Assembly (NCBI GenBank): GCA_001662655.1
Contig: KV460229.1
Reading direction: 5' to 3' (one strand)
Origin: Pseudogymnoascus verrucosus
Lineage: Eukaryota
Length of the DNA stretch: 64,000 nucleotides
A program made the translations under genes and the position numbers. Of the stretch, positions 1-64,000 are shown one piece after another. Within the stretch, counting starts at the first letter, position 1. Every line of letters starts with the position of its first letter. Under the pieces are notes generated by a model, which was given only the letters and a program-made list of their open reading frames with translations, searched no databases and was not told the origin of the DNA.

Positions 1-879
1 ACATCGTCCCATTTTGAGACGTCACATTTTCGGAAAAGTACACGTCTGGGAGTAGAAGATATTAGTGGTATTCAATCAGTGAGTGCAGCGACATTGTAAA
101 TGTGCTTTGTATTGCGTAGACATACTCTCCGAGTTCCTCTGCCAATGCCTTTCCCTCTCCATCATTCCAATCGCCAATTGCAATATTTGCTCCATATCCT
201 AGAGATTGTCAACATTATTAAATAACTCGCACTGCAGTAGTCTTATGGTTACTCACTATGTGCAACTTTGACGGTTTCACGTCCTATGCCAGTTGACGCC
301 CCGGTAACAAGGATAGTTTTACCCTTTAAGGCCAACAATTCAACGTCTTTGAAGTCGTACGTAGTCATGTTAATTGAATATGCGATTTGTCTGAGCTACG
401 TATCACTAGAAAGGGTGGGATGGATTTGGCTGTAAACCTGGATATCATTTGAAGGTTATAGTCATATTTCTGTGCTTACTTGCTTATTCATAGAATCCTT
501 CGCCCTCTAACTTGACCTTTCCGCCAAGTGTGGTGTGGGCGTATGTGGGGTGCGGGGTGCGGGGTATATTTCAGAACAGATATCCACAAACCAGGGAGAT
601 CCCTCCAGAACTCCCCTCATTATATTGGGAAAATGACGTGGAATTATGTGAGTCGCAATGTTTGACGCTTGCGCTGTGGCGGATGCTTGGTTTTCATGAG
701 TAATAAAAGCCTGGCTCACAGGATAGAAGATGAAATTAACGAAGTGACCGAACTTACTTTCTCTCCGAAATTTTTCAAGGATATATATTTAACCAGTCCT
801 TCCACTCTGCGTTACTTGTCATACATACACAAGCTTGCACTTCTCAGATTCTGCATATTGTCGCATCTTTCCAGCCGCT

Positions 880-2601
880 ATGTTCCTCTCGTATCCCATG
901 CACCTCAGCGCGACAGCGCCTCAGCTTCTTATTGCGCTTATTGCTGTTCCATGCCTATTGTTCACTGCACTCTATTTTTACACTACCCCCAATGTTCTGA
1001 AGGTATTTCTCAAATTTCAATGACACTTTCCATCTGTCCCAACTGACCCAATCTAGGATCGACGAAGGAGACATCTCCCTCCGGGCCCGAGAGGGCTGCC
1101 ATTCATCGGGAATCTGTTGGACTTGGCAGATTCCGAACTTGTTCGAGGGAAAGCCCAGGCATGGGCACAGCAGTATGGCGAAATTTTTTACACCAAGATC
1201 GGTGGCAGTGACTACGTGTGGCTGTCATCCCCTAAAGTGGTAAAGGACTTGATGGACAAAAAGTCGGCGATCTACTCATCTCGCTCACCTTTACCTTTGG
1301 CCCAGGACGTCGCCAGCGCAGGCCGTCGCCAACTTTTTATGGAGTACGGGCCACGCTGGCGTTTAATTCGAAAATCCAGCCATGCGTTGCTCAACTCGAC
1401 AACTGCCATCAAATACCAGCCTGTTCAAGACTACGAGTCTAAGCAACTAATGGTCGAGCTGTTGGATACGCCTGGGCGATTCTACGAACACAACAGACGT
1501 TTCTCAGCCTCGGTCATAATGCTCATCACATATGGACATCGGCTACCTACATGGGATGATCCTCTTCTCAAGAAGATATACGCTGTTCTTGATAACTTGA
1601 CAGAGATGACAGCACCAGGTGCCCACGCAGTCGACAGTTTTCCTTCGCTAGCTTACCTTCCTCAATGGCTACTTGGAAACTGGCGATCTTTTGGGAAAAA
1701 AGTGTTCGATCATGACAGTAAAGTCTATCTCGAACTTTGGGAGAACCTAAAGAGAGAGGTGGATGCGGGAACGGCGAGGGATAGCTTCTGTAAAACATTT
1801 TATCTGAACAATCCAGAAAAGCAGGGGATTGACAATCTACTCGCTGCATACACTTGTGGTGGCCTTATTGAGGCTGGCGCAGAGACCACTGGCACTACAC
1901 TCAACAACTTTATGCTAGCCATGATGATGTTCCCTGAGGTGGTGAAAAAGGCCCAAGCAGAGATTGATGAAATTGTCGGCTCTGAAAGATTGCCAGTCTT
2001 CGAAGACGAGAAGCTGCTTCCGTATACTAGATCCATTGTTAAGGAGACCCTCCGGTGGCGTGCGGTAAACAAGTTCGGTATGATGCATGCAACGAGTGAG
2101 GACGACTGGTATGAGGGTCACTTCATTCCTAAGGGCACTGTTGCTGTCCTGAACTGGTGGTAAGTTTTCTCAATCCTTCAAGATTCAGACATTGACTAAT
2201 GGTCAATAAGGGCTATTCACATGAACCCTGAGATTCATCCAAATCCAGAAGTATTTAATCCGGCAAGGTACCTAGATAAACCTCTGGCAGCGGCAGACTA
2301 TATTAATACCAACGATCCATACGAGCGCGATCATTTCACATACGGCGCTGGACGGCGTGTTTGCCCTGGTGTGCATGTTGCAGAGCGCTCTCTTTTCATC
2401 AATATCGTCCGCACCCTCTGGGGATTCAACATTGGCAAGAAGATGGGGCCAGATGGCAAATTTATTGAGCCTGACATGGCAATGATTCGAGGATTCTTGA
2501 GCGTACCTAAGCCATTTGAGTGTCAAATTACGTCGCGATCAGCCAAGCACGCAGCTGTAATCAGGTCTTCTTTTGCTGAGGCACAGAAGAATGGCATATA
2601 A
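880..2601 (+). CDS. Cytochrome P450 monooxygenase (CYP64-clan-like); exons 880-1002, 1057-2159, 2211-2601
   Basis: N-terminal TM anchor, LPPGPRGLPFIGN proline motif, I-helix AGAETT, K-helix ETLR and heme motif FTYGAGRRVCPG. Two GT-AG introns splice in frame. Confidence 0.93.
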
Positions 2602-3215
2602 TTTTACATCAAATCACCAAATATATATTGTATGTTTAATAAAACTTTTGCCACTTTTGTTTGCCTCGGTTCTAGTCACTTGGCTTTGACCAGTTACAGC
2701 AGCACGTAGGACTCATAAAAGAACAATAAGGAATAGTTTGTTACATTTCTGAATGCGAAATTCTCACTTCGTGCCTGGTGATATGAGCTGTGACACCGTA
2801 ACTGCCAACGATCCCCGCACCCCGCCGAGCCTTGGAATTCCTACTCTACGACGTAGGGGTCTACAGTGTATATAGAATAGTAGCATAGCTGCTTTAATCT
2901 ACTACGTTTTATCACTAGATTTCGGGGTCCCATACCGGCGCGATTCTATCCCTACTTGTTGCTCTATATCGCTACATTGATGGGGAAAGGACTTACCCCA
3001 CATATACAAATTGGCTGGCAAATAATGACAAACCTAGGCTATTGAACAACCCCACCACACCCGCTTCCCCATATCAATGCGGGGAGTAGCCTTTGAAGTA
3101 TATCGCCCCGAGGGCCTCAGGTCTCTGTAGATTGGTAGTCGTCTCGTTCTTGTGGACGTCAACTATATTATATACATTAATTACGCAGCTTCGTTGTATA
3201 TTCCTCAGTTTCAAA

Positions 3216-4177
3216 ATGTCTAAACCGGTCGCAATTATCACTGGCGCCGCGTCTGGTATGGGCCTTGCCTTGACCAGACATCTGGTTTCCAAAGGCTGGC
3301 GGGTAGCAATGGCCGATATCGATTCCGAAAACGGATCACGGCTTTCCTCTGAATTAGGCGCAGATACGATTTTTCAACAAACGGACGTATCTAACTATGA
3401 CGAGCAGGCCCGACTCTTTAGCCGCGCATTTACCTGGGGTGGTAACCGCCTAGATTTTCTCGCTGCAAATGCTGGAATTGATGATAAGCAAAGTCTATAC
3501 GAGATAAATGAGGATCTTGATGCGGATGGTATACCAAAGGAGATGAACCTCAAGACCATAAGGGTAGACCTTGATGCAGTCATTCAAGGAATATGGTTGT
3601 TTAAACATTATGCGCGGAAGAACAACACTCCAGGAGGCAAGATTGTTATCACATCCTCTGCTGCCGGTATCTAGTAAGTTCGTCTAGTTTTTCAAATCCT
3701 TGCAAGGGCACTCCACAATATACGTACCAATAAATTTAGTCGTTATATTATATTTCCAGGTTCATGTACTGACTAGAGTTCCCGCTCAGCTCAATGGCCA
3801 CAAATCCTCTTTATACAAGCGCCAAACATGGTCTTGTCGGTCTTGTTCGCGCATGCGGTCCACAGTTTGCTGAAGAAAACATCACCGTTAACTGCATATG
3901 TCCATCATTCGTACCGACGGGCTTGTGTCCACCACACGTGCTTCACAAGTTCCCAAAAGAACACATCACACCAATGAGCACAGTACTCAAGGCTTTCGAC
4001 ACTTTTATAGGGGATAATACAATGACCGGACAAACAGTAGAACTGAGTTTAGAGCACCTGTATTTCAGAAAACAGCCAGAATGGGCAAACGAGAGTCAGA
4101 AGTGGCTAGGAGAAGAGTCGGGGGAGTTTTGGAAGGAGGCATACGAGTCTCTCGCAACTACGGAAGGGAATTTGTAA
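3216..4177 (+). CDS. Short-chain dehydrogenase/reductase (15-hydroxyprostaglandin dehydrogenase-like); intron 3674-3789
   Basis: TGAASGMG Rossmann motif, NAGI, catalytic Ser and YTSAK (YxxxK) after splicing. Confidence 0.92.
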
Positions 4178-4723
4178 GCAGATCAGTCTCATAGTTGAAA
4201 TCTGAGATATATCCCAGTCTGTATTTTATGTTACTCCTCATAGCATGGCTGCCCTACTCGGTGGGCTACCAAAGTATAATTCTAGATGACATGGGAATCA
4301 CCACCAAAATCGCCTAATATCCCCCCGCATGGGTAGTTATGCAACATTCATGTGGGCAGCGGCTGGACCCCTCATTAAGGGTGGGGTACTCGTAATGTCA
4401 TCCCAGACCAAAGGGTATCACAGTGGCCGTGTGTCCTTTTCTTTTCATTACAAATCTCTAGTCACTCAAAAATAGTATGTGGGATGGACGTGGGGTATTA
4501 ATTATATGGGCATTGTTCTGGAAGGACACAGAAAAAGGAGCTTTGGAATCTGCAGGCTAGCGAATGTGAAGGGTATGGGTGACTTAGGGGTTGCAACAGA
4601 ACCACAACATATTCCACCTCACATTACCTCAAGAATCAAACACATGAATAAAATTTTGCCTTTTTGTGCTATTTAGTGAAGTGATTTTGAATGTTGAAAG
4701 ATTGCCCTTTGCGCGCTTAACAC

Positions 4724-4775
4724 AAGGTTTGAGGGCACAATAATGTAAGGTTTGAGGGCACAATAATGTAAGGTT
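4724..4775. repeat. 23-bp tandem duplication (AAGGTTTGAGGGCACAATAATGT x2 plus partial copy)
   Basis: Exact repeat visible upstream of the reductase gene. Confidence 0.9.
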
Positions 4776-5079
4776 GCCGTCGAAACTTTAGAAGTCAGGT
4801 TAGGTTCCCGTTACCCCACTTACCCCAAATAGTATCTTCCACACATGGTGCAGCTCATACCAATAGAGAATTTGCCATTCACTACCACAGTGGGGAACCT
4901 CATAGGCGGAAATTCCGCCCAGAGAGATAGCATTAATTAAATTTGTTTCCTCAGTCTCGGTCAATTTTTGAACTATGCTCTAATGATTCTTACTTATCCA
5001 CCTATTCTATCTTGCACAGTTTTCTTGTCAATCGCTGCGGTTCCAGTCTCATCCGGTCTCCCCAATACTCTCAGAAACA

Positions 5080-7224
5080 ATGCTGCTGTATGTAATTGTC
5101 CTCATACTGATTACTGTAGTAGCACTTTGGCAGAAGCAAAAAAAGACTACATTCGCGAGTTCAGAGGAGAAGCAAGAGTTGGCAAGCGACAATGTGAGAA
5201 GTCTGAATCATGCTTTAGTGTGCCAGGATAAAAGCATCATCATTCTCTACGGTTCTCAGACCGGGACGGCGGAGGAGTATGCCCGTCGACTGGCGAGGAA
5301 TCTACACGACGAGTATTCAATTGCGGCCGAGGTAGCGGATATCGAGGATTTCGATGCCTCCTCCCTGAATGAAGTCGCGACCAAAAACTCAAGGACTGGA
5401 AGGAGGGTACTGGTGTGCTTTATTCTGGCGACATATGGCGATGGAGAACCTACCGATAGCACCGCCTCTTTCTACCAGGATCTTACTACTATCGAAACGA
5501 AAGATGAGGGAGGCGACTTTCCACTACGAGCTCTTCACTACATAGCCTTTGGGCTAGGGAACAACACATATGAAAAGTTTAACTTCATGGTCCGCAGCTT
5601 TGATGAGCATTTGCAGAGAATAGGAGCGACAAGGCTCGGTGCCCGAGGAGAAGGCGACGACGGCCTTGGGACGTTAGATGAAGACTTCCTCGCGTGGAAA
5701 GACGAGACCTTGGTAGAAGTTGCCAGTCATCTCCATGCGAAGAAAAGCGACAAAAAATTTGCTTCTCCTTACGAAATTGTTGAGAAACCAGAGCTGACTA
5801 TCGACTCTGATGGTGTGTTTCTCGGAGGACGAAAAGCAACAGAGCTAGGGAACAACGGCCTCCTGGTCGGACCATTCGATGGAAAAAACTCTTACCTTGC
5901 ACCTCTTGGGTATTCGAAACAGTTATTTGCCCCAACCTGCGATAGAGATTGTCTTCATATTGAGTTTGATATCTCTGGAACGAATCTGTCATACGAAACT
6001 GGCGATCACCTTGGAGTATTGCCTATAAATCCGGATGCGGAGATCCAACGAATGCTCATGGTTCTTGGTCTATCTAGCAAAGGAGATACCGTTATTACAA
6101 TCTCAGCAAAAGACGGCTCGGGCGCTAAGGCGTTCATTGTGGAGCCTACGACATATTCTACGATTCTCCGGTACAAGCTTGATATATGTGGGAAGGTTTC
6201 GCGTGAGATCTGTGGCGCACTTGCTGCGATGGCTCCGAACGCAGAAGTCAAGGCGCATATGATTCAACTAGCAGCAGATAGGAACCTTTTCCACTCTACT
6301 GTAACTTCTCGTTGCTTGAATCTCGCTCAGTTCTTGGAGACTGCTAGTAATGGCTTACCTTGGTCATCTCTACCTTTCTCCTTCCTGTTAAGCTGTCTTG
6401 CGCCTCTACAACCACGATACTACTCAATATCTTCATCAGGACAAGCGTCTCCTAAGACAATCCATATCACTACTGCAGTGAAGGATGAACTTCTAGGAGA
6501 GCCGAATCCAAATAGATTTTTAGGCCTAACGACCAATTACCTGAAAGGCTTAACCATAGCGAACAATGGTAATCGCGAAGTATCCCCCAATCGAACATTA
6601 CTACCATCTCCCGGCATCCAAAGCCTGCCTGGTATGGTAGCGGTCCACGTTCGTCGCTCAAACTTTCGGTTACCTGCAAGTTCCCATACCCCGATAATCA
6701 TGATCGGCCCAGGGACCGGCGTCGCTCCTTTCCGCGCATTTATGCAGGACAGACGGCTGCTCGCCAAAAATCAGACGCAGAAGCTGGGCATGTCCATCTT
6801 ATTTACAGGTTCCCAAAATCGCGCAAAAGACTACATCTATGCGGATGAATGGGAGGATCTGAAAGCGGTACTGGGAAATGACTTCCAGATGCACACAGCC
6901 TTTTCTCGGGAATCAGATGAGAAAGTTTATGTACAACACCGCATGATGGAAGTCAAAGAACAGTTATTTGATTTGATTCACAATAAGATGGCATGGATCT
7001 ATATCTGTGGCGACGCCGCACACATGGCAAAAGATGTCAATGCCGCACTTGTGGATATCGTTGCTGAAGGAAAAAGCATCGCAACGAAAGATGCAGCAAA
7101 TTACATTACGAATCTTAAGGACAGTGGTAGAATGCATGTGAGTAATCTGGTCAAATGACATGCTCAGTCACTACCTATTATTGTTTACTAACTGTTTTGG
7201 TATTTCTAGGAAGATATATGGTAG
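5080..7224 (+). CDS. NADPH-cytochrome P450 reductase; intron 7138-7209, last exon EDIW*
   Basis: N-terminal TM, FMN motif YGSQTGTAE, ATYGDGEP, RYYSISSS, GPGTGVAPF, YICGDA and C-terminal EDIW. Confidence 0.95.
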
Positions 7225-7419
7225 ATGAGTTCCCCTGGTTGCTCGGAATGACTCGCATACAAAGAAATTTTCAAGTAAGCCATAAGACAGAGAAATGGAC
7301 TACATCGATGCGGAGATGGGGAAGAGGGTCCATTACGAATCAGACGGGCTTATATTAAAAGTGGGGGGAGGACGAATAAAGCTGGACATCCTGTCTGGTC
7401 CACTGTAGATACAATAATC

Positions 7420-10043
7420 CAGTGTTCACCAAATAGTATTCGAATAGTATTCGGGGTTTGCCCGAATACTCGTGATCTGATAATATTCGGCGAATACTCA
7501 TACGAAGTTATAGTACTCGTCAAATAGTATTCGCCGAATAGTATGAGGCTCAATTGTAGGTAGTATAGTAAGAATTGAATATAATAACTATCTACTCGCT
7601 ATAATCCTCTTCGTCGCCTACAACCCCCCAATCCCGTAGGCAGAGTAGATATCGAAGAGTAGAAGGTAATAGTCTATTCCTCTTCTTCGTGACTATATCA
7701 CCGCCGACACTAAATATACGCTCTGACGCTGCCGATGAGGCTAGAATTGCTAAATAGTCCCGCGCAATCCGTGATATAACTGGATATTAGTACTGCTTTG
7801 CCTGCCAATATTTGAGGATATTAGTATTGCGGTCGACACCATTCTCTTTAAACCATCGCCGCCACTCAACTTCCTCAATGGAAGGCCCACGATGCTGATA
7901 CATCTCGTCGTCGGAATTAAGCTCTCTTTGAGCTATTAGCTGCTCTATTTCAGCAGCAATAGTAGCTTCAATAGCAGCAACTTGTATATCGTTCTCACGG
8001 TCTTTATACTGGTTATAACAAGCTGCAAACTGTGCTCTTGCCCTGTCTCGTTTCATAGCGTCTGTACTGTCTAGCATATAATATTCGTATATACTTAAGT
8101 TGAATCTTAGGTCGCAGATAGTAGCAATTAACGAGTGGCTCGAGCCTTGATTTGTCATAAGGTTATAATAAGTATCAAGCTTATTATATGACGCTTTACA
8201 AGCTGCGCTGATTGTAGCTATTGTCAATGGAGCGTTTTGCATTACCTTAAGCTTATTTAAAAGCCGTAGATAGTATGGAATACAAATGTTTAACGTTAGA
8301 TAATTATTAGCTTAAACTTGCTCTGCTAGTTTGACAAATATCTTAAAGAACGCCTTTAGTCCATATAACACTTACCATTCTATTAATGTGATGATAATAT
8401 TACGCATACTTAAATCCATCGTTTATGAAGCACATATAGCATTAATCGGCTGCTGAAGCTTCAAAGCGTTCTCGAGCATATGATATGTTGAGTTCTATCG
8501 TATAGGCATGTCGAGGGACATGGAAACCACCTAAATACCCATAGCAATTGCTTGTACTTTTAATGCATCTTTCCATGCTCGACGGTTCCGGAAGATATAG
8601 ATATGCTGGCGTAGTTTTATAAGAACTGTCGACACTTCTTCTCTATTTAGAACGAAGCTTTGAGTATAAGCAGCGCCTTGCTCAAGCCTATACGATTCTA
8701 TCTGCTCTAACGGTATAGCTTTTAACATAGCTAAAGCTGCTTAAACTGCAAGGTTTATAATATGTGCCATGCATCGAACGTCGCCTTCCTTTACTGTAAA
8801 GCTCCATAGTTGCTGTATAGAAATAGCACTCGTGCATACCCTTATTTCAAACTCTACAAGCATTACTATATTGTTTGATACGTTATCTCTAGTAACAGTA
8901 AAGACCCCATTTGTAATACTAAAGTCGTCCGTAATAGCTTAAAGCTGCTCTATAAGATATTCACTAGAATGAATGGGCTCTTTTAGATGTATAATATCAA
9001 GAACACAGTGCCAGTAAACCCATTCGTTATTTATCCAATGAACAGTTATTGCAGCGTGCTCTACGCCATTCATTGCAGACCATGAATTAGTTGTAAGTGA
9101 CAACCGTCCGCCCTTTGCTATATAAGCCTAGAGTTCAATTTGTAGCTTCATACGGTGGTTGCAGAATGTCTTATGCAAATCGCGCATTAAGGAGGTTGTT
9201 AATATAGCTAACGTTGACGGGCTAAGCTAGTGAATGAGCTGACGAAATGAAGGCCGATTAACTAGACTCATTAGTAAGTTATTACATACAATAAATGCAA
9301 GTAATAACTCTCTATATCGAGAGGCAAGAACTGAGCTTCCTCCTACTCGAGGAGTAAAGAATGCTTGGGCGCTCGGGGTAGTTGTGCTTCGGGCAGTTCT
9401 TATATTCTGAGCGCCCTGTAAATCCTGCGAACTCTGACTCTGCGAACTCTGAGCACGCTATAGCAATGGAGTTCCTAGTTTTAAAGCTTCGTATAACTCA
9501 GGATGCATGTTTTCAACATGCTTCCATAAATTACTTGTGATATTCCATGATAAAAGCTTCGGTTTTAGCCTATAATTACAGCCATTTTGCATACAGACAA
9601 TCTTCATCGTTGCAGGGCTAGTGCTCAACAATGTTCTACTGAATACATTCTTTAAGAACAAGGGTGACTGGGTATTTAGGAGTTGTGGCTGTATTTGTAG
9701 TAATGGTAGAGCTGTCGGCGGCGAAGGCTCGAATTGAAAAGGGGGTGGTAGATGCTGAATTTCCTCATCTTCGTCACTTGGAATTGCTGATAGCTCAGAG
9801 TCGCTCATTCTAGTAGAAATACCAATTGGTATATTATCTTTGGATCTATTTCTACGGACCTATCTATGAGGGCAGGGAAAAATCTTCGTTGCTTGGCGTT
9901 CTGGGCCGTGCTTGCCAAGGACTCGAATAGTATTCGAGTCTTTGGCAAATACTCGCCGAATACCCCAAATTTTGCCCGAATACTACTCGGCGCCGAATAC
10001 TATTCGAAAACCACAAATACTAATACTATTTTGGGGAACACTG
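7420..10043 (-). mobile_element. hAT-superfamily DNA transposon, RIP-mutated
   Basis: Imperfect TIRs (CAGTGTTCACCAAATAGTATT and CAGTGTTCCCCAAAATAGTATT on the opposite strand). Perfect 8-bp TSD CAATAATC at 7412-7419 and 10044-10051. Subterminal CGAATA/TATTCG repeats at both ends. Confidence 0.95.
7592..9808 (-). pseudogene. hAT transposase pseudogene
   Basis: BED-finger-like C..C/SNLWKHVENMH near the N-terminus. hAT dimerisation region LKYWQ...ARDYLAILASSAASERIFS. Many in-frame TAG/TAA stops. Confidence 0.9.
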
Positions 10044-10217
10044 CAATAATCTTTAGATCGGCAGATTAGTTTCATCCAGTCTGCTCAAGCATAAATTCAT
10101 CTCATGACAGGGTGAGTCTCTAGACTTAAGAATAGACGTAAATTCAATTGATCTATATATTCTATATTCTATATTCTATATTGCTTTAAAAATCTCCATA
10201 TCAAATGGCAAAGACGC

Positions 10218-11297
10218 TTAGTTTCCAGCAAGAGCCTTGCCGAATCCGAGAGGCGCGCAGTAAGGAGAGTTGCCACCCTGGCAGCTCAATCCATCAACAC
10301 ATGTAGCACGGGTGACCCACTTGCCATCGAGGCATTGCACGAGGTCGTCTCCGCTGCATTCCCAGACACCAGTTGGGCAGGGCGCGCTGGGCTCGCTGGT
10401 TGTGGGAGTGGCCAGGATCTCCAGGCCGCTGGTGGCGGTGGGGGTGTAGCTGGTGGTGGGAGCATCAGAGGTGGTGGAAGCGGCCTTGGCGGTTTGAGTG
10501 ATCATCGTGGTTGGGACGGCTGCTTGTGCGACGTCGGCTGGGGAGTTGACGGCCTGGCTGGCGGAGCTTGCGCTGGTGGCGGCACTGGATGCAGACTCCT
10601 GGGCGGCAGAGGTAGACTCCTGGGCGGCAGAGGTAGACTCCTGGGTGGCAGAGGTAGACTCCTGGGTAGCAGAGGAAGACTCCTGGGAAGCAGAGGAAGA
10701 AGCGGCCGTAGTTGCAGCATTAGCCGCGGCGCTGCCGCTGCCACTGCTGCTGCCTCCAGATGCGGGTCCCTGAGTGGTACCCGATCCGTCGGTGTCGAAG
10801 TTGTAGAGCGTCTCGTCGACGATTTCCCAGCTGATATCGATGTGTCCATCAGCGCACGCGCTTCCGGACAGCTCATTCAGGACAGAGTAGCTGAAGTCGA
10901 GTCCAGGGGCTCCGTTGGCCTCCCACGTGTCACTGGTGGATGGGCCGGTGCCACAGCGCTCACAGCCGTCACCAATGAAGAGTGGTAGGTTGGAGGCTAC
11001 GCCGTTGACAGAGACAACGACCTTCTTGCCGCAGTACTTGGCCATATCCCCGCGGAGGAGGGTGTTGTTCATGGCAACAACATAGTTGGAGTTGATCTCG
11101 GTAAGGGGCAAGCTGGTGATGTGGCTGCACATGACTCCGCCCTGGTTCTGGGCGGCAAAGCTGGTGCCACAGGTTTCGATCTGCTCGACATCGAAGTAGT
11201 AGGTGCCGAATCCGGAGCCCTGATTGAGAGACTGCTGCGCATAGGCGCGCGAGGAGAAGAGCAGCCCGGCTGCTGCGATGATTTGTGCCTTCATCAT
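10218..11297 (-). CDS. Secreted expansin-like/DPBB (RlpA/barwin-like) protein with Ser/Thr/Ala linker and C-terminal Cys-rich (CBM19-like) module
   Basis: Signal peptide, GTYYF...CG, VAMN..CGKKVVV, DGCERC, LDFS..., ISWE. Low-complexity linker with 21-bp repeats (TSAAQES). C-terminal C-x5-C-x7-C module. Confidence 0.8.
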   Translation of the reverse strand: MMKAQIIAAAGLLFSSRAYAQQSLNQGSGFGTYYFDVEQIETCGTSFAAQNQGGVMCSHITSLPLTEINSNYVVAMNNTLLRGDMAKYCGKKVVVSVNGVASNLPLFIGDGCERCGTGPSTSDTWEANGAPGLDFSYSVLNELSGSACADGHIDISWEIVDETLYNFDTDGSGTTQGPASGGSSSGSGSAAANAATTAASSSASQESSSATQESTSATQESTSAAQESTSAAQESASSAATSASSASQAVNSPADVAQAAVPTTMITQTAKAASTTSDAPTTSYTPTATSGLEILATPTTSEPSAPCPTGVWECSGDDLVQCLDGKWVTRATCVDGLSCQGGNSPYCAPLGFGKALAGN

Positions 11298-11801
11298 TTT
11301 TGTAGTTGGGTGTGTTGGTAGGGTATATAAAGATAGGACTGTTTCTCAGAAAGAGAGTGTGATGTAGTAAAGTAAAACTTGAAAGAAGTAAGGAAGGTAA
11401 TATCCGTCTAGGATGAAAGGAGTGTTTGAGAAAAACAAACAAAAGTCGAAAGTAATAGAAGGCTCTGCCAGAGAGAGACGATAGAAGATAGAGAGAAAAA
11501 AGAAGGATGGATCGGGGTGGAAAGGGGAGAATTTATATCTGAGAGGCCAGGGCCCAGCACAAGCTTTTTTTCCGGGCCCATGTGGCGGCTTCCTTTGACA
11601 TTGAGTGATGGAGTACCCCAACAAAGAGCTTGTCGTGATCCTCCCCCTCTTCCCCCTCCCCCGGCCACGGCTCCGAGGAGAGAACCTTCTAGGCTCTATG
11701 CGCCACCAAAGTAAGACATCACTAGCAAACAAAGCCTTTCATCTACGCTAATCGTCTTGGCGCTCTTCGAGGATTTGGTTGGCAGGTTCCTGGATGCGGG
11801 A

Positions 11802-11886
11802 AGAAGCGAAAGACGGGACATGACTAGAGAAGCAGGAACCCGCGGAGAAGCGAAAAACGGGACATGACTAGAGAAGCAGGAACCCG
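11802..11886. repeat. 44-bp direct tandem repeat upstream of the expansin-like gene
   Basis: AGAAGCGAAA(G/A)ACGGGACATGACTAGAGAAGCAGGAACCCG starts at 11802 and again at 11846. Confidence 0.9.
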
Positions 11887-13310
11887 GAGACAAAAATCAT
11901 CCGTGGCGTCATGGTCCCTGGCCTATGTCCCGTGTTTGAGATACGACGATCTCAGTGGTCCTCAGAGTCTTTGTTCCTAGCCGATGTCCCGTGTTTGCGA
12001 TTCATTACCAGAAAATCACGATGAGAGGAGGCGACCAAATGAAGTCATATCGGGTGATGCTGTCATCCCATCTGTTTCCAGGGTCTGCCGTACCTTTTGC
12101 CGTGGCCACACCTTATTTTGTGAAGAGGTTTTAAAGAAATAGATAGTAAGAACAAAAATAATGAAAAATTAGGAATCTAGTAAAAGAATTTACTTCAAAT
12201 TAGCCACATAGTGGAACTGCCTGCATCTTGACAGCTGCAGCCCTACGCTCCCTGCGCTTCTAGGGCCACTACTCTAATGCACTCTAATGCCCCCTGTGAA
12301 GATCTTCGGGGCGTGCTCCTGGGGGCGTGCTCCTGCGCGCGTTATTGGTCGTAGCAAACATAAAGAGAGGGGCGTCGGACCAGCGGCCGTCTGGGCATGT
12401 GAGAGTGTTTTGAGGGGTGGTCGTTGGAGTGGTGGAAGTTACTAATGTCACGTGATTATAATGCCGAAAGCCGATTCTTGTATTCGGCTCCATAATATTG
12501 TTTGGAGAGCCCACTGTAAAGCCACGTAAGCCCTTTCCCCGGTCTTTCGCCGGGGCCTAGAACAATGAATTGGGCCGGGTAAAGCCATGGCTCGGACGAG
12601 ATTTAAGTCCGGATGATTACAGATACGGTGGTATATAGTTGATTTGTGGGAGGTTTACGACGCCTGCCCCGCCATCAAACGATTTGACGAATGAAGCCAA
12701 ATATCTGAGCATGTTTGATAAAATATGTTCGTGGCCATGTCGTGGCATGCACTAAAGCATACATGTTGGAAAAACTTGCTCGAGTTGGCAAATGTTGGTT
12801 GTGGCCTAACGGTTTACATGGCTTAAGGGGGTATTTTACCGTCCCCTACCAAAAACCAGGACTAACCCACCAAATCACCACCTTGAAAATCGCAAATAAT
12901 TCAATTAATACAGCCTGCTCTCTTTATCTTCCTCGATATTAGTTTTTGCCACGGCTCTTGGAAAGACTATTATCCGTGCAGGGTTCGGGTTGTAGATCAT
13001 ATATAATGTCTGTGAGATGTGAGAATTTGTATGTTCCGGCCTACCCGTGAGTTTTGCCAGTTCACGAATGGGCCCCCACGGAACCATGAACTCAAAGTAG
13101 CTATATAGTACAAATTATATGTAAAGGTACTTACTTATCTTCAAATGTATCATTTATGCCTCATAAATTTATTTTTTATTATTTCTACTACTTTATAGAT
13201 TTCTTTCTTATTATTTCTACCAGCAATATACATATGATGATACTACTATTCTAACGTTGTATAACTTGGTAGTAATCCTCGTAGTTATAAATTGTCAATT
13301 ATTACTTATA

Positions 13311-13700
13311 CAGTAGAACCTCTGTTATAGCGATCGCCGATAATTCTTACATAGCGATTTTGAGGTCACGCAACCATTTTGTATGTGATTTTGAAGCCTT
13401 TACGATACTACGATATCGTTCTGTAATATGTAATAAAATCGTTATATTTTGTATGTGTAAAATCTCTGCAAGTCTTTAAGTACCACTTTAAGAGGTTAGA
13501 TACTAACGCTAGAGGCATATTAACATCACGTGTTTCCAGTATTAACATCACGTGTTTCCAGTATTAACGTCACGTGTTTCCAGTTATTTACATCACGTGT
13601 TTTCAGTTATTAACATCACGTGTTCCAGTATACCAACATTTCAATTATAACGATAAAAAAATCTGGTTTAAATCACATCGTTATAACAGGGGTTCTACTG
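13311..13700. mobile_element. MITE (Tc1/mariner-type CAGT termini, 390 bp) with internal 22-bp tandem array
   Basis: TIR CAGTAGAACC(T/C)CTGTTATA(G/A)CGAT at both ends. TA on the left flank, CA on the right flank. No coding capacity. Confidence 0.8.
13521..13631. repeat. Five ~22-bp units TAACATCACGTGTTTCCAGTAT
   Basis: Directly visible; each unit contains RTCACGTG. Confidence 0.92.
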
Positions 13701-14581
13701 CATATGTCGTATTTTATCTAGTAATTTAGGTTGTAATAAACATATAGAGTAAGTATCTTGCATATAAGTATCTTTTACATAAAAATTATACTATAAAGCT
13801 ACCTTCAACTCACAGTTGGGCCGAAACATGACCTTACAGTTCGCATATAAAATTATATAGGAGACAGTGAGAATCCAGTAGTAGGCACCGCTCCAAGTTT
13901 ATACCTTTTCCGTGGTGTGTGGGTTTTGATGTATGACCGCCTACTTTGGTGACACCGAGGTTACTACCGCATCCGCTGAGGCAATTCGTATACTCGAATC
14001 GATAGACCAGCGACTGCGTATTGAGTATCACCTGAGTAAAACAAATCTCAATCGTGCCAATGGGCAAGCGCAGAGTCCTCTTCTTGCATCTCGAGGGCTG
14101 ATCTTTGAGTAATAATCGGTGTAATGTTTTCGTGTGTCTTCCACAACTGTATGTCTCAGTTCAGCATCGGGCGGTGGCATCGCTGGCCTTGGCCTGGTTC
14201 TGTCGTCTCTGTAGATCTACGCAGGACAGGGGCAGCTGATATTACAGCCAAGACTTTGATAATGAAACGGTGCGGAGTTGGCCTTGTTTCTCGAGACCAT
14301 GTCTAAGATCGATCCTGTTGATAAATCTGCCTTGCGATAGAGTAAAGTGAGGGGAGGACCTGCGTCTTGGATATAAAAAGGGTTCGATTTCCCTCCTCTG
14401 CCAGACTACAATCCCAATCGTTTCTTCAACGTCCAACACAAACCTCAAGAACAAGGCACTCGAACCTTCGACTCAAGCCAATAACGTAAGCCTCCTCCAA
14501 CATCCTATATATCCAGTGCAACTACATAAGCCCCACATTTCAGCTACTGATATTATTCTACAGCCATCTCAATCCATTACA

Positions 14582-14866
14582 ATGGTTAACTTCTCCCCCC
14601 TCGTCCTCGCCGTTGCCATTTTGGCTACCTTGGTCAACGCTTGTGATACCGCCTGCAGCGTATCTAGCGACACCGCGGGTACTTGTCTATACTCCTGTTT
14701 TGATGTATGCAACTTTACGGCATCGCACAACCAAGGCAAATTTCTGGTAGGGCTCTCCGGCGCTGGATACGACTGCAAGCCCAATGGACCGAGTGGCGTA
14801 TCATGCAAGAAGACGGCTGCCTTTGGCAAATGTGGCTCGCACTACTGGCAGTGCGGGAAATGTTAG
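14582..14866 (+). CDS. Small secreted cysteine-rich protein (94 aa, 10 Cys), family unknown
   Basis: Signal peptide MVNFSPLVLAVAILATLVNA. TATAAAA near 14372, and a likely 5'UTR intron (GTAAGC near 14486 to CAG near 14563). Confidence 0.82.
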   Translation: MVNFSPLVLAVAILATLVNACDTACSVSSDTAGTCLYSCFDVCNFTASHNQGKFLVGLSGAGYDCKPNGPSGVSCKKTAAFGKCGSHYWQCGKC

Positions 14867-15642
14867 ATTGATATCTCGAGCGCCGGGTATGACTGCAGTC
14901 CAAGAATCGATTTTGTGGTGAGCGGATGAGAAAACTGGTGGCTTGGGCCCCTTTGGCTGGCATTACTATAGTAGGAATGCGGGAAATGCTAGGCTGGTAT
15001 CAACTGAAAACATATCCTGGACTTGGATTGAGACTCCTGAGTGCCAATTGAGGTAGCTTTCGATAGCGAATATTAAATGGTTCTGGTGGATATGGGACAT
15101 TGCATTTGAAGCAGTTGTGACATTTTATTTACACAAATGAATTATGTGCTCCTCAATCACTGAATCCAGATGGAGCTCACAACAGTAACTAATCCCAGTA
15201 CCTCTCCCTCATACCCCTAACGGCTACCTGCAGTGCCCGTGTAACTCTCTTCTTGGTCCTCTGTGTCGTTTTCCTCACCATGCCCCCATTCAAACAATTC
15301 TCTCCAAAGGATCATTGTTACCTGTACAAAAACGTCGTCGCGCACAAGAAATAGCATCCCAACAGCCAGAATGCACTGTTATATATGTGTCGGATCAAGG
15401 TTTCCAGGTTTCCTTTCGTCGGCAACCGTCTTCTTTTGGATCAGGTGAGATAGTCTTTTCAACGAGGTTTTTTTCATTGTAATACATTCCCACTACAGTA
15501 TTGACCACTGTTACAACGTAAAAGCTAATCACTAACAGCAAAGAAACAACGCAAACTGAGATGTGATGAGCATCCCCCAGTATCTAGCACTATCTATGCA
15601 ACTCCTCACCTCAAAATCCCAACTCCACCAGTCCCCAGCCAC

Positions 15643-17946
15643 TCACAACCTCTCCCCCCTCTCCTTCTTCAACCCCGCCGCCACACGCCTACTAATCACA
15701 TCACTAATCGCCAAATTCGTCACCATGGGATTAACCCCACTCGCCGACGGAAACACACTCGCATCCGCAACATACAGCCCCTTGGTCTCCCACACCCGTC
15801 CCTCCGGATCCACAACCCCCATCCCCTCCGTCGCGCTCATCCGACACGACCCCATCTGATGCGCGCTCCCGCACGACACCCCCGGCGGCGCATTCCCCAC
15901 CAGCTCAACCTTGCGTAGCCACTCCTTGAACTCCGGGTTAGCAGGCGAGCGCTCGGCAGAGGGATCGACGATAAAGGGCGGGGCGCCAGATAGATGGGGA
16001 TGGATCTCCGCGGCGCCGCCGACAAGGAGGATCTTCATCATCTCAAGGAGACCAATGAGGGTGTGTCTACGATCAAAGGCGGAGGGTGTGTACTCGACTC
16101 GTTTCGGGTTAGCGAGGATGCGTCCCGGATCGCGGTCGCGCGCGAAGCTGGCATAGGTATTCATATGGCGGTATTTGGCAGCGAGGAGCTTCCAGTCCGG
16201 GCCGGAGGTCCAGTTTATTTGGGAGAGGGAGAGGGTGGGGATCATGCATGTTGCTTCCATTTTGGCGCCGTGGCCGTGGCCATCGAGGTTCTCGAAGGAG
16301 GTGCAGACTGTGGTTAGGATTGCGCCTTCCCAGGGGCGCACGTCTTCGGGGAAGAAGGCCGAGACCATGTTGGCGGGGTGCATGTAGAGGTTTCGGCCGA
16401 TGTGGGGGTTCTGTGAGGTTAGTTGGGGGTTGGGTTAGGAGCGGGATACAATATACCTTTAGACCGCTATTCAAGAGCAGGACAGGAGAATTTAGGGATC
16501 CAGCGGAGACAATAACGCGTTGCGCCTTGACGACAACCTCTCTCTCCACGCCATCCTTCGTCCATACGCCCTTGACACCCACCGCGGTCTTATTCCCGCC
16601 CCGCGTCTCGAACAAGACTCGCTCAACCTGATACCCTTCCATAAACTGCGCCCCCGCCCTCGCCGCATCAGGTAACCAACACACATTCGGCCCCTGCTTC
16701 TCTGCCGCTCCACACCCCATCCCACAGCGCCCACACGAATGTTTGTGTCCCCCCGTATTCTGCGGCACCGCTTTTGCCTCATACCCCAACTTCCTCGCTC
16801 CCTCCAGCAGGACCTTATTACCATGGCTATGCTCGATATTCTCCGTGCTAACACCCATGCGATCACACACCCTATCCAGCGCGTCTTGGAACTCCGTGGT
16901 CTCGAACAGCGGTAATTTCCGGTCCCGAGACCACTCTTGACGGACGTATGACTGCGGCTGCAGCGACGCGGACCAGTTGATGGAGCCGCCACCGCCCCAG
17001 TTGGAGCCGGCGATGAAGGTGAGAGAAGCGTCATAGCTGGCATCAACGCCGCCGTTTTCGAAGAGGTTCGCGTATCCCGCTGCTTCATTCATGGGGAGGC
17101 GGTTAGGCGGGTGGTAGTATGCTTTATCGACGACGAGGACTGAGAATCCTGCCTCTGCGAGATTCTTCGCCGACACGCCTCCGCCGACACCTGAGCCAAC
17201 AATAACAACATCGAACTCGAGCGTCGCTGGCTCAGCGGCCGCTTCGAACTTCAAGAACTTATAGTCGAACGTTGGGCCAGGTTCGTAGCCCGTCGGCGTG
17301 GAGCTGTACCCCGTAAGAGTCGGGAACAACCTGGAAGTGCGCAGGTAGTTGATTTTTGCCAGCGATACGATGGAGCCATATAGCACGCGTATTGGCGACA
17401 GGTAATGCGTTCGCCAGCCCTTCAGCACCTCCGAACGCGCCTGCGCATCTAGCGTGTCCAATGTTCGAGTATAGCCCGTCAATAACAGCGCGCCTGGTCG
17501 CGTACTGCCAGTTCGTTAGCATGCGCCCATGTCCACTCTTCACTTATAACTCAAGGACCAACATACCCCAGCGCCGCCAATATAAATTTCAACCCCTTGA
17601 CCTGCTCCTCCGTCGCGTAACACACAAGCTGCCTCATCATCAAATCCTGGAACTCTGCGCTATCACTCGGCCGCTCCGCCAGATACGCATCCAGCGTCTC
17701 TGTATCCTTAGCCTGGGCGCTCGCGCCCGCCTGTGTGGAGAGAAACGCGTACTCCGCGTCGGAGACGGTGTAGTCGAGCGATCCCTCAGTGGCGGCGGAG
17801 GCGCGCACAATACGCGGGATGACGGCGTCCATTAGGGACATGAGAATAGCCCATTGTGCGTCGGTGAATGGGGTGCCGTTTGGGCTTGGAGGGAGGGGTG
17901 TAGCCAGGGGGGCTAACGCGGCGATAGGGCTGGATGGGGCGCTCAT
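15643..17946 (-). CDS. Long-chain fatty alcohol oxidase/dehydrogenase (GMC oxidoreductase), multi-exon
   Basis: VIVGSGVGGG FAD motif, GSNWGGGGSINW, CGRCGMGC, SAGSLNSP, SAHQMGSCRM and ADASVFPSASGVNPMVT. Introns near 17500-17565 and 16412-16457. Confidence 0.92.
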
Positions 17947-18439
17947 GGTCGATATGGACAGAGCAGTGTCGTATGTCGTGGTATAGCTTAGATTGGCATT
18001 TCTGGGTAAATTGTGCCACTGAATTGAGTTGAGGCGAGCTACTATAGTATATAGCTTGATTGCCGTGAATCTAGGGATGTGGAACAAATTTATGGGGGTC
18101 AGTGCGGGAGGCGGGGAACGCGTAGAGCCGAGGACGCGGGGTAGTGGACCCTCATGAACGCGGGGAACCTAGCAGTCTGGCTTGTGAAGGCGCGAAGGTT
18201 GTTTGTGAGATGAGGATTGATGCTGTTGAGAACATATAGATTCTCTTTGTGGCTGTTGGGATTTTTTGAGCTCAAAAAAGACGCACAGGCACACTTAGAT
18301 CTGTCTTGGCGTCCCTTGCTGCTGTTGTTTACCATGTCGTAGCAACGGAGCGAAGTGACGCTCACCGGACAACGTCAAGCGTAAACTCACTTTACTGCTG
18401 TGTAGTCTCATTAATCTCAGTATAATTCCTAGCCTCTAA

Positions 18440-18940
18440 TCATTCCCAGTCTTTTTTAGTGCCGACCCCTGACTCATGATTCACATCAAGCCACTTCGGT
18501 AATATCACCCCTAAATCCGGCTTCCGCACAGGCTTCGACAAATAACCATCAAACCCCCGTGTAAGGAATGATTCCCGATCCTCCTTCATCGCGTGTGCCG
18601 TCAAAGCCATTATAGGAATATCAAGTCCCATCTCGCGAATCAATTTTGTAGCCTCCACCCCGCCCATAATCGGCATGGAGATATCCATCAGAATGAGGCT
18701 ATAGGCCGACGGTGCCGCCTTAACCATATCAACCCCTTCCTTCCCATTCACAGCGACATCGACACTCGTAAGCCCGAAACAACTTAATGTCCTCAATATT
18801 AGTCTCTGGTTGACGGCGTTATCCTCCACTAGGAGGATCTTCTTTGCTAGCGCTGCATCGCTCAGTTGTACGTATGGTTGTAGTTCGAGTGACGGCGGCG
18901 GTCGTGCCGTGGGTTCTTCTATGGTCTTGGCCGGTTCCAT
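18440..18940 (-). CDS. Stand-alone response-regulator receiver (REC) domain, hybrid-histidine-kinase type
   Basis: ILLVEDN, LILMDISMP (phospho-Asp), ALTAHAM and YLSKP motifs. Confidence 0.8.
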   Translation of the reverse strand: MEPAKTIEEPTARPPPSLELQPYVQLSDAALAKKILLVEDNAVNQRLILRTLSCFGLTSVDVAVNGKEGVDMVKAAPSAYSLILMDISMPIMGGVEATKLIREMGLDIPIMALTAHAMKEDRESFLTRGFDGYLSKPVRKPDLGVILPKWLDVNHESGVGTKKDWE

Positions 18941-19321
18941 CGTGAACTTGCACGTACTACCCTTCTCCTTGTTGGGACAGAATCTAATCTCGTGGTGCGC
19001 AGGGGGGTACAGAAGGAGACGTTTTCAGTCGTGACAATGCGGAAGGATCCCTGTTCGGTGAGTTAACCGCGTTGCCGAAGGTGAACTCGAGAGAGGACGG
19101 GAGGGGAGGAATGCCGGGGTGGATTGCGATGGTGGTTGGAGGGGATTGTAGTGGTCTGGTCGACGACGAGACGCTAATATTCCCGCCCCAAAGCGGGGGA
19201 TAAGCGGGGTGGAGCTAATTAACATCGCTGCGATAAAGTACAGTGCATCTAACAGCGATCAGTACTCCTTTCAACTCCTTTCAAACCAATATATACGACG
19301 TCGACTACGAGAGTTATCACA

Positions 19322-19744
19322 ATGCCATACTTAGCACACATCTCCCTCATTGTGCGCGACTACGATGAAGCCATTGCCTTCTACTCCCGGTTGGGATTTA
19401 CAGTTGTGGAAGACACCTTCATCCCAGAGCAGCAGAAGAGATGGGTTCTCATCCAGCCACCGCTCCCCGAGTCCCAGTCAGGCACCTCATCAATAGCCGC
19501 GTCGCAGGGTCCAACTATTCTCCTCGCCCGCGCAAGCAACGCAGAGCAAGAGGCCTTTATAGGAAACCAGGCTGGAGGACGGGTGTTTCTATTCCTTGCA
19601 ACGGATGATTTTGACAGGGACTATCAGCGGTTTTCCGACGCAGGCGTGGAGTGGGTACGACCACCGAAGATAGAGACATATGGGAAAGTGGCAGTGTGGA
19701 AGGATTTGTATGGCAATTTGTGGGACTTGATTCAGCACTATTAA
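19322..19744 (+). CDS. VOC/glyoxalase-bleomycin-resistance family protein (bacterial-like, intronless)
   Basis: HISLIVRDYDEAIAFY, GNQAGGRVFLFL and YGKVAVWKDLYGNLWDLIQ are typical of VOC proteins. Confidence 0.9.
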   Translation: MPYLAHISLIVRDYDEAIAFYSRLGFTVVEDTFIPEQQKRWVLIQPPLPESQSGTSSIAASQGPTILLARASNAEQEAFIGNQAGGRVFLFLATDDFDRDYQRFSDAGVEWVRPPKIETYGKVAVWKDLYGNLWDLIQHY

Positions 19745-20344
19745 CGGGTTTTTGATGGAGTTCTGGTACAAAATATCCTTGCTTTCCGTAATTAAGGGAA
19801 TGTAGCTTCTACAGTTGCGTTAGTTTCGAAATAGTGCTGACTGTACTCGCTGGGACCACCAACGTCGCTCCTCCGCTCGTAAATCGTGACCTATAGCAAT
19901 ATTCCCGCCGTAGATTTCTCCTAAAAACTAATATGAGCTGTAGAAATTGAAGTATATTTTCCAATTGATCCATATATGAAGTCAATTAGATTGAGTACAG
20001 TCGTCAAAAACCCGCCCCTCAGCTATATTTAGAGATAAGTTACTCGCAGGGTGCCCAATACATATGCCTAATTCTCCACTGTGGCTTTCGATGTAGCCTG
20101 CCTTATAGGTAATGTACGGAGTGTGATAGGGCTGATTGTCCGAGGAGGAGATTACACAATATAAGACATGCCAAGAGTTTTATCACTAAAATTAGCTGTC
20201 AGCCCTCACGTAAGATTCAGTCGTACAAAACATGGGGTAAGTCACAAACGAACTTCCAGCATACTTTATCTCACTGAATGAGACGTAGGGCAGACAGAGC
20301 AGCGTCTTTCGATCTGCAGTGCGACTACCTAGTCTTCATTCACG

Positions 20345-22365
20345 ATGCAGAACTCTACATGGGTCGCCAGCTCCGTCGTGGAGAACCTCATTGAGCTGCA
20401 GCATCTCCCAAGACATGTAACGGCGGCACGGGTCATCATAGTCGTCGCATTCCTGGGTCTGGTGCGACTGAAGGTCACAAACCTATCTCTCGCCATCCCA
20501 GCCGTTCTTCTAGCCGCCTACCACGAACGGGCGCTGTATCAGAAAGATGGCATCTCAACCGTCAAATATTCGGTCCTTGGTGTGCTGGTTCCATGGCTTC
20601 TCACCTTCGGCTACAGATTTGTAGCGATGCGCCGTAGATGCAGACAATTGGTAGTCTGACCTCGCCATCAGAAGTTCACAAGCTAACTGATACAGCCTAG
20701 CGTGCCTCACAGCTTTGTCCTTGGCCATGTCCCTACAATGGCTAAAGAAACGATGAAGTTTCCGGGAGACGTCCATGATCATGTTATCATGACCCACATT
20801 GCTGATACGTACGATCTGCGGAAGCATGGGCTATTCTTCATTGATTCGTACCCGATCATGAGCGAGCCGTTGATGGTCATCCTCTCGCCAGATGTTTCGG
20901 CACAGGTTCTACAGAACCAGGGTGAACAGTTTCCCAAGCACCCTGTGCTAAATGAGAGCTTTGGGAGGGCTATTGGCCCAAAGGGGATGGTTGGCCAGGA
21001 AGGCGAGCAGTGGAAGGAGCTGCGGACGATGTTCAACCCTGGGTTCTCACAGGCAAATCTCCTATCGATGGTACCTATGATGGTTGAGGAAACAACCATC
21101 TTCGTCAGCAGACTATCTAAGCTTGCAGCCGGCGATGGATTCATCGAGAATACGGATTCCCTAGCAGCCGCCGTCACGGTTGATATTATTGGCCAAGCTC
21201 TCTTGGGCGTCCAATTCAACGCCCAGACGACGTCGAACGATTTGGTCACGAGTGTTGTCCGAGCTAGCCATCTCGTGAAGACTTTCACAAACTTCGATAT
21301 TAGGAAGCTGAATGCCTGGAGATATCTCAAACTAAGATACTATGAAGCCATTTCAAATACTAAAATCACGGAGATCCTTTCGGCGAGATGGACTGAACTT
21401 GCTACAGCACCGGAAAAGGCATCTTCTTCGGGTGCCATCTTTGATATCGCCATGGCCAAGTATATGAAGAGAGGGGGGAGTCTTCAAACTGGTGTGACGA
21501 AAGACTTCTTGGAGCTGATGCGAGACAAGTACAGATATATCCAAGCGCTTGCGTAGAGCTCAGCTAACGTCGTAGTGTTAAAACATTCATATTTGCCGGT
21601 CATGATACGACATCCACCATCATTACCGTTAGTATTGTCCACAGTTTCTTAGGAGTTAGCTAATAGATCACTTCAGTATGCCCTCTGGGAGCTCTCACGC
21701 CACCCCAAAAGCCTCCGCAAAGCCCGCGAAGAGCACGACGCAGTCCTCGGCTCCGATCCGAACGAAGCCGGAGAGCGAATTACAGAGGACCCAAGACTAG
21801 CCAACGCGCTCCCATATACAACAGCTATCGTCAAAGAGACCCTGAGATTGTGGACCCCGGCGGGGTCTGTCCGAATATCGCCAAGAGAAGGGTTTGTCCA
21901 CCCCGATCACGGCGACAAGCCGATGCTAACGATTACAGAACTACGGTCGTAGGACTGGACGGCGTAACATACCCAGCAGACAACTGTATGATATGGTCCG
22001 CGAACAACTGCACGATGAAAGACGCCAACATCTTCCCCTCGCCGTATGAGTTTATCCCTGAACGCCATATCCCCGACCAAACCCCATTTGGCCCCATCCA
22101 TAAGAATGCGTATCGCCCGTTTGAGAAAGGTCCGAGAGATTGTCTCGGCCAGGAGCTGGCGATGCTGGAAACGCGTATTGTGCTTGCCCTGACCTTGCGT
22201 AAATTCGATTTCAAAGAGGCGTATGATGAGTTGGATCGCAGGCTCGGGAGGACTCCGAAGGAGTTTCCGGTGTTGGAGAAGGTTGGTGGGAGGGCGTATC
22301 AGGTTTTGTTTACGGCGGCGAAGGGGAAGGATGGCATCCCGATGTGGGTTTCGGAGAGGAAGTGA
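20345..22365 (+). CDS. Cytochrome P450 monooxygenase, multi-exon
   Basis: PHSFVLGH, WKELRTMFNPGFS, TFIFAGHDTTS, KETLRL, PERH and FEKGPRDCLG motifs. About four introns. Confidence 0.9.
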
Positions 22366-22970
22366 TGAGTGCTGAGGGTCATCTCATGAGCTGGGTTATC
22401 TGTTATTGTTCGATTCTGCGTTAGCGAACAGTCAAGACATGGCTTTGGAGGATGTTATGGAACTTCGGTCCTGCCACGGTGATATCTGCCGAGAGGGGAC
22501 GTGCGGGATGTAGCTGTGCTGCTTTGGAAGGCGACGGGGGGGTGTTTATACGTCTATATACACACGGATATTTGCATTCTAACTCTATATGGTCGAACTC
22601 CCCATGGGCATGTCAACGTCGCAATACTTGATCTCCATATTAGGAGCGCATTTGCGTTATTTTCCACGTTGTTCGCTATAATCCGCGTAATCCCAGTCGT
22701 CTTGGCGTCTGGATCAGAGGATACGACGCGCTCGACGCTTACCCCCCACCCACCTGCCTCTCTCAACAAATCTGGCCCTGTTTAGCGGCAGTTGCGCCAA
22801 GGTACCAAGCTGACCGGTGCACTTATTTTCTTCGGGTATATTGATATAATCGGCCGATAGGATGATTGTACTTTTATACTATCTTAGCAGGAACTAGAAT
22901 TATGTTCTATAAGTCCGTTTGAAGGAAGATTGATCGTTGATCGTTTTCGTGGACAAATTTAGGCAACGTC

Positions 22971-23113
22971 TTATCAGATCCTTACGTGACGACCACGTTG
23001 TGGCTGCCAAGCTACTAAAAGTAGGGCAAATCTTATCAGATGCGTAGATAATGATTATTATTGGCTATAGTTGGCTGCCAAGACCCCTAAAAGCGGGGTT
23101 ACTCTTATCAGAT
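22971..23113 (-). promoter_or_regulatory. Three ATCTGATAA extended GATA sites (SreA-type iron-repressor consensus ATCWGATAA)
   Basis: TTATCAGAT at 22971-22979, 23033-23041 and 23105-23113, upstream of the MFS gene. Confidence 0.65.
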
Positions 23114-23439
23114 GACAATTTTATGGGTTTAACGGTCTCGGCATTTCTCACTTCCCACTTTCACGACATAAATCAATGGGAAGACCCGTAAAGGATCCGT
23201 TTTGAAGGTGGATAAACCCGAGATTCGACGTAATAATCGAAACAATAGCCAGGAAAATTTAGATCTATCGTTCCGATGTCGTCCGTCTTTCTTAGAACCC
23301 GAGTGCTGGGGCGGGAAGTATTTAGATCTGATTAGATCTTCTCTATTTTATCTTCATCACCTACATACCTACCCCTCCATCTCTGCTTCACCTAACCCTC
23401 CATTCCCGCTCCATTGGGTGTCTATTCGGCCTTGACATT

Positions 23440-25216
23440 ATGGCGAAGCTAATACCCGCGGATGCGGTGTCGGGAGATCACACACCCGAGTCTCCGGACA
23501 CGAAGGAAGTTGTCTCTCTCTCTGATGCGGAGAGTCCACGCCCGGCGTCTACCCGTGGCCAGGTGCCATTGAGCTTTAAGATTATTTCGGTTGCTCTCGT
23601 AGCTGGAATTGGCTTTGGGTCAAGTTGGAGTAGTGGAGTGACTGGAGCTATGAAGTCGACATTAAAAAAGGTGAGTTCAATACCCGGCAAAATAAATGGC
23701 CGCCTTGACTGACTTTGCCGACAGGAACTCAAAATCAACAACACTCAATTCGCACTTCTGGAATCGAGTGAGGATTTCATAAAAGTACTTCTCATTCTCA
23801 TATCTGGTATGATCACGGATCGGATTGGTGGTGCAAGCGCAATCCTGTACGGCAATGTCATCTACACTATCGGGTCAATCTTTGTTGCGGCAGCCACTAC
23901 CGTCCGGAACTATCCACTCATGATATTCGGGAGAGTGGTTCTAGCATTTGGTGATGTTGCTACCCAGACTGCACAGTACAAGATCTTTTCCAGCTGGTTC
24001 CCTCCGAACAATGGATTTGCCAGTACGCTTGGGTTTGAATTGGCTATTGGGAAGATTGGAGGGTTTGTTGGAAAGTCGACAGCGAACATCATCTCGAAGG
24101 TATGTACCAAGGATTGCAAGCAAATCACTTGACTTTACTAATTCAAACCAGAATCTTGGTGATTTCTCATGGGTTTTCTGGATCGCTTTATTCATGAACA
24201 TCTTCACGAATCTCATCACCTTAGCATTCTTCTTCTTCACAAAATACGCCAACAAGAAATTTGCCAACATCAGAGACCCATCCACCGGCGAAGAACTGAC
24301 AGAGAAGAACAAGAAGTTCGAGGTCAAGAAAGTCCTAGAGATGCCATGGGTTTTCTGGGCCGTCCTCGCATTTTCGCTGCTGGAGACGAGTACAGCGCTT
24401 GTTTTCACGCAGAATGCCACCGAACTCGCCGAACATCGCTTCAATACCGACAGCATTACTGCTGGATGGTACACTTCCGTCTTACAATATGCTGGTTTCT
24501 TCGTCGTGCCTCTAATTGGGATATTTATTGATCTTTTCGGAAATCGGATCTCACTCAGTAAGTTTTCTCAACGATATTTCGTTAAGTGGCAATTTGCTAA
24601 CCCCTATTTCTCAGTGGCCTTCTGTGGAATCGGAGTCTTCGTTTCAATGGCCCTGGTAAACTGGGCAAACTCCACAAAGGGGACGGCAGCAGCCTTCGGA
24701 ATCTACGCATTTGCCTATTCATTCGGCCCTACTGTGATCATCGACAGCATCCGCACCTCGATGTGGCACCAGGAAGTCTTTGGATCAGCGTACTCCATGA
24801 AAATCATGATGAATAATTCGTAAGGTCTCCCCTCTCTTCTCACCGAATCATGCTAACGAAATATCAGAATGAACATCATCGTCAACCTTATCACCGGCCG
24901 TATCCAAGATGCAGATAACGACAGTTACGACAGAGTCGTCATCGTTTATGTGGCCCTTGCGGCGGGATCTGTAGTCGTCTCCATCGGCTTGATTGTTCTG
25001 TCTTCGATATCTATTGATCTCAGACGTCTGCAATGGACCCGGAAGCAGAGACTGAGGAATGGACATCTGATTATTGAGAGGAAGGAGAGGTTCCTTGGAG
25101 AAAATGGGGCGAAGAACAGGAAAATCAGTTTGTGTTGTTTTGGAGCGTTGTGTGCTCTGTCACTTGGGAGTTGGGTTGCTTATATTTGGGGCGCGGCGAC
25201 TGGGAATAATTATTAA
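23440..25216 (+). CDS. MFS transporter (MFSD1-like), multi-exon
   Basis: Multiple TM helices, G..TDRIG and G.FIDLFGNR motif-A variants, four canonical introns. Confidence 0.85.
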
Positions 25217-25302
25217 TGACAGGCATAAAGTAGGGGGCGTAGTAACCGGGCACTGGATGCTCGAGATCTATACGTCATCTACATTATCACGGCCTTATTT
25301 AT

Positions 25303-27306
25303 TTAATAAACAAATCTAAAATCCAACCTTTTGTTTCCTTCATCCTTCGTCGTGAGCACATATGCCTCTTTCTCTTCATCCGTCCACGAATTCCAGATAT
25401 CATCCCTTCTCTTATTCACCCACTTATAGTAAACACGCACCCCGAGATAGATCACAATATTAGCACTACATAGCGCCACCAACGCTCTATTGCCCCTACG
25501 GTATCTCGGCTTATCATCCTCTCGATACACATTTGCCCCTATAATGCCTTGCGCTTGGACAAACATATTATACATCGCGGCGCTAACCGTTCTCGATCTA
25601 ACGGTATTGGAATTCTGCGAGATCCAGCCGACTTGGACTGCGTGCATGTTGGGGTAGGAAAGGAGGATAGTCGTGATTATCCATATAGTCCACTTACTCG
25701 CTGTGGTGCTGTCGATTATATAGAGGCTGATGAGGAATGGTAGTACCCATATCTGTGCAAGCACAGCCGTGAGAGAAAGCTGTCCGGTGTAATCGGAGAG
25801 AAGGGTGATTCCGAGCATGGTGATGATGTGGCCGACTTGGGAAGGAATGACGAGAAGATTGGTTTGGAACGTGTCGAAGCCAAGGCTGCGGAGGGATAGA
25901 GTGAGGTAGCTGTGTGGGGGGTCTGGATGGTTGGATTAGTTTATATTTTGGGGGTTATGGTATAGGTTAAGATGCTTACTCGTTGGAAGCTGGAACGTCA
26001 ATCCTACCAAGTACATTGGCCATAGATGGTAGTCTGAAAGTGACTTATATAACAGTTTCGGAGTTATTGGCTGGCGGTTGTGCATAGAACCTTTGGAAGG
26101 GTCATCGCGTAGAGCGCGGGTGACGATAATGGTTTCTTCTCTTTCAGTAAACCAACCTTTTTTGCCACGCAGCTTAGATGCGGTCTGTGTCGGGCTGGGA
26201 GGCATCAAGAAAAACGCGGCAACGCCTAGAACACCTGTGAAGATGCCCTCAATTAGAAAGAGCCATCTCCACCCGGATTTCCCGTTGATGCCGCGCATGT
26301 GCAGAATGCCGAAGGCAATGAACGACGCCAGTATATCGGCAACGGACATGAAAGTCCACCAGATGGAAAGGCGGATGGGAAGCTCGCGACTGGTGTAGAA
26401 GTAAGATAGGTAGAGTATCATCTGAAGATGTTAGTTGGGGCCATATGAAATTTCATTAGAGAAAAACGGACATCTGGAATGAAACCTCCTTGCAAGATAG
26501 CCAGCAATGCTCTGCAAGTTAGAAAACTGGTTCGGCCGGAAAGACCATATTGAGCCGCGGCAACGATACTCCAAAGAATCATCTGCATTGGAATCCATCG
26601 ATCGGGCCCAATCCTTCAACACATTAGCAAGGTTACCAAGCTACTTATCGAAATGAAATACTGACCATTTAGAGACCAACTGAGAAGGCAATTCGGCGCA
26701 AAGGAAGGACAGTCTGAACACCGTATTGCCCAGATTGTAGTCTAAGGCACGTCAACCACATATCTTTACTATATAGCACGACCAGACCCCAGAGAGAAAT
26801 AACCAACCATTCGTATTCATATGCAAGTCCTTCAGAAAATTGTCGGTGAGCGCCTGTGAAAGATTCGCACGATCCAACTCCAGAGCCATGAACGCAACAC
26901 AAGCAAAGATCAAAATCTTAACGTCGACTTTTCGAACCACAGCCTAGGCAGTTTCAGCATGCTTAAAACATAGATTGACGGTTTTCCAAACCCATTCTTC
27001 TTTCCAGGTCCATCTTGCACTTGGATCAAACCGATGTAGGTTCTCATAGTCAGCTCTTGGTTGGTAGTGTTTTGCAACGGCTGGGTCGTCGTAGACGGAT
27101 GGCTGGGTTGCAATTGCATTGGGGTCGAGCTTTGATTTCGTTGACCACCAGTACTTTTGAACCGTGACTGTTTCGGCAAGTGGAAGAGTCTCAATGGATA
27201 TATTTGCCTTCTTATCGGTTGGTGTCCCGGAAAACGAGTCTGAGAGAGAACCATCTCCTATATCAGGTGACGGTGCCCTTCCCTTCGACCAAACGATGAT
27301 TGCCAT
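25303..27306 (-). CDS. MFS transporter, allantoate permease (Dal5/ACS) family, Soa1/AstA-like sulfonate/sulfate type
   Basis: [55 protein letters not shown] and C-terminal RLDFRF. Several introns. Confidence 0.88.
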
Positions 27307-28330
27307 CTCAAACTAATTTATGTCTGAGAGAATATAGGAGTTAATTCAAAATTTGTTTGCAATATGTTTGAGTACAGAACCCAATCCTCGATGGGGGGGC
27401 TAGATATATCACAATTCTTCCATTGTTACCAAAACTTCTTAGTATTCAAAGGACGTAAAGTATACAGAGAACATGAGGTCCACGATTACTATCACACCTC
27501 TCCAATTGGCCATCACCGGGGATATGTCAACTTAGAGTTTCCTGAGCCTGCTGAAGACTCGGAAACTCCAGATGCCAAGCTCCGATCATACAGATGAGAA
27601 CATCCCAAATCCCACTTAATTCCGTTTCAAATTTCGTGATGTGAGGTTTCCGCTCAATGATAACATCCTCAAATCCATACAACTGATAAACCGAACAGAC
27701 ATGATTGGAGCAGGTCGACAAATGTCGGGCAACATAAACTCCAAGGCCGATACCAAGCATAATCACACCTTTGATCCCCCAGCTGTCGTCAATACCTCCT
27801 CGTCGTCAGCGGGGCAACACGGAGAGTCGGCGAAAAGAAATCGCATAATTTGATGAAGCAATTGTGAGATCTTCTATATATCTGTCGTAGAATCATTAAG
27901 GGACATCACAATGATAGTTGTAAGAAGGGACTCGCGAGATATTACATTACGTCTTGAGAAATTCAGCATCACACTGTTTCCGCGGAGATGTTCTATGACG
28001 TGATATTGATATTCGAGATACTGTCATGCGCGCGTAAATGGCACCACAGCGGTTTCTATTTATCAGCATGAGGTTTGTGAGATCGGTGTTTGTAGTCGCC
28101 GATACCGATATCGACATCAAGAGGACGTGATGAGGGATGTTAAATTCGTAGATATCAGAAATGACGATGTGAGAAGCATTCATATTTATGAACTGGTCGA
28201 TGGCAGCGAGACAATATGAATCTACCACATAAGACATTCGTCATAAATAAATACACTTCAGATCAAACCTTTCTCTCTCCGCCAACCGTGATTTTAAAAT
28301 AAGAACACAGTATCCCACCTCCTCAGCACC

Positions 28331-28762
28331 ATGGCCCCACCATCCGCAGATGTGGACACCGCTCCAGCAGCTCCGCACCAAGCATCCCCATCCAAACCGA
28401 GGGTAGTATTAGGAGGTTCCGAGACCCATGTCTCAACCTTATCCAAACCACTTGTTTACAGCGGCAGCTTGGACGAATATAAGTCCTTCGATGTGACTCC
28501 GGTTATTGGACGGGAATATCCGGAGGTGAGGCTGGTAGATATTTTGAAGAATGATGTTAAGATTAGGGATTTGGCTATTCAGGGTGCGTATTAAAGAATG
28601 GCAGTGCATACAGAGTGTTTCTAACTGGTTTACTTAATAGTTTCTCAACGCGGGGTGTTTTTTTTTTTTTTTTTTTTTCGTAACCAAGGCATCTCTGTTG
28701 ATGACCAGAAGACGCTTGGTCAAAAGCTCAGGGAGCTCACTAGCAAACCTGAGAGTTCTAAG
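28331..28762 (+). pseudogene. 5' part of a TauD/TfdA alpha-ketoglutarate-dependent (sulfonate) dioxygenase gene; exons 28331-28583 and 28641-28762, remainder absent from window
   Basis: PLVYSGSLD...FDVTPVIGREYP...IRDLAI.VSQRGVF..RNQ motif. Intron 2 donor GTATGC at 28763, with no recognisable downstream exon. Confidence 0.85.
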
Positions 28763-28828
28763 GTATGCAACCATCTACTTCCACACACAGAACATCAGTA
28801 TTTAGTTCCCAACACACATATAACAATC

Positions 28829-28888
28829 ACATACGACCATAGACTTAAGAGAATTAGGCATCCCGTCTGCTCCGCCATACACAAGCTT
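28829..28888 (+). rRNA. 5S rRNA gene, 5' half only (interrupted)
   Basis: ACATACGACCATAGACTTAAGAGAATTAGGCATCCCGTCTGCTCCGCCATACACAAGCTT matches the 5' ~60 nt of ascomycete 5S and the copy at 40448-40566, then diverges (weak similarity may run to ~28906). Confidence 0.88.
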
Positions 28889-28968
28889 GTAATTCAGTAG
28901 ACTAATGCTCTTAATCATGCTAATAGGCATAGCGTGGAATCTAAGCCCCTTACTGCCTTAAGGGTTAA

Positions 28969-29033
28969 CGTAAGGGTAAGTAGGGTAAGCTAAGGCGTAA
29001 GTAGAGTAAGTAGGATAAGTAGGGTAAGGTAAC
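28969..29033. repeat. Degenerate 9-bp tandem array (GTAAGTAGG)n
   Basis: GTAAGG GTAAGTAGG GTAAGCTAAGGC GTAAGTAGA GTAAGTAGG ATAAGTAGG GTAAGG. Confidence 0.7.
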
Positions 29034-29039
29034 ATACTG

Positions 29040-32000
29040 TTTTTATATTAATTTCATGTTAGTCTTACGTTAATTTTATAATAGTACTAGAGTGTAGCTG
29101 TTTTAGCTTATATACCTTATTTAGGTGCCTTGCTCTTATTTTCTATAATCTACTATTTATAAGCTATAAATCTAAGCTAAATTAAGCCCTAAAACATGTT
29201 AAGGTGCTATATTAACACTATAAGTAGCTAAAGTTTATAACTATATTATAAAGTTTATATGATTTAGAGACTTAGAGAAGGAACTAGATCTCCTAAAGTA
29301 GGTAAATAACGTTTAAACTTCTTACTAGTAGTTCCTTTATTACTAAAATTAACCTTATTATAGTTGTTATCCTACCTTAGGCATAAGACTCTACTTATCT
29401 TTAAAAAGCTAACCTTCTACTATTTCTATCCTTATTATCCTTACCTATGTTAATAGGTAGTAGCTAAGAGGAAGCTACATTTTTAGTAGATATTAGAAGT
29501 AACTATAATCTCTCTAGAATGCTTACTCTACTATCTCTAAAGATATAAGATCTCTCTCTACCTCTCTTTACTTTAACAACTCTAAGATTAAATATAGAGG
29601 TAGTATAAACCTCCTTCTAACTAAACATAAAAGGGGCTAGGAGTATCTAATAACAGCTATAGTCATTTTAGGCTACTTATAAGGATGCCCCCTTACTTAG
29701 GTTAGTTATAGCTGTTATATAGCACTATTAAGACTTAGGGCTATTATAGGCTAGTTATAACTAATAGCCTTAGGTATATAGTATAAGGAAGCCTTAGGTA
29801 AATAGAGAGTTAGCTAAGTTAGAGTAGTTTTAGGTATTTAAGGAGACAGCTATAAAGGGTTATATCTTTATCTTTTTTATATCCTTTATAGTAGACTTAT
29901 AGGATTATACTAACTCCTATCTAACTTATACTCTTATATACAACTTCGTATAATATAGTGCCCTATGTCCTTATATATAGGATATATAGCTATTTTCCTA
30001 TGTAATCCCTAGTTATACATAAAGCCTCTAATAGCTACTTTAAGCTTAGTATAGCATATGATATTAAGAAGCGTTGCCTTATTAAGTAAGAAAATTAATG
30101 TATTACTAACTATGTAATCTACTACTAGGAATTACTAGTATTCTATATAGAGATTATATAAGATTATATAACTATTATAATACACCCCCTAATGTATCCC
30201 TATACAAGCCTTAAAATGTAATATAAGAAGCTTAGGAAAAGGGGTAGTTATACTTAGGCTAGTAATAGTTATAAGAGACGTACTAACGCCTAATGATTTA
30301 CACCTTATGCCTAGTTTATATAGTACTAACTAGGCATAAGTTGTTAACTTTAGTTAGTAATCCTCTATCTTTCTTCTATATTAGTCATCTACACTTTTAG
30401 TCTACCTACCTACCTACCTTCTACCTTCTGTCCCTATCTGCCCTACCTACCCTACCTACCCTATACTACCCTATAACTCCCTATACCCTATACTACTTCT
30501 CTCTTCTTATTAGCAAGTCTATACAAGCTAAGATGCCTACTGTTAGATAGGTTTTTATAGTAGACCTAAGCAAGGTCTTTATAGATGCTAACATCTATAT
30601 TTACCTTCCTCCTACTACATAGGAGTCCCTACCCTATCCTCTACCTTTTTTAGCACTTTAGGTGCATATAACTGTCCTATATAGGATGTAAGGACATAGG
30701 GCACCGTATCACAAGAAGTTGCATATAGGAGTGTGAGTTGGATAGAAGTCGGTGCAATCCTATAGGTCTACTATGAAGGATATAAAAAAGATAAAGGAGA
30801 AACAGGAACCCGTTGTGTCAGCTCCCCCCTAGTATCCGAAACAGGTCCGACTCCGCTAGGTTACGCAGCACGTGACTATACTAACCCTACGTCCCTAGCA
30901 CGTGGCTCTATAACAGCTCCGAGACATCCTTACACTACCCCCCTCCTAGAAGGTGCTTTGTCCGCAATGCACGAAGTTCTATCAAATAGCCACTTCCTAT
31001 TGCTCATCTGGTTCTAGGTTGGGGTCGTTGCAGTCACGGTACCTAACTGTAGCATTAAGCAGGCTAGTTGCTCGAGGGCGCTCGAGGGTTGGCTTAGGGA
31101 AGAACGAAGGCTTCGTAGTCGTAGCAGATACTCCTCAGAAGGGATTCGGAGTCGCTGCCTCTATAGAATCTAGAGGCTGTGTGACTGTAGTTGTAGTCTG
31201 TTTAGTAGGAACGCGAGGAGGATCCAGCTCATTGTTCTAGCGCTGCTCCTAATCAAAGGCAGTAAGTTCTCGGACTATGGTGTAGTAGTCTCCCTTCCAT
31301 TGACTTTTGATAACTGCTACGCGGCTACGGAATTGAGGGGTCAACTTGTTCCACATGTACCGAAACCATTCTAAGTAGGCTACTTGTCCTGTAATAGCTG
31401 CACCCTAGAAACGTGCTTTAAATTCAGGGAAGGTCTCATCTATATGTCCCTTCTCTCCCATATGTAGGTCGTCGAAGAGGTTCCGAGCCTGCTCCGTCTC
31501 GTTTCTAGTAAGGTAGTATGAGCCTAGAAGGTCCATCATCTCGTCTGCACTCTAGAACCCATGCGTAGCAGATAGGTATTGTGGCTCTAAGTAGGTTTTT
31601 GCAAGGCTGGTTGTAGTTCCCTAAATCAACGCTCTTCTAGAGAAGTCAGTAGGGTAGTAGTCCTCATTAACTATGAGACGGTCCCGAATCGACGCGCTCC
31701 ATTGTAGGAAGGTGTGTTCTATCCCATTGCTAAGCGGAGTAATCCTCTTAGAGATTATAGATTTCTTATAGTGGTTTAGAGGGTCTTCGGTAGGTATTCG
31801 CAGCAGCCTTGAAATCGATGGAGAGCGAGTGTTCTAAAGAGGCGGCAGTTAAACTGTCTTAGGGGTGTTTTGTGTAGGAGATCGCTCCGTAGGTATAGGG
31901 GTGTCCTCTAGTGTAGGTAGGGTTCTTGTCTGACTTGCTACTAGAGTCGTAAGTAGCTCCTTAATCTCTAGCATCTAGGTCTCGAGGACTGCCATTCGGT

Positions 32001-33320
32001 TCGGTATGTCCTTAGTAGGTAGAGCGGTTTAGGCGATGGCTGCTGTCCGTCCTATGGCTCTAAACGGTTGGCCATCATTGTTAAGTGTAGTAGGTGTCGA
32101 GTTCTTCAACATAATGGTTTAGAGGTGTATCGAGTCGCAGTCGATACGGAAGAGAAGAGTTTGATTTCTAGGTAGCTCGTAGCCATCAACACTCTTGTTC
32201 ACATATTCCTCTGTGCGTAAGGGGGTTCTTAAGGATCTCGTATCCTATTCGGCGCCAACGCGTTAGCGACTTTACCAGCTTGCTCTACAGGATCAAACCC
32301 TAATCTACTAGTTGTCTGTGAGTTCTCTAGGGTCACGGCTATTTGAAGTCGTTAGGTCTCTACTTCGAAATGTCACTGAGTTGCGGTCGGTGGTGTTTCG
32401 ACAGTTCTCCTAAGTCGTTCTAGTTGTAGGATATTATTTACGTATAGCCGTCCCTAGCAGGCGTGATCTTTTTTGTATAATGTAAGGACATAGGGCACCG
32501 TATCACGAGAAGTTGCATATGGGAGTGCAAGTCGGATAGAAGTCGGTGCAATCCTATAGGTCTACTACAAAGGATACAAAAAAGATAAAGGAGAAACAGG
32601 AACCCGTTGTGTCAGCTCCCCCCTAGTATCTAAAACAGGTCCGACTCCGCTAGGTTACGTAGTACGTGACTATACTAACCCTACGTCCCTAGCACGTGGC
32701 TCCATAACAGCTCTAAGACATCCTTACATAGGACTCCTAGGAATATTCGCCTTAAACACCTATAAGAAATTATAGGGTTCTACATCTAGGTAGTAGGGGA
32801 GAATGTTGCTTAAGTCTCTTACATAAGAGCTAAGAGTTGTAAGTAGTATAATGCTATATATAGAGAAGAGGGATCTTAGTAGATCCCCTTCTTTATAGTA
32901 TATAGATCCTTTAGGGATATATAGGGAGGAGCTTACACTTCTTATGTAATAAAGTACTAGGTAGCATACTACTCTCTTTATAAGTACTTCCTTCCCTTCC
33001 TTCCTTTATACCTTTTTGCATTTCTATATGTCTATATAAGCTAACATCTCTAGATTCTTCTTAAGAAGATTAGGAGCCTACCCCTCCTCTAAAGGATAAA
33101 ACTCCTTATCCTAGGGAATAAGCTAGGACTTAGGCCTACGCTTAGAAGTTAGCCCTTAAGGCTACATAGAGAAATAGTAGTAGAAATAGTAATAGAAATG
33201 CTATTTAAGTATAGATTTAGGCGTATAGACTTATAGAGTTTAGGTTTTTATAGTTTTACAATGGTTTTTATATATAGATAGACAGAAATAGCAATAGATT
33301 TCCTAGTAATTCTTATGCTA
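29040..33320. mobile_element. Heavily RIP-degenerated sequence of unidentified origin, host of the LTR element insertion
   Basis: Very AT-rich, TA-enriched and CA/TG-depleted, with no readable ORF. Family not assignable by eye. Confidence 0.4.
30687..32728 (-). mobile_element. Short (2042 bp) gag-only non-autonomous Ty3/Gypsy-type LTR retroelement
   Basis: 248-bp LTRs at 30687-30934 and 32481-32728 (TGTAAG...CTTACA). 5-bp TSD TAGGA on both sides. PPT GGAGGGGGGTAG on the minus strand at 30935-30946. Stop-riddled gag-like frame and no pol. Confidence 0.92.
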
Positions 33321-33546
33321 TTCTTATAACAGTTCCGTATATAGTTATAAGTATAAGAAAGGTAGGAGATTCTCCTGTTTTTATACAATAAAGCCACTTC
33401 CTAGGGTTAGAGCTGCTAAATTCAGCAGGACGTAGTTGCTGCTTTACATAGCCTCTACCTCTCGCTAAATCTAAAGGCACGTGAACGCAACTCACATCGC
33501 AGCCCTACATCGGTATTAAGTAATAAATTGTATGTATTGCTGACTA

Positions 33547-35575
33547 ATCATAGGTGGAAGCGAGTGCGTCTACTTACTTACGAGAGGAAGCAAGTACGTC
33601 TACTCAACTTGCATATGTTTACTGCTACTCTTTACTAAAACTTTAGACATTCCCCTACATAGTAATTTATATAGTAATCAAATGTAATTCATTTAATGGA
33701 AGGGACACCTTTATTAAATGCCTGTGAATGGCTAGTAGCAAACCCCTCTAAATCTATAGGTGCTACTAGTTGGATTTTTAAAGTCCTAAAGTCTTCTATA
33801 CAGTTAAGAATTACCTAAGCAGCTCTAAGGAAGCCACCCTATAGAGGTTAGAATAAGGTGCTTTCTACAGCTTAAATAGAGGCCCTAAAGACCTAGATTA
33901 CAGAGCAATACCACCTAGGGCTTAGGGCTAATAGGCATATGGTCTACGGGGTAGTATGCCACCTACGGAGCCTACTACCTCCACTGACATAGAGCTGGCT
34001 TACTAAATATATTAAGAGGGAGCTTATGGATTTTCACTTTATTACTATAAAGCCTATTGCTTGGCAGCGTACGCAAGCTCATGAGCCTATAGATGTTATT
34101 AAGTGGTTTAAAGAGTACACAGAATTAGTACTACAGCGCCATATAAATCTAGAGTTAATCTAGAATATAGATGAAACTGGTTTTAGGATTGGAATTCTAG
34201 GAGGTAAGAGAGTTATAGTCCCTAGAGCTATAAAGCAGCTCTATACGCTAAGTCCTAAGAATCGTATATCTATTACAATTATAGAGGCAGTATCTGCAGC
34301 TAGACAGAAGATTCTACCTATACTTGTTGTACTAGGTAAAATTCATATGGAATCGTAGTACCCTAAAAACCTCTATGGGGACGAGCTGATACTACTCTCT
34401 AAGACTGGCTATTCTAATAGCCAGCTTGCTCTACGGTGGCTACAACACTTTATAGAGCTTACTGCTCTACACAACTAGGAGAATCCTAAGCTTCTACTCC
34501 TTGATTCTCATGGGAGCCATAGGAGCGATGATTTCGTCATTCTTACTGCTAAATATCACATCATTGTATTAGCCTTTCCTAGTCACCTTACACACGTTTT
34601 ACAGCCATTAGACGTAGGAATATTCCAACCATATAAGCACTAGCATAGGCAAGCTGTGCTCCGTGCCATACGAGAGATGGATATTACCTACAACCTACCC
34701 TAATTTATGAGAGATCTCCCATAGATGCAGGAGCAGACCTTTAAGGAATCTACCATACAATCAGCGTTCTAGAAAGCTGGAATCTGGCTAATAAGCTGTA
34801 ATACAGCCCTCGAAAAGCTATGTACGTACTCGAGCCCTACGCAACCTACAGAGCCTACTACACCTACCCTACCAACCCAGCCTGTAACACCTATTCCTTC
34901 TACTTTCTAGGGTGTAGAACAGGGCCTACAGCGGTGGAAGGAGCGGGTTCCGGAGGCCTTCAGTAGCCCCTCTAGGCAGAGCTACGGCAACTAGCTTACT
35001 AGTGCAGCCTAGGTTCTGGCTGCCGGCTAGCTCCAGCAACTTGACCTACAGGCTATTCGGCAGCAGGTTAAGAACTCGAAGAAGAAGCGGGGGGGCCGGG
35101 GCCGGCTCTAGCGTGGAGGTGAGCTCCGGGCTTCTGAAGCCTACGAGCTTCAGGCTAAGAAAGCTGAGCTTCAGGCCTAGAAGCTCGCTGCCACCGAAGC
35201 TCGTAAGCTGAGCCGGGCCCAAAACCAGGCCTGGAAACAGCTCGAACGAGCAGCAACTGAAGCTCGGAAGCAGGAGCGAGCCCGGGAGCGAGCCCGGAAG
35301 AAGAGCCTGGCTCAGCTCACTAAATTAGGCCTCCCAATTCCTCCGGAGTTGGAAGACCCAATTACTAACCTAGATTCTGAATCTGAGAGCCAGTATGAGA
35401 GTGCGAGTGAGGGTGGGAGTGGGAGTGGGAGTGAGGAAGTGATAATTTCGTAGAATTGAAATTTTAAGTACTTTTACATACAAATTACTATGGTTGGGTA
35501 CTTACGGTCGCAATTTGAGAGGACGCACTCGCTTCCTCTCGTAAGCGAGTGGACGCACTCGCTTCCACCTACGAT
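33547..35575 (+). mobile_element. pogo/Fot1-family DNA transposon (2029 bp), RIP-mutated
   Basis: ~55-bp TIRs ATC(A/G)TAGGTGGAAGCGAGTGCGTC..., TA TSD. Transposase relic NIDETGF...LLLLDSHGSH...LQPLDVGIFQPYK. Confidence 0.93.
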
Positions 35576-36005
35576 TATGTAATTAACTACTAGGAATTAC
35601 CGATATTCCGTACGGAGATCACGTGAGATCATGTAACTATTACAACAATCGGTTACCCTTCAAACGGTTCCTAGTTCCTAACTCCTATGATTTGCTTTCT
35701 GCTTTCCGTTTCCCTCTTTTCTACTTAACCTAAGGTACTACTTGCCATCATGATTATAAGGGCCACTACACAATGGACTACCTAGCCGCTCGGACTGGCT
35801 ACTTGTATAAATACCTTGCGATCCTGTCGCCAACATCCAGCACTAGCTCTTCTAAGAAGCTTACCCTCTTACGTTATCGAACAAGTCAGCCTAATAGATC
35901 CTTGTCTCCTAAAGGCAGGCTCCTTATGACTCTGTCTACAGATCTCTATGTTCATTTTGTTATCCTAAGCCTATTGTTGAGTTGCCCATTATGTCTACTA
36001 AACAA

Positions 36006-38541
36006 ATGGCTAACTAGCAACTGCCTACTCTAAAGCAGAACATAATAAGTTTTGTCACTAAATGAACAAGACATGCTCAACAGCTAAAGAAGCCTAAGCG
36101 CACTGCTAAGGACTACTAGGCTATAGGTTAAGAGCTCAACACTAAATCTTAGAAACCTAAGGATGCTAAAGCCATAAAGGAGAATGTCTAAGGCATATAG
36201 CGCAAGTAGACTAAGTAAGTTAACAATGTCCCCCTTAAGGCTCCTATCACTTACCTAAGATAAGGTTCTGCGCTTTTTAGGGTGTAGACAATGTGTAAGG
36301 AGCTATTTAACAATACAATAGGGGGGCAACTATATTGTTCCTATACTTTATCTGTAAGAATTGTAAAGTTAAGGCATTCAACTCTATCTACTAGTACCTA
36401 CTTTAGTTCAAATAACTCTACAATTAGATTAATAGGTGTTATATAGATACAAACAATATAAAAGAGGTGTTTAAGGTATACTCTTGTATTTAATGTTACT
36501 TATAGAAGATATAACACTAATGCTGTATATATAGTATCTAGATATAACCTTAGCAGATAAATTCAAACTTAAACAAATAATAAAGGCTAAACTAGTGTTA
36601 GGAGCAGATAATATCCTTCTTCTCCTTACTTACCTCTAGGCTTAGGATACCTCTATATTTCTAATTAAGGACTAACAGTTAGCACTTATAGGTGTAATAC
36701 TCCTTTCTATCTATACTAGTTGCTAACCTGCTAAACTAGTTAACACCTTAAAGTATGCATTTAAAAAGACTACCTCTTGTAAACGCCTATATATAGAAGT
36801 CTAGGATGCTGTTAATAAGTAGATAAAGATAAGTGTGTAGATAAGGGAGATAGATTAGATAAGCTGAATTATTAAGGGCAAGAGCTATAGGATAATGAAA
36901 ACAATACTAAATATAACAATAATTACTTTAACCCTAATACTGTAGAATGTAAATATAAGTGTCTATGCTATAAGGATATCTGTCTCTAAATTGTTTAGAA
37001 CCTTATATAGGGAAAACAAGACTTTATAGGAATAGAGATCACTTTCTCCTATTACAAAGGTGCTAATAGAAAACCAAAACTGTATGTCCCTCTATAATGC
37101 CTCTCTCTTATCCCAACTAACTTTATAACTTTAGTACAACTTTTCTCTTTTATAAAGAAGCTCTTCCTATACTTTGCTCTATTAGCTATGTCTTAGCTAT
37201 TGCAATAAAAGATAATGCAATTGAGGTTAAAGGCTTGTTGTAAGTAGAGCCTTTTTTTGCAAGTCATCTACAGCACCCTATTAAAGCTGTACTAATACAC
37301 TAAAGGCTAGAGATGCTTAAAAGGCCTATATTCTATTAGGCTGTATACATATGTAATATGTTCTATATATTAGAGTAGAAGGCTCTACACTACTTAACTT
37401 ACACTTACTACCTTAATTGTCTTAGCTAGGCAACTAGTTTTAAGTAGAAGTTAACAAGCTACTGTTTTTGTAGAGGCATAGGAAACACTGTTAATAGTAA
37501 ACTTCCTATTAATTATAATTTACTCTAACTAACAAGTGCATAGGGGCTGTAACAACAGCAGTTTGCAACTAGATACTAAGACATAATCCCTAGACTAGTG
37601 TCTTTTGTAGATTATACAACAATAAGAAAGTTAGGTTTATTATTTAAGATATAGTACTAGACTAGCCTACTAATTCTGGCTTTCTCTAGGCCTTTATACA
37701 TATAAGCCTCACTTATAATCCCTATGCACCTTAAATAGTGCCTAATAAGGTTTGCAATGCTCTCCTGCCTAATCTAGAGCTAGTGTAGCTTAAGCTTAAG
37801 CAGTAAGAGCTTTGCTTAGAACTTAAGCATTTATATAGACACATATTTATTTAGGGTTTAATTAGAACAGAAGCTAGTGAAGAATATTGTTAATTAAATA
37901 GACAGATTGCTATAGTAACAAAGATGCTTAAGTAAGAGCTTAAGAGGGAGTACTACTAGGACTACTTCTACTATATCTACAACAAAGAGCTTAAGAAGAT
38001 CATAAAGAAGGTTATAGTTATAGCGCTAATATATATTAAGCTAGTTGTTAAGCACTAGCTGCTAGAACAGACCTAGCTTTAAGAAATCATATGCAACCTC
38101 TTAAAGGATCTCAATCTATACAACATTGCTATATAATAGATCTATGCTATTAACACAATAGTTGCACTATCTTGTTGCTAAGAAGTCTAGTGTTATAAGT
38201 TGCAGCTAAGCAAATTGTCTTTAGCATCTTCTCTTAGAGAGTCCCCTTTGCTAAAGGAAGAATTGCCTGTTCCTGATATTTTCCCTCTTAAATGTAAGAA
38301 AACTCAGTGTATATTTTGTATTAGTAACAATTAACAGAGTTATAAAAGACAAATGCAGACCTTCTCTAAACCTAACAAGATAATGGACTATATTAAGAGG
38401 CATTTAGAAAGGAATACTATAGGGGCATTTAAATGCTGCTATCTAGTGTACAAGGCAGAAGGGGTAGTTCTGAACAAAGTTGTGCTTTTTAAGATTCACG
38501 TTAATGAGGTGCACAAGATTAAACTTAGAGATAAACTATAA
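36006..38541 (+). pseudogene. DUF3435 tyrosine recombinase (Starship captain-like), RIP-inactivated, multi-exon
   Basis: Read-through translation gives YTSC*PAKLV (~36712), KCLCYKDICL, SYCFCRGIGNTVN (~37460) and ILRHNP*TSVF..LY (~37575). C-terminus FPLKCKKTQCIFCI...IMDYIKRHL...FKIHVNEVHKIKLR matches the DUF3435 layout as I recall it. Confidence 0.85.
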
Positions 38542-40401
38542 CGTACATGTATAGCAAATGTGCAAAACAAGCGAATGTACAAAAATATCGCAACCACCCT
38601 ACCCCCTAACTAAACTCGATAATTCTACCACAACATAACATGCCTTTTAAAAATGACGAGAGAGAGTTGACCTTAGCTATCTAAGCTATTTAAAGAGACC
38701 CTATGCTACGCCTTTACGCTATAGCTAAGACCTATTCTATAGACTACTGCAAGCTTACTTGCCGTCTACATAGTATGCAACCACGACGTGATATTATAGC
38801 TAATTTACGAAAATTGTCAAACCTAGAGGAATCAGTCCTTGTTCAACACATACTTAACCTAGCTGCTAAAGGATTTCCTCTATAGATGTCTATTGTTAAA
38901 GATATAGCAAATCGACTACTTGCAACACGCAACGCGCCACGCGTTAGGTCGCGTTAGGCTTCAAACTTTGTAAAGCGCCACATAGAGCTCTAGACACGCT
39001 TCTAGCGCAAATACGACTACTAGAGGGCTAAGTGTGAAGACCTAGAAGTTATCTGTGGTTAGTTTAAGCTTGTATAGAATACAATTGCAAAGTATGGAAT
39101 TAACGATGTAGATATCTACAACTTTAATAAGACTAGGTTTATGATAGGTGTTATCTTAACTGCTATGGTTATAACAAGCTTAGATAGGCGGGCAAAAGCA
39201 AAGAAAGTACAGCCTAGTAATTAGGAATGGGTTATAGTAATCTAAGGCGTTAGTTCTCAAGGCTAGGCAGTACTGCCATTCATCGTTGTTACTAGTAAAA
39301 ACCACCTTGCATCTTAGTATAAGAATAGTGGATTTCTAAGCGATTAGGTAATTGCTGTTATAGAAAATGGCTAGACTATAAACGAGAGAGGCATGGATTG
39401 GATTCAGCATTTCAAGAAGCATATAAAGGCCTAGAGTGTTAGTAGTTATCGCCTCTTAGTCCTTAATGGTCATAAGAGCTACCATTTAGATAAGTTTAAG
39501 GAGTACTACAAGGAACACAACATTATAACTCTCTACATGCCTGCTCATTCTTCCTATATACTCTAACTGCTTGATATTAGCTGTTTTAGCCCTTTAAAAA
39601 AGGCTTACGGTCGGCAAATTGAAGATATAATATAAGCTTATATTTCTTACATTACTAAGGATGACTTCTTTCCTGCCTTCTACGCTGCATTTAACATTGT
39701 AATGATAGAAAGTAACATTTAAGGAGGCTTCTAAGGTGCTGGACTTCTTCCATTCAACCTAAATAGAGTGATCTCTACACTTAATCTTAAGTTAAAGACA
39801 CTAACACCTCTAAGCTCCTACCCTAGTACCGCTTAACCTTAGGTTTCCTAGACGCTAAACAACCTAATTAAAGCTATGTCACAGTCTACATTTATTAAAA
39901 CTCGGATTTCACACCATTAAAATAGCTCTCTAACCTTAATCTATGCAGCTATTGACTAGTTTACAAAGGGCGCATTGCAAATAATGCATTAATTAGCATT
40001 ATTAAAGGCAGAGAACCAAAACCTACGACAGGTAAATGAAGTACTAAGCAAGCGCTAGAGGGCAAAAAAAACACGCCTACGGCAAGGAGGATCACTTAGT
40101 TAACAGGATGCGTAGGATCTACAGGATGAGAGGGACGTTATGCAGTAAGTAGAGCAGGAAATAAGGGCAAGTGGTAGTTGTAAGCCGAGGGAAGAAACCT
40201 ATGCTCGTTGCTATGGAAAATGTAGTGGGACTAAGCATAATGCGCGCACTTATTAGATTAAAATAGACACGTCTAAGGAAGAGGTCTCTAAGTAGTTTTA
40301 ATTGATTTCTAGTGTTGTGGTAGATTTATTACAATTCATATAGGGTAGTTGCGATATTTTTGCACATTCGCTTGTTTTGCACATTCGCTATACATGTACG
40401 T
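38541..40401 (+). mobile_element. pogo/Fot1-family DNA transposon (1861 bp), RIP-mutated
   Basis: TIR ACGTACATGTATAGC(A/G)AATGTGCAAAACAAGCGAATG at both ends, TA TSD. Transposase relic from ATG 38640 (IYNFNKTRFMIG, LVLNGHKSY, C-terminal knuckle relic). Confidence 0.94.
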
Positions 40402-40447
40402 TATACATCTTGAACAACTAGATATTAAAAAATATATATATATATAT

Positions 40448-40566
40448 ATATACAATAGTAGGTATTCGCTAGTAGTCACCTACCTAACTACTAATCTACT
40501 GATCTTAAGGTTATGTATAGTAGAGCAGATAGGATGCCTAGTTCTCTTAAGTCTATAGTTGTATGT
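40448..40566 (-). rRNA. 5S rRNA gene, full length (119 nt), RIP-mutated
   Basis: The minus strand reads ACATACAACTATAGACTTAAGAGAACTAGGCATCC...TTAGTAGTTAGGTAGGTGACTACTAGCGAATACCTACTATTGTATAT. It is followed by (TA)n and a T6 run resembling a Pol III terminator. Confidence 0.9.
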
Positions 40567-41724
40567 AATAATTACTTGCGTATTAGGAGATATATGCTAC
40601 AGTGAGAACTGTAATCTAATACTGTTAAAAAGCACAGAAGGTAGCTGCTTATTCTCGACGGTTACCCTTCTTTCTAGTCCCTGTTCCGTCCTCGTAAATG
40701 TAATAGGCTGCCTTATCTTTCTCCCCTTTAACGAAAACGCTAATAACTTAAGCTTTGTCTGCCTTATTATATGAAGACTAATGGACTAGTAGCACCGAAC
40801 TCCTCTGCTTCCTATAGGTAGTAATGTCTGTCTCTTACAACGCGTGTAGGGCTTTCTAGAGAAGCAGATCTCTAGCGGCTACGTTAGGGTTAGTAGAGTT
40901 TCGTGTCCATCGCTTCTATGTAACAGAAGAAGTGGGAAGATTTTAGAGGAGGGTTATTACTTTGACTAGGAGACAAATTTAATTAGATGGATCTACCTAA
41001 AGACAAATGATTAAAGCCTTATTTAATAGGTGAGGTAGTTAACGTTAATGTGAAGTCGAACGATTAATAGTAAAGGAAGAAGTCTATGGAACCTTAAAGA
41101 TGGAATTAATTGTAAGGATGAGCGCTAGGACCACCTAAGGGTAACTCGTCTAAGGTCTTTATAGTATAGCTGGTAGCGTTCACTATGTCTAGTACACAAC
41201 TAGGCATGACCTAAATGTGCTACAGGTTTATTAGGGTTAGCATGTAGGTAGTAGCACTGCTCCTGTTATAGCACGCCTCCTATGCTACCATAAACAGGGT
41301 TCTTACTAAACTAACTAAATCTAGACAAGTTAGGCTATATACTCATGTCTCTTATATAAGCCACAGACGTTGCAGTACTTTTATATTTTACTGTATAGTG
41401 TTAGGCTTTATAGTTTACAGATCTCTTATAGTCAGAACAATTTTGCGCTTAAAATATATAAGTTAAAAATATCAAATAATACGCTACAACAAAACACAGT
41501 CGAGTTAAGGACAAAGGTTACTATGTGTACATGCTATAATCTAGCAAGACCTACAAGCAACTACTGTTATTAGTAAAGGTAGTAGATAGGAGGAATGATT
41601 AGTTTAGAGATAAATGTAGAACCTTTAAGAATTTATTTACGTGACATATAAAGCCTCTTAGTATACGAGGTAGAGGGCGGGGTTGGCAGGAACTATAGTG
41701 AAGAGGTAAAACTTTAATTATTTT

Positions 41725-44700
41725 TTAATAGCTTTATGATACCTTTATGGCTATAGTCTTAAGCTATAGATAGCAGCGATCTACTGTGCTTATCTATAGC
41801 GTCAACACTAATCCTAGGGGCAGCGAGAAGCTAGCCTACAACCCCCTCGTGCCCTTTAATTGCAGCCTACTAGAGTGGCGTCTAGCCTTCATTGTCTGCT
41901 GCATTAACGTTGATCCTAGGGGTAGCGAGTAGTAGGCCTACGACATTTCTAAGTCCTAAAAATGAAGCAAGACGGAGGTTATTATATGTGTTCTAGTTGT
42001 GCTGCGAATAGATTGAGTTTGCGAATGGACTAGTTGACCTACGAGCTAACTAGTCTACCTATGAATATTGTAGTTTGCAAACGGACTAGTCTGCCTACGA
42101 ATTATAGAAGTAGCGGTGTAGGAATATAGCAGTGTAGAAATAGAAACCTCAATTCCTTTGCTTTACTCTCTCTTTTATTATATCAACTGTTAATAATGGA
42201 TAATACTATTGCTTCTATTAATCCATTTCCTAATGATGTGTGCACTGCTTTCTAAGCCTATATCTAAAGCGAAGATAGAAGCCAAACTAGAAACTAGGAG
42301 CGGATTACACCTATAAAGCAGTAACGGATATACACTTTCCTCAACTCTCTACATATAAAGGCAATAGATGCTATTAATGCTCGACTTAAGCACTATGCTC
42401 TTATAGAGTTCTATATTACTTAGGATAAACTCTACTAGAATAGCAACACTACATATAAGGCATGCTATGTAGTTTAAGAGAGTGAAGCATTTAATCTTAT
42501 TATTAATAAGCACCTACAACTTCTACATGTAGGCTGAGATAAAGTATAGGCAACAGTTTAACAGAAATACTACGGTATTAATAAGCATAAGGTTGCTTTT
42601 ATTCTTAAGTAGTGTAAGAACTACACTCTTAATTAACTAAATACAACAAAGCTCCATTAGTCCCTATTATAAGTGGAAGAGCGTGGGAGAGGGTTTAAAT
42701 TAACCTAATTAATATGCACCATAAGCCTTTAGGGCAGTATAAATGGATTCTTTATATAAAGGATCACTTCTCGAAATATACACAGCTATACCCATTGAAA
42801 AGCAAGCATGTAGGGCCTATTGTAGACTGCTTTGCTCTCTTTATTACAGCGTTCTTACCTCCTAAGATTATGTAAGCTAATAATGGGAAGGAATTCAAGG
42901 GGGCTCTACTAATTCTACTATGGAAGTATAGAATATAGGTAGTAAATAGAGCACTACAATCACTGCAAACGCAAGGCCTAGTTAAGTAGGCAAATGGGGT
43001 TGTTAAAGCAAAGCTATAGGCATGGAAAATGGATTATAGGTCTATAGAATGGAAGGATAGGCTACTAGAAGTTATGCTTGTAATGAATACCTAAATCCAC
43101 TCTACAATTAGGTGTGCGCTAGCTAAGCTTCTATTCTGAGACAGGAGCTCTTATATTAACTAGCTTAATAGCTAGGCCTAGAAGGATCTCTTAATTAGAG
43201 TTAAGTAGGAAGACCTAATGATGGCACTAATATTTAAGAGTAAGCTCTAGTCTAAGCTTGAGTCGGAAGCTCTAATCGACCCATAGCTCTAGCAAGAGCT
43301 AGAGCTCAAGCTTAATTCTAAGCTCTAGGCTCAACCTAGAACTCGAGCTAGAGCGTAGGCTAGAGTCCACCTACACTAAGCCCCTAAGCTCAGCTCTGGC
43401 TCTAAGCTTAAGCTAGAGTGAGAGCTCGATTCTAGGCTCTAATCTCAAGCTAGAACTTAAGCTAGAGCTAGGCTTAGAACTTAAGCTTGAGCTTAGGCTA
43501 GAGTCTAGCTTAGAGCTAGACTTAAGCTTAGGGGCTTAGTAGAGCTAGGCTCTAGTTTAAGCTCTAGCTCGAGCCTAGAGCTTAGAATTAAGCTCTCTAG
43601 CTCTAGGCTTAATTCTAAGCCTAGATCTAGCCCTAAGCTTAGGCTCGAAATAGAGCTTAATTCCGAGCTTAATTCCAAGCTCAATTCTGAGCTCTGTCGT
43701 CGAGCTCCTACTTGAGCTCAAGAATTAGAGCTCGAGCCCCTAAGCCTATAATTGAGCTCTCTAGCTCGAGGCTCAATTCTGAGCCCAGCTCTAAGCTCGA
43801 GCTAGAGCTAGAGCAAGAGCTTAATTCCGAGCTCTAGCGTTAGACCTAGGCTTAAGTGCCAGCTTAGCCTAGGACTAAGCTTTAGGCTACACCTAACCCT
43901 GTAATTAAGAGAGCTATAGCAGCTACTTAAAGAGCAAGGGTTTCTATGATATGTAAGTACACTAAGAAGCATAATATCTAGCACTTTAAGGTTAGAGCTA
44001 TAGTCTCTATTAAGGTTCCTTAAGAGGATAGAACCTCAACTAATAATAAGAGGCTATTTGCACGAATTCTAGAGGAGCCTTATCCTTATAGATATTAGGT
44101 TCTTACATACTCTAGTATTATACAACGCCTTATCCCTACAAAATCACTTAGAGTTGTAGAGCAAGCTCTATGGTCTAATATCATTATTCCTACTTCTACA
44201 AAGCAAGTAACGCTAGGGCTTATAGCTAGAGAGGCTTCTATAAGCGCATAGGTTAGAATATCATGCTAATGTAAAGGGCAGTGTAGTACAAAGCGCTGCT
44301 ATTGCTATAAGGAAGCTAAGGAGTGTAGTGTACACTACTATAACGATGATTATAACTGTAGTAATTTATTAGGTCTAGCTACTTATATAGAAATAGCTCT
44401 AGTTAAGAGGCCTCGTTAGAAACGAGCATAGGTAGACACAGTAGGAAACGTAGCTATATAGATTAATTAATTACTTCTATAATATAATACAATTCGTAGG
44501 CAGACTAGTCCGTTCGCAAACTACAATATTTGTAGGTAGACTAGTTGGCTCGTAGGTTAACTAGTCCATTTGTAAACTTAATCTATTCACAGCACAACTA
44601 GAACATATGTATTAACACGGACCCTATACCTAGTATTTTGACAAAATACTAGCTTCTAGCCTATGTATCTGTTAGCTTGAACATTACAGAGTTTAAAGCC

Positions 44701-44968
44701 TAAACTTATTAAGGGATGGCCATCTAGAATCACAGCAGTTTAGAGATGAAGCGCCTAGTTATCTGCTAAGTACTCGAAGAATTCATATCTAGAGACAAGC
44801 TAGTAGATTTCCTCTTATTCTAGAGATGAACTGTTAAGCTCTTCTAGCTGTAGGAACCACATACAAATGGAAGCAAGGAGGAAGCTTGAGTCTTGCATAG
44901 ACAGTGAATTCTTCTAAATCCCGTTAGAAGAACAACTAAGTGCTGATTGATTACAATCTTCTTGTGTT
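41725..44968 (-). pseudogene. C-terminal part of a NACHT-ankyrin (fungal NLR-like) gene, interrupted by a Ginger element and 5'-truncated at a pogo junction
   Basis: Ankyrin repeats LRLASFLGLRNVVGLLL..INVNAADNEG*TPL**AAIKGHEGVV at 41725-41980. Upstream segment *KNSLSMQDSSFLLASICMW...FFEYLADN*ALH at 44612-44968 resembles the post-NACHT linker. Confidence 0.65.
41987..44607 (+). mobile_element. Ginger2/TDD-like DNA transposon with retroviral-type integrase, RIP-mutated
   Basis: ~115-bp TIRs starting TGTGTTCTAGTTGTGC. 4-bp flanks TATA/TGTA are compatible with a RIP-altered TSD. Integrase relic IKDHFSKY...ANNGKEF...QTQGLVK*AN, His/Cys zinc motif upstream and Cys-rich C-terminus C*CKGQCSTKRCYC. 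No RT and no LTRs. Confidence 0.8.
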
Positions 44969-45717
44969 ATTAATGATGAACGGCGGGAGTGCCCATCTGT
45001 ACGAATTAACACCTTAGATAATTGACACCTACTCTCTATTCCCTAGCTGTATAATCTTCAGACAACTCTTTGCTTCTAAGCTTGTAAATACCTTTGCAGT
45101 AGCAATAACTCCTATTGCAAAACCTACTTCATTAAAGTTGTAGATATCCTGCTCTAAGATTCTGTATTTTGCAACTATGTTTCGTATAAGGGAGAATTAC
45201 CCTTTAATTATCGTTAGATCTTTACATTTTGCATGTTTATAATTGTACTTCTGACTAAACTTTGCTTTGATTTCTATACGACGCTTTATGAAGTTGGTAG
45301 TCTAGTTTATCCTAACAGGGCTCCTACCCTGTTTAGAAAGTAGGAGGTCGGCCATTTCTTGTACACCTTATGGCTGGGGTGGAAATCCACGTGAATCTAG
45401 GTTGAGAATATACTGAACAAGAGCTGACTCTTCATACGGAGTCAACTTGTGTAAATTAGGGGTAGTGTTGCGTTAAGAAGGCATTCCGTTCATTCGATGA
45501 AAAGCGATGAATAAGGCACATCATATGATATAGCAGCAGCCCGGATACTTTTAATATGCCCTTGTTTAATAGCTTCAATAGCTAAAATAATCCTACCCTC
45601 TTAATTAGAGGATAGCGCTTTATGTACTGGTGGCATTGTTCATTATAGGTAGTAGACGCGTTATTGGTGTTTTTGTGACCGACTCGCTTGTGTAACCGAC
45701 TCGCTTATGAAATACGT
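44969..45717 (-). mobile_element. Truncated pogo/Fot1 transposon (5' end only)
   Basis: TIR ACGTATTTCATAAGCGAGTCGGTTACACAAGCGAGTCGG on the minus strand next to TA. Transposase N-terminus through IYNFNEVGFAI to WALPPFII, then an abrupt junction. Confidence 0.85.
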
Positions 45718-45911
45718 TATACGTAGGTTATTTTATATGAAACCATGTTTACAATGATTGGAATTTTTATATTAGGTTTGCTAGTCTGTATCAATCGTGC
45801 TATCATAATTATAGCACTTTGTCCTTGTATAATACTCCATGGTGTAAGGTGCAGTATCTGGTAAATTCTCGGTATATAACTACATATTTACTCTGCCAGT
45901 TACCATTCCGC

Positions 45912-47483
45912 TTATAAAGTATACTTGTAATCAGGATGATGATCGCCCAACGCCTCCCTCTGCTCTTCCAATGGCAGGTGTGCAACATCGTTTAGTAAGT
46001 GCTCCCTATGGCTCACCTTCTCTCGGTTCAGAGATTTAAGCCAAACCAGGTTTGCAGCTAGCAATACTACCGTCACTACGCAGAAAGACAGGTTGAGCTT
46101 TGCCGCAAACGCGTAGTGTGGAGCGTCTTTCTTAGGATATATCCATGTGCTGAGAATGCCGCCTGCGTTAGTCATGATGAAGCTGAGAGCGACTGCCGTG
46201 GCGCGCCGCATATGGGAGGCTGAGTTGTTGGGGATCCAGGATATCATAGATGGTGCAGAGGAATATACTCCAATAATCAGGAAGCACAGCGCCGTATACT
46301 TTTGTCTAAAGCTTTTAGCAGTTAAGAAGAGCGCAAAGCCGATAATAGCGACTAGTGTGGTGGTTATTGCAGTTAGGCCTCGCTGTTGGTAGTGATCTGC
46401 CGTATAAGCCAAGATCATCGTAACGATGAAAGCCAAGACGAAAGGAGGTACGGTAAGAAGCTGCGTATTGGTTGGGTTGAAATTGAGAGTCTGAACGATG
46501 GTAGGCGTGAAGTATGCTAGGCCAAAGAGACTGTAACCATTGCAGAAGAGGGCGATCACGTTTATCCACACATGTAGGTCTTTGAAAGTAGAAAGTAAAG
46601 ATTTCCACGAGAACTTTGCCCCCTCGACAGAGTTTGCATCGAGAGTAAGTCGGTAATCGCAGTGGTCAGCCTGTGCCTTCGTGAAAGTCTTCACACCTTG
46701 TGGATTGTTTGGCATGGCCCAGAAACACAGGGATGCGAAACAGACGGTAAAGAGTCCTTCTAGGAGGAAAATCCACTGCCATCCGTGCATGTTGCCAATG
46801 CCATCCATTTGCTGAATAGCGGCGGTAAGGAGACTAGAGAAGGCGCCAGAGAGAGCAGCGGCGGAGAAAAAGAGGGCAATCCTAACTTGCAGCTCATGAG
46901 GCCGGTAGAAGCCAGATAGATAGAGGACAATGCCTGGAAATAGGCCACCTTCGCAGAGACCGAGGAAGAAGCGACATGCAAGAAGGCCTGAGTACGTCTT
47001 TATCTGGGATTGAAGGGTCGTCACAATACCCCATGCTAGCACCATCCCTGGAAGCATTATCCGCGGTCCAATCTTTTTGAGGACGAGATTTGACGGTAAC
47101 TCAGCCGCAATATATGGCACGTAGGTAACGGTGATGGCTGAAAAGGGGGTTAGTCCCTGAAACTTTCCATATATCTTTCTTGGGAGACAAAGGGGGGGCT
47201 TACCAATTTGATACTGGGTATCGGAGATGCCGAGATCCTTCTGGAGGCCAGCAACTCGAGCGTTTCCAATATTTGCTCGATCTAAAAACGCCAATAAATA
47301 CATCGAGGCCAGAAGAGGAACCAGCAGAATATCCAGCCTAAACAATGTTTTCTTATCAAATGAAGGGTCAAAATAGTGGCTCAGACCCTCCTCAGTCTTG
47401 GAGTTTGGCAGAGCACTTTCGTTGCGAGCCATCTCTAGTTGGTCTATGTCCATCTTACCGTTCGTAGTATCGGCGATTGTCAT
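45912..47483 (-). CDS. MFS transporter, ACS/Dal5-Tna1 family; 66-nt in-frame intron 47138-47203
   Basis: LAFLDRANIGNA, ELPSNLVLKK, LGLCEGGLFPG, GWQWIFLLEG and C-terminal DHHPDYKYTL. ORF is open. Confidence 0.88.
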   Translation of the reverse strand: MTIADTTNGKMDIDQLEMARNESALPNSKTEEGLSHYFDPSFDKKTLFRLDILLVPLLASMYLLAFLDRANIGNARVAGLQKDLGISDTQYQIGKPPLCLPRKIYGKFQGLTPFSAITVTYVPYIAAELPSNLVLKKIGPRIMLPGMVLAWGIVTTLQSQIKTYSGLLACRFFLGLCEGGLFPGIVLYLSGFYRPHELQVRIALFFSAAALSGAFSSLLTAAIQQMDGIGNMHGWQWIFLLEGLFTVCFASLCFWAMPNNPQGVKTFTKAQADHCDYRLTLDANSVEGAKFSWKSLLSTFKDLHVWINVIALFCNGYSLFGLAYFTPTIVQTLNFNPTNTQLLTVPPFVLAFIVTMILAYTADHYQQRGLTAITTTLVAIIGFALFLTAKSFRQKYTALCFLIIGVYSSAPSMISWIPNNSASHMRRATAVALSFIMTNAGGILSTWIYPKKDAPHYAFAAKLNLSFCVVTVVLLAANLVWLKSLNREKVSHREHLLNDVAHLPLEEQREALGDHHPDYKYTL

Positions 47484-49449
47484 GATGATGATTAGGCCCG
47501 GGAGGAGTTATGTAAATGACGGCAACTACAAGTCATAGAAAATAAAAGAGGTTCTCAAGTGAAGAATATAATGTCACACGCCGCTTCCTTGGTGACACGA
47601 CGCTATGATAGACGTGGGCCACGAGGGATGATTGCTGTTTGGAGATAATTCGGAGGGTATTAGGACGTCTTATATAGCATTCGACAAGCCAACATCTACC
47701 TAGAATCCGTCTCGTGTTCAAATCTCCAGCGATCCACAAGTGTCTAACAATACCATATATGTATATGTATATATATATCCAACGTTTCTTAGGTACACCT
47801 CCCTGGTTTGTTCTACATATGGTCCAGAGCTTTGACAGGGGTTCAGTCCAACACGATGCCATATTCGGTTACCGCGTCGTAGACTACGACAACAAGCTTG
47901 CGGGATGCAGCAGCGCCAAGAATATCCCGCAGCAGTCATAATTTCCAGATCGCCATTAGTTCCTTTGCAGCTAACCTGTGCCGGCGTATGCTTGTGAGTG
48001 GCTTCGAGTTGCCGGTCGTTATTTGAAAGGGCATGCGACGATTCGCTGTCGGATGTTCAGGGCTGTGAATGAAATGGAATGTTTTCAGCTTGCTGTCGGT
48101 ACAGTCAGGAACTGACGCTTACGAGTTCATGCTCCGTTGGCTCTCTTGTGACAAAGAAGGGCCAAGCGAGTATTGCTGATAAATACGGCTGAGTGAAATC
48201 GAGTAGAAATACTAGATTTTGACCGTTTTAGATCCGATATCCTAACTCCCGACAGCTACGTGAATATAACGAAAGATATGTACGACGCGGGGTATGAAGC
48301 AGATGACTATTCATACATGGCCATATACAAAACCGTCCACGGCATTTGTAGTGAATAGCGCAGCATCGTCAATGAGGGTGCTGACCTGATTCTATCATCT
48401 ATCTTCTGTGCACTTCCCCTGCTGCAGGAGGTGAGGTTGGCCAACTACTCTCTGGGTGGACACCCACTCCCAAGTGGCCCCCTATAGTATTACCCCAGGT
48501 ACTTCAGGCACGCAGGTGAATTGACAATGCTGCTTTTATAAATCTTCAAATACGATCTATTTCACTTCTCGGACAGGACATTTTCTATCCGCAAGGAACA
48601 CCGTCCAATTCATTCACCTTACTCGTCTGTCAGAAGGCGCAATATCACGCTCTCATGACGTCGACACCACTATCTCAAGAGAGACACAACAAAGTCTGGA
48701 ATGCAATCTTTCAGAATGAGATGTGGACTTTAATTGCTTCTAGCCATGGTCTTAATCCCACCGCCGTCGGTCAAAAACTGAATTCTATTTATGACATTGA
48801 TCATACTACAGGGAGTCAGTGGGCCTATATAGTTTTGGTGATAGGAGATAAGAGTAAGGATTGTGGTTGGCGAGAAATGGTGAAGGGAGAGGGCGAGGAT
48901 GACACCAGAGATGCCGAGGCCGATGATGGTGACAGTTTAGAGGTACATGATGGTGAAGGATGATAAGTAGAGATGGATGGAAGCTTAGTATGGGCTGCTA
49001 GGGAGAGTGGATTCGGGCTTTCAGACGCCTTGAGTCTCTCTCTCTGCGCTTTATGTAAACGGCTCGTGTATTGGCCAGGATGGCGTTTTCAGATACGCTC
49101 CTGTCTAATTGCTAAATTGCCTGAGATGGTGGTTGAAAGCAAAGTGTGGCAGAGTCGGAATTGTCAACAAGTTGCGCTACAATTGACCCCCCACAAGCAC
49201 ATGTCTTGACAGTTATTAGGGTGGCCTCTTCCCCAGACAAGAGGTATTTTGCAGTCAGACGGACATCAAGTTGTTACAAGACGACTCAACGGTAATTTAC
49301 TCATTATGGTATTCCTTTTTATACAGTACTATGCCCGCATAGCTGTCATTCAACCTGTCTATATTTCCAAGTCTCAAAATCTAATATCTCATAATACACT
49401 ACGATTACCACTCGTCAGTCGTCTCATTTTCTTGTATCGTTAACTCCCT

Positions 49450-51240
49450 GTCATGCCATGTAGGCGGATCTTTCCTCAAACACAGTAAAATCGCCAACGC
49501 CCTCGCCTACTGAATGCCCATAACATCCGCAATCTTTTCGAGCCGCTGTACTACCCACGTCCTCATCACATTCGACACCATATTCGTGCACGCGGCTGTA
49601 AATAGTTGCTAGAGTAGCAAATTGCCATAGGCGGCACGGGGTAGCTGCTCTGATTGTGGATGTTCAGTGAGTAGATAGCTCCCGGAAGGCGCGTCGCAGA
49701 GGTAGTAGGGCACGCTCGCGCATATATCCTGTGTAAGTTGGATAATGAGAGCGCGGCTGTGGAATATCTGGGATTGATATTGCTGTTGCAATAAGAATTG
49801 GCTGTCCTCGGCTAGATTCGGGAATTCCTCATCCTCATCTTCGTACTGCAATTTGGACTGGCATAGATGGCTCAGCTAGACGATGAGAAGTTCATTCAGT
49901 AGAATGCGGACGCTGCGGTAGCTATTCTAAGAGGTAGCAGTTAAAATGCTAGAGTATGTGTGATAATAATCCGCGAATACGGCATCGGAGCGGGCTATGA
50001 GAGGTACGGTGTTGTAGCCGTATGGACTTTCCGCCGCCTAGGCAGCAAGGGAAGCTTCGATCATCAACGCGGCGTATACAATGGCGGCAGAGTTAGTGAA
50101 GTCATGCATTGAGGTCATGAGGGAGCGTAGGTTACAGAATTCGATGACTAGAAAGGAGAGTTTGCTTGTAGTGAGGTCTTCGCCCCCTTCATAAGGGAGG
50201 GATAAGAGTGACTAGGAGGTGATGGTTTCAGGAATTGCTACACGCCTTTGCATGGAGTTGATCACCTTTGCGAATGTTAATACTAGATGCTGAAGCTCTG
50301 CGGAAAGAGGCTTACAATTTGGGTCCGCAAGTAGCAGAATATTTAGCGGCCTGTCTCTGTTTAAAGCTGTTCTTTACTACGAAGATATAAGATCTGTGCA
50401 GCGCCATTAACGTGCTAGGTCCAAGATTTCATTGACCTTGGAGTATTGCATGTATTTGTCTACCATCCCATGTTAGATGTGATTTAGAGCAGGCGTCATA
50501 GCACGTACTTCAAATAATCCTAATAACATCACCGTAATGAGTGTTTGATCGGCTTTAGCATCTTGAGTGCATAATGCGCTGTTTGTAGCGCTTACTGCAC
50601 GATTATACTTTACTTTGGCTGCATGCATAACACTCGAATTGTTGCTTTTAGTATGTGATATACCAACCATGCTAAGGGATATGACCACATTGGTTAAAGC
50701 ACTTCCTACGGTCCCTTGGCAGTTTATAACGTCTAGGATGTAATCGAAAAATCCCTTAGTAGATTGACTTCCTTCCTAGGAATAGTTTCTTAAGAAATAG
50801 CACGTGGCCTAGAAATCCAGGGAATCGCGCAAAGCTAGGGATATTATTTCAGCTAAGACCTTAGACTTAGGACTTAAATGGCGGGATGAACTCTAGCTGA
50901 GAGCGAAGCTATAACTGTTAGACTTAGGACATGAACGGCAGGGTGAAGTCTCGCTAGAAATGAAGCTATAACTAGTTGCGGTTGGTGGCGATTTAGCACG
51001 ACCTTAGCGGACGAATTTCTAGGTCTGATTAACGAATCGATGTTCTGATAGATCCTTGTATCCATGACAGCTGCGTCTAGCTCGGATACATTGACTGTAG
51101 GATGGCCTTGCTTAATTACACTGTAGTACTTAAAGTTAGCGTCCGTCTCGACTTTAGAGAGCTCTCTCTAGGGAAGCGAAGGTTGAGACTAAGTTACTGA
51201 CCTTAGTCCTCTTTGCTCGACACGGTGCGCATCCTTTACT
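49450..51240 (-). pseudogene. Fungal-specific transcription-factor-domain gene (Zn2Cys6-associated type), RIP-damaged; Zn cluster not located
   Basis: ATCYFLRNY, AKVKYNRAVSATNSAL..AKADQTLITVMLLGLFE, *T*HVNGAA, NSYRSVRILLNE, DICASVPYYL and WVVQRLEKIA..MGIQ*A. Multiple TAG stops. Confidence 0.7.
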
Positions 51241-52236
51241 TTGCTTCATAGCAAAACTCATACTATAGGGGTGTTCTAAGGTTAGGCTGTCGTAGCATGC
51301 GTAGAAATTAGAAGTCTAGAGGTGCTAAGTGGATGATATAAGCCTCGTCGTTGCTAGTTAAAAGGGATGACTTAACAAGACGAAAACGCTAAGTCTTACT
51401 AGCTAGCGGTAGTGAAACTAGCGGTAGAGTGAGGCTAATGATGACTATAGGTCATCTATCAGTAACGGAGTAGATAAGGTGTGGCCGATGAGCTGGAGCG
51501 TGGTGGCAAAAGTAGTATTAACAATTAGGGGCGAACCCGTTTAACCCTGGCGCCAAAGATGACAAGCTTTTAGGTTGTGACGATCGGGCCACTAGTGCTC
51601 TTCGGGAAGGAAGCTCGTAGCGTGGTCTGCACCTACCGACGCCTAAACCGCTCAACAAACACGGGAAATACGAGAATTCCTTTGCCCGCAACCTGGAACT
51701 TTAACCACTAATGCCAATGATTCATGTAGATCTTCGATATAAGACTTTATGGCGCATGTTATCTGCAGGCTTGCGTATTCCTGCCGCGTAGTTTCTCGGC
51801 TCTCTCGACCTAGCCACTCAACTGCGTACCCGCAACTCCTCTGTCTACAGTAAATCAACTAGATGCGGCACTAGCGATGCTTGTTAGGGTCCACGGTGCA
51901 GGTTGACTGAAACGACCCCATAGTCGCGAGAGGGGGCTGTCGTAAGGTGAGCACTACAATCCTGCTTGCTACTTTAGGGTCATGCCTCGCAAAAGTGTTT
52001 GTAATGCTACTTCGAAGATCGACCATTTGCAACATTGCGAGGAGGTATAAATGTCTTTAGTATTGTTAGGGTAACTGCACGAGATAGGAGTATAAGGTTA
52101 AGTGAACAGACTCTCTTTCAATTCGTTCTATCATTTAGAATCATATTCATCGCTTCATCGACGTCGTTATATCATCGCTCCTACATTTCATTCTCGTTTC
52201 CTTAATCCCCTAGCTGTACATCGTTTATTAATTAAG

Positions 52237-53165
52237 ATGGGCCTGAGTTAAAAAGTCATCGCCATTATAGAACTCTGCGTCTATGTCCCTATATTCTTCC
52301 TTGCTGCCTTTGTCGTTTTCCGCCATGGCTTCCGCAGACAGCTTAGATGGATCTACCTAGTGATATTCTGCGGCGTCCGATGCGTAGGTGCTGGCTTTAG
52401 AATTGCTAGTAAGGCGAACCCTAACAATGAGACGGATCAGGAATGGTCAGCTATTCTCTAATCCGTTAGTCTCAGTCCGTTACTTATGGCCACACTAGGT
52501 CTTTTAAAGAGAATGTGAGTTACGACGGAACCTTAAGTGACGAATATACGCTAACTCCGACTTTAGAACTAATGAAGTCTCCCTCACCATACCGTCTAAT
52601 TCGTCATTAGGGTACATGAACAGTCTAGCTAGTGCTGGTGCTATTAGAAAAGTGTATGTTACTCCTTTACTGTTAGCCCACACTTGAACTAACACACCGT
52701 TATAGGAGTGGTATCATTACTAAACGCGCTACCGCCATTTCCCGCCGAGGCTGTATCATTCAAATCGCACAATTGCCCACAACAATCGCTCTTATCCTCT
52801 GTATCGTCGGCAGCATAGACGAGGCCTCATCTAACCTGTCAAGCCGCAGCGACGGTCCTAAATACTTTAAGATCGGCATTGCGATATTTATTGTTGTCTA
52901 CTTGCTTCTGGTGTTCTTGACCCTCATTACTGCTCGGGATGTGCATAGAGCACCAACTAGGGAGCGCCGTGTCTACATTACTGTTGCTGTTGCGCTCCCT
53001 TTTATTGTAGCGAGGCTACTTTAGAGTATTCTGTCTGTCTTTATGACGTTTAAGTCTTTCTCTATAGCTGGGGGAAATACTGTCGTTAAGCTCTACATGG
53101 CTCTCGTTGAGGAGTTTGTCGTGGTGGTAATGTATACTATTATTAGGCTCACTATTTCGAAATGA
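52237..53165 (+). pseudogene. Multi-pass membrane protein (RTA1-like/DUF7702-type), RIP-damaged
   Basis: IAIIELCVYVPIFFLAAFVVFRHGF...WIYLVIFCGVR...LSPLLMATLGLLKR and VALPFIVARLL*, with internal stops. Confidence 0.65.
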
Positions 53166-54404
53166 GAGGGATACTACGGAGGTTGTGCTTCTGCGGAAGA
53201 TGAGGTAATTGTTACTCCTCGCTACAAAATAAATATTAGCTGTAGATTTAGCTAGACTAGGTTGATTTCCTTTAGCTTCATAGCGCTTTAGACGGGATTG
53301 GCGTTAGGGTATAAACTTAATATACGCTTATAGATTTCCATGTCATATAATTTTATTTTACTCTAATATTACAACTTAGTACTTTCAAACATCAAAATGA
53401 TTTTAGGAGGCCTTTAAAGGGCTTCATCTGGTTTTATTTGCTCTACTCTAACGAAATTGAAACCGGACTAGATAATAACTAGATAATAACTAGAAGTCTT
53501 ATAAGGGGACTACGTCGTTGAACCTAGCAATTACAACAGTTGCGAATACCTCTAAATGTGCACTTGCAAAATTACACACTAGGAATTTAAATAGATCTGT
53601 GGAGCTCATCAGGACATACGATTGAGCTTAGAGCCTGAAAATAATTTCATTAACGATATGGTGTATCATTACGGACTTAGCGACCCGTTAAGGGGCGCGG
53701 TTTGTCATTAGTTGTAGCTTTAAGGGCGGATGAAAAGGCTGGAAGACAGTGGGCAATATTAAAGGAAGGCAGTAAAACATTTAGGCTAGCGAGTGGTAGC
53801 CCTAGGTTATGCCATTTAAGGGTAGAGGCTTGTAGTGTGCGATTTGGCTACGCTAGCGCCTTGCATCCACGCCGTTATGCTAATTAAGGCTAGAGGCTCG
53901 TAGTCTAGAACGAATGCCTCATATGTAGCACGGAGTCGTGGGACACACTAAACAAAGTGCGCGCAAATAGAGTACTTCCTAGCGGCTCTATTGCGTATTT
54001 CCTCTAGTAACTCCTAGCTTTTCTTGTTTTGCATGTGAGCAATAGCGTACCTTTAGTTGCTAAGCTAGAGAGGAATCTAGACGCTAAGACCTCTAAGCTA
54101 CCTTAACGAACCTGTTTCCATTTTAGGCTTCTGCTATGATGTTCTTGAGTAATCATTTTTGTGGCATTGCTACGTCTTAATGTCCCTATTTAGAACTAGT
54201 GTTTATAGAGCCTTAGCAAATGCAAATATTCGCAGTAGTACACAATTCCATTCTATATAACAGTGGGTGTTGCTGTAAGTGCTTCCTTAGGTGTTCCTTA
54301 TATTCACATATTTTACCTATCTACTATTTTAATTTACGTCATATTTTTAGATACGCCAACCTATCTCTTTCCTCATCAAAAAGACTCTGCCTATATTAGG
54401 AGCT

Positions 54405-56260
54405 ATGGGGAAACTAAGAGGTCTCCTATCATTAGGCATTAGCCTTGCTATAGAAGCTGCTTCGGCCTAGAGTTTACAACCCCTAAGGGTCTACGACTCT
54501 TTAAGATACGAAAGTAGGTTCTCTACTATAGGACAACTTTAAATTCCCAAATACTGAAATAAGAAGGAGCAAACCACCATTTAAGAAGCCTAGATGGGTT
54601 TCAGCAGTCTCAACTTGCGCACTTTAGTAACGAGAACTATGCACGAACAGAGTTTAATGAGGCCGGCAACGAAATTTACGACGGGCAACAATTTCGCTCA
54701 GAACAGCTTTTAACTTAAGGAGGCCTCTTATATCCCGTTGTTATCCCTTAGCGTAGGCTAGAAAATAAAAGTCGTGGTTAGTCTAGGGTGTATGCTCCCG
54801 CCCTCGAAGGTTGCAGCATTGATCAAGAAACATTTCTGTCGTTTATTGAGTCATTTAACAGAGAGAGCTAGGTCTGTTAATTTCATTTTATGCCTGGTGG
54901 CGAATATTGTTCCATAACCGATTAACGCTTACTAGCATTTGATTAACAGTCTTCTCCTTACCTAGATGCTGTTAACGTGGCAGCGCTTCGAGTGGGATTT
55001 ACTCTAGGAATCGCGCCCATCGTCATTTCAACTGCTCTGCTAATTGCTGTACAATATGCAAAACAATCTCAGACTAATTATAAGTAAGCCTACTTAGTGT
55101 TTGAAAGATCTAGACACCTATACTGATGGCTTAATCTCCGTTTAGAACAAAGACATACTTGGATAGAATGAACGAAGAGCTCTTCGTCCCCTATGGATTG
55201 TTTGCTATGGTTATGACATACAAGCTAGAGCAATCCAGCACGATTGTCAATACCAATTCAATTTCTTCTTTGCAATTGCAAGACACTGCAGCAAACAGGT
55301 TCGAAAATCCAGAAAATATTCGACCCTAAGGATTCCAAATGCCTAAGGCGTCTCCTCTAATTTTTTTCGACGCTGGATCTCTTCCTACTAATAAACCATC
55401 TAACTGCCTTAACAAGATCACCGATTTTATCTCTAACTACCATGACTGTTGAGCATGGGCACGATTTGTAAGTGTTTACTCTGTGGACTAAGTAGTAGGT
55501 CGTCTAACATATCATTAGGCGCAAGATAATCTAGGCTTACCCCTTGCTAGACCAGCTCTAAAGTTCAGTAACCGCTTCGCTAACCCAACGTTAGCTAACA
55601 ATAATAGCAGCTTACTATTGACAATATCTAGAAACGACTGACGGAGTGACAAAGAAACGAGCAAAAGATTGAGAAAAGAGGAACGAAACGCTTAAAAGGA
55701 AGGCTGTAGAGGGCTAAAGGACAATGGAAACGAACGTGGGCACCTTATACACGGACTTGTTTCAAATCTAACGGAGAGGTCCGGTTATAGCGGAAGTTTC
55801 GGACGGGGGCGCCCTCGACTTATATTAGGTGTGCAGGGTATTGTGAATGGCTCTAGCTCATCCATAGCAAATAGGAAGGACTAGGGCCTTTTGAAGTCCA
55901 TTAAGAGCATTAGGGCAAATTCAGATGTGCTATATTTAATGATCGTTAACAACCCTATATCCGACATTACCTCTCGTGAACCCCGATCTCTACATGGTAC
56001 GAGACAGAATCTAGAAGAAGGGTATGATTAGCAAGAAGATCTACGACTTGACTATTCGTACGACGGCGCACTGTCTAGCGAACGGTTTAATCTAAGTGAT
56101 AGGCATGATCTAACGCACGATGAGCAGTATACTACAGACAACGATGGCCGTTTCGAGTAGCAGGTGGCGCCATACTAGTATTAATATTAGCATGATATCC
56201 CTAGCAGCCTACCGCTGAGATACAACGGCATGGTCACAAGACGGGATATAAGGCTGTAAA
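54405..56260 (+). pseudogene. Conserved fungal hypothetical protein, RIP-damaged
   Basis: PVVIP*RRLENKSRG*SRVYAPALEGCSIDQETFLSFIESFN, YLDRMNEELFVPYGLFAMVMTY and DVLYLMIVN. Introns and stops present. Confidence 0.6.
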
Positions 56261-57457
56261 AGTGGGATCGAAATGATGACAAGGAGTACTGTGTGACGGG
56301 ATTTTAGGTTACTGTCCGAATATGTGGGATGTATTTTTATTGTAGGTTTGGTTATGATGGTGTTGTTAGATTTGGAATTAGATGAAGAACAGTACGACTC
56401 GTTTAGGAGTTATTTGGAATTGCGAAACACGACACAGGCTAGAAGGTTAATTTAACCTTTAAATCCACCTGAGCCCTGTACTAACACCTCTCCTGTAACT
56501 GCGTACTCACTTCTTATGTGCAGCTAACCTATGGCTGCGTATTCGCCTAAAGCTTACGCTAGATTACGTTAGGGGCCTCGACCTATTAACGACGATCGTT
56601 TGCTTGTTCTCTATGAGTGTAATAAGGACAGCTTCTATACTTACGAAAATAGTAGATATCCGTGATTTGTAATTTATTAAGGCTCTTTTGTTGCTTATAC
56701 GAGTCTAAAGCTCCGATCTCCACTTTCCCCGAAAATCTACTCTAGATTTTGCCTGAAGCATGATTTGTGTTCTTTTCGACTGCTTGTTTAATCACTTACA
56801 TACTATTGTATAGTAAGCGCGCATTAATGGAGAAACATCATGCAATCACTAGCGAGGAGTCCCATGAAGGTCTGGATGGCGCTAGAGACCTAAAAGTACT
56901 ATTAATGGATAGACTAACAACGAGATAAGCCTATATTAAATATAGCATTTTGAAAAACATACTAGTCATTGCAGAACTAGCGTATATTGAATGTTAGTGA
57001 TTGACGGCTATGAGAGTTAGGTTTTAAATTGCAGCTGGCTTTTCCTTTTACTATAATAGCTCTACTGCAATACGAAGCAGGTCCTAATCTAAGAGTTCCA
57101 TTACAGCTGTTGGGGAAAATAAGTCTAGTACGTTATAGACAATATGAGATCCTTGAAGATTGTCTTTCGTTAAGCAGTTTAGGAGGCGGAAGGCGTTTGC
57201 ATCGCTTACGACCTGTAGCTATCGTCAGCATTAATCTAATACTGTATAAAGATAGGCGGCAAGATCACTAGATTTGAGTAGGCTACTAAGCCTATGTGCT
57301 ACATGACGGAGCGGCTAAGTAGCTAAATAAAAGTCGTAAGTGTTGTTCTAAGAACTTCAACTTTGCTAGGACATATCAATTAGAAGGATAGACGACTGAG
57401 GCCAAATTTAAGGGCTAAAGCTATGCTCTAGCTAGCATAGTGTAGCCAGCCTCCCTT

Positions 57458-59090
57458 TTAGAGAAGATACTTGAAATATAATCCTCTGTCCCCTTCTTTG
57501 CCATTTTCCGTCTCTCCATCTGCAATAAGCTTCTCCTTCTTTATATTGCAGCTTCGTAGCACTAAATAGATAGCCCCTACTCTAAGCAGAGCAATACACT
57601 CACAGGCTAGCGATATAGAGTTTCTGATAATGTATCTAGGTGCATCTGTAGCAGGATAAATGTTTGATGATAGGACACCGGAGACATTGGCAACAGACAC
57701 GAAGATTGGAATACTAACGGATTACTTATAGTCTAGGGCCAAATTGATAGAGATCCACGTCAAAACAAGGTAATTGAAGATGTAGATGCCTATAAATGGT
57801 TTCTGTCAGTAGCTATTATAATGGAAAATCGCGTCTAAGAGTATCGACAAACGTACTAGAAGTAACAAGGAACATGGCAAAGTAGCTAGCAGCAATATTA
57901 GCAGTTCTAATTACTATGGCATACCCTATTATGACTGGAATTGGAACGACTGCTAATAAGGTTACCTATGTGTTTAGACGATCTGAGAGGAATGATAAGA
58001 CACTAACGGCAATGGTCGCTATAGCATATACCGGAATGGTAAGGTAGTTGGCCTGAATAGGGGTGTACCTAAGGGCCGCCATGTTAGCGGATATCTTAAC
58101 TACTGTAAAGGAGAATGTAATCACCCGAGGCCCTTAATAATGGTAGGTAAGAATGTGCCAAAGCTAAGTAAATAGATTGAGTTAGCGAAGAGGGTAATAC
58201 TAGCTAAATAGACTAACGGGTTAGCTACAGCCATTGTAACATAGCTCTATGAAAAGGTGTCGCTGCCCTTATACATGAAGTTACGCTGTTTCCTTGCGCG
58301 CATGACCTCCTTCTCTTTAGCTGTGAGAAACCATGCCTCCTTAGCGTTTTTAGGCATGCTTGCCTAGCTGGCTATGCAGATCACAATGGAAACAACACCC
58401 TTAATAATGAAGAGCCATCGCTAAGTAGACAGACTAAGGTGGGTGCCTATTGACTAGATTCCATAGGCAATTAGACCTCTAAATGCTCTAGAGACAGTGG
58501 TTGCAATATAAAGAATGGCAACTCGCTTTGCTTAATGTTCTTAGGACTAGATGGTCGAGATGACAAAAATTAAGGATGGGAGGAGACTAGCTTTAAAGAT
58601 TCTAAGGAGGAGCTAAACTACGACTACTTGTGCGTATGTTTAGATGAATCTAGTACTAAGGGTAATGGTACCCTACCTAGTAAGAGCAACAGCAAGGGTT
58701 TTGTCTGTACCGAACCGCTTAGTGGCAACAACCTAGAATACGTTAAAGACGATATATGTAGGGTAGAATACAGTGGATATAGTGTTGAACTGGTTTCTAG
58801 ACAGGCTAGCACTAGCTTCGAATCTAAAGACCTTTGCATTTCCTGTAAATGAGTGAGCCTTACACCCTACACCTTGTACTGTGTATGAGTAGTTACTTAC
58901 TAATGTTGGAACGATTAAGGTATGCAATTAGAACAAGGATGGCCATCTAGGGGAGCAGGAATTTGTTAAACTTGGCTAAGGCCCGCTTCTCGATGACAGG
59001 ATCCATAAAGATGGTAATATCGATATCTAAATTCTTAATATCAACCACCTAAGAAGATGTCTCTGTAAGAGAGGAAGTTTTCTCTATGTT
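57458..59090 (-). pseudogene. ACS/Dal5-family MFS transporter, RIP-damaged
   Basis: FNKFLLP*MAILV, *RWLFIIKG, YLTIPVYAIA, NVSGVLSSNIYPATDAPRY and GDRGLYFKYLL*. Many stops. Confidence 0.78.
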
Positions 59091-60089
59091 GGTATTTAGG
59101 AATACAATTTGTAGGAATGTCTTAAAGGAATAGACTTTATTCTAAATCTTTACCTAAAGTACAACACAAGGCAGAGAGAGACACTTTATGTAAGTAGATC
59201 CTACGCGAAAGGGGCTAAATGTTTTGGTATTAGCCTGTTTAGTCGGAAGGTAGGAGTTGCTTATCTGTAGAGTTGAAGGGTTTAGGACTTTAGCTACCCA
59301 TGCCCTGAATTTCTCATACGGGAAATGATCTGCACGTGTCTGAACCGACCCGCCCATCCCTAGATTCTAGCCGATTAAGGGGTATACAGCAGGCCACGCG
59401 GACACTCTTACTAGAAGAGGTCAGTATCTTATCTTTTAATTCATTGTGTTGTGCGAGCTTTAACTGGTTCGACTGTAGATCTAACAATGCGGAGATATAT
59501 GGTCTCTTAGCACAATGCCACAGATGATCCATGATTCTAGGGAAGTCGCCCTACCATTGCCATCCCTACAAGTCCGAGCCGCATCTCCGAAAGTCCACTA
59601 TCTGTCCCACAACTCCGAGACGCCAACTAGGACTCTACGCAACCTTGTAGAATGAGGCAGTGGAGATGAGGTTTCTTGAAAACTAACATTTGCTCATTAG
59701 CACAGCAAGAATAAGTGACCTTCCGCGGTTATAATGCCAGCCCACACTGTTCTAGGTTCAACCTCGCAGTCTAAGCGTTCACAACGTAAGGACTTTACCT
59801 AGGGGCTGTCAATCTAGCAATATAGGTAGGTGGGACGACAGTCCCTGGTTCGTGAGATCGCAAGCAAAAGCTGATCATGGAAAAACTTTGTAAAATTGCG
59901 TCATGGATCTACTAAAACACAGGTCGTGATTATTACTGTATAGTATTCTTTAGGCGTGTTACCGTTGTAGGCAATCATTAACAAAGAATATCTACACGAA
60001 ATGGGGATCTAAATTAGACTTGATCTAATTATTATGACTTGCTACTTCTTGAAGATGCTTACTAGATGTTAAATCTACATACACAACTC

Positions 60090-61530
60090 CTTAACCCACG
60101 GACTCTGTTTACTGAAATGGCTCCTTAAATAGCGAGTCATACTTCACTTCCACCGCAGCCTCATCCTCCTAACCTTTGCTAAGCACCTTATCCCTCTCCT
60201 TACATGCGGCTATGCTGCTAGATATCACTTGCATACTGCCTTGAGCTCTTACTCCTTTCACTAGTGCTACAGTCTAGGGTTGTCTTAAAATTGAGAATTA
60301 GTTAAAGACCCGCTGTAGATCCTTAATAGAGATGTCGGCATTGCTTTTATAATCGAAGGTAGGGAGCATTTAGCTTAAGTGATAGCAGTCCTCCCTATAA
60401 GAACGAATATTTAGTGAACGAGCTTAGTGATGATTATACACTGTACTCACAATGCTTAGTTAGCACCTTGTCCGAGATGTGGGCTAGTTAGGTGTGCAGC
60501 ATTGCTAATTAGAACATAACGTCCTAGTTTAGGGCTATACCACAACTTTAGTTTAAGATGAGGTCGATTGTACAACCCGTATTTGATGATTCTTTCAGCT
60601 CTACGAATCAGTTCTAATGCTAGACTGCTCTAATCCTTAAAGTCCTCTAATAATGAATCTTGCTCTAGAATCATTTTAGCTAGGGAGCATATTTTCCATG
60701 TTTCCTGTGCTTTGGTTAAGTCTCTTTTTGTAATAGCCCACGATGTCGTAGTAGTAGTAACTAGATAGTAGATGAGATGTGCCCTAGGGCTGTATAGGTT
60801 AAGAAGACTAGGGCGCTTCTGCAACGATAGTGGTGTAGGGGACATTCTGGCAGTCTATCTTAATATTAGCTTCTGTTAACAAAAACTGCAGTAATGGTAG
60901 TCCTACCTGTATTAGACCTATGTAGGCAGCCTCCTCCAGTTGTATTTGGTGCTCTTTTAGTAGTAAGGCTCTAGACATAGCCTTGATACCATTACACCTA
61001 ATAAGTATTGATCCTTCTATACGTTTACTGTCCTCTAAGATCGCTATAACGCCATCTTCCTTCTCTAAGATGGTTTTTAGTTTCCATCCTTTGTGAACTT
61101 TAATGTCTGCGTCGATTAAAGCGTTCTTTAAAGTCAAGTTGAGTGTCGTCCGCTTAATTCCGCAAGCTGGCTAGCTGTACTTGCTCTGCCACTTAGCAGG
61201 ATTATATGATACTCTAATGGTCTTTCTAGTATAGTTTGATCGCGAAGTTCGCTAAGATGAGGCACTTGCTAGGTGACTACGTCTGCGAGGCCCACGAGTG
61301 CTAAAATTTTCAATCTAAGTTATGCTAAGTCACTGTTAGATGAATTAAAGACAGGTGAGATAACATACCCATTAGGCATTATCATTAACGATGCTCTAGC
61401 ATCTCCTAACTCCCTCACTTTCTCTAATACGACTAGGGTGTAGCCTTTCTTTTTCAGCAACAAAGCAATAACTAGCCTAGCTACTCTACAGCTAATAATT
61501 AGGACTTTTAGCTCTATATCAGCGTTTATA
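60090..61530 (-). pseudogene. FAD-dependent monooxygenase (salicylate-hydroxylase-like), RIP-damaged
   Basis: KVLIISCRVARLVIALLL (GxGxxG eroded by G>A), GIKRTTLN, LIRCNGIKAMSR, and an AAH...HLGQGAN relic. Confidence 0.75.
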
Positions 61531-61774
61531 TACTGTTCTAGAATTGAATGTTTAGGGGGGATAGTCTTCTACAGAAGTAATGTTAATTGAATGGGTAGGA
61601 TAATTATGTAAGAACGTTTAAAAGCGATTCTTAACAAGAAGTAGACATGACACAATCCAATTGCTTAAATATTTTCAACACGATCTCGCAGCAATTGACG
61701 TCACAATCCTTTAGAGGTGGAAGCTATAGAGCCTGCCATCTACGTTGCCGAGTGAGTTAGGATCGTATGGTACT

Positions 61775-61906
61775 AGGGAGCTGAATGAATCTCCTTCAAA
61801 ATCCGTGTCGCGGTCGCTTAGATATCGCTCGGACTTGTAAAGGGAGCTGAATGAATCTCCTTTAAAATCTGTGTCGCAGTCGCTCGGATGCCCCTCGGAC
61901 TTGTAG
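61775..61906. repeat. 66-bp imperfect tandem duplication
   Basis: AGGGAGCTGAATGAATCTCCTT... starts at 61775 and again at 61841. Confidence 0.88.
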
Positions 61907-62206
61907 TGATAAGCATCGGAGATGCTTATTGCTAGAAGCGGGAAATCCAAACCCACCAAAGTTAGCAGGGACCGAAGTTAATGATGGCCTTAGTAAACAG
62001 CATGTGCGACGTACCTAGGTAAGGACCTAGGCTGTCAACTAAGCAGTCGTCTTTAAGTCTTCTAAAGCAGTAGTGATTATGGCTGCTAATGTTAAGTGCT
62101 TAACTTTTTCTACAAACGTCAAGTACCATCTTGGTTTTTCTTGCGCCAGATCAACAAACCTCGCACATTGCCTACGAAGAGCTTTACATAGCTGTGCAAT
62201 ATCGAA

Positions 62207-63380
62207 ATGGGAAGCATTCTTCCTTTGTACTAGATAGGCGTTGATGTTGGCGGAACAAACATAGACGCTGTCATTCTCGACCCTAACGGTGCGCTTTAGG
62301 AAAACCGAGGAGTTGTTGCATTCCACAAGACCTCGACAACTAGCCCTAATGTTACAAACGGCATTAAGTTGGCCGTAAGAGCTGTGATTGAGCAATTAGG
62401 GATTAGCTTAGGAGAAATATCTTCTATCTGCATTGGAACAACGCATTTCATTAACGCTGTCGTTAAGCATGATGCGAAACAGCTATCTAAGGTCGCTGTC
62501 ATTTGCCTTTTGAAAAGCTACACGCGCGATATACCACCTTTCTCTAACTTCCTGCCTGCCCTAGCTAAGCTTATGAACGGTTACTATGGATATGTGAATG
62601 GTGGCCTCTATATTGATGGCTCTTAAGAAAGTCTAGTACTTAAAGACTAGGTGATCTAGTAGTGTAATATCATTAAAGAAAAGGGACTTAACACGATCGT
62701 CATCTACGGGGTGTTTTCCCCAATCGATACACACTTTCGTTAGGAACACCAAGTTCGGAAGATAGTGCTTTAGCAACTGCCTAGTGCAGATGTGGTTTGC
62801 TCGTCTAAAGTTGCAAACATAGGGTTCTTAGAGCGAGAAAATGCGTCTATCCTCAACGCATCCATCTTGAAATTTGCGCGAAGAACGATTATAGGCTTTA
62901 AAGCGGCTATGTAGAGGCTTCAACTAGAGTGCCCTCTATATCTAACACAAAACGATGGGACACTAATTGATGCTGCAGCCGCTACTAGGCTCCCTATTCG
63001 GACTTTCTCCTTAGGGGCTACTAATTCGACGAGAGGTGCGGCTTACCTAGGATTATCTTCTTCTTAGGGTACGCAAAACACATCTACAATAGTCATTGAC
63101 ATTAGCGGGACAACTAGTGACGTTGGAGTTCTGTTACCTTCTAGTTACCTAAGATAGGCATCGGCATTCGTCACTGTTGTAGGAATTAGAATCAACTATA
63201 ACATGCCTCATGTCGAATCAATCGGTTTAGGTGGTGGCTCGATTATTAAAGTTAACGAACATGGTGATGTTACCGTTAGACCCACATTAGTTAGGTATTA
63301 ATTAACTACAAAGGCGAAGATATTCCACGGCGATGTTCTTACTGCTATAGACATCGCTGTAGCCCATGACCTAGGTACCT
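62207..63380 (+). pseudogene. Hydantoinase/oxoprolinase family gene, RIP-damaged and apparently 3'-truncated
   Basis: GVDVGGTNIDAV, IGTTHFINAVV, LERENASILNA, QNDGTL, IDISGTTSDVG and ESIGLGGGS, with stops and a frameshift. Confidence 0.8.
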
Positions 63381-64000
63381 TGCAAGAGCTGTGTACGGTC
63401 GAACTGTGTGGATCATTGTCGCAAGCATCCTGCCCCTGTCAGAAGGAATGGGGCGCCTAGGCTCACTGCACGAAGAGCAGCTGCCATGTACCGCTCTAGC
63501 AGTGCGCAGTCACCTCAATGTTAGGATTAGGATCAGAATTAGGATCAGGGCCAAACTTAGAGCCAAAATCAGGACGAGAATATAGACTAGCGCATCGCTC
63601 GGAACTAAACTCTTCCATCTCTAACTTCTAGCTACTAAGAAAATTCCTTGGACGCTGCAAGAAGCAGCGCCTCAAGTAGCTATGGCTAGCAACCTGTCGA
63701 TGCTAGATATCAGAATACCTCTTTACCTAGAACTACGCTTAATTAGACCTTACAGTATCCCGTTGAGAGAGTTAGCACTGTCTATATGACTAACATCTAC
63801 GATTTGCTAAAGGGTTAAAACCCCCCTTCTCATTTTCGCTCAAGTACTAGAGCAAGCATCCCGTTCGATCACCTTTCATTTCGGCCTATCTAACATTGCT
63901 GCTGGGTGTTTTAGATTCTATAAGTCGTGGAATATCGGATGAAGATGACTAAGAATCGATCTGGAAACGCCATCTTTGTAGTTTCCTACCTATATAGAGC

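What the first reader, a model, noticed from the sequence alone, without database searches (positions are those of the whole stretch)
28331..64000. Candidate Starship inserted into an intron-borne 5S rRNA gene, splitting a TauD gene
Seen: TauD exon 2 ends at 28762, and a 5S rRNA gene starts 66 nt into the intron (28829). The 5S stops after ~60 nt, exactly where RIP-ravaged sequence begins. The rest of the 5S and of TauD are absent from the window. The first recognisable gene after nested TEs is an inward-facing DUF3435 recombinase, followed by >20 kb of cargo-like genes. Known: Starships are mobilised by DUF3435 captains located at their 5' end, and several families target dispersed 5S rDNA. 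Inference: this is a Starship left boundary, and because the 5S target lay inside an intron, a normally harmless target choice disrupted a host gene.
Basis: partly seen in the sequence, partly recalled or inferred. Interest (0 to 1): 0.92.

Follow-up and report, generated by a model that had tools for sequence, protein, structure and literature searches.

The report
Dead Starship relic beside broken 5S
A fungal gene for a TauD-type dioxygenase stops after its second exon, where a cut-off 5S rRNA gene meets the mutated remains of a giant-transposon recombinase gene; this looks like an old, dead Starship insertion of a known kind, but its far end and its cargo cannot be shown from this window.

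Summary
TauD exons 1-2 (28331-28583, 28641-28762) end at a GT donor exactly where relatives continue with 'LHRH...'. A 5S 5' part starts at 28829 and runs about 77 nt, not about 60. Strong RIP (repeat-induced point mutation) starts there. No other TauD or 5S 3' sequence is in the window. A plus-strand DUF3435 recombinase relic lies at 36535-38529. It is nearly full length but dead, with at least 26 TAA/TAG stops and frame changes.

It also missed that most right-hand genes are RIP-killed pseudogenes, apart from an unmutated island at 45.8-50.5 kb.

- **For a Starship 5' junction in a 5S gene:** the captain's orientation, about 2.8 kb of own DNA once nested transposons are removed, and paralogous copies with the same 5S junction in four public assemblies.
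- **Not shown:** the 3' end, an empty allele, or that 45.8-64 kb is cargo.
- **Against a resident intronic 5S:** two of three TauD relatives have a 47-48 nt intron here without a 5S. A roughly 30-nt 5S upstream flank starts about 37 nt into the intron, so a second junction near 28799 is possible.

This is a new member of a known kind, of modest interest.

The parts
25303..27312 (-). Left-flank MFS (allantoate/phthalate-type) transporter, transcribed divergently from TauD
   Evidence: ORFs. The best relative is V492_05160 of Pseudogymnoascus sp. VKM F-4246, 88% identity, which is the neighbouring locus tag to the TauD ortholog V492_05159.
28331..28583 (+). TauD/TfdA exon 1
   Evidence: bounds read from the sequence.
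28641..28762 (+). TauD exon 2; contains a T21 run (28658-28678) that gives seven Phe where relatives have 'VVFF'
28763..28798 (+). 5' part of TauD intron 2 (GTATGC...); no branch site or acceptor follows
   Evidence: Relatives have 47-48 nt introns at this codon boundary.
28799..28828 (+). About 30 nt of upstream flank shared with the other 5S copy; possible second junction near 28799
   Evidence: Anchored comparison: 17 identities plus 8 transitions in 30 positions. The BLAST hit starts at 28807.
28829..28905 (+). 5' fragment of a 5S rRNA gene (positions 1 to about 77), not RIP-mutated
   Evidence: Alignment to the 40447-40566 copy. Not reported by Rfam.
28906..29865 (.). Heavily RIP-mutated DNA directly after the 5S break, the presumed 5' end of the element; includes a 9-nt tandem array at 28961-29032
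   Evidence: GC 0.31. Tandem repeats. Summed contig depth about 2.7 times single copy, and joints to other loci in four runs.
29866..32728 (.). Nested LTR-retroelement debris: an inverted LTR fragment at 29866-29982 and an LTR pair at 30686-30934 / 32480-32728 around a gag-like frame
   Evidence: Self-BLAST, 94% over 249 nt. The gag-like reading is by eye from the translation; there is no Pfam hit.
32729..33544 (.). Own DNA of the element between the nested transposons
   Evidence: Depth about 2.6 times single copy, and the joint 33472>35702 in X1 and X2 comes from a paralog that lacks pogo 1.
33545..35577 (+). Nested pogo/Fot-type DNA transposon 1, with 68-nt terminal inverted repeats
   Evidence: Inverted repeats. 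DDE_1 E 2e-16 at 34275-34676.
36535..38529 (+). DUF3435 tyrosine-recombinase (captain-type) relic; nearly full length, RIP-killed, read in at least 3 frames
   Evidence: Pfam. phmmer finds 86 relatives, best E 2.3e-24. tblastn maps P0283 residues 23-715 of 716 collinearly. The homologs match PF11917 at E 1e-38 to 1e-61. There are 26 stops against P0272, all TAA/TAG.
38537..40405 (+). Nested pogo/Fot-type DNA transposon 2, inserted just past the end of the captain reading frame
   Evidence: Inverted repeats 95% over 65 nt. DDE_1 E 2.7e-16 at 39225-39659.
40447..40566 (-). Full-length, RIP-mutated 5S rRNA gene followed on its own strand by a T run
   Evidence: Rfam RF00001, 47 bits, model positions 1-120; sequence.
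41717..41971 (-). Ankyrin-repeat fragment in near single-copy DNA
   Evidence: Ank_2 E 1.2e-5. Depth 1.3-1.6 times single copy.
41978..44616 (.). Nested 2.6-kb element with 129-nt terminal inverted repeats
   Evidence: no Pfam family at E 0.01.
44617..45700 (-). Fragment of a third pogo-type transposon
   Evidence: HTH_psq at 45502-45600. Similarity to pogo 2 at 39111-39184 / 45148-45075.
45827..50500 (.). RIP-free island containing an intact MFS gene (45912-47507, minus strand). Similarity to two other organisms resumes at 45827
50501..64000 (.). Moderately RIP-mutated gene block: weak Zn-cluster TF hit (50473-50775, -), DUF7702 (52255-53162, +), MFS pseudogene (58124-58807, -), hydantoinase pseudogene (62234-63364, +). 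Whether this is cargo is unproven
   Evidence: In-frame stops 11/377, 11/228 and 3/242 codons.

Best explanation
28906 is the 5' junction of an old, dead Starship-type element whose DUF3435 'captain' recombinase inserted it site-specifically into a dispersed 5S rRNA gene at about position 77-80. That 5S copy, with about 30 nt of its own upstream flank, lies 37-66 nt inside intron 2 of a TauD dioxygenase gene, so TauD now ends after 125 codons.

Afterwards RIP (repeat-induced point mutation) destroyed the captain, and at least four other transposons landed inside the element: LTR debris, two pogo/Fot elements and a 2.6-kb element with terminal inverted repeats.

**Shown:** the truncations, the relic with its orientation and decay, the nested transposons, and that the junction region is repeated elsewhere.

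**Inferred:** that the captain's family made this junction, and that the 5S sat in the intron beforehand (I put this at about 40-45%).

**Open:** how far the element runs. Its repeated, captain-bearing part ends between 40.4 and 41 kb. I put the chance that 45.8-64 kb is its cargo at about 40%.
For: - **Junction.** The 5S is cut at about position 77, and strong RIP begins there.
- **Captain.** It is on the plus strand, so it reads inward from that junction. The relic maps to residues 23-715 of a 716-aa DUF3435 protein.
- **Distance.** Own DNA between the junction and the relic is about 2.8 kb once elements bounded by LTRs or inverted repeats are removed.
- **Repetition.** Summed contig depth is about 2.5-2.7 times single copy over 29.0-29.7, 33.0-33.7 and 35.7-38.3 kb. 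An 82%-identical paralog of the captain region exists (record 6). The joints 28893>29079 (X1, X3, X4) and 28965>29101 (all four runs) show other loci where 5S sequence, or the DNA just after the break, adjoins this sequence.
- **RIP decay.** All 26 stops against P0272 are TAA or TAG, and 19 of 26 fall where the homolog has Q, R or W.
- **Host flank.** TauD is host DNA: its ortholog and the ortholog of the left-flank transporter carry adjacent locus tags in a relative.
- **Literature** (passages read). 23% of curated Starship insertion sites lie in 5S rDNA, with at least 5 distinct internal target sites (PMC11162782). Voyager and the Osiris elements fragment 5S genes (PMC9156397; 10.1101/2024.06.28.601215).
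- **Lead only.** The break lies at or just before the 5S motif GTAGTT, which Table S1 of PMC11162782 lists as the manual direct repeat of an A. flavus Starship. The table does not flag that element as 5S-targeting.
Against: - No 3' end, no direct-repeat pair and no empty site were seen. The window holds no 5S 3' part next to element DNA.
- Rfam does not recognise the 5S fragment.
- An intact 5S in the opposite orientation lies 41 nt beyond pogo 2, right after the captain. A simple insertion model does not predict it.
- TauD relatives have a 47-48 nt intron (2 of the 3 that cover the site) or none (1 of 3), and no 5S in any of the 4 loci scanned. The 5S-type flank begins about 37 nt into the intron. 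The TauD break may therefore be a separate junction near 28799.
- In X3 and X4, the contigs that match from 45827 rightwards continue 5.5 kb and 24 kb leftwards as sequence unlike the window. The left flank lies on other contigs (this is weak evidence, since the table lists only the longest pieces).
- 45.8-50.5 kb is not RIP-mutated.
- The captain's family could not be assigned.
Confidence: 0.55

Rival explanations
1. Unrelated neighbours at a synteny breakpoint. 28.8-45.8 kb is an ordinary RIP-mutated transposon island. A deletion or translocation, for example ectopic recombination between repeats or 5S copies, cut TauD and joined it to this island. The 5S fragment and the DUF3435 relic just happen to lie 7.6 kb apart.
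For: - The island holds at least five different transposon remnants.
- In X4 the left and right flanks lie on different contigs, and the right-flank contig continues 24 kb leftwards as unlike sequence.
- In two Pseudogymnoascus genomes the TauD and MFS orthologs are on different contigs: VF21_06560 and VF21_09181, V492_05159 and V492_05118-range tags are not involved, the MFS tag being V492_02718.
- Orphan captain-type recombinases are common. Table S3 of PMC11162782 lists 10,771 predicted recombinases, against 587 rows of classified elements in Table S9 (table titles and sheet sizes seen).
Against: - The orientation and the net distance of the captain fit a 5' boundary.
- DNA just after the 5S break is repeated with 5S sequence attached at other loci and in other organisms.
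- The break falls inside the 5S, at a motif that Starships are known to use.
Confidence: 0.25
2. A single Starship of at least 35 kb runs from 28906 beyond 64000. All right-hand genes are its cargo, and a resident, harmless intronic 5S gene was the target. This is a special case of the best explanation.
For: - 50.5-64 kb is gene-bearing yet RIP-mutated, so it was once duplicated.
- The MFS gene has two copies at 90% or more in P. verrucosus and in VKM F-103, and depth over 45.7-47 kb is about 1.7-2.5 times single copy in X1. This fits a mobile or duplicated block.
- TauD's neighbour in relatives is not this MFS.
Against: - There is a RIP-free island at 45.8-50.5 kb.
- Depth falls to near single copy at 41.0-42.3 kb.
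- Other organisms carry the right-hand block inside long unique contigs with no captain next to it.
- Relatives have short introns without a 5S.
- No Starship accessory family, such as DUF3723, ferric reductase, patatin or NACHT, was hit at E 0.01 in any of 31 read-through frames.
Confidence: 0.25
3. The 5S fragment is the head of a short 5S-derived repeat, SINE-like or a pseudogene block, that has nothing to do with the recombinase.
For: Several loci join the 5S part to sequence like 29.0-29.2 kb. From memory only, with no paper seen: Aspergillus nidulans is reported to have 3'-truncated 5S pseudogenes with a conserved downstream block.
Against: - Depth after the break is only about 2.7 times single copy, not the tens to hundreds of copies expected of a SINE.
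- No A-rich or simple-repeat tail and no target duplication is evident.
- The same modest copy number holds for the captain region, which suggests one shared repeat.
Confidence: 0.07

Closest known systems
5S rDNA-targeting Starships: Voyager of Macrophomina phaseolina, the Osiris elements of Aspergillus fumigatus, and the Enterprise-, Arwing- and Voyager-family elements
   Same: A DUF3435 captain at the 5' end reading inward. Insertion inside a dispersed 5S gene, which is thereby fragmented. Several copies per genome with the same junction (PMC9156397; PMC11162782; 10.1101/2024.06.28.601215; passages read).
   Different: Voyager cuts 20 bp from the 5S start, whereas this break is at about position 77-80. 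Here the captain is RIP-dead, the element is riddled with other transposons, only one end is visible, the family is unassigned and no empty site is known. The 5S lies inside a protein-coding gene's intron.
RIP-degraded Starships, for example the Letharia lupina Starship1 marked 'Ripped' in Table S1 of PMC11162782
   Same: Captain and cargo carry RIP damage, and boundaries are hard to call (one table row seen).
   Different: That element has both boundaries and an empty site curated. This one has neither.
Orphan DUF3435 / 'FluG domain-containing' recombinase genes and CryptonF elements
   Same: The same Pfam family (PF11917). The nearest relatives are annotated as hypothetical or FluG-domain proteins.
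   Different: Orphans have no defined target junction. Here a cut 5S lies upstream in the expected orientation. Membership of Starship captains rather than Cryptons was not tested by phylogeny.

Membership tests
Starship (giant cargo-mobilising element) | A DUF3435 tyrosine-recombinase captain as the first gene at the 5' end, reading inward | tested here: met
   A PF11917 relic at 36535-38529 on the plus strand. It is the first non-transposon gene after the 28906 junction, about 2.8 kb of own DNA away.
Starship (giant cargo-mobilising element) | Both element boundaries defined, with direct repeats (and sometimes terminal inverted repeats) | tested here: not met
   Only a candidate 5' junction is present. 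No 5S 3' part or second boundary is in the window, and the whole genome is not held.
Starship (giant cargo-mobilising element) | Insertion polymorphism: an empty site in another genome | tested here: inconclusive
   Four of the nine listed runs were laid. X1 and X2 carry the block. The left-flank contigs of X3 and X4 stop about 350 and 650 nt past 28263, near the T run and the 5S. No bridging contig was seen.
Starship (giant cargo-mobilising element) | Cargo genes that move together with the captain | tested here: inconclusive
   The right-hand genes are partly RIP-mutated and the MFS is duplicated in relatives. However, other organisms hold the block without the captain beside it, and there is a RIP-free island.
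Starship (giant cargo-mobilising element) | An intact catalytic recombinase (an autonomous element) | tested here: not met
   At least 26 in-frame TAA/TAG stops and at least 3 frame changes.
5S rRNA (Rfam RF00001) | Score at or above the gathering threshold | tested here: met
   The 40447-40566 copy scores 47 bits against 38. The 28829-28905 fragment does not score at all; it is identified only by alignment to that copy.
TauD/TfdA dioxygenase (PF02668) | Match to the family model, and a full catalytic domain | tested here: not met
   The exon ORFs have no Pfam hit at E 0.01. Membership follows from 79-87% identity to PF02668 proteins over residues 1 to about 120 only. The catalytic part is absent.

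The most novel reading that the evidence does not exclude
A 5S gene unit, with about 30 nt of its own flank, had lodged inside a short spliceosomal intron of a working TauD gene. A 5S-specific Starship then used it as a landing pad, so a 'safe-haven' target choice destroyed a host gene. The element also carries a complete 5S gene tail-to-tail just behind its captain. If that is cargo, such elements would seed new landing pads wherever they go.
Probability: 0.3. Interest if true: 0.5.

Novelty: new member of a known kind. Interest (0 to 1): 0.35.

Why it matters
Starships that target 5S rDNA are thought to pay little cost because single 5S copies are dispensable. A case where the 5S copy sat in a gene's intron would show that this strategy can still knock out host genes, and it would document a 5S gene inside a fungal intron. 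As it stands, this is one more degraded captain-plus-5S junction in a genus already known to carry many captain-type recombinases. Its main use is as a marker locus for a long-read comparison.

Tried and rejected
- **Whole genome.** A search of the window's own genome is not possible; none is held.
- **First Pfam attempt.** A 6-frame read-through Pfam call was too large to print, so it was split into.
- **Rfam on the fragment.** An E-value search over 28600-29200, and one over a stretch cut at the break, gave only chance hits: mir-2187, U6 and SNORD25, with E above 5.
- **RIP-tolerant 5S scans.** Hits at 33337-33381 and 13856-13898 were rejected. Their gapped score of 47.5 equals the 90th percentile of random windows from the RIP block.
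- **5S remainder at 45.6-46.0 kb.** No 5S 3' part lies at the end of the RIP block.
- **Captain family.** Supplement look-ups in PMC11162782 found Pseudogymnoascus recombinases listed under fam01, fam06 and fam08. None of the six accessions of this relic's relatives appear there. The stored file is cut after Table S10, so Tables S11-S13 (insertion sites, 5S flags) could not be seen.
- **Truncated 5S pseudogenes.** A literature search gave nothing usable from the listing. A follow-up read failed on a search term that was too short and was not repeated.
- **Contig cover.** Parts of the laid stretch without long contig cover in X3 and X4 (28264-45826) are not taken as absence, because only the longest pieces are listed. 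The joints 33472>40487, 44411>28850 and 29975>43131 were not interpreted, because the letters between the two sides are unknown.


Full report
**What is at the coordinates**

The window is fungal, and its closest protein relatives are from Pseudogymnoascus. No whole genome is held for it.

At 28331 an ORF opens whose product matches TauD/TfdA dioxygenases. The best hits are two Pseudogymnoascus proteins at 87% and 79% identity, both carrying PF02668.

tblastn with three full-length relatives places only their N-terminal residues, up to about 120-147, at 28331-28816. Nothing beyond that scores below E 0.1 in the window. The relatives read '...PE(S/T)SK|LHRHALSNSK'. The window reads '...PESSK' and then GTATGC at 28763.

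From the sequence, exon 1 is 28331-28583, intron 1 is 28584-28640 and exon 2 is 28641-28762. Neither exon has an in-frame stop. Exon 2 contains a run of 21 T, which gives seven phenylalanines where relatives have 'VVFF'.

**The 5S fragment**

The only Rfam hit at gathering score is a different, complete 5S on the minus strand at 40447-40566: 47 bits, model positions 1-120, GC 0.34.

The piece at 28829 is not reported by Rfam, either in a 600-nt E-value search or when the searched stretch is cut at the break. It does align to the complete copy at 76.5% over 98 nt (self-BLAST E 3.9e-12). Most differences are transitions in the RIP-mutated copy (RIP is repeat-induced point mutation).

The match runs through 5S position about 77, ending '...CAGTAGACTA', after which the two sequences part. 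So the fragment is about 77 nt, not about 60.

RIP-tolerant scans of both strands found no 5S 3' part anywhere else. The best other scores lie inside the null distribution.

**RIP**

The composite RIP index behaves as follows:

| Region | Composite RIP index |
|---|---|
| 1-28 kb | -0.2 to -0.8 |
| 28.5-29.5 kb | +1.03 |
| 29-30 kb | +1.64 |
| up to about 45.8 kb | stays at or above +0.5 in 2-kb windows, tapering to +0.23 at 45-46 kb |
| 45.8-50.5 kb | -0.2 to -0.6 |
| 50.5 kb to the window end | about +0.1 to +0.7 |

**What the RIP block contains**

Self-BLAST and Pfam on stop-read-through translations of all six frames give this order:

1. RIP-mutated DNA with a 9-nt tandem array (28906-29865).
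2. LTR debris, including an LTR pair that is 94% identical (29866-32728).
3. 816 nt of unassigned DNA.
4. A pogo/Fot-type transposon with 68-nt inverted ends (33545-35577; DDE_1 E 2e-16).
5. A 2.96-kb stretch holding the DUF3435 relic.
6. A second pogo/Fot element (38537-40405; DDE_1 E 2.7e-16).
7. 41 nt, then the complete minus-strand 5S.
8. About 1.4 kb of near single-copy DNA with an ankyrin fragment.
9. A 2.6-kb element with 129-nt inverted ends (41978-44616).
10. A third pogo fragment.

**The recombinase relic**

- PF11917 (DUF3435) hits two frames of the plus strand: 37136-37498 (35.4 bits, E 7.5e-9, profile 91-210) and 37546-37989 (21.3 bits, profile 213-357). That is 2 of the 12 frames and none of the 19 other frames searched.
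- A full-library phmmer search with the first piece finds 86 relatives at E 0.001 or better, the best at 53% identity and E 2.3e-24.
- Five of these were scanned, and all five match PF11917 at E 1e-38 to 1e-61. One also has a phage-integrase SAM-like N-terminal domain.
- Sources name the relatives 'hypothetical' or 'FluG domain-containing'.
- tblastn maps residues 23-715 of the 716-aa P0283 collinearly onto 36535-38529 in four pieces and at least three frames. The conserved C-terminal Cys/His block is included, and it ends 7 nt before pogo 2.
- Against P0272 the relic has 26 in-frame stops, all TAA or TAG. At 19 of the 26 the homolog has Q, R or W. This is what RIP does.

The gene is nearly full length, faces away from the 5S fragment into the block, and is dead.

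**Is 28906 a Starship 5' end?**

*Evidence for.* With the bounded nested elements removed, about 2.8 kb of own DNA separates the cut 5S from the mapped start of the relic.

Public assemblies add an independent line of evidence. Nine runs were listed and four were laid. X1 matches with no differences and may be the source. X2 carries the same block.

In X1, summed contig depth is about 197-250 for single-copy DNA. It is about 2.5-2.7 times that over 29.0-29.7, 33.0-33.7 and 35.7-38.3 kb, and falls to 1.3-1.6 times at 41.0-42.3 kb. One X1 contig is an 82%-identical paralog of 36244-38012. A contig in X1 and X2 joins 33472 to 35702, which marks a copy without pogo 1.

Contigs join 28893 (inside the 5S part) to 29079 in X1, X3 and X4, and 28965 to 29101 in all four runs. 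So the captain region and the DNA directly after the 5S break belong to one low-copy repeat, and that repeat meets 5S sequence at other loci and in other organisms.

This is what 5S-specific Starships produce. According to the passages I read:
- 23% of curated insertion sites are in 5S rDNA, with at least five internal target sites (PMC11162782).
- Voyager always inserts 20 bp into a 5S gene (PMC9156397).
- The Osiris elements fragment 5S copies, and 5S-rich loci become hotspots (10.1101/2024.06.28.601215).

As a lead only: the break here lies at or just before the 5S motif GTAGTT. Table S1 of PMC11162782 lists that motif as the manual direct repeat of an A. flavus Starship, without flagging the element as 5S-targeting.

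*Evidence against, or missing.* There is no second boundary, no direct-repeat pair and no empty allele. The complete minus-strand 5S directly behind the captain is not predicted by a simple insertion. The family of the captain could not be assigned. The held supplement is cut after Table S10, so the tables of insertion sites could not be seen.

**Was TauD split by this insertion?**

TauD is host DNA. The ortholog of the left-flank transporter (V492_05160, 88% identity) and a full-length TauD ortholog (V492_05159) carry adjacent locus tags on one 23-kb contig in a relative.

Seven metagenome loci encode TauD relatives. Three of them (L001, L002, L004) cover the exon 2/3 boundary, and I left the other four out for that reason. 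Two of the three have an intron exactly there, of 48 and 47 nt with normal branch sites. One has none. None of the four loci scanned (L001-L004) holds a 5S at Rfam's gathering score.

These relatives are distant, at 49-67% identity. Even so, a 5S in this intron is clearly not the ancestral state.

In the window, the last 30 nt before the 5S start resemble the flank of the other 5S copy: 17 identities and 8 transitions in 30 positions, with no similarity further upstream. At most about 36 nt are therefore TauD intron, and no branch site or acceptor follows.

Two readings fit:
- A 5S unit with its short flank had entered the intron, and the Starship then cut it.
- DNA that already carried the 5S and the element was joined to the intron near 28799 by another event.

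The left-flank contigs of X3 and X4 run about 350 and 650 nt past the last listed match (28263). That would place their ends near the T run and the 5S. This hints that the 5S sits there in those organisms too, but it proves nothing.

**Are the right-hand genes cargo?**

*For.*
- 50.5-64 kb is gene-bearing yet RIP-mutated. The hydantoinase has 11 stops in 377 codons, the second MFS 11 in 228 and DUF7702 3 in 242, with 24 of the 25 stops being TAG or TAA. This block was therefore once duplicated.
- The intact MFS has two copies at 90% or more in P. verrucosus and in VKM F-103.
- In two relatives, the TauD and MFS orthologs lie on different contigs.

*Against.*
- 45.8-50.5 kb shows no RIP.
- Depth is near single copy at 41-42.3 kb.
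- In X3 and X4, similarity to the window (93%) starts at 45827 in contigs of 13.8 kb and 44 kb. These continue 5.5 kb and 24 kb to the left as sequence unlike the window, with no captain beside them.
- No Starship accessory family was hit.

I put cargo status at about 40%.

**Verdict**

A dead Starship-type element abutting a cut 5S is the best reading (0.55). An unrelated transposon island at a synteny breakpoint is the main rival (0.25).

The full reading, with at least 35 kb of cargo and a resident intronic 5S, is a special case of the best reading and stands at about 0.25. A 5S-headed short repeat is unlikely (0.07).

The thing is a new member of a known kind. The intron context would be a modestly interesting twist if the complete assembly bears it out.

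Noticed in passing
window 28658-28678: A run of 21 T inside TauD exon 2. It stays in frame and gives seven Phe where Pseudogymnoascus relatives have 'VVFF'. This may be homopolymer growth in a gene that is no longer under selection. Public contigs tend to break here.
   Followed up: partly
window 40447-40566 (-): A complete, RIP-mutated 5S gene with a T-run terminator lies tail-to-tail behind the captain relic, 41 nt beyond the nested pogo 2. With pogo 2 removed it would be about 50 nt from the captain's end. It may be cargo, a neighbouring target copy, or part of a 5S-rich hotspot like those described in A. fumigatus.
   Followed up: partly
window 45827-50500: A RIP-free island between two RIP-mutated blocks, holding an intact 531-codon MFS gene. 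The MFS's nearest relatives outside the genus are only about 60-63% identical (Coniosporium, Emmonsia, Blastomyces), and it has two copies at 90% or more in two Pseudogymnoascus genomes.
   Followed up: partly
window 50501-64000: A block of RIP-killed genes: a Zn-cluster factor, DUF7702, an MFS, a FAD-monooxygenase-like frame seen by eye around 60-61.5 kb, and a hydantoinase. It points to a former large duplication.
   Followed up: partly
window 27001-42672 versus run X2: Divergence between the window and X2 is uneven. There is 1 difference in 1645 nt of the left flank and 2 in 828 nt just after the 5S break, but 1.8-3.9% across pogo 1, the captain region and 40.5-42.7 kb. This could be RIP after the two lineages split, or mapping of paralogs.
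   Followed up: no
window 41978-44616: A 2.6-kb element with 129-nt inverted ends. It has a frame that looks like an integrase core by eye, and a long Leu/Glu/Ser-rich low-complexity repeat at 43.3-43.8 kb. No Pfam family hits at E 0.01. It is high-copy in all four laid runs.
   Followed up: no
window 25303-28762: The divergent pair of an allantoate/phthalate-type MFS transporter and TauD is conserved as neighbouring genes in a relative. It is possibly a small sulfonate-utilisation unit, now half destroyed.
   Followed up: partly
window 8001-9000 and 13001-14000: Two short AT-rich patches (GC 0.37 and 0.34) in the otherwise RIP-free left 28 kb. They were not examined.
   Followed up: no

Follow-up and report, generated by a model that had tools for sequence, protein, structure and literature searches.

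What gene once occupied positions 36006 to 38541 of the 64,000-nt stretch of Pseudogymnoascus verrucosus contig KV460229.1 analyzed here (the window), what destroyed it, and to which mobile element did it belong? The original prediction was that the span hides the captain of a Starship element, a DUF3435 tyrosine recombinase inactivated by RIP; whether this captain groups with those of the 5S-targeting families was raised as a question. In the following, G000 denotes this genome, and C and L numbers denote contigs and loci, respectively.

A captain pseudogene with five exons

The locus beginning at 35991 is a RIP-destroyed Starship captain. When stops are read as X, PF11917 (DUF3435) matches one forward frame significantly, at 36.7 bits (cut-off 25.8), and a second forward frame at 23 bits, which is below the cut-off; an intact relative scores 228 bits. 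A search whose query was the final exon from a sister copy with less damage retrieved 16 DUF3435 proteins, the best of which was P0005 (OBT74038.1), a Pseudogymnoascus protein of 783 aa. In a tblastn comparison, P0005 aligned with the window in six pieces extending from 35991 to 38535, and 477 of 775 codons (61.5%) were identical, so the match is not due to chance. The six pieces represent five exons on the forward strand (35991-36214, 36265-36475, 36535-37081, 37135-37496, and 37544-38540), of which the third is interrupted at 36818 by a 1-bp deletion, and the splice dinucleotides agree with those of two intact relatives. The deletion is the sole indel in the captain gene relative to these relatives; it is not of the RIP type and could be older. 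The pseudogene (35991..38540) contains 51 in-frame stops, the earliest of which is at residue 9.

It had been proposed that the recombinase motifs can be recovered by reading through the stops in a single frame from ATG 36006. We rejected this reading, as that frame has no Pfam match and the gene needs four introns and crosses the deletion at 36818. Every motif that had been named is present, in the predicted order. The bounds of the gene also required correction. ATG 36006 is the second in-frame ATG and is found in three of four aligned copies, while the start is ATG 35991, which is found in all four. The TAA at 38539-38541, where the gene had been thought to end, was created by the junction with an inserted DDE transposon. 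The native stop is a TGA at 40411-40413, beyond this transposon, and the last captain codons together with the TGA (40404..40413, forward strand) have the same context in C6, C27, L195, and L196. The 62-aa open reading frame noted earlier is found at 38353-38541, and four more of 44-86 aa overlap the span.

A structure model made from the alignment of the relatives had Cre recombinase as its top fold matches, with a weak E value of ~1e-3. Since the model was modest (mean pLDDT of 63, with residues 461-507 below 50), motif and conservation were used instead to identify the catalytic residues, and we take their roles to follow the R-K-H-R-H-Y scheme. The catalytic pentad of the recombinases described in PMC11162782 was also used for the roles of the residues. 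As predicted, the box-I Arg has been lost to a stop (TAA, 36724..36726) and the box-II Arg, that of the YxxR motif, is now a Cys (37469..37471); both Arg codons differ from those of the intact relatives by C>T/G>A-type changes only. The positions of the Lys, the Tyr of YxxR (at 37460, in a motif that the relatives read as YCFR), the His, and the Tyr nucleophile are unchanged.

Assignment to the Phoenix family

Judged by best-hit labels, the window captain appears to belong to the Phoenix family (fam01, clade 1, YxxR) and not to group with the 5S-targeting families. Despite RIP, it is 61-62% identical to OBT74038.1, KFY94130.1, and KFY36155.1, all of them fam01 captains, and OBT74038.1 and three further members of the cluster are entered as fam01 in Table S4 of PMC11162782. 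According to that paper, fam01 is the Phoenix family of clade 1, YxxR replaces HxxR in clades 1 and 3, and the median identity between captain families is 25.8%. The same text links Phoenix to AT-rich sites, with mostly AT-rich or transposon insertion sites and the repeat TTTACA in the type element, and links 5S sites to Enterprise, Arwing, and Voyager. In the window the insertion site is a RIP-mutated repeat nest with 37% GC in its 1-kb bin, although the nest may postdate the insertion. The left terminus reads TTTATA(C/G)AA, and a right-hand counterpart was not found.

The window captain shares the 783-aa DUF3435 layout and YxxR with OBT74038.1, the Phoenix captain of Pseudogymnoascus sp. 05NY08 (Gluck-Thaler and Vogan 2024, PMC11162782). 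Like fam01 captains, it has four introns in the same places, is the first gene of its element at a short distance from a conserved left end, and may have inserted at an AT-rich site. Unlike OBT74038.1, the window copy is a pseudogene with 51 stops, one frameshift, and two insertions, and it has a whole 5S gene 3' of it, a kind of cargo for which no description was found in the text consulted.

The captain points inward from its element's 5' end and, if nested repeats are left out of account, lies ~480 bp from the left end, compared with 481 bp in L195. The left end (33380..33513, forward strand) is sharp and starts with TTTATACAATAAAGCC, and the same start follows unrelated upstream flanks in the window, C20, L195, and L196; matches to the left end occur at 12 places in G000, most of them short relics. 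The upstream region of the captain has been interrupted by a ~100-bp solo-LTR-like repeat (33514..35647) with a 5-bp duplication, ATCGG, and this repeat is itself split by a DDE transposon (33545-35577; DDE_1, 63 bits). In C20, L195, and L196, the left end runs without a break into the remaining upstream region (35648..35990 in the window, forward strand). At the other end of the gene, a Pot2/Fot1-like DDE transposon (38541..40401, forward strand) with 65-nt inverted ends, a TA duplication, and a DDE_1 match of 63 bits sits in the last captain codons; its sister copies are 92-93% identical. An all-against-all comparison and a search with the inverted-repeat motif among the loci examined gave no convincing right end for the captain's element, and neither a direct repeat nor an empty site was found.

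A 5S-targeting Starship that probably encloses the captain's element

One could suppose that the captain belongs to a 5S-inserted element that ends at 28890 and is therefore a 5S-targeting captain. At 28829..28889, on the forward strand, a host 5S gene is represented by its 5' half alone (positions 1-61; 93% identity to the major 5S). This half-gene junction, 7 kb upstream of the captain, and a whole 5S just downstream of the captain speak for such an origin. We use family A as a working label for the 5S-targeting Starship joined at 28889/28890. Its ends have at least 43 (right end) and at least 34 (left end) matches in G000; among the best 20 loci of each kind, 13 right ends follow 5S positions 1-61, which is the junction seen in the window, and 13 left ends adjoin a 5S 3' part. 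On C52, C25, and C27, however, the captains of family A have 5S 3' halves as neighbors, which makes 28890 a captain-distal end (28890..29011, 75% identical to the same end on C6), where the RIP index turns positive and the RIP block starts. Since the captains that adjoin the left ends are HxxR captains (P0079), only 22% identical to P0005, 28890 is the far end of a different Starship. Moreover, the element of the window captain starts separately, with a left end at 33380 that is 4.5 kb inside the family-A right end, and no 5S was found upstream of this end in the copies read (the window, C20, C3, C119, L195, L196, L199, and L200). Phoenix elements are reported at AT-rich sites (PMC11162782). 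A 5S-targeting captain is thus a very improbable reading of the locus.

The simplest reading is that a Phoenix element is nested in a derelict 5S-targeting one, and nesting of Starships has been described (10.1101/2021.12.13.472469). As in Voyager, Enterprise, and Arwing, a 5S gene is split at the 28889/28890 boundary, and the genome holds many such junctions; unlike those Starships, the window captain's element does not split a 5S gene and would have a whole one inside it. Diverged, partly RIP-mutated duplicates of C4, C11, C3, and C1 segments (87-92% identity), with MFS, DUF7702, and hydantoinase-like genes by Pfam, occupy 45724..64000 and are cargo candidates for one or other of the two elements; the stretch from 40.6 to 78.7 kb as a whole may belong to the inner or to the outer one. 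From 57026 to 78710, which is beyond the window, the sequence is colinear with a C1 segment at 82-91% identity, with an excess of RIP-type changes in the window copy, and on C1 this segment stops ~400 bp short of a family-A left end with a 5S 3' half. Within a segment duplicated on C4, an MFS transporter frame of 523 aa (45915-47862, reverse strand) is open, and neighboring duplicated genes have stops.

Several other features of family A were observed. Its core, AAGCTTG, corresponds to 5S positions 55-61, and its end matches are similar in number to the whole 5S matches in G000, of which there are 43. Head-to-tail junctions, composed of a left end, an AAGCT(T/C)G core, and a right end without 5S, occur at six loci (L144, L155, L158/L170, L166, L168, and L174) and resemble an integrated circle junction or a tandem insertion. 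At L145, L156, L157, and L164, right-end-like sequence lies off the usual cut site, 40-60 bp 3' of a 5S that is either a whole gene or a 3' half.

RIP as the probable cause of captain death

What destroyed the captain? RIP is the best-supported cause, and the spectrum of changes supports it well. All nine Trp codons have been turned into stops, and 48 of the 51 stops stand opposite Gln, Arg, or Trp of P0005. C>T/G>A changes on their own can produce 243 of the 298 amino-acid differences from P0005, whereas the reverse changes can produce 17. Compared with the intact relative L196, the window copy has 494 C>T/G>A changes, 56 reverse changes, and 80 transversions, with changes at 57% of CpA, 64% of CpG, 11% of CpC, and 7% of CpT sites. 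Deamination of methyl-cytosine could account for part of the CpG changes, and CpA and CpG signatures have both been reported for fungal transposons (PMC4352252). The block of strong RIP signature around the captain extends from ~28.9 to 45.5 kb. Similar duplicates are present within G000, namely a full copy on C20 (25 stops; 88-89% identity to intact relatives), a half copy on C6, and fragments, and no stop-free, full-length captain was found among the 27 matches in G000, the best candidates having been scored.

An alternative is that the captain was already dead, from the frameshift or from transposon insertions, and that RIP came later. The 1-bp deletion at 36818 and the insertions at both ends of the gene are compatible with this order of events, but they are outweighed by the pattern of the remaining changes. 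Non-synonymous transversions are not in excess: dN/dS from transversions, a class of change that RIP does not make, is 0.20 and 0.28 when the window captain is compared with two intact relatives and 0.27 when these are compared with each other (746 codons), and hence the gene shows no trace of prolonged neutral decay ahead of RIP. The gene has a single indel, and the tail transposon displaces only the last codons. Compared with three sister loci, this transposon is missing 31-37% of its CpA sites and 24-26% of its CpG sites, a lighter load than that of the captain, which suggests that much of the RIP preceded its insertion. An earlier death of the captain is accordingly unlikely, and we retain RIP as the probable killer.

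We also considered whether the window and C20 copies inherited their RIP mutations from one dead ancestor. All 24 stops of C20 at Gln, Arg, or Trp sites are also in the window copy, 11 of the 12 stops at Gln common to the two follow a pyrimidine, and the copies share four transversions, while 52 and 33 are private. Because of the pyrimidine context, the few shared transversions, and divergence under purifying selection, common inheritance was rejected in favor of convergence at hot spots.

The earlier interpretation of the losses as the work of RIP is supported, within limits. RIP stands as the best-supported killer, but with the first stop at residue 9 the catalytic-site losses are incidental. 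In Urquhart et al. (PMC10104507), which reports RIP of duplicated Starships, a frameshifted captain was rescued by a wild-type captain, so captain loss alone need not immobilize an element. No intact captain that might help the derelict element was found in G000. The captain locus resembles the RIP-mutated Starships of the Hephaestus crosses described there (Urquhart et al. 2023), in which duplicated Starship DNA acquires C>T/G>A changes, and captain-less or immobile Starship remnants are said in that text to be common. The captain locus differs from those crosses in being a natural relic from another family and another fungal class, with a bias toward CpA plus CpG.

A 5S rRNA gene behind the captain

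A whole, RIP-mutated 5S rRNA gene (40447..40566, reverse strand; RF00001, 47 bits) lies 33 bp after the native captain stop and is oriented head-on to the captain. When metagenome contigs were scanned, 11 loci were found. At one of them, L195, the captain is free of stops, exon by exon its identity to P0005 is 92-97%, and 290 bp after its stop there is a whole, head-on 5S (75.8 bits). The left flanks of L195 and the window are unrelated, and that of L195 has no match among the long G000 stretches compared. The two 5S genes belong to the same lineage. Relative to the major host type, the window 5S has 19 RIP-type changes and two others, the bases C26 and C57, both of which are common to the L195 5S; the window and L195 genes differ from each other at 19 positions, 18 of them by C>T/G>A.

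It is possible in principle that the 5S is a resident host gene and that a short, captain-only element inserts just 3' of 5S genes, or landed there once. A left-end-like sequence, TTTATACAAT, lies in reverse orientation ~12 bp from the 5S end in L195, and the window and L195 have just ~30 bp in common beyond the 5S. Yet the upstream flanks of host 5S genes differ, whereas the window, L195, C2, and C33 have one in common. The 18 nt upstream of the window 5S are identical to L195 at 15 positions, and among 61 distinct 5S upstream flanks only those of C2 (17/18) and C33 (16/18) come equally close, while the other 57 reach at most 12/18. C33 and L195 have a further 700 bp in common beyond the 5S, and the TTTATACAAT motif also occurs beside an unrelated host 5S on C12. 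A resident 5S gene is consequently quite unlikely.

The captain lineage instead appears to carry a 5S gene along with its element. C6 and C44 have the captain-5S spacer and its 5S end in common, and the window lacks ~260 bp of this spacer. Five loci in G000 (the window, C6, C44, C2, and C33) have the carried 5S plus element sequence, and four of the five copies are broken inside the 5S: by a family-A end at the usual position 61 (C33), by a 6-bp deletion at that site, by replacement of the first bases, or by a cut at 104. The 5S fragments on C20 (32-80), C3 (1-80), and C2 (20-50), which are downstream of left ends or of the captain and whose flank is lost or does not match, were left out of this count. 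The Rfam scan covered the seven outside relatives whose downstream DNA extends for 1.8 kb or more (L195, L196, L198-L201, and L203); of these, only L195 has a 5S 3' of the captain, and the 5S would therefore be optional cargo. The evidence that the linked 5S moved together with the element is good, that for a function of the 5S is weak, and passive capture is its likeliest origin.

A bolder idea is that the Phoenix lineage has its own transcribable 5S as first cargo, spreads 5S genes, and provides a docking site for 5S-targeting Starships, from which nested giant elements would arise; we regard this idea as tentative and rather doubtful. Docking on the carried 5S is plausible as a consequence, and the one carried 5S that family A has cut (C33) shows no preference, since family A cuts ordinary host 5S genes equally well. 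The carried 5S has an AACCTTG variant, and we rejected the notion that this variant shields it from family A (core AAGCTTG), as the C33 copy has the variant and is cut at the usual position; the variant is also in five stand-alone host 5S copies (C59, C31, and C27).

Proposed history and significance

We assign a probability of about 80% to a history that combines a nested Phoenix element, a captured 5S, and death by RIP of a gene previously under purifying selection. The Phoenix captain, as a tyrosine recombinase, would excise and reinsert its element. In the proposed sequence of events, a Phoenix Starship entered the far end of an older 5S-targeting Starship at a site rich in AT and in transposons; the left end and the outer junction can be read directly, and from them we infer the nesting and the order of the two Starships. 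The Phoenix haplotype would have carried a captured 5S directly 3' of the captain, an arrangement seen at two independent insertions, with the two probably moving together. Because similar sister copies, ~88% identical, existed elsewhere in the genome, RIP would have struck ~60% of its CpA and CpG sites. Given the mutation spectrum and dN/dS, RIP probably killed a gene that was until then under purifying selection, and it mutated the neighboring 5S as well. The gene received small transposons at its two ends, the tail one probably after much of the RIP, and the element is now derelict.

A dead captain is in itself ordinary, as RIP-mutated Starships have already been described and the captain cluster has been catalogued. 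What is new is the 5S as a linked feature behind a captain. In a limited check of the open-access literature, in the text accessible, 5S as Starship cargo was undescribed and 5S appeared as a target only. A Starship carrying a 5S links the AT-site family to the 5S-targeting families; the carried gene suggests one route for the multiplication of dispersed fungal 5S genes and for the formation of nested Starships, and it could give other transposons a place to insert. There is also a caution for annotation, in that a captain seen near 5S fragments, such as the window captain, would be misfiled as 5S-targeting. The diagnostic bases and the flank make the carried 5S testable in public genomes of the genus.

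Additional observations

A minor 5S type (ACATAACCTTG at 51-61) has five stand-alone copies (C59:183537, C31:17 and 222, and C27:165174 and 165580), which include two closely linked pairs. The first 5-20 bases of the 5S are replaced at L206 (C44:66884-67003), L148, and C20:317614; C44 and L148 have upstream sequence in common, a hint that a third element targets 5S close to the Voyager site. Three 5S fragments (L095, L073, and L109) end at position 80 and adjoin GTAGTT, which is the repeat of an Aspergillus flavus Starship in Table S1 of PMC11162782. On C44 and C26 (L023-L025 and L029) there are two near-identical-looking DUF3435 pseudogenes of another lineage, at 108 bits each and with stops.

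The remainder of the window also has features of note. Left of the 5S junction, 1252-26421 is gene-rich and without RIP signature, and its genes include two P450s, a P450 reductase-like gene, a GMC oxidoreductase, a short-chain dehydrogenase, a glyoxalase-like gene, and two MFS genes. Direct repeats of 249 nt that are 1794 bp apart lie at 30686-32728, with a third, inverted copy at 29866-29982, and are LTR-like. An element at 41978-44616, presumably Ginger-like, has 129-nt inverted ends, a decayed integrase-like frame at ~42500-43100 with no Pfam match, and a 12-nt repeat tract at 43300-43900.

Follow-up and report, generated by a model that had tools for sequence, protein, structure and literature searches.

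The locus raises the question of why a 5S rRNA gene should lie immediately behind the captain recombinase of a Starship, facing it, and what this gene has to do with the half 5S gene found upstream of the same captain. The stretch of DNA analysed, referred to here as the window, comprises 64 kb (positions 310001-374000 of contig C24) within the 30.2-Mb assembly G000, which carries dispersed 5S genes: at least 43 whole genes were matched by Rfam, and whole or half 5S sequences occur at 115 sites. A single 5S sequence was found by Rfam in the window, at 40447-40566 on the minus strand. Marks of RIP are strong between about 28.9 and 45 kb (TpA/ApT of 1.3-1.9 versus 0.64 in the left flank). The chance that a convergent 5S piece lies within 300 bp of a given point was estimated at about 2-8 × 10^-4. 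As set out below, we consider it likely that a host 5S gene was captured as cargo by a lineage of Phoenix Starships and later became a docking site for other Starships.

The 5S sequence (40448-40566, minus strand) is full-length, matching RF00001 with 47 bits against a cut-off of 38 and covering 120 of 120 model positions. It belongs to a minor variant that is defined by three changes, T26C, C54T and G57C. From the major 5S type of G000 it differs at 22 positions, 20 of which are C>T or G>A changes, the remaining two being T26C and G57C. Compared with the intact copy of the variant on metagenome contig L163 there are 20 differences, 19 of them C>T or G>A, 14 of these being in CpA. The predicted folding energy changes from -35.8 kcal/mol in the L163 copy to -20.2 kcal/mol in the window copy; the canonical fold of a functional 5S with intact helices is lost, helix integrity being judged here from folding energies only. 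By its substitutions, then, the window copy is a dead relic, a RIP-mutated pseudogene. The first-pass annotation had reported a complete, convergent 5S gene about 45 bp behind the captain and was right about its length, orientation and closeness, though not about its intactness. Unmutated copies of the minor variant are present in G000 on contigs C27 (two), C31 (two), C59, C3 and C44.

Upstream of the gene, a leader (40567-40595, minus strand) is common to the cargo copies in L163, C2, C33 and C52. Likeness of the leader is 16-20 of 20 nt among cargo copies and at most 14 of 20 nt in 30 other 5S copies, and its pattern was found at only four places when up to one mismatch was allowed, plus one place with three mismatches. 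On the other side of the gene, a remnant of the captain-5S spacer (40414-40447; 34 of 291 bp, placed by alignment with L163, C6, C44 and C2) holds the T-run of the 5S terminator and a (TA)n tract. Farther from the captain lies the start of a cargo ORF (40864-41078, minus strand), which is also present upstream of the cargo 5S on C52 (78% to C52:121632-121830). A match between C52 and L167 places part of the same ORF behind the captain in L167 as well.

The captain, a DUF3435 tyrosine recombinase (35991-40413, plus strand), was delimited by tblastn with P0002 and by Pfam, and it converges with the window 5S. It is RIP-inactivated: 496 of its 663 differences from the L163 captain are C>T or G>A. 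Its last codons are split by a RIP-mutated pogo/Fot1-type DNA transposon (38541-40401, plus strand), and its stop codon lies at 40411-40413. Terminal inverted repeats of 61 nt, identical at 58 positions, bound the transposon, which also has a TA at both sides and a DDE_1 transposase (E 5e-17); the type is called from these repeats, the TA duplication and DDE_1, 'Fot1' being the name given in the first-pass annotation. The gap to the 5S 3' end measures 34 bp from the captain stop and 44 bp from the TA duplication, in agreement with the earlier figure. Likeness to paralogs ends a few bases past the captain stop, so the 34-bp gap reflects the local loss of some 257 bp out of a 291-bp spacer. In run X2 the mutated locus of the window recurs as pieces that are 96-99.8% alike, including 40493-42672. 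Among the pieces listed none bridges captain and 5S, and among the joints listed none skips the Fot1-type insertion and there is no empty allele. The X2 pieces show inheritance of the mutated relic, not an earlier state.

The left end of the captain's element (33380-33514, plus strand) consists of TTTATAC followed by AATAAAGCCACTT and lies in AT-rich, RIP-mutated DNA. Homology with L161, L163, L193, C20 and other G000 copies begins at 33380, and TTTATA(C/G)AATAAAGCCACTT is the start of the elements of all close captains. None of 15 such left ends lies inside a 5S gene, and 11 of the 15 have an upstream AT content of at least 60%. Later insertions between left end and captain (33515-35647, including an element with terminal inverted repeats at 33545-35577 within a short repeat) are absent from C20 and L163, both of which are contiguous across this region; with the insertions removed, the captain ATG is about 480 bp from the left end. 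The proteins nearest to the captain come from Pseudogymnoascus, at 89% and 85% to the C20 paralog, followed by those of Rutstroemia and Sclerotinia. The protein at 89% to the C20 paralog, OBT74038, is listed together with APA11274 in fam01, i.e. Phoenix, in the available part of the PMC11162782 supplement. Assigned by best hits within that part, the window captain is a member of the Phoenix family (family 1), and the DUF3435 captain at the 5' end of the element, the AT-rich target and the TTTACA-like left repeat are features of that family.

Metagenome contigs were scanned for alignment to the captain, which yielded 37 loci. On one of them, L163, an intact captain (97% to P0002) is separated by a spacer of 291 bp from a convergent, likewise intact 5S (75.8 bits) of the same minor variant and with the same leader as the window copy. 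Captain and 5S thus occur together at 1 of 37 loci by blastn and at 1 of 36 by Rfam (L191 left out), near-complete close captains being present at two, L163 and L161. In L161, whose captain is 93.5% identical to that of L163, the shared spacer is left after about 100 bp and no 5S follows in 2 kb; captains at 78-81% (L164 and L167) have no 5S in 10 kb. In a transversion-only tree, chosen as blind to RIP, L161 is placed inside the 5S-bearing clade with support of 90-96, the simplest reading of which would be one capture followed by loss in L161. The captain-5S copies share ancestry and therefore go back to one event, not to repeated ones; the capture was probably single, took place in a Pseudogymnoascus lineage and was lost in one close relative. 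By these alignments the 5S is cargo travelling with the captain and not a chance neighbour. The check proposed in the first-pass annotation, that homologous captains be searched for a 5S, was passed by L163 and in addition by relics on C6 and C20.

In G000, convergent 5S sequence follows the captain 3' end at three of five loci (window, C6 and C20); the short captain fragments on C27 and at C2:129k have no 5S behind them. Ten relics were counted in this assembly, a relic being a locus that joins 5S sequence to the element's left end, captain, spacer or leader; in several, the joining flank amounts to only 45-80 bp. Besides the whole, mutated 5S of the window, they comprise C6, with captain, spacer and the last 16 nt of the 5S; C3 and C94, where the left end is fused directly to 5S nt 1-80 and nt 8-80, respectively; C44, with 80 bp of spacer and nt 16-119; C71, with nt 57-119 plus spacer; and C2, with the end of the spacer, a 5S with a 6-nt deletion, and the leader. 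C52 retains nt 1-50 and the leader and is 96% identical to L163 over 265 bp beyond the 5S, while C33 retains nt 1-62, the leader and a further 702 bp at 85%. The weakest of the ten is C20, in which the captain is followed at 1.34 kb by 5S nt 27-80. This remnant sits where a glycosyltransferase-like ORF ends, so a fortuitous match was weighed, but it was retained in view of the 43 of 49 nt that agree and of a segment 1 kb further on that matches the upstream region of C52. None of the ten relics contains an intact 5S. The 5S pieces on C102, C50, C53 and C14 and at C2:279.8k, whose link to the module is unclear, were left out of the count.

Several of these cargo copies are interrupted. A recurrent end of 5S-targeting, probably Enterprise-type Starships, termed end A, is represented in the window by a RIP-mutated copy at 28890-29011 (plus strand) that matches ends on C6 and C52. 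The end-A motif is present 68 times in G000; of 30 end-A loci viewed, the majority come after a 5S half cut at nt 61. Ends of 5S-targeting elements of two families cut the cargo 5S in 4 of the 10 relics: C33 by end A at nt 62, C52 by end A at nt 50, C71 by end B at nt 57, and C44 at nt 16 by a family that leaves nt 16-119 and whose same end is seen at C20:317k and C4:270k. The suggestion that the 5S is a landing pad for nested Starships is thereby borne out as an outcome. The 6-nt deletion on C2 removes the core of the target and may be an excision scar. On C52 the 5' half of the gene is of cargo type, while its 3' half carries a tail of host-like sequence similar to L026, suggesting that insertions located in different 5S genes underwent exchange.

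To what extent the gene itself has been maintained can be judged from its divergence. When six G000 relics were compared with L163, 9 of 407 sites differed in the 5S and 74 of 674 in the flanks; counts of transversions were 6 and 38, respectively (p 7e-4), all six comparisons using L163 and so not being independent. The 3' half of the 5S is the same in all types. The lower divergence of the 5S points to purifying selection or gene conversion. Selection might maintain the cargo 5S, be it as a dock at which the Phoenix element gains new cargo from 5S-targeting Starships or as a source of functional 5S genes whose target is altered (TAACCTTG in place of CAAGCTTG), roughly half of the major copies in this genome being broken. 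Conservation of the 5S beyond that of its flanks would fit such a role, as would the L163 copy, which folds like the major type (-35.8 versus -35.9 kcal/mol) and has kept its T-run terminator. Breaks at nt 61 likewise lean in this direction, being found in 39 of 73 copies with G57 and in 1 of 8 with C57 among 81 exact matches; yet this contrast, for which 34 of 115 matches were left out, has a p value of 0.057, or of 0.13 when only breaks beside end A are counted. Target immunity of the minor variant was rejected as a candidate, the difference (p 0.057) not being significant.

Further points against maintenance by selection are that the variant is also found in apparently host settings (twice on C27, twice on C31, and on C59), that no G000 cargo relic is intact and L161 has lost its 5S, and that cargo copies have nonetheless been struck at nt 57-62. 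We regard this explanation as unlikely. The specific proposal that the Phoenix lineage keeps a working 5S at the border of captain and cargo under selection, as a portable integration site for other Starships, appears doubtful. No adaptive role of the cargo 5S was shown among the ten G000 relics and L163. Docking of other Starships in the cargo 5S most likely arose as a side effect of the capture rather than as a function under selection, and that the arrangement as a whole is a by-product of one capture seems probable.

Alternatively, the 5S could be host flank, either because the element has repeatedly come to lie beside minor-type host 5S genes or because captain and 5S were duplicated together without transposition. 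This would agree with the search for inverted-repeat motifs, which did not find the right end of the Phoenix-type element up to the end of C24, and with the sequence past the 20-30 nt leader, which differs among the window, C2, C33 and L163. However, each copy has a different left flank as far as TTTATA(C/G), as transposition predicts, and the spacer is common to two genomes. Likeness also continues past the 5S, as described above for C52 and C33, and cargo-like DNA with weaker RIP marks goes on past position 64000 on C24. A host-flank origin is therefore improbable.

The half gene upstream was at the root of a further proposal, namely that the captain itself split this 5S and carries a replacement, or that the inverted pair of 5S sequences bounds a captain-only element. 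Two 5S sequences do flank the captain within 12 kb, but they are not of the same type, as had been stated: the upstream copy (28829-28889, plus strand; 4 differences in 61 nt) is the 5' half, nt 1-61, of a major-type gene with T26, C54 and G57, cut after CAAGCTTG, whereas the copy behind the captain has C26, T54 and C57. The junction at 28889/28890 is with end A and is the same as in most end-A loci viewed; no second end of this element and no 5S 3' half was found on C24, nor was a captain belonging to it located. Captains of the end-A group (on C52, C25 and C27) lie at the opposite end of their elements, antisense to the 5S. For the C52 captain, four of the seven matches listed belong to fam06, at 44-51% identity, the two best being absent from the part of the family table at hand and one having had no look-up; P0002 matches this captain over 48 aa only (E 1e-4). 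Within the reach of that table and of these alignments, it is apparently an Enterprise-type end that interrupts the 5S at 28829, thus an element other than the captain's, and the Phoenix-type element is nested in debris behind this end. The captain was accordingly rejected as splitter, its own left end lying at 33380.

No element end lies on the second 5S, which is not broken at nt 61. Insertion of the Phoenix-type element takes place in AT-rich DNA, at TTTATA(C/G); the 5S is therefore not its own target, and the cargo copy does not repair damage of the element's making; the ideas of a gene class disrupted by its own carrier and of a compensating copy fall with this, as does that of a unit delimited by the 5S pair, since two different elements are involved. 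We consider this family of explanations very improbable. Independent chance insertion of a dispersed 5S beside a single captain, for which the many 5S sites in G000 would give opportunity, is scarcely credible, for in L163 as in C6 the orthologous captain is followed by 5S sequence that shares variant, leader, orientation and spacer with the window copy.

Under the preferred explanation, capture of a host gene as cargo, one minor-type 5S with leader and terminator would have been taken up by a Phoenix-family Starship lineage in Pseudogymnoascus, placed in opposing orientation some 290 bp behind the captain, and copied around together with the Phoenix-type element. The same spacer, variant and leader are found at many G000 loci and in another genome. 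While intact, the cargo 5S was probably active and subject to purifying selection or gene conversion, as its divergence below that of the flanks suggests. The carried 5S would work as a docking site because the genome is full of 5S-targeting Starships; Enterprise-type elements (cutting at nt 61) and a second family (cutting at nt 15/16) have inserted in it. Such insertions nest one Starship in another, as is seen at the relics, and may be followed by exchange of the sequence behind the captain. The window element would have landed in transposon debris inside an Enterprise-type element; afterwards, in no set order, some 257 bp of its spacer were deleted, two DNA transposons inserted in it, and RIP inactivated it together with its 5S. 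In sum, the captain-plus-5S module of a Phoenix-type lineage is real and heritable, is dead in the window, and is an insertion site for other families.

A 5S-carrying Starship offers a concrete route by which extra 5S targets could arise in accessory regions. One Starship family that moves the landing site of others can nest elements, reshuffle cargo and enrich 5S at hotspots. If a selected portable site were true, it would let 5S-targeting Starships dock, travel along and trade cargo; Starships would then disseminate the sites that other Starships target, and 5S-rich hotspots would be explained. The idea of a 5S-carrying Starship is directly testable in existing Starship catalogues. For annotation, a 5S beside a captain need not mark the insertion site of that element.

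In the parts of the published sources at hand, 5S as a Starship target, nesting and a 5S-enriched hotspot are already known. No report of 5S as Starship cargo was found in the literature searched, which covered the PMC11162782 supplement in part and had subscription papers and bioRxiv supplements outside its scope. Phoenix Starships (family 1) are described with a type repeat TTTACA and with sites that are mostly AT-rich and often in transposons (Gluck-Thaler and Vogan 2024, PMC11162782, as available). The window element resembles them in its DUF3435 captain placed first, its nearest proteins in fam01, its left repeat TTTATA(C/G) and its insertion in AT-rich transposon-derived DNA; unlike them, it has a 5S rRNA gene as its first cargo. 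Starships that target 5S are known from the families Enterprise, Arwing and Voyager (same source, same parts), and for Voyager two 5S variants are described, only one of which is hit (10.1101/2021.12.13.472469, in the portion seen). The end at 28890 and the ends cutting the cargo copies are of the same kind, but such elements break a 5S gene, whereas the element of the window captain transports one.

Cassandra retrotransposons, according to the accessible part of 10.1101/2023.07.14.548913, likewise are mobile elements holding 5S sequence, in their case 5S-derived sequence of the LTR that is used as a promoter; here, by contrast, the 5S is an entire gene including leader and terminator, directed towards the captain and distinct from it. 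A further parallel is the 5S-enriched Starship hotspot on chromosome 3 of Aspergillus fumigatus (10.1101/2024.06.28.601215, in the sections available). In both cases extra 5S copies favour nested or clustered insertion of Starships; in the hotspot, however, the 5S copies are treated as a property of the locus, whereas here the target is moved by a Starship.

In the P. verrucosus assembly, 73 major-type 5S sites were examined, and 39 of them, roughly half, were broken at nt 61. The load of Enterprise-type ends was very heavy, with the end-A motif, which marks one end of these 5S-targeting Starships, present at 68 places, including loci L107-L136; at L107, L108, L120 and L131 such ends were inserted head-to-tail in tandem. 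The opening bases of end A (e.g. TAGTTCAGTGGATT) were similar to 5S nt 62-75 (AGATCGGTGGATT) in the window (28890-28910) and at L117, L118 and L135. Because of this resemblance of its first bases, end A mimics the 5S target arm that it replaces. At L112 (C6:549832), L119 (C22:445196), C17:224806 and C25:6367, the end-A motif was located approximately 50-60 bp 3' of the end of an intact 5S gene, past the T-run. Possibly, these elements inserted directly behind 5S and left the gene unbroken.

A second 5S-targeting family, with a common end behind which 5S nt 16-119 is left, was found at L080 (C44:66.9k), L082 (C20:317.6k), L084 (C4:270.6k), L123 and L218. One 5S gene at L123 was cut both by this family and at nt 61. 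Truncation at nt 80 is shared by several 5S copies (C3:233313, C94:1599, C20:431124 and C53:121657), and may reflect either a further target or microhomology with end A. Minor-variant 5S genes occurred as a convergent pair with 290 bp between them (C27:165174-165699) and as a tandem pair with 205 bp between them (C31:17-341).

On contig C20, a glycosyltransferase-like ORF with a DXD motif (431130-431478, minus strand), presumably SUR1/OCH1-like, reads directly into the 5S remnant. The window contains a 2.6-kb TIR element (41978-44616; 129-nt arms, 90% identical) which encloses a repetitive tract and has a relative at C20:465-467k. An unbroken transporter-like ORF of 523 aa (45912-47483, minus strand) is surrounded by RIP-marked cargo; the RIP indices of this interval look host-like.
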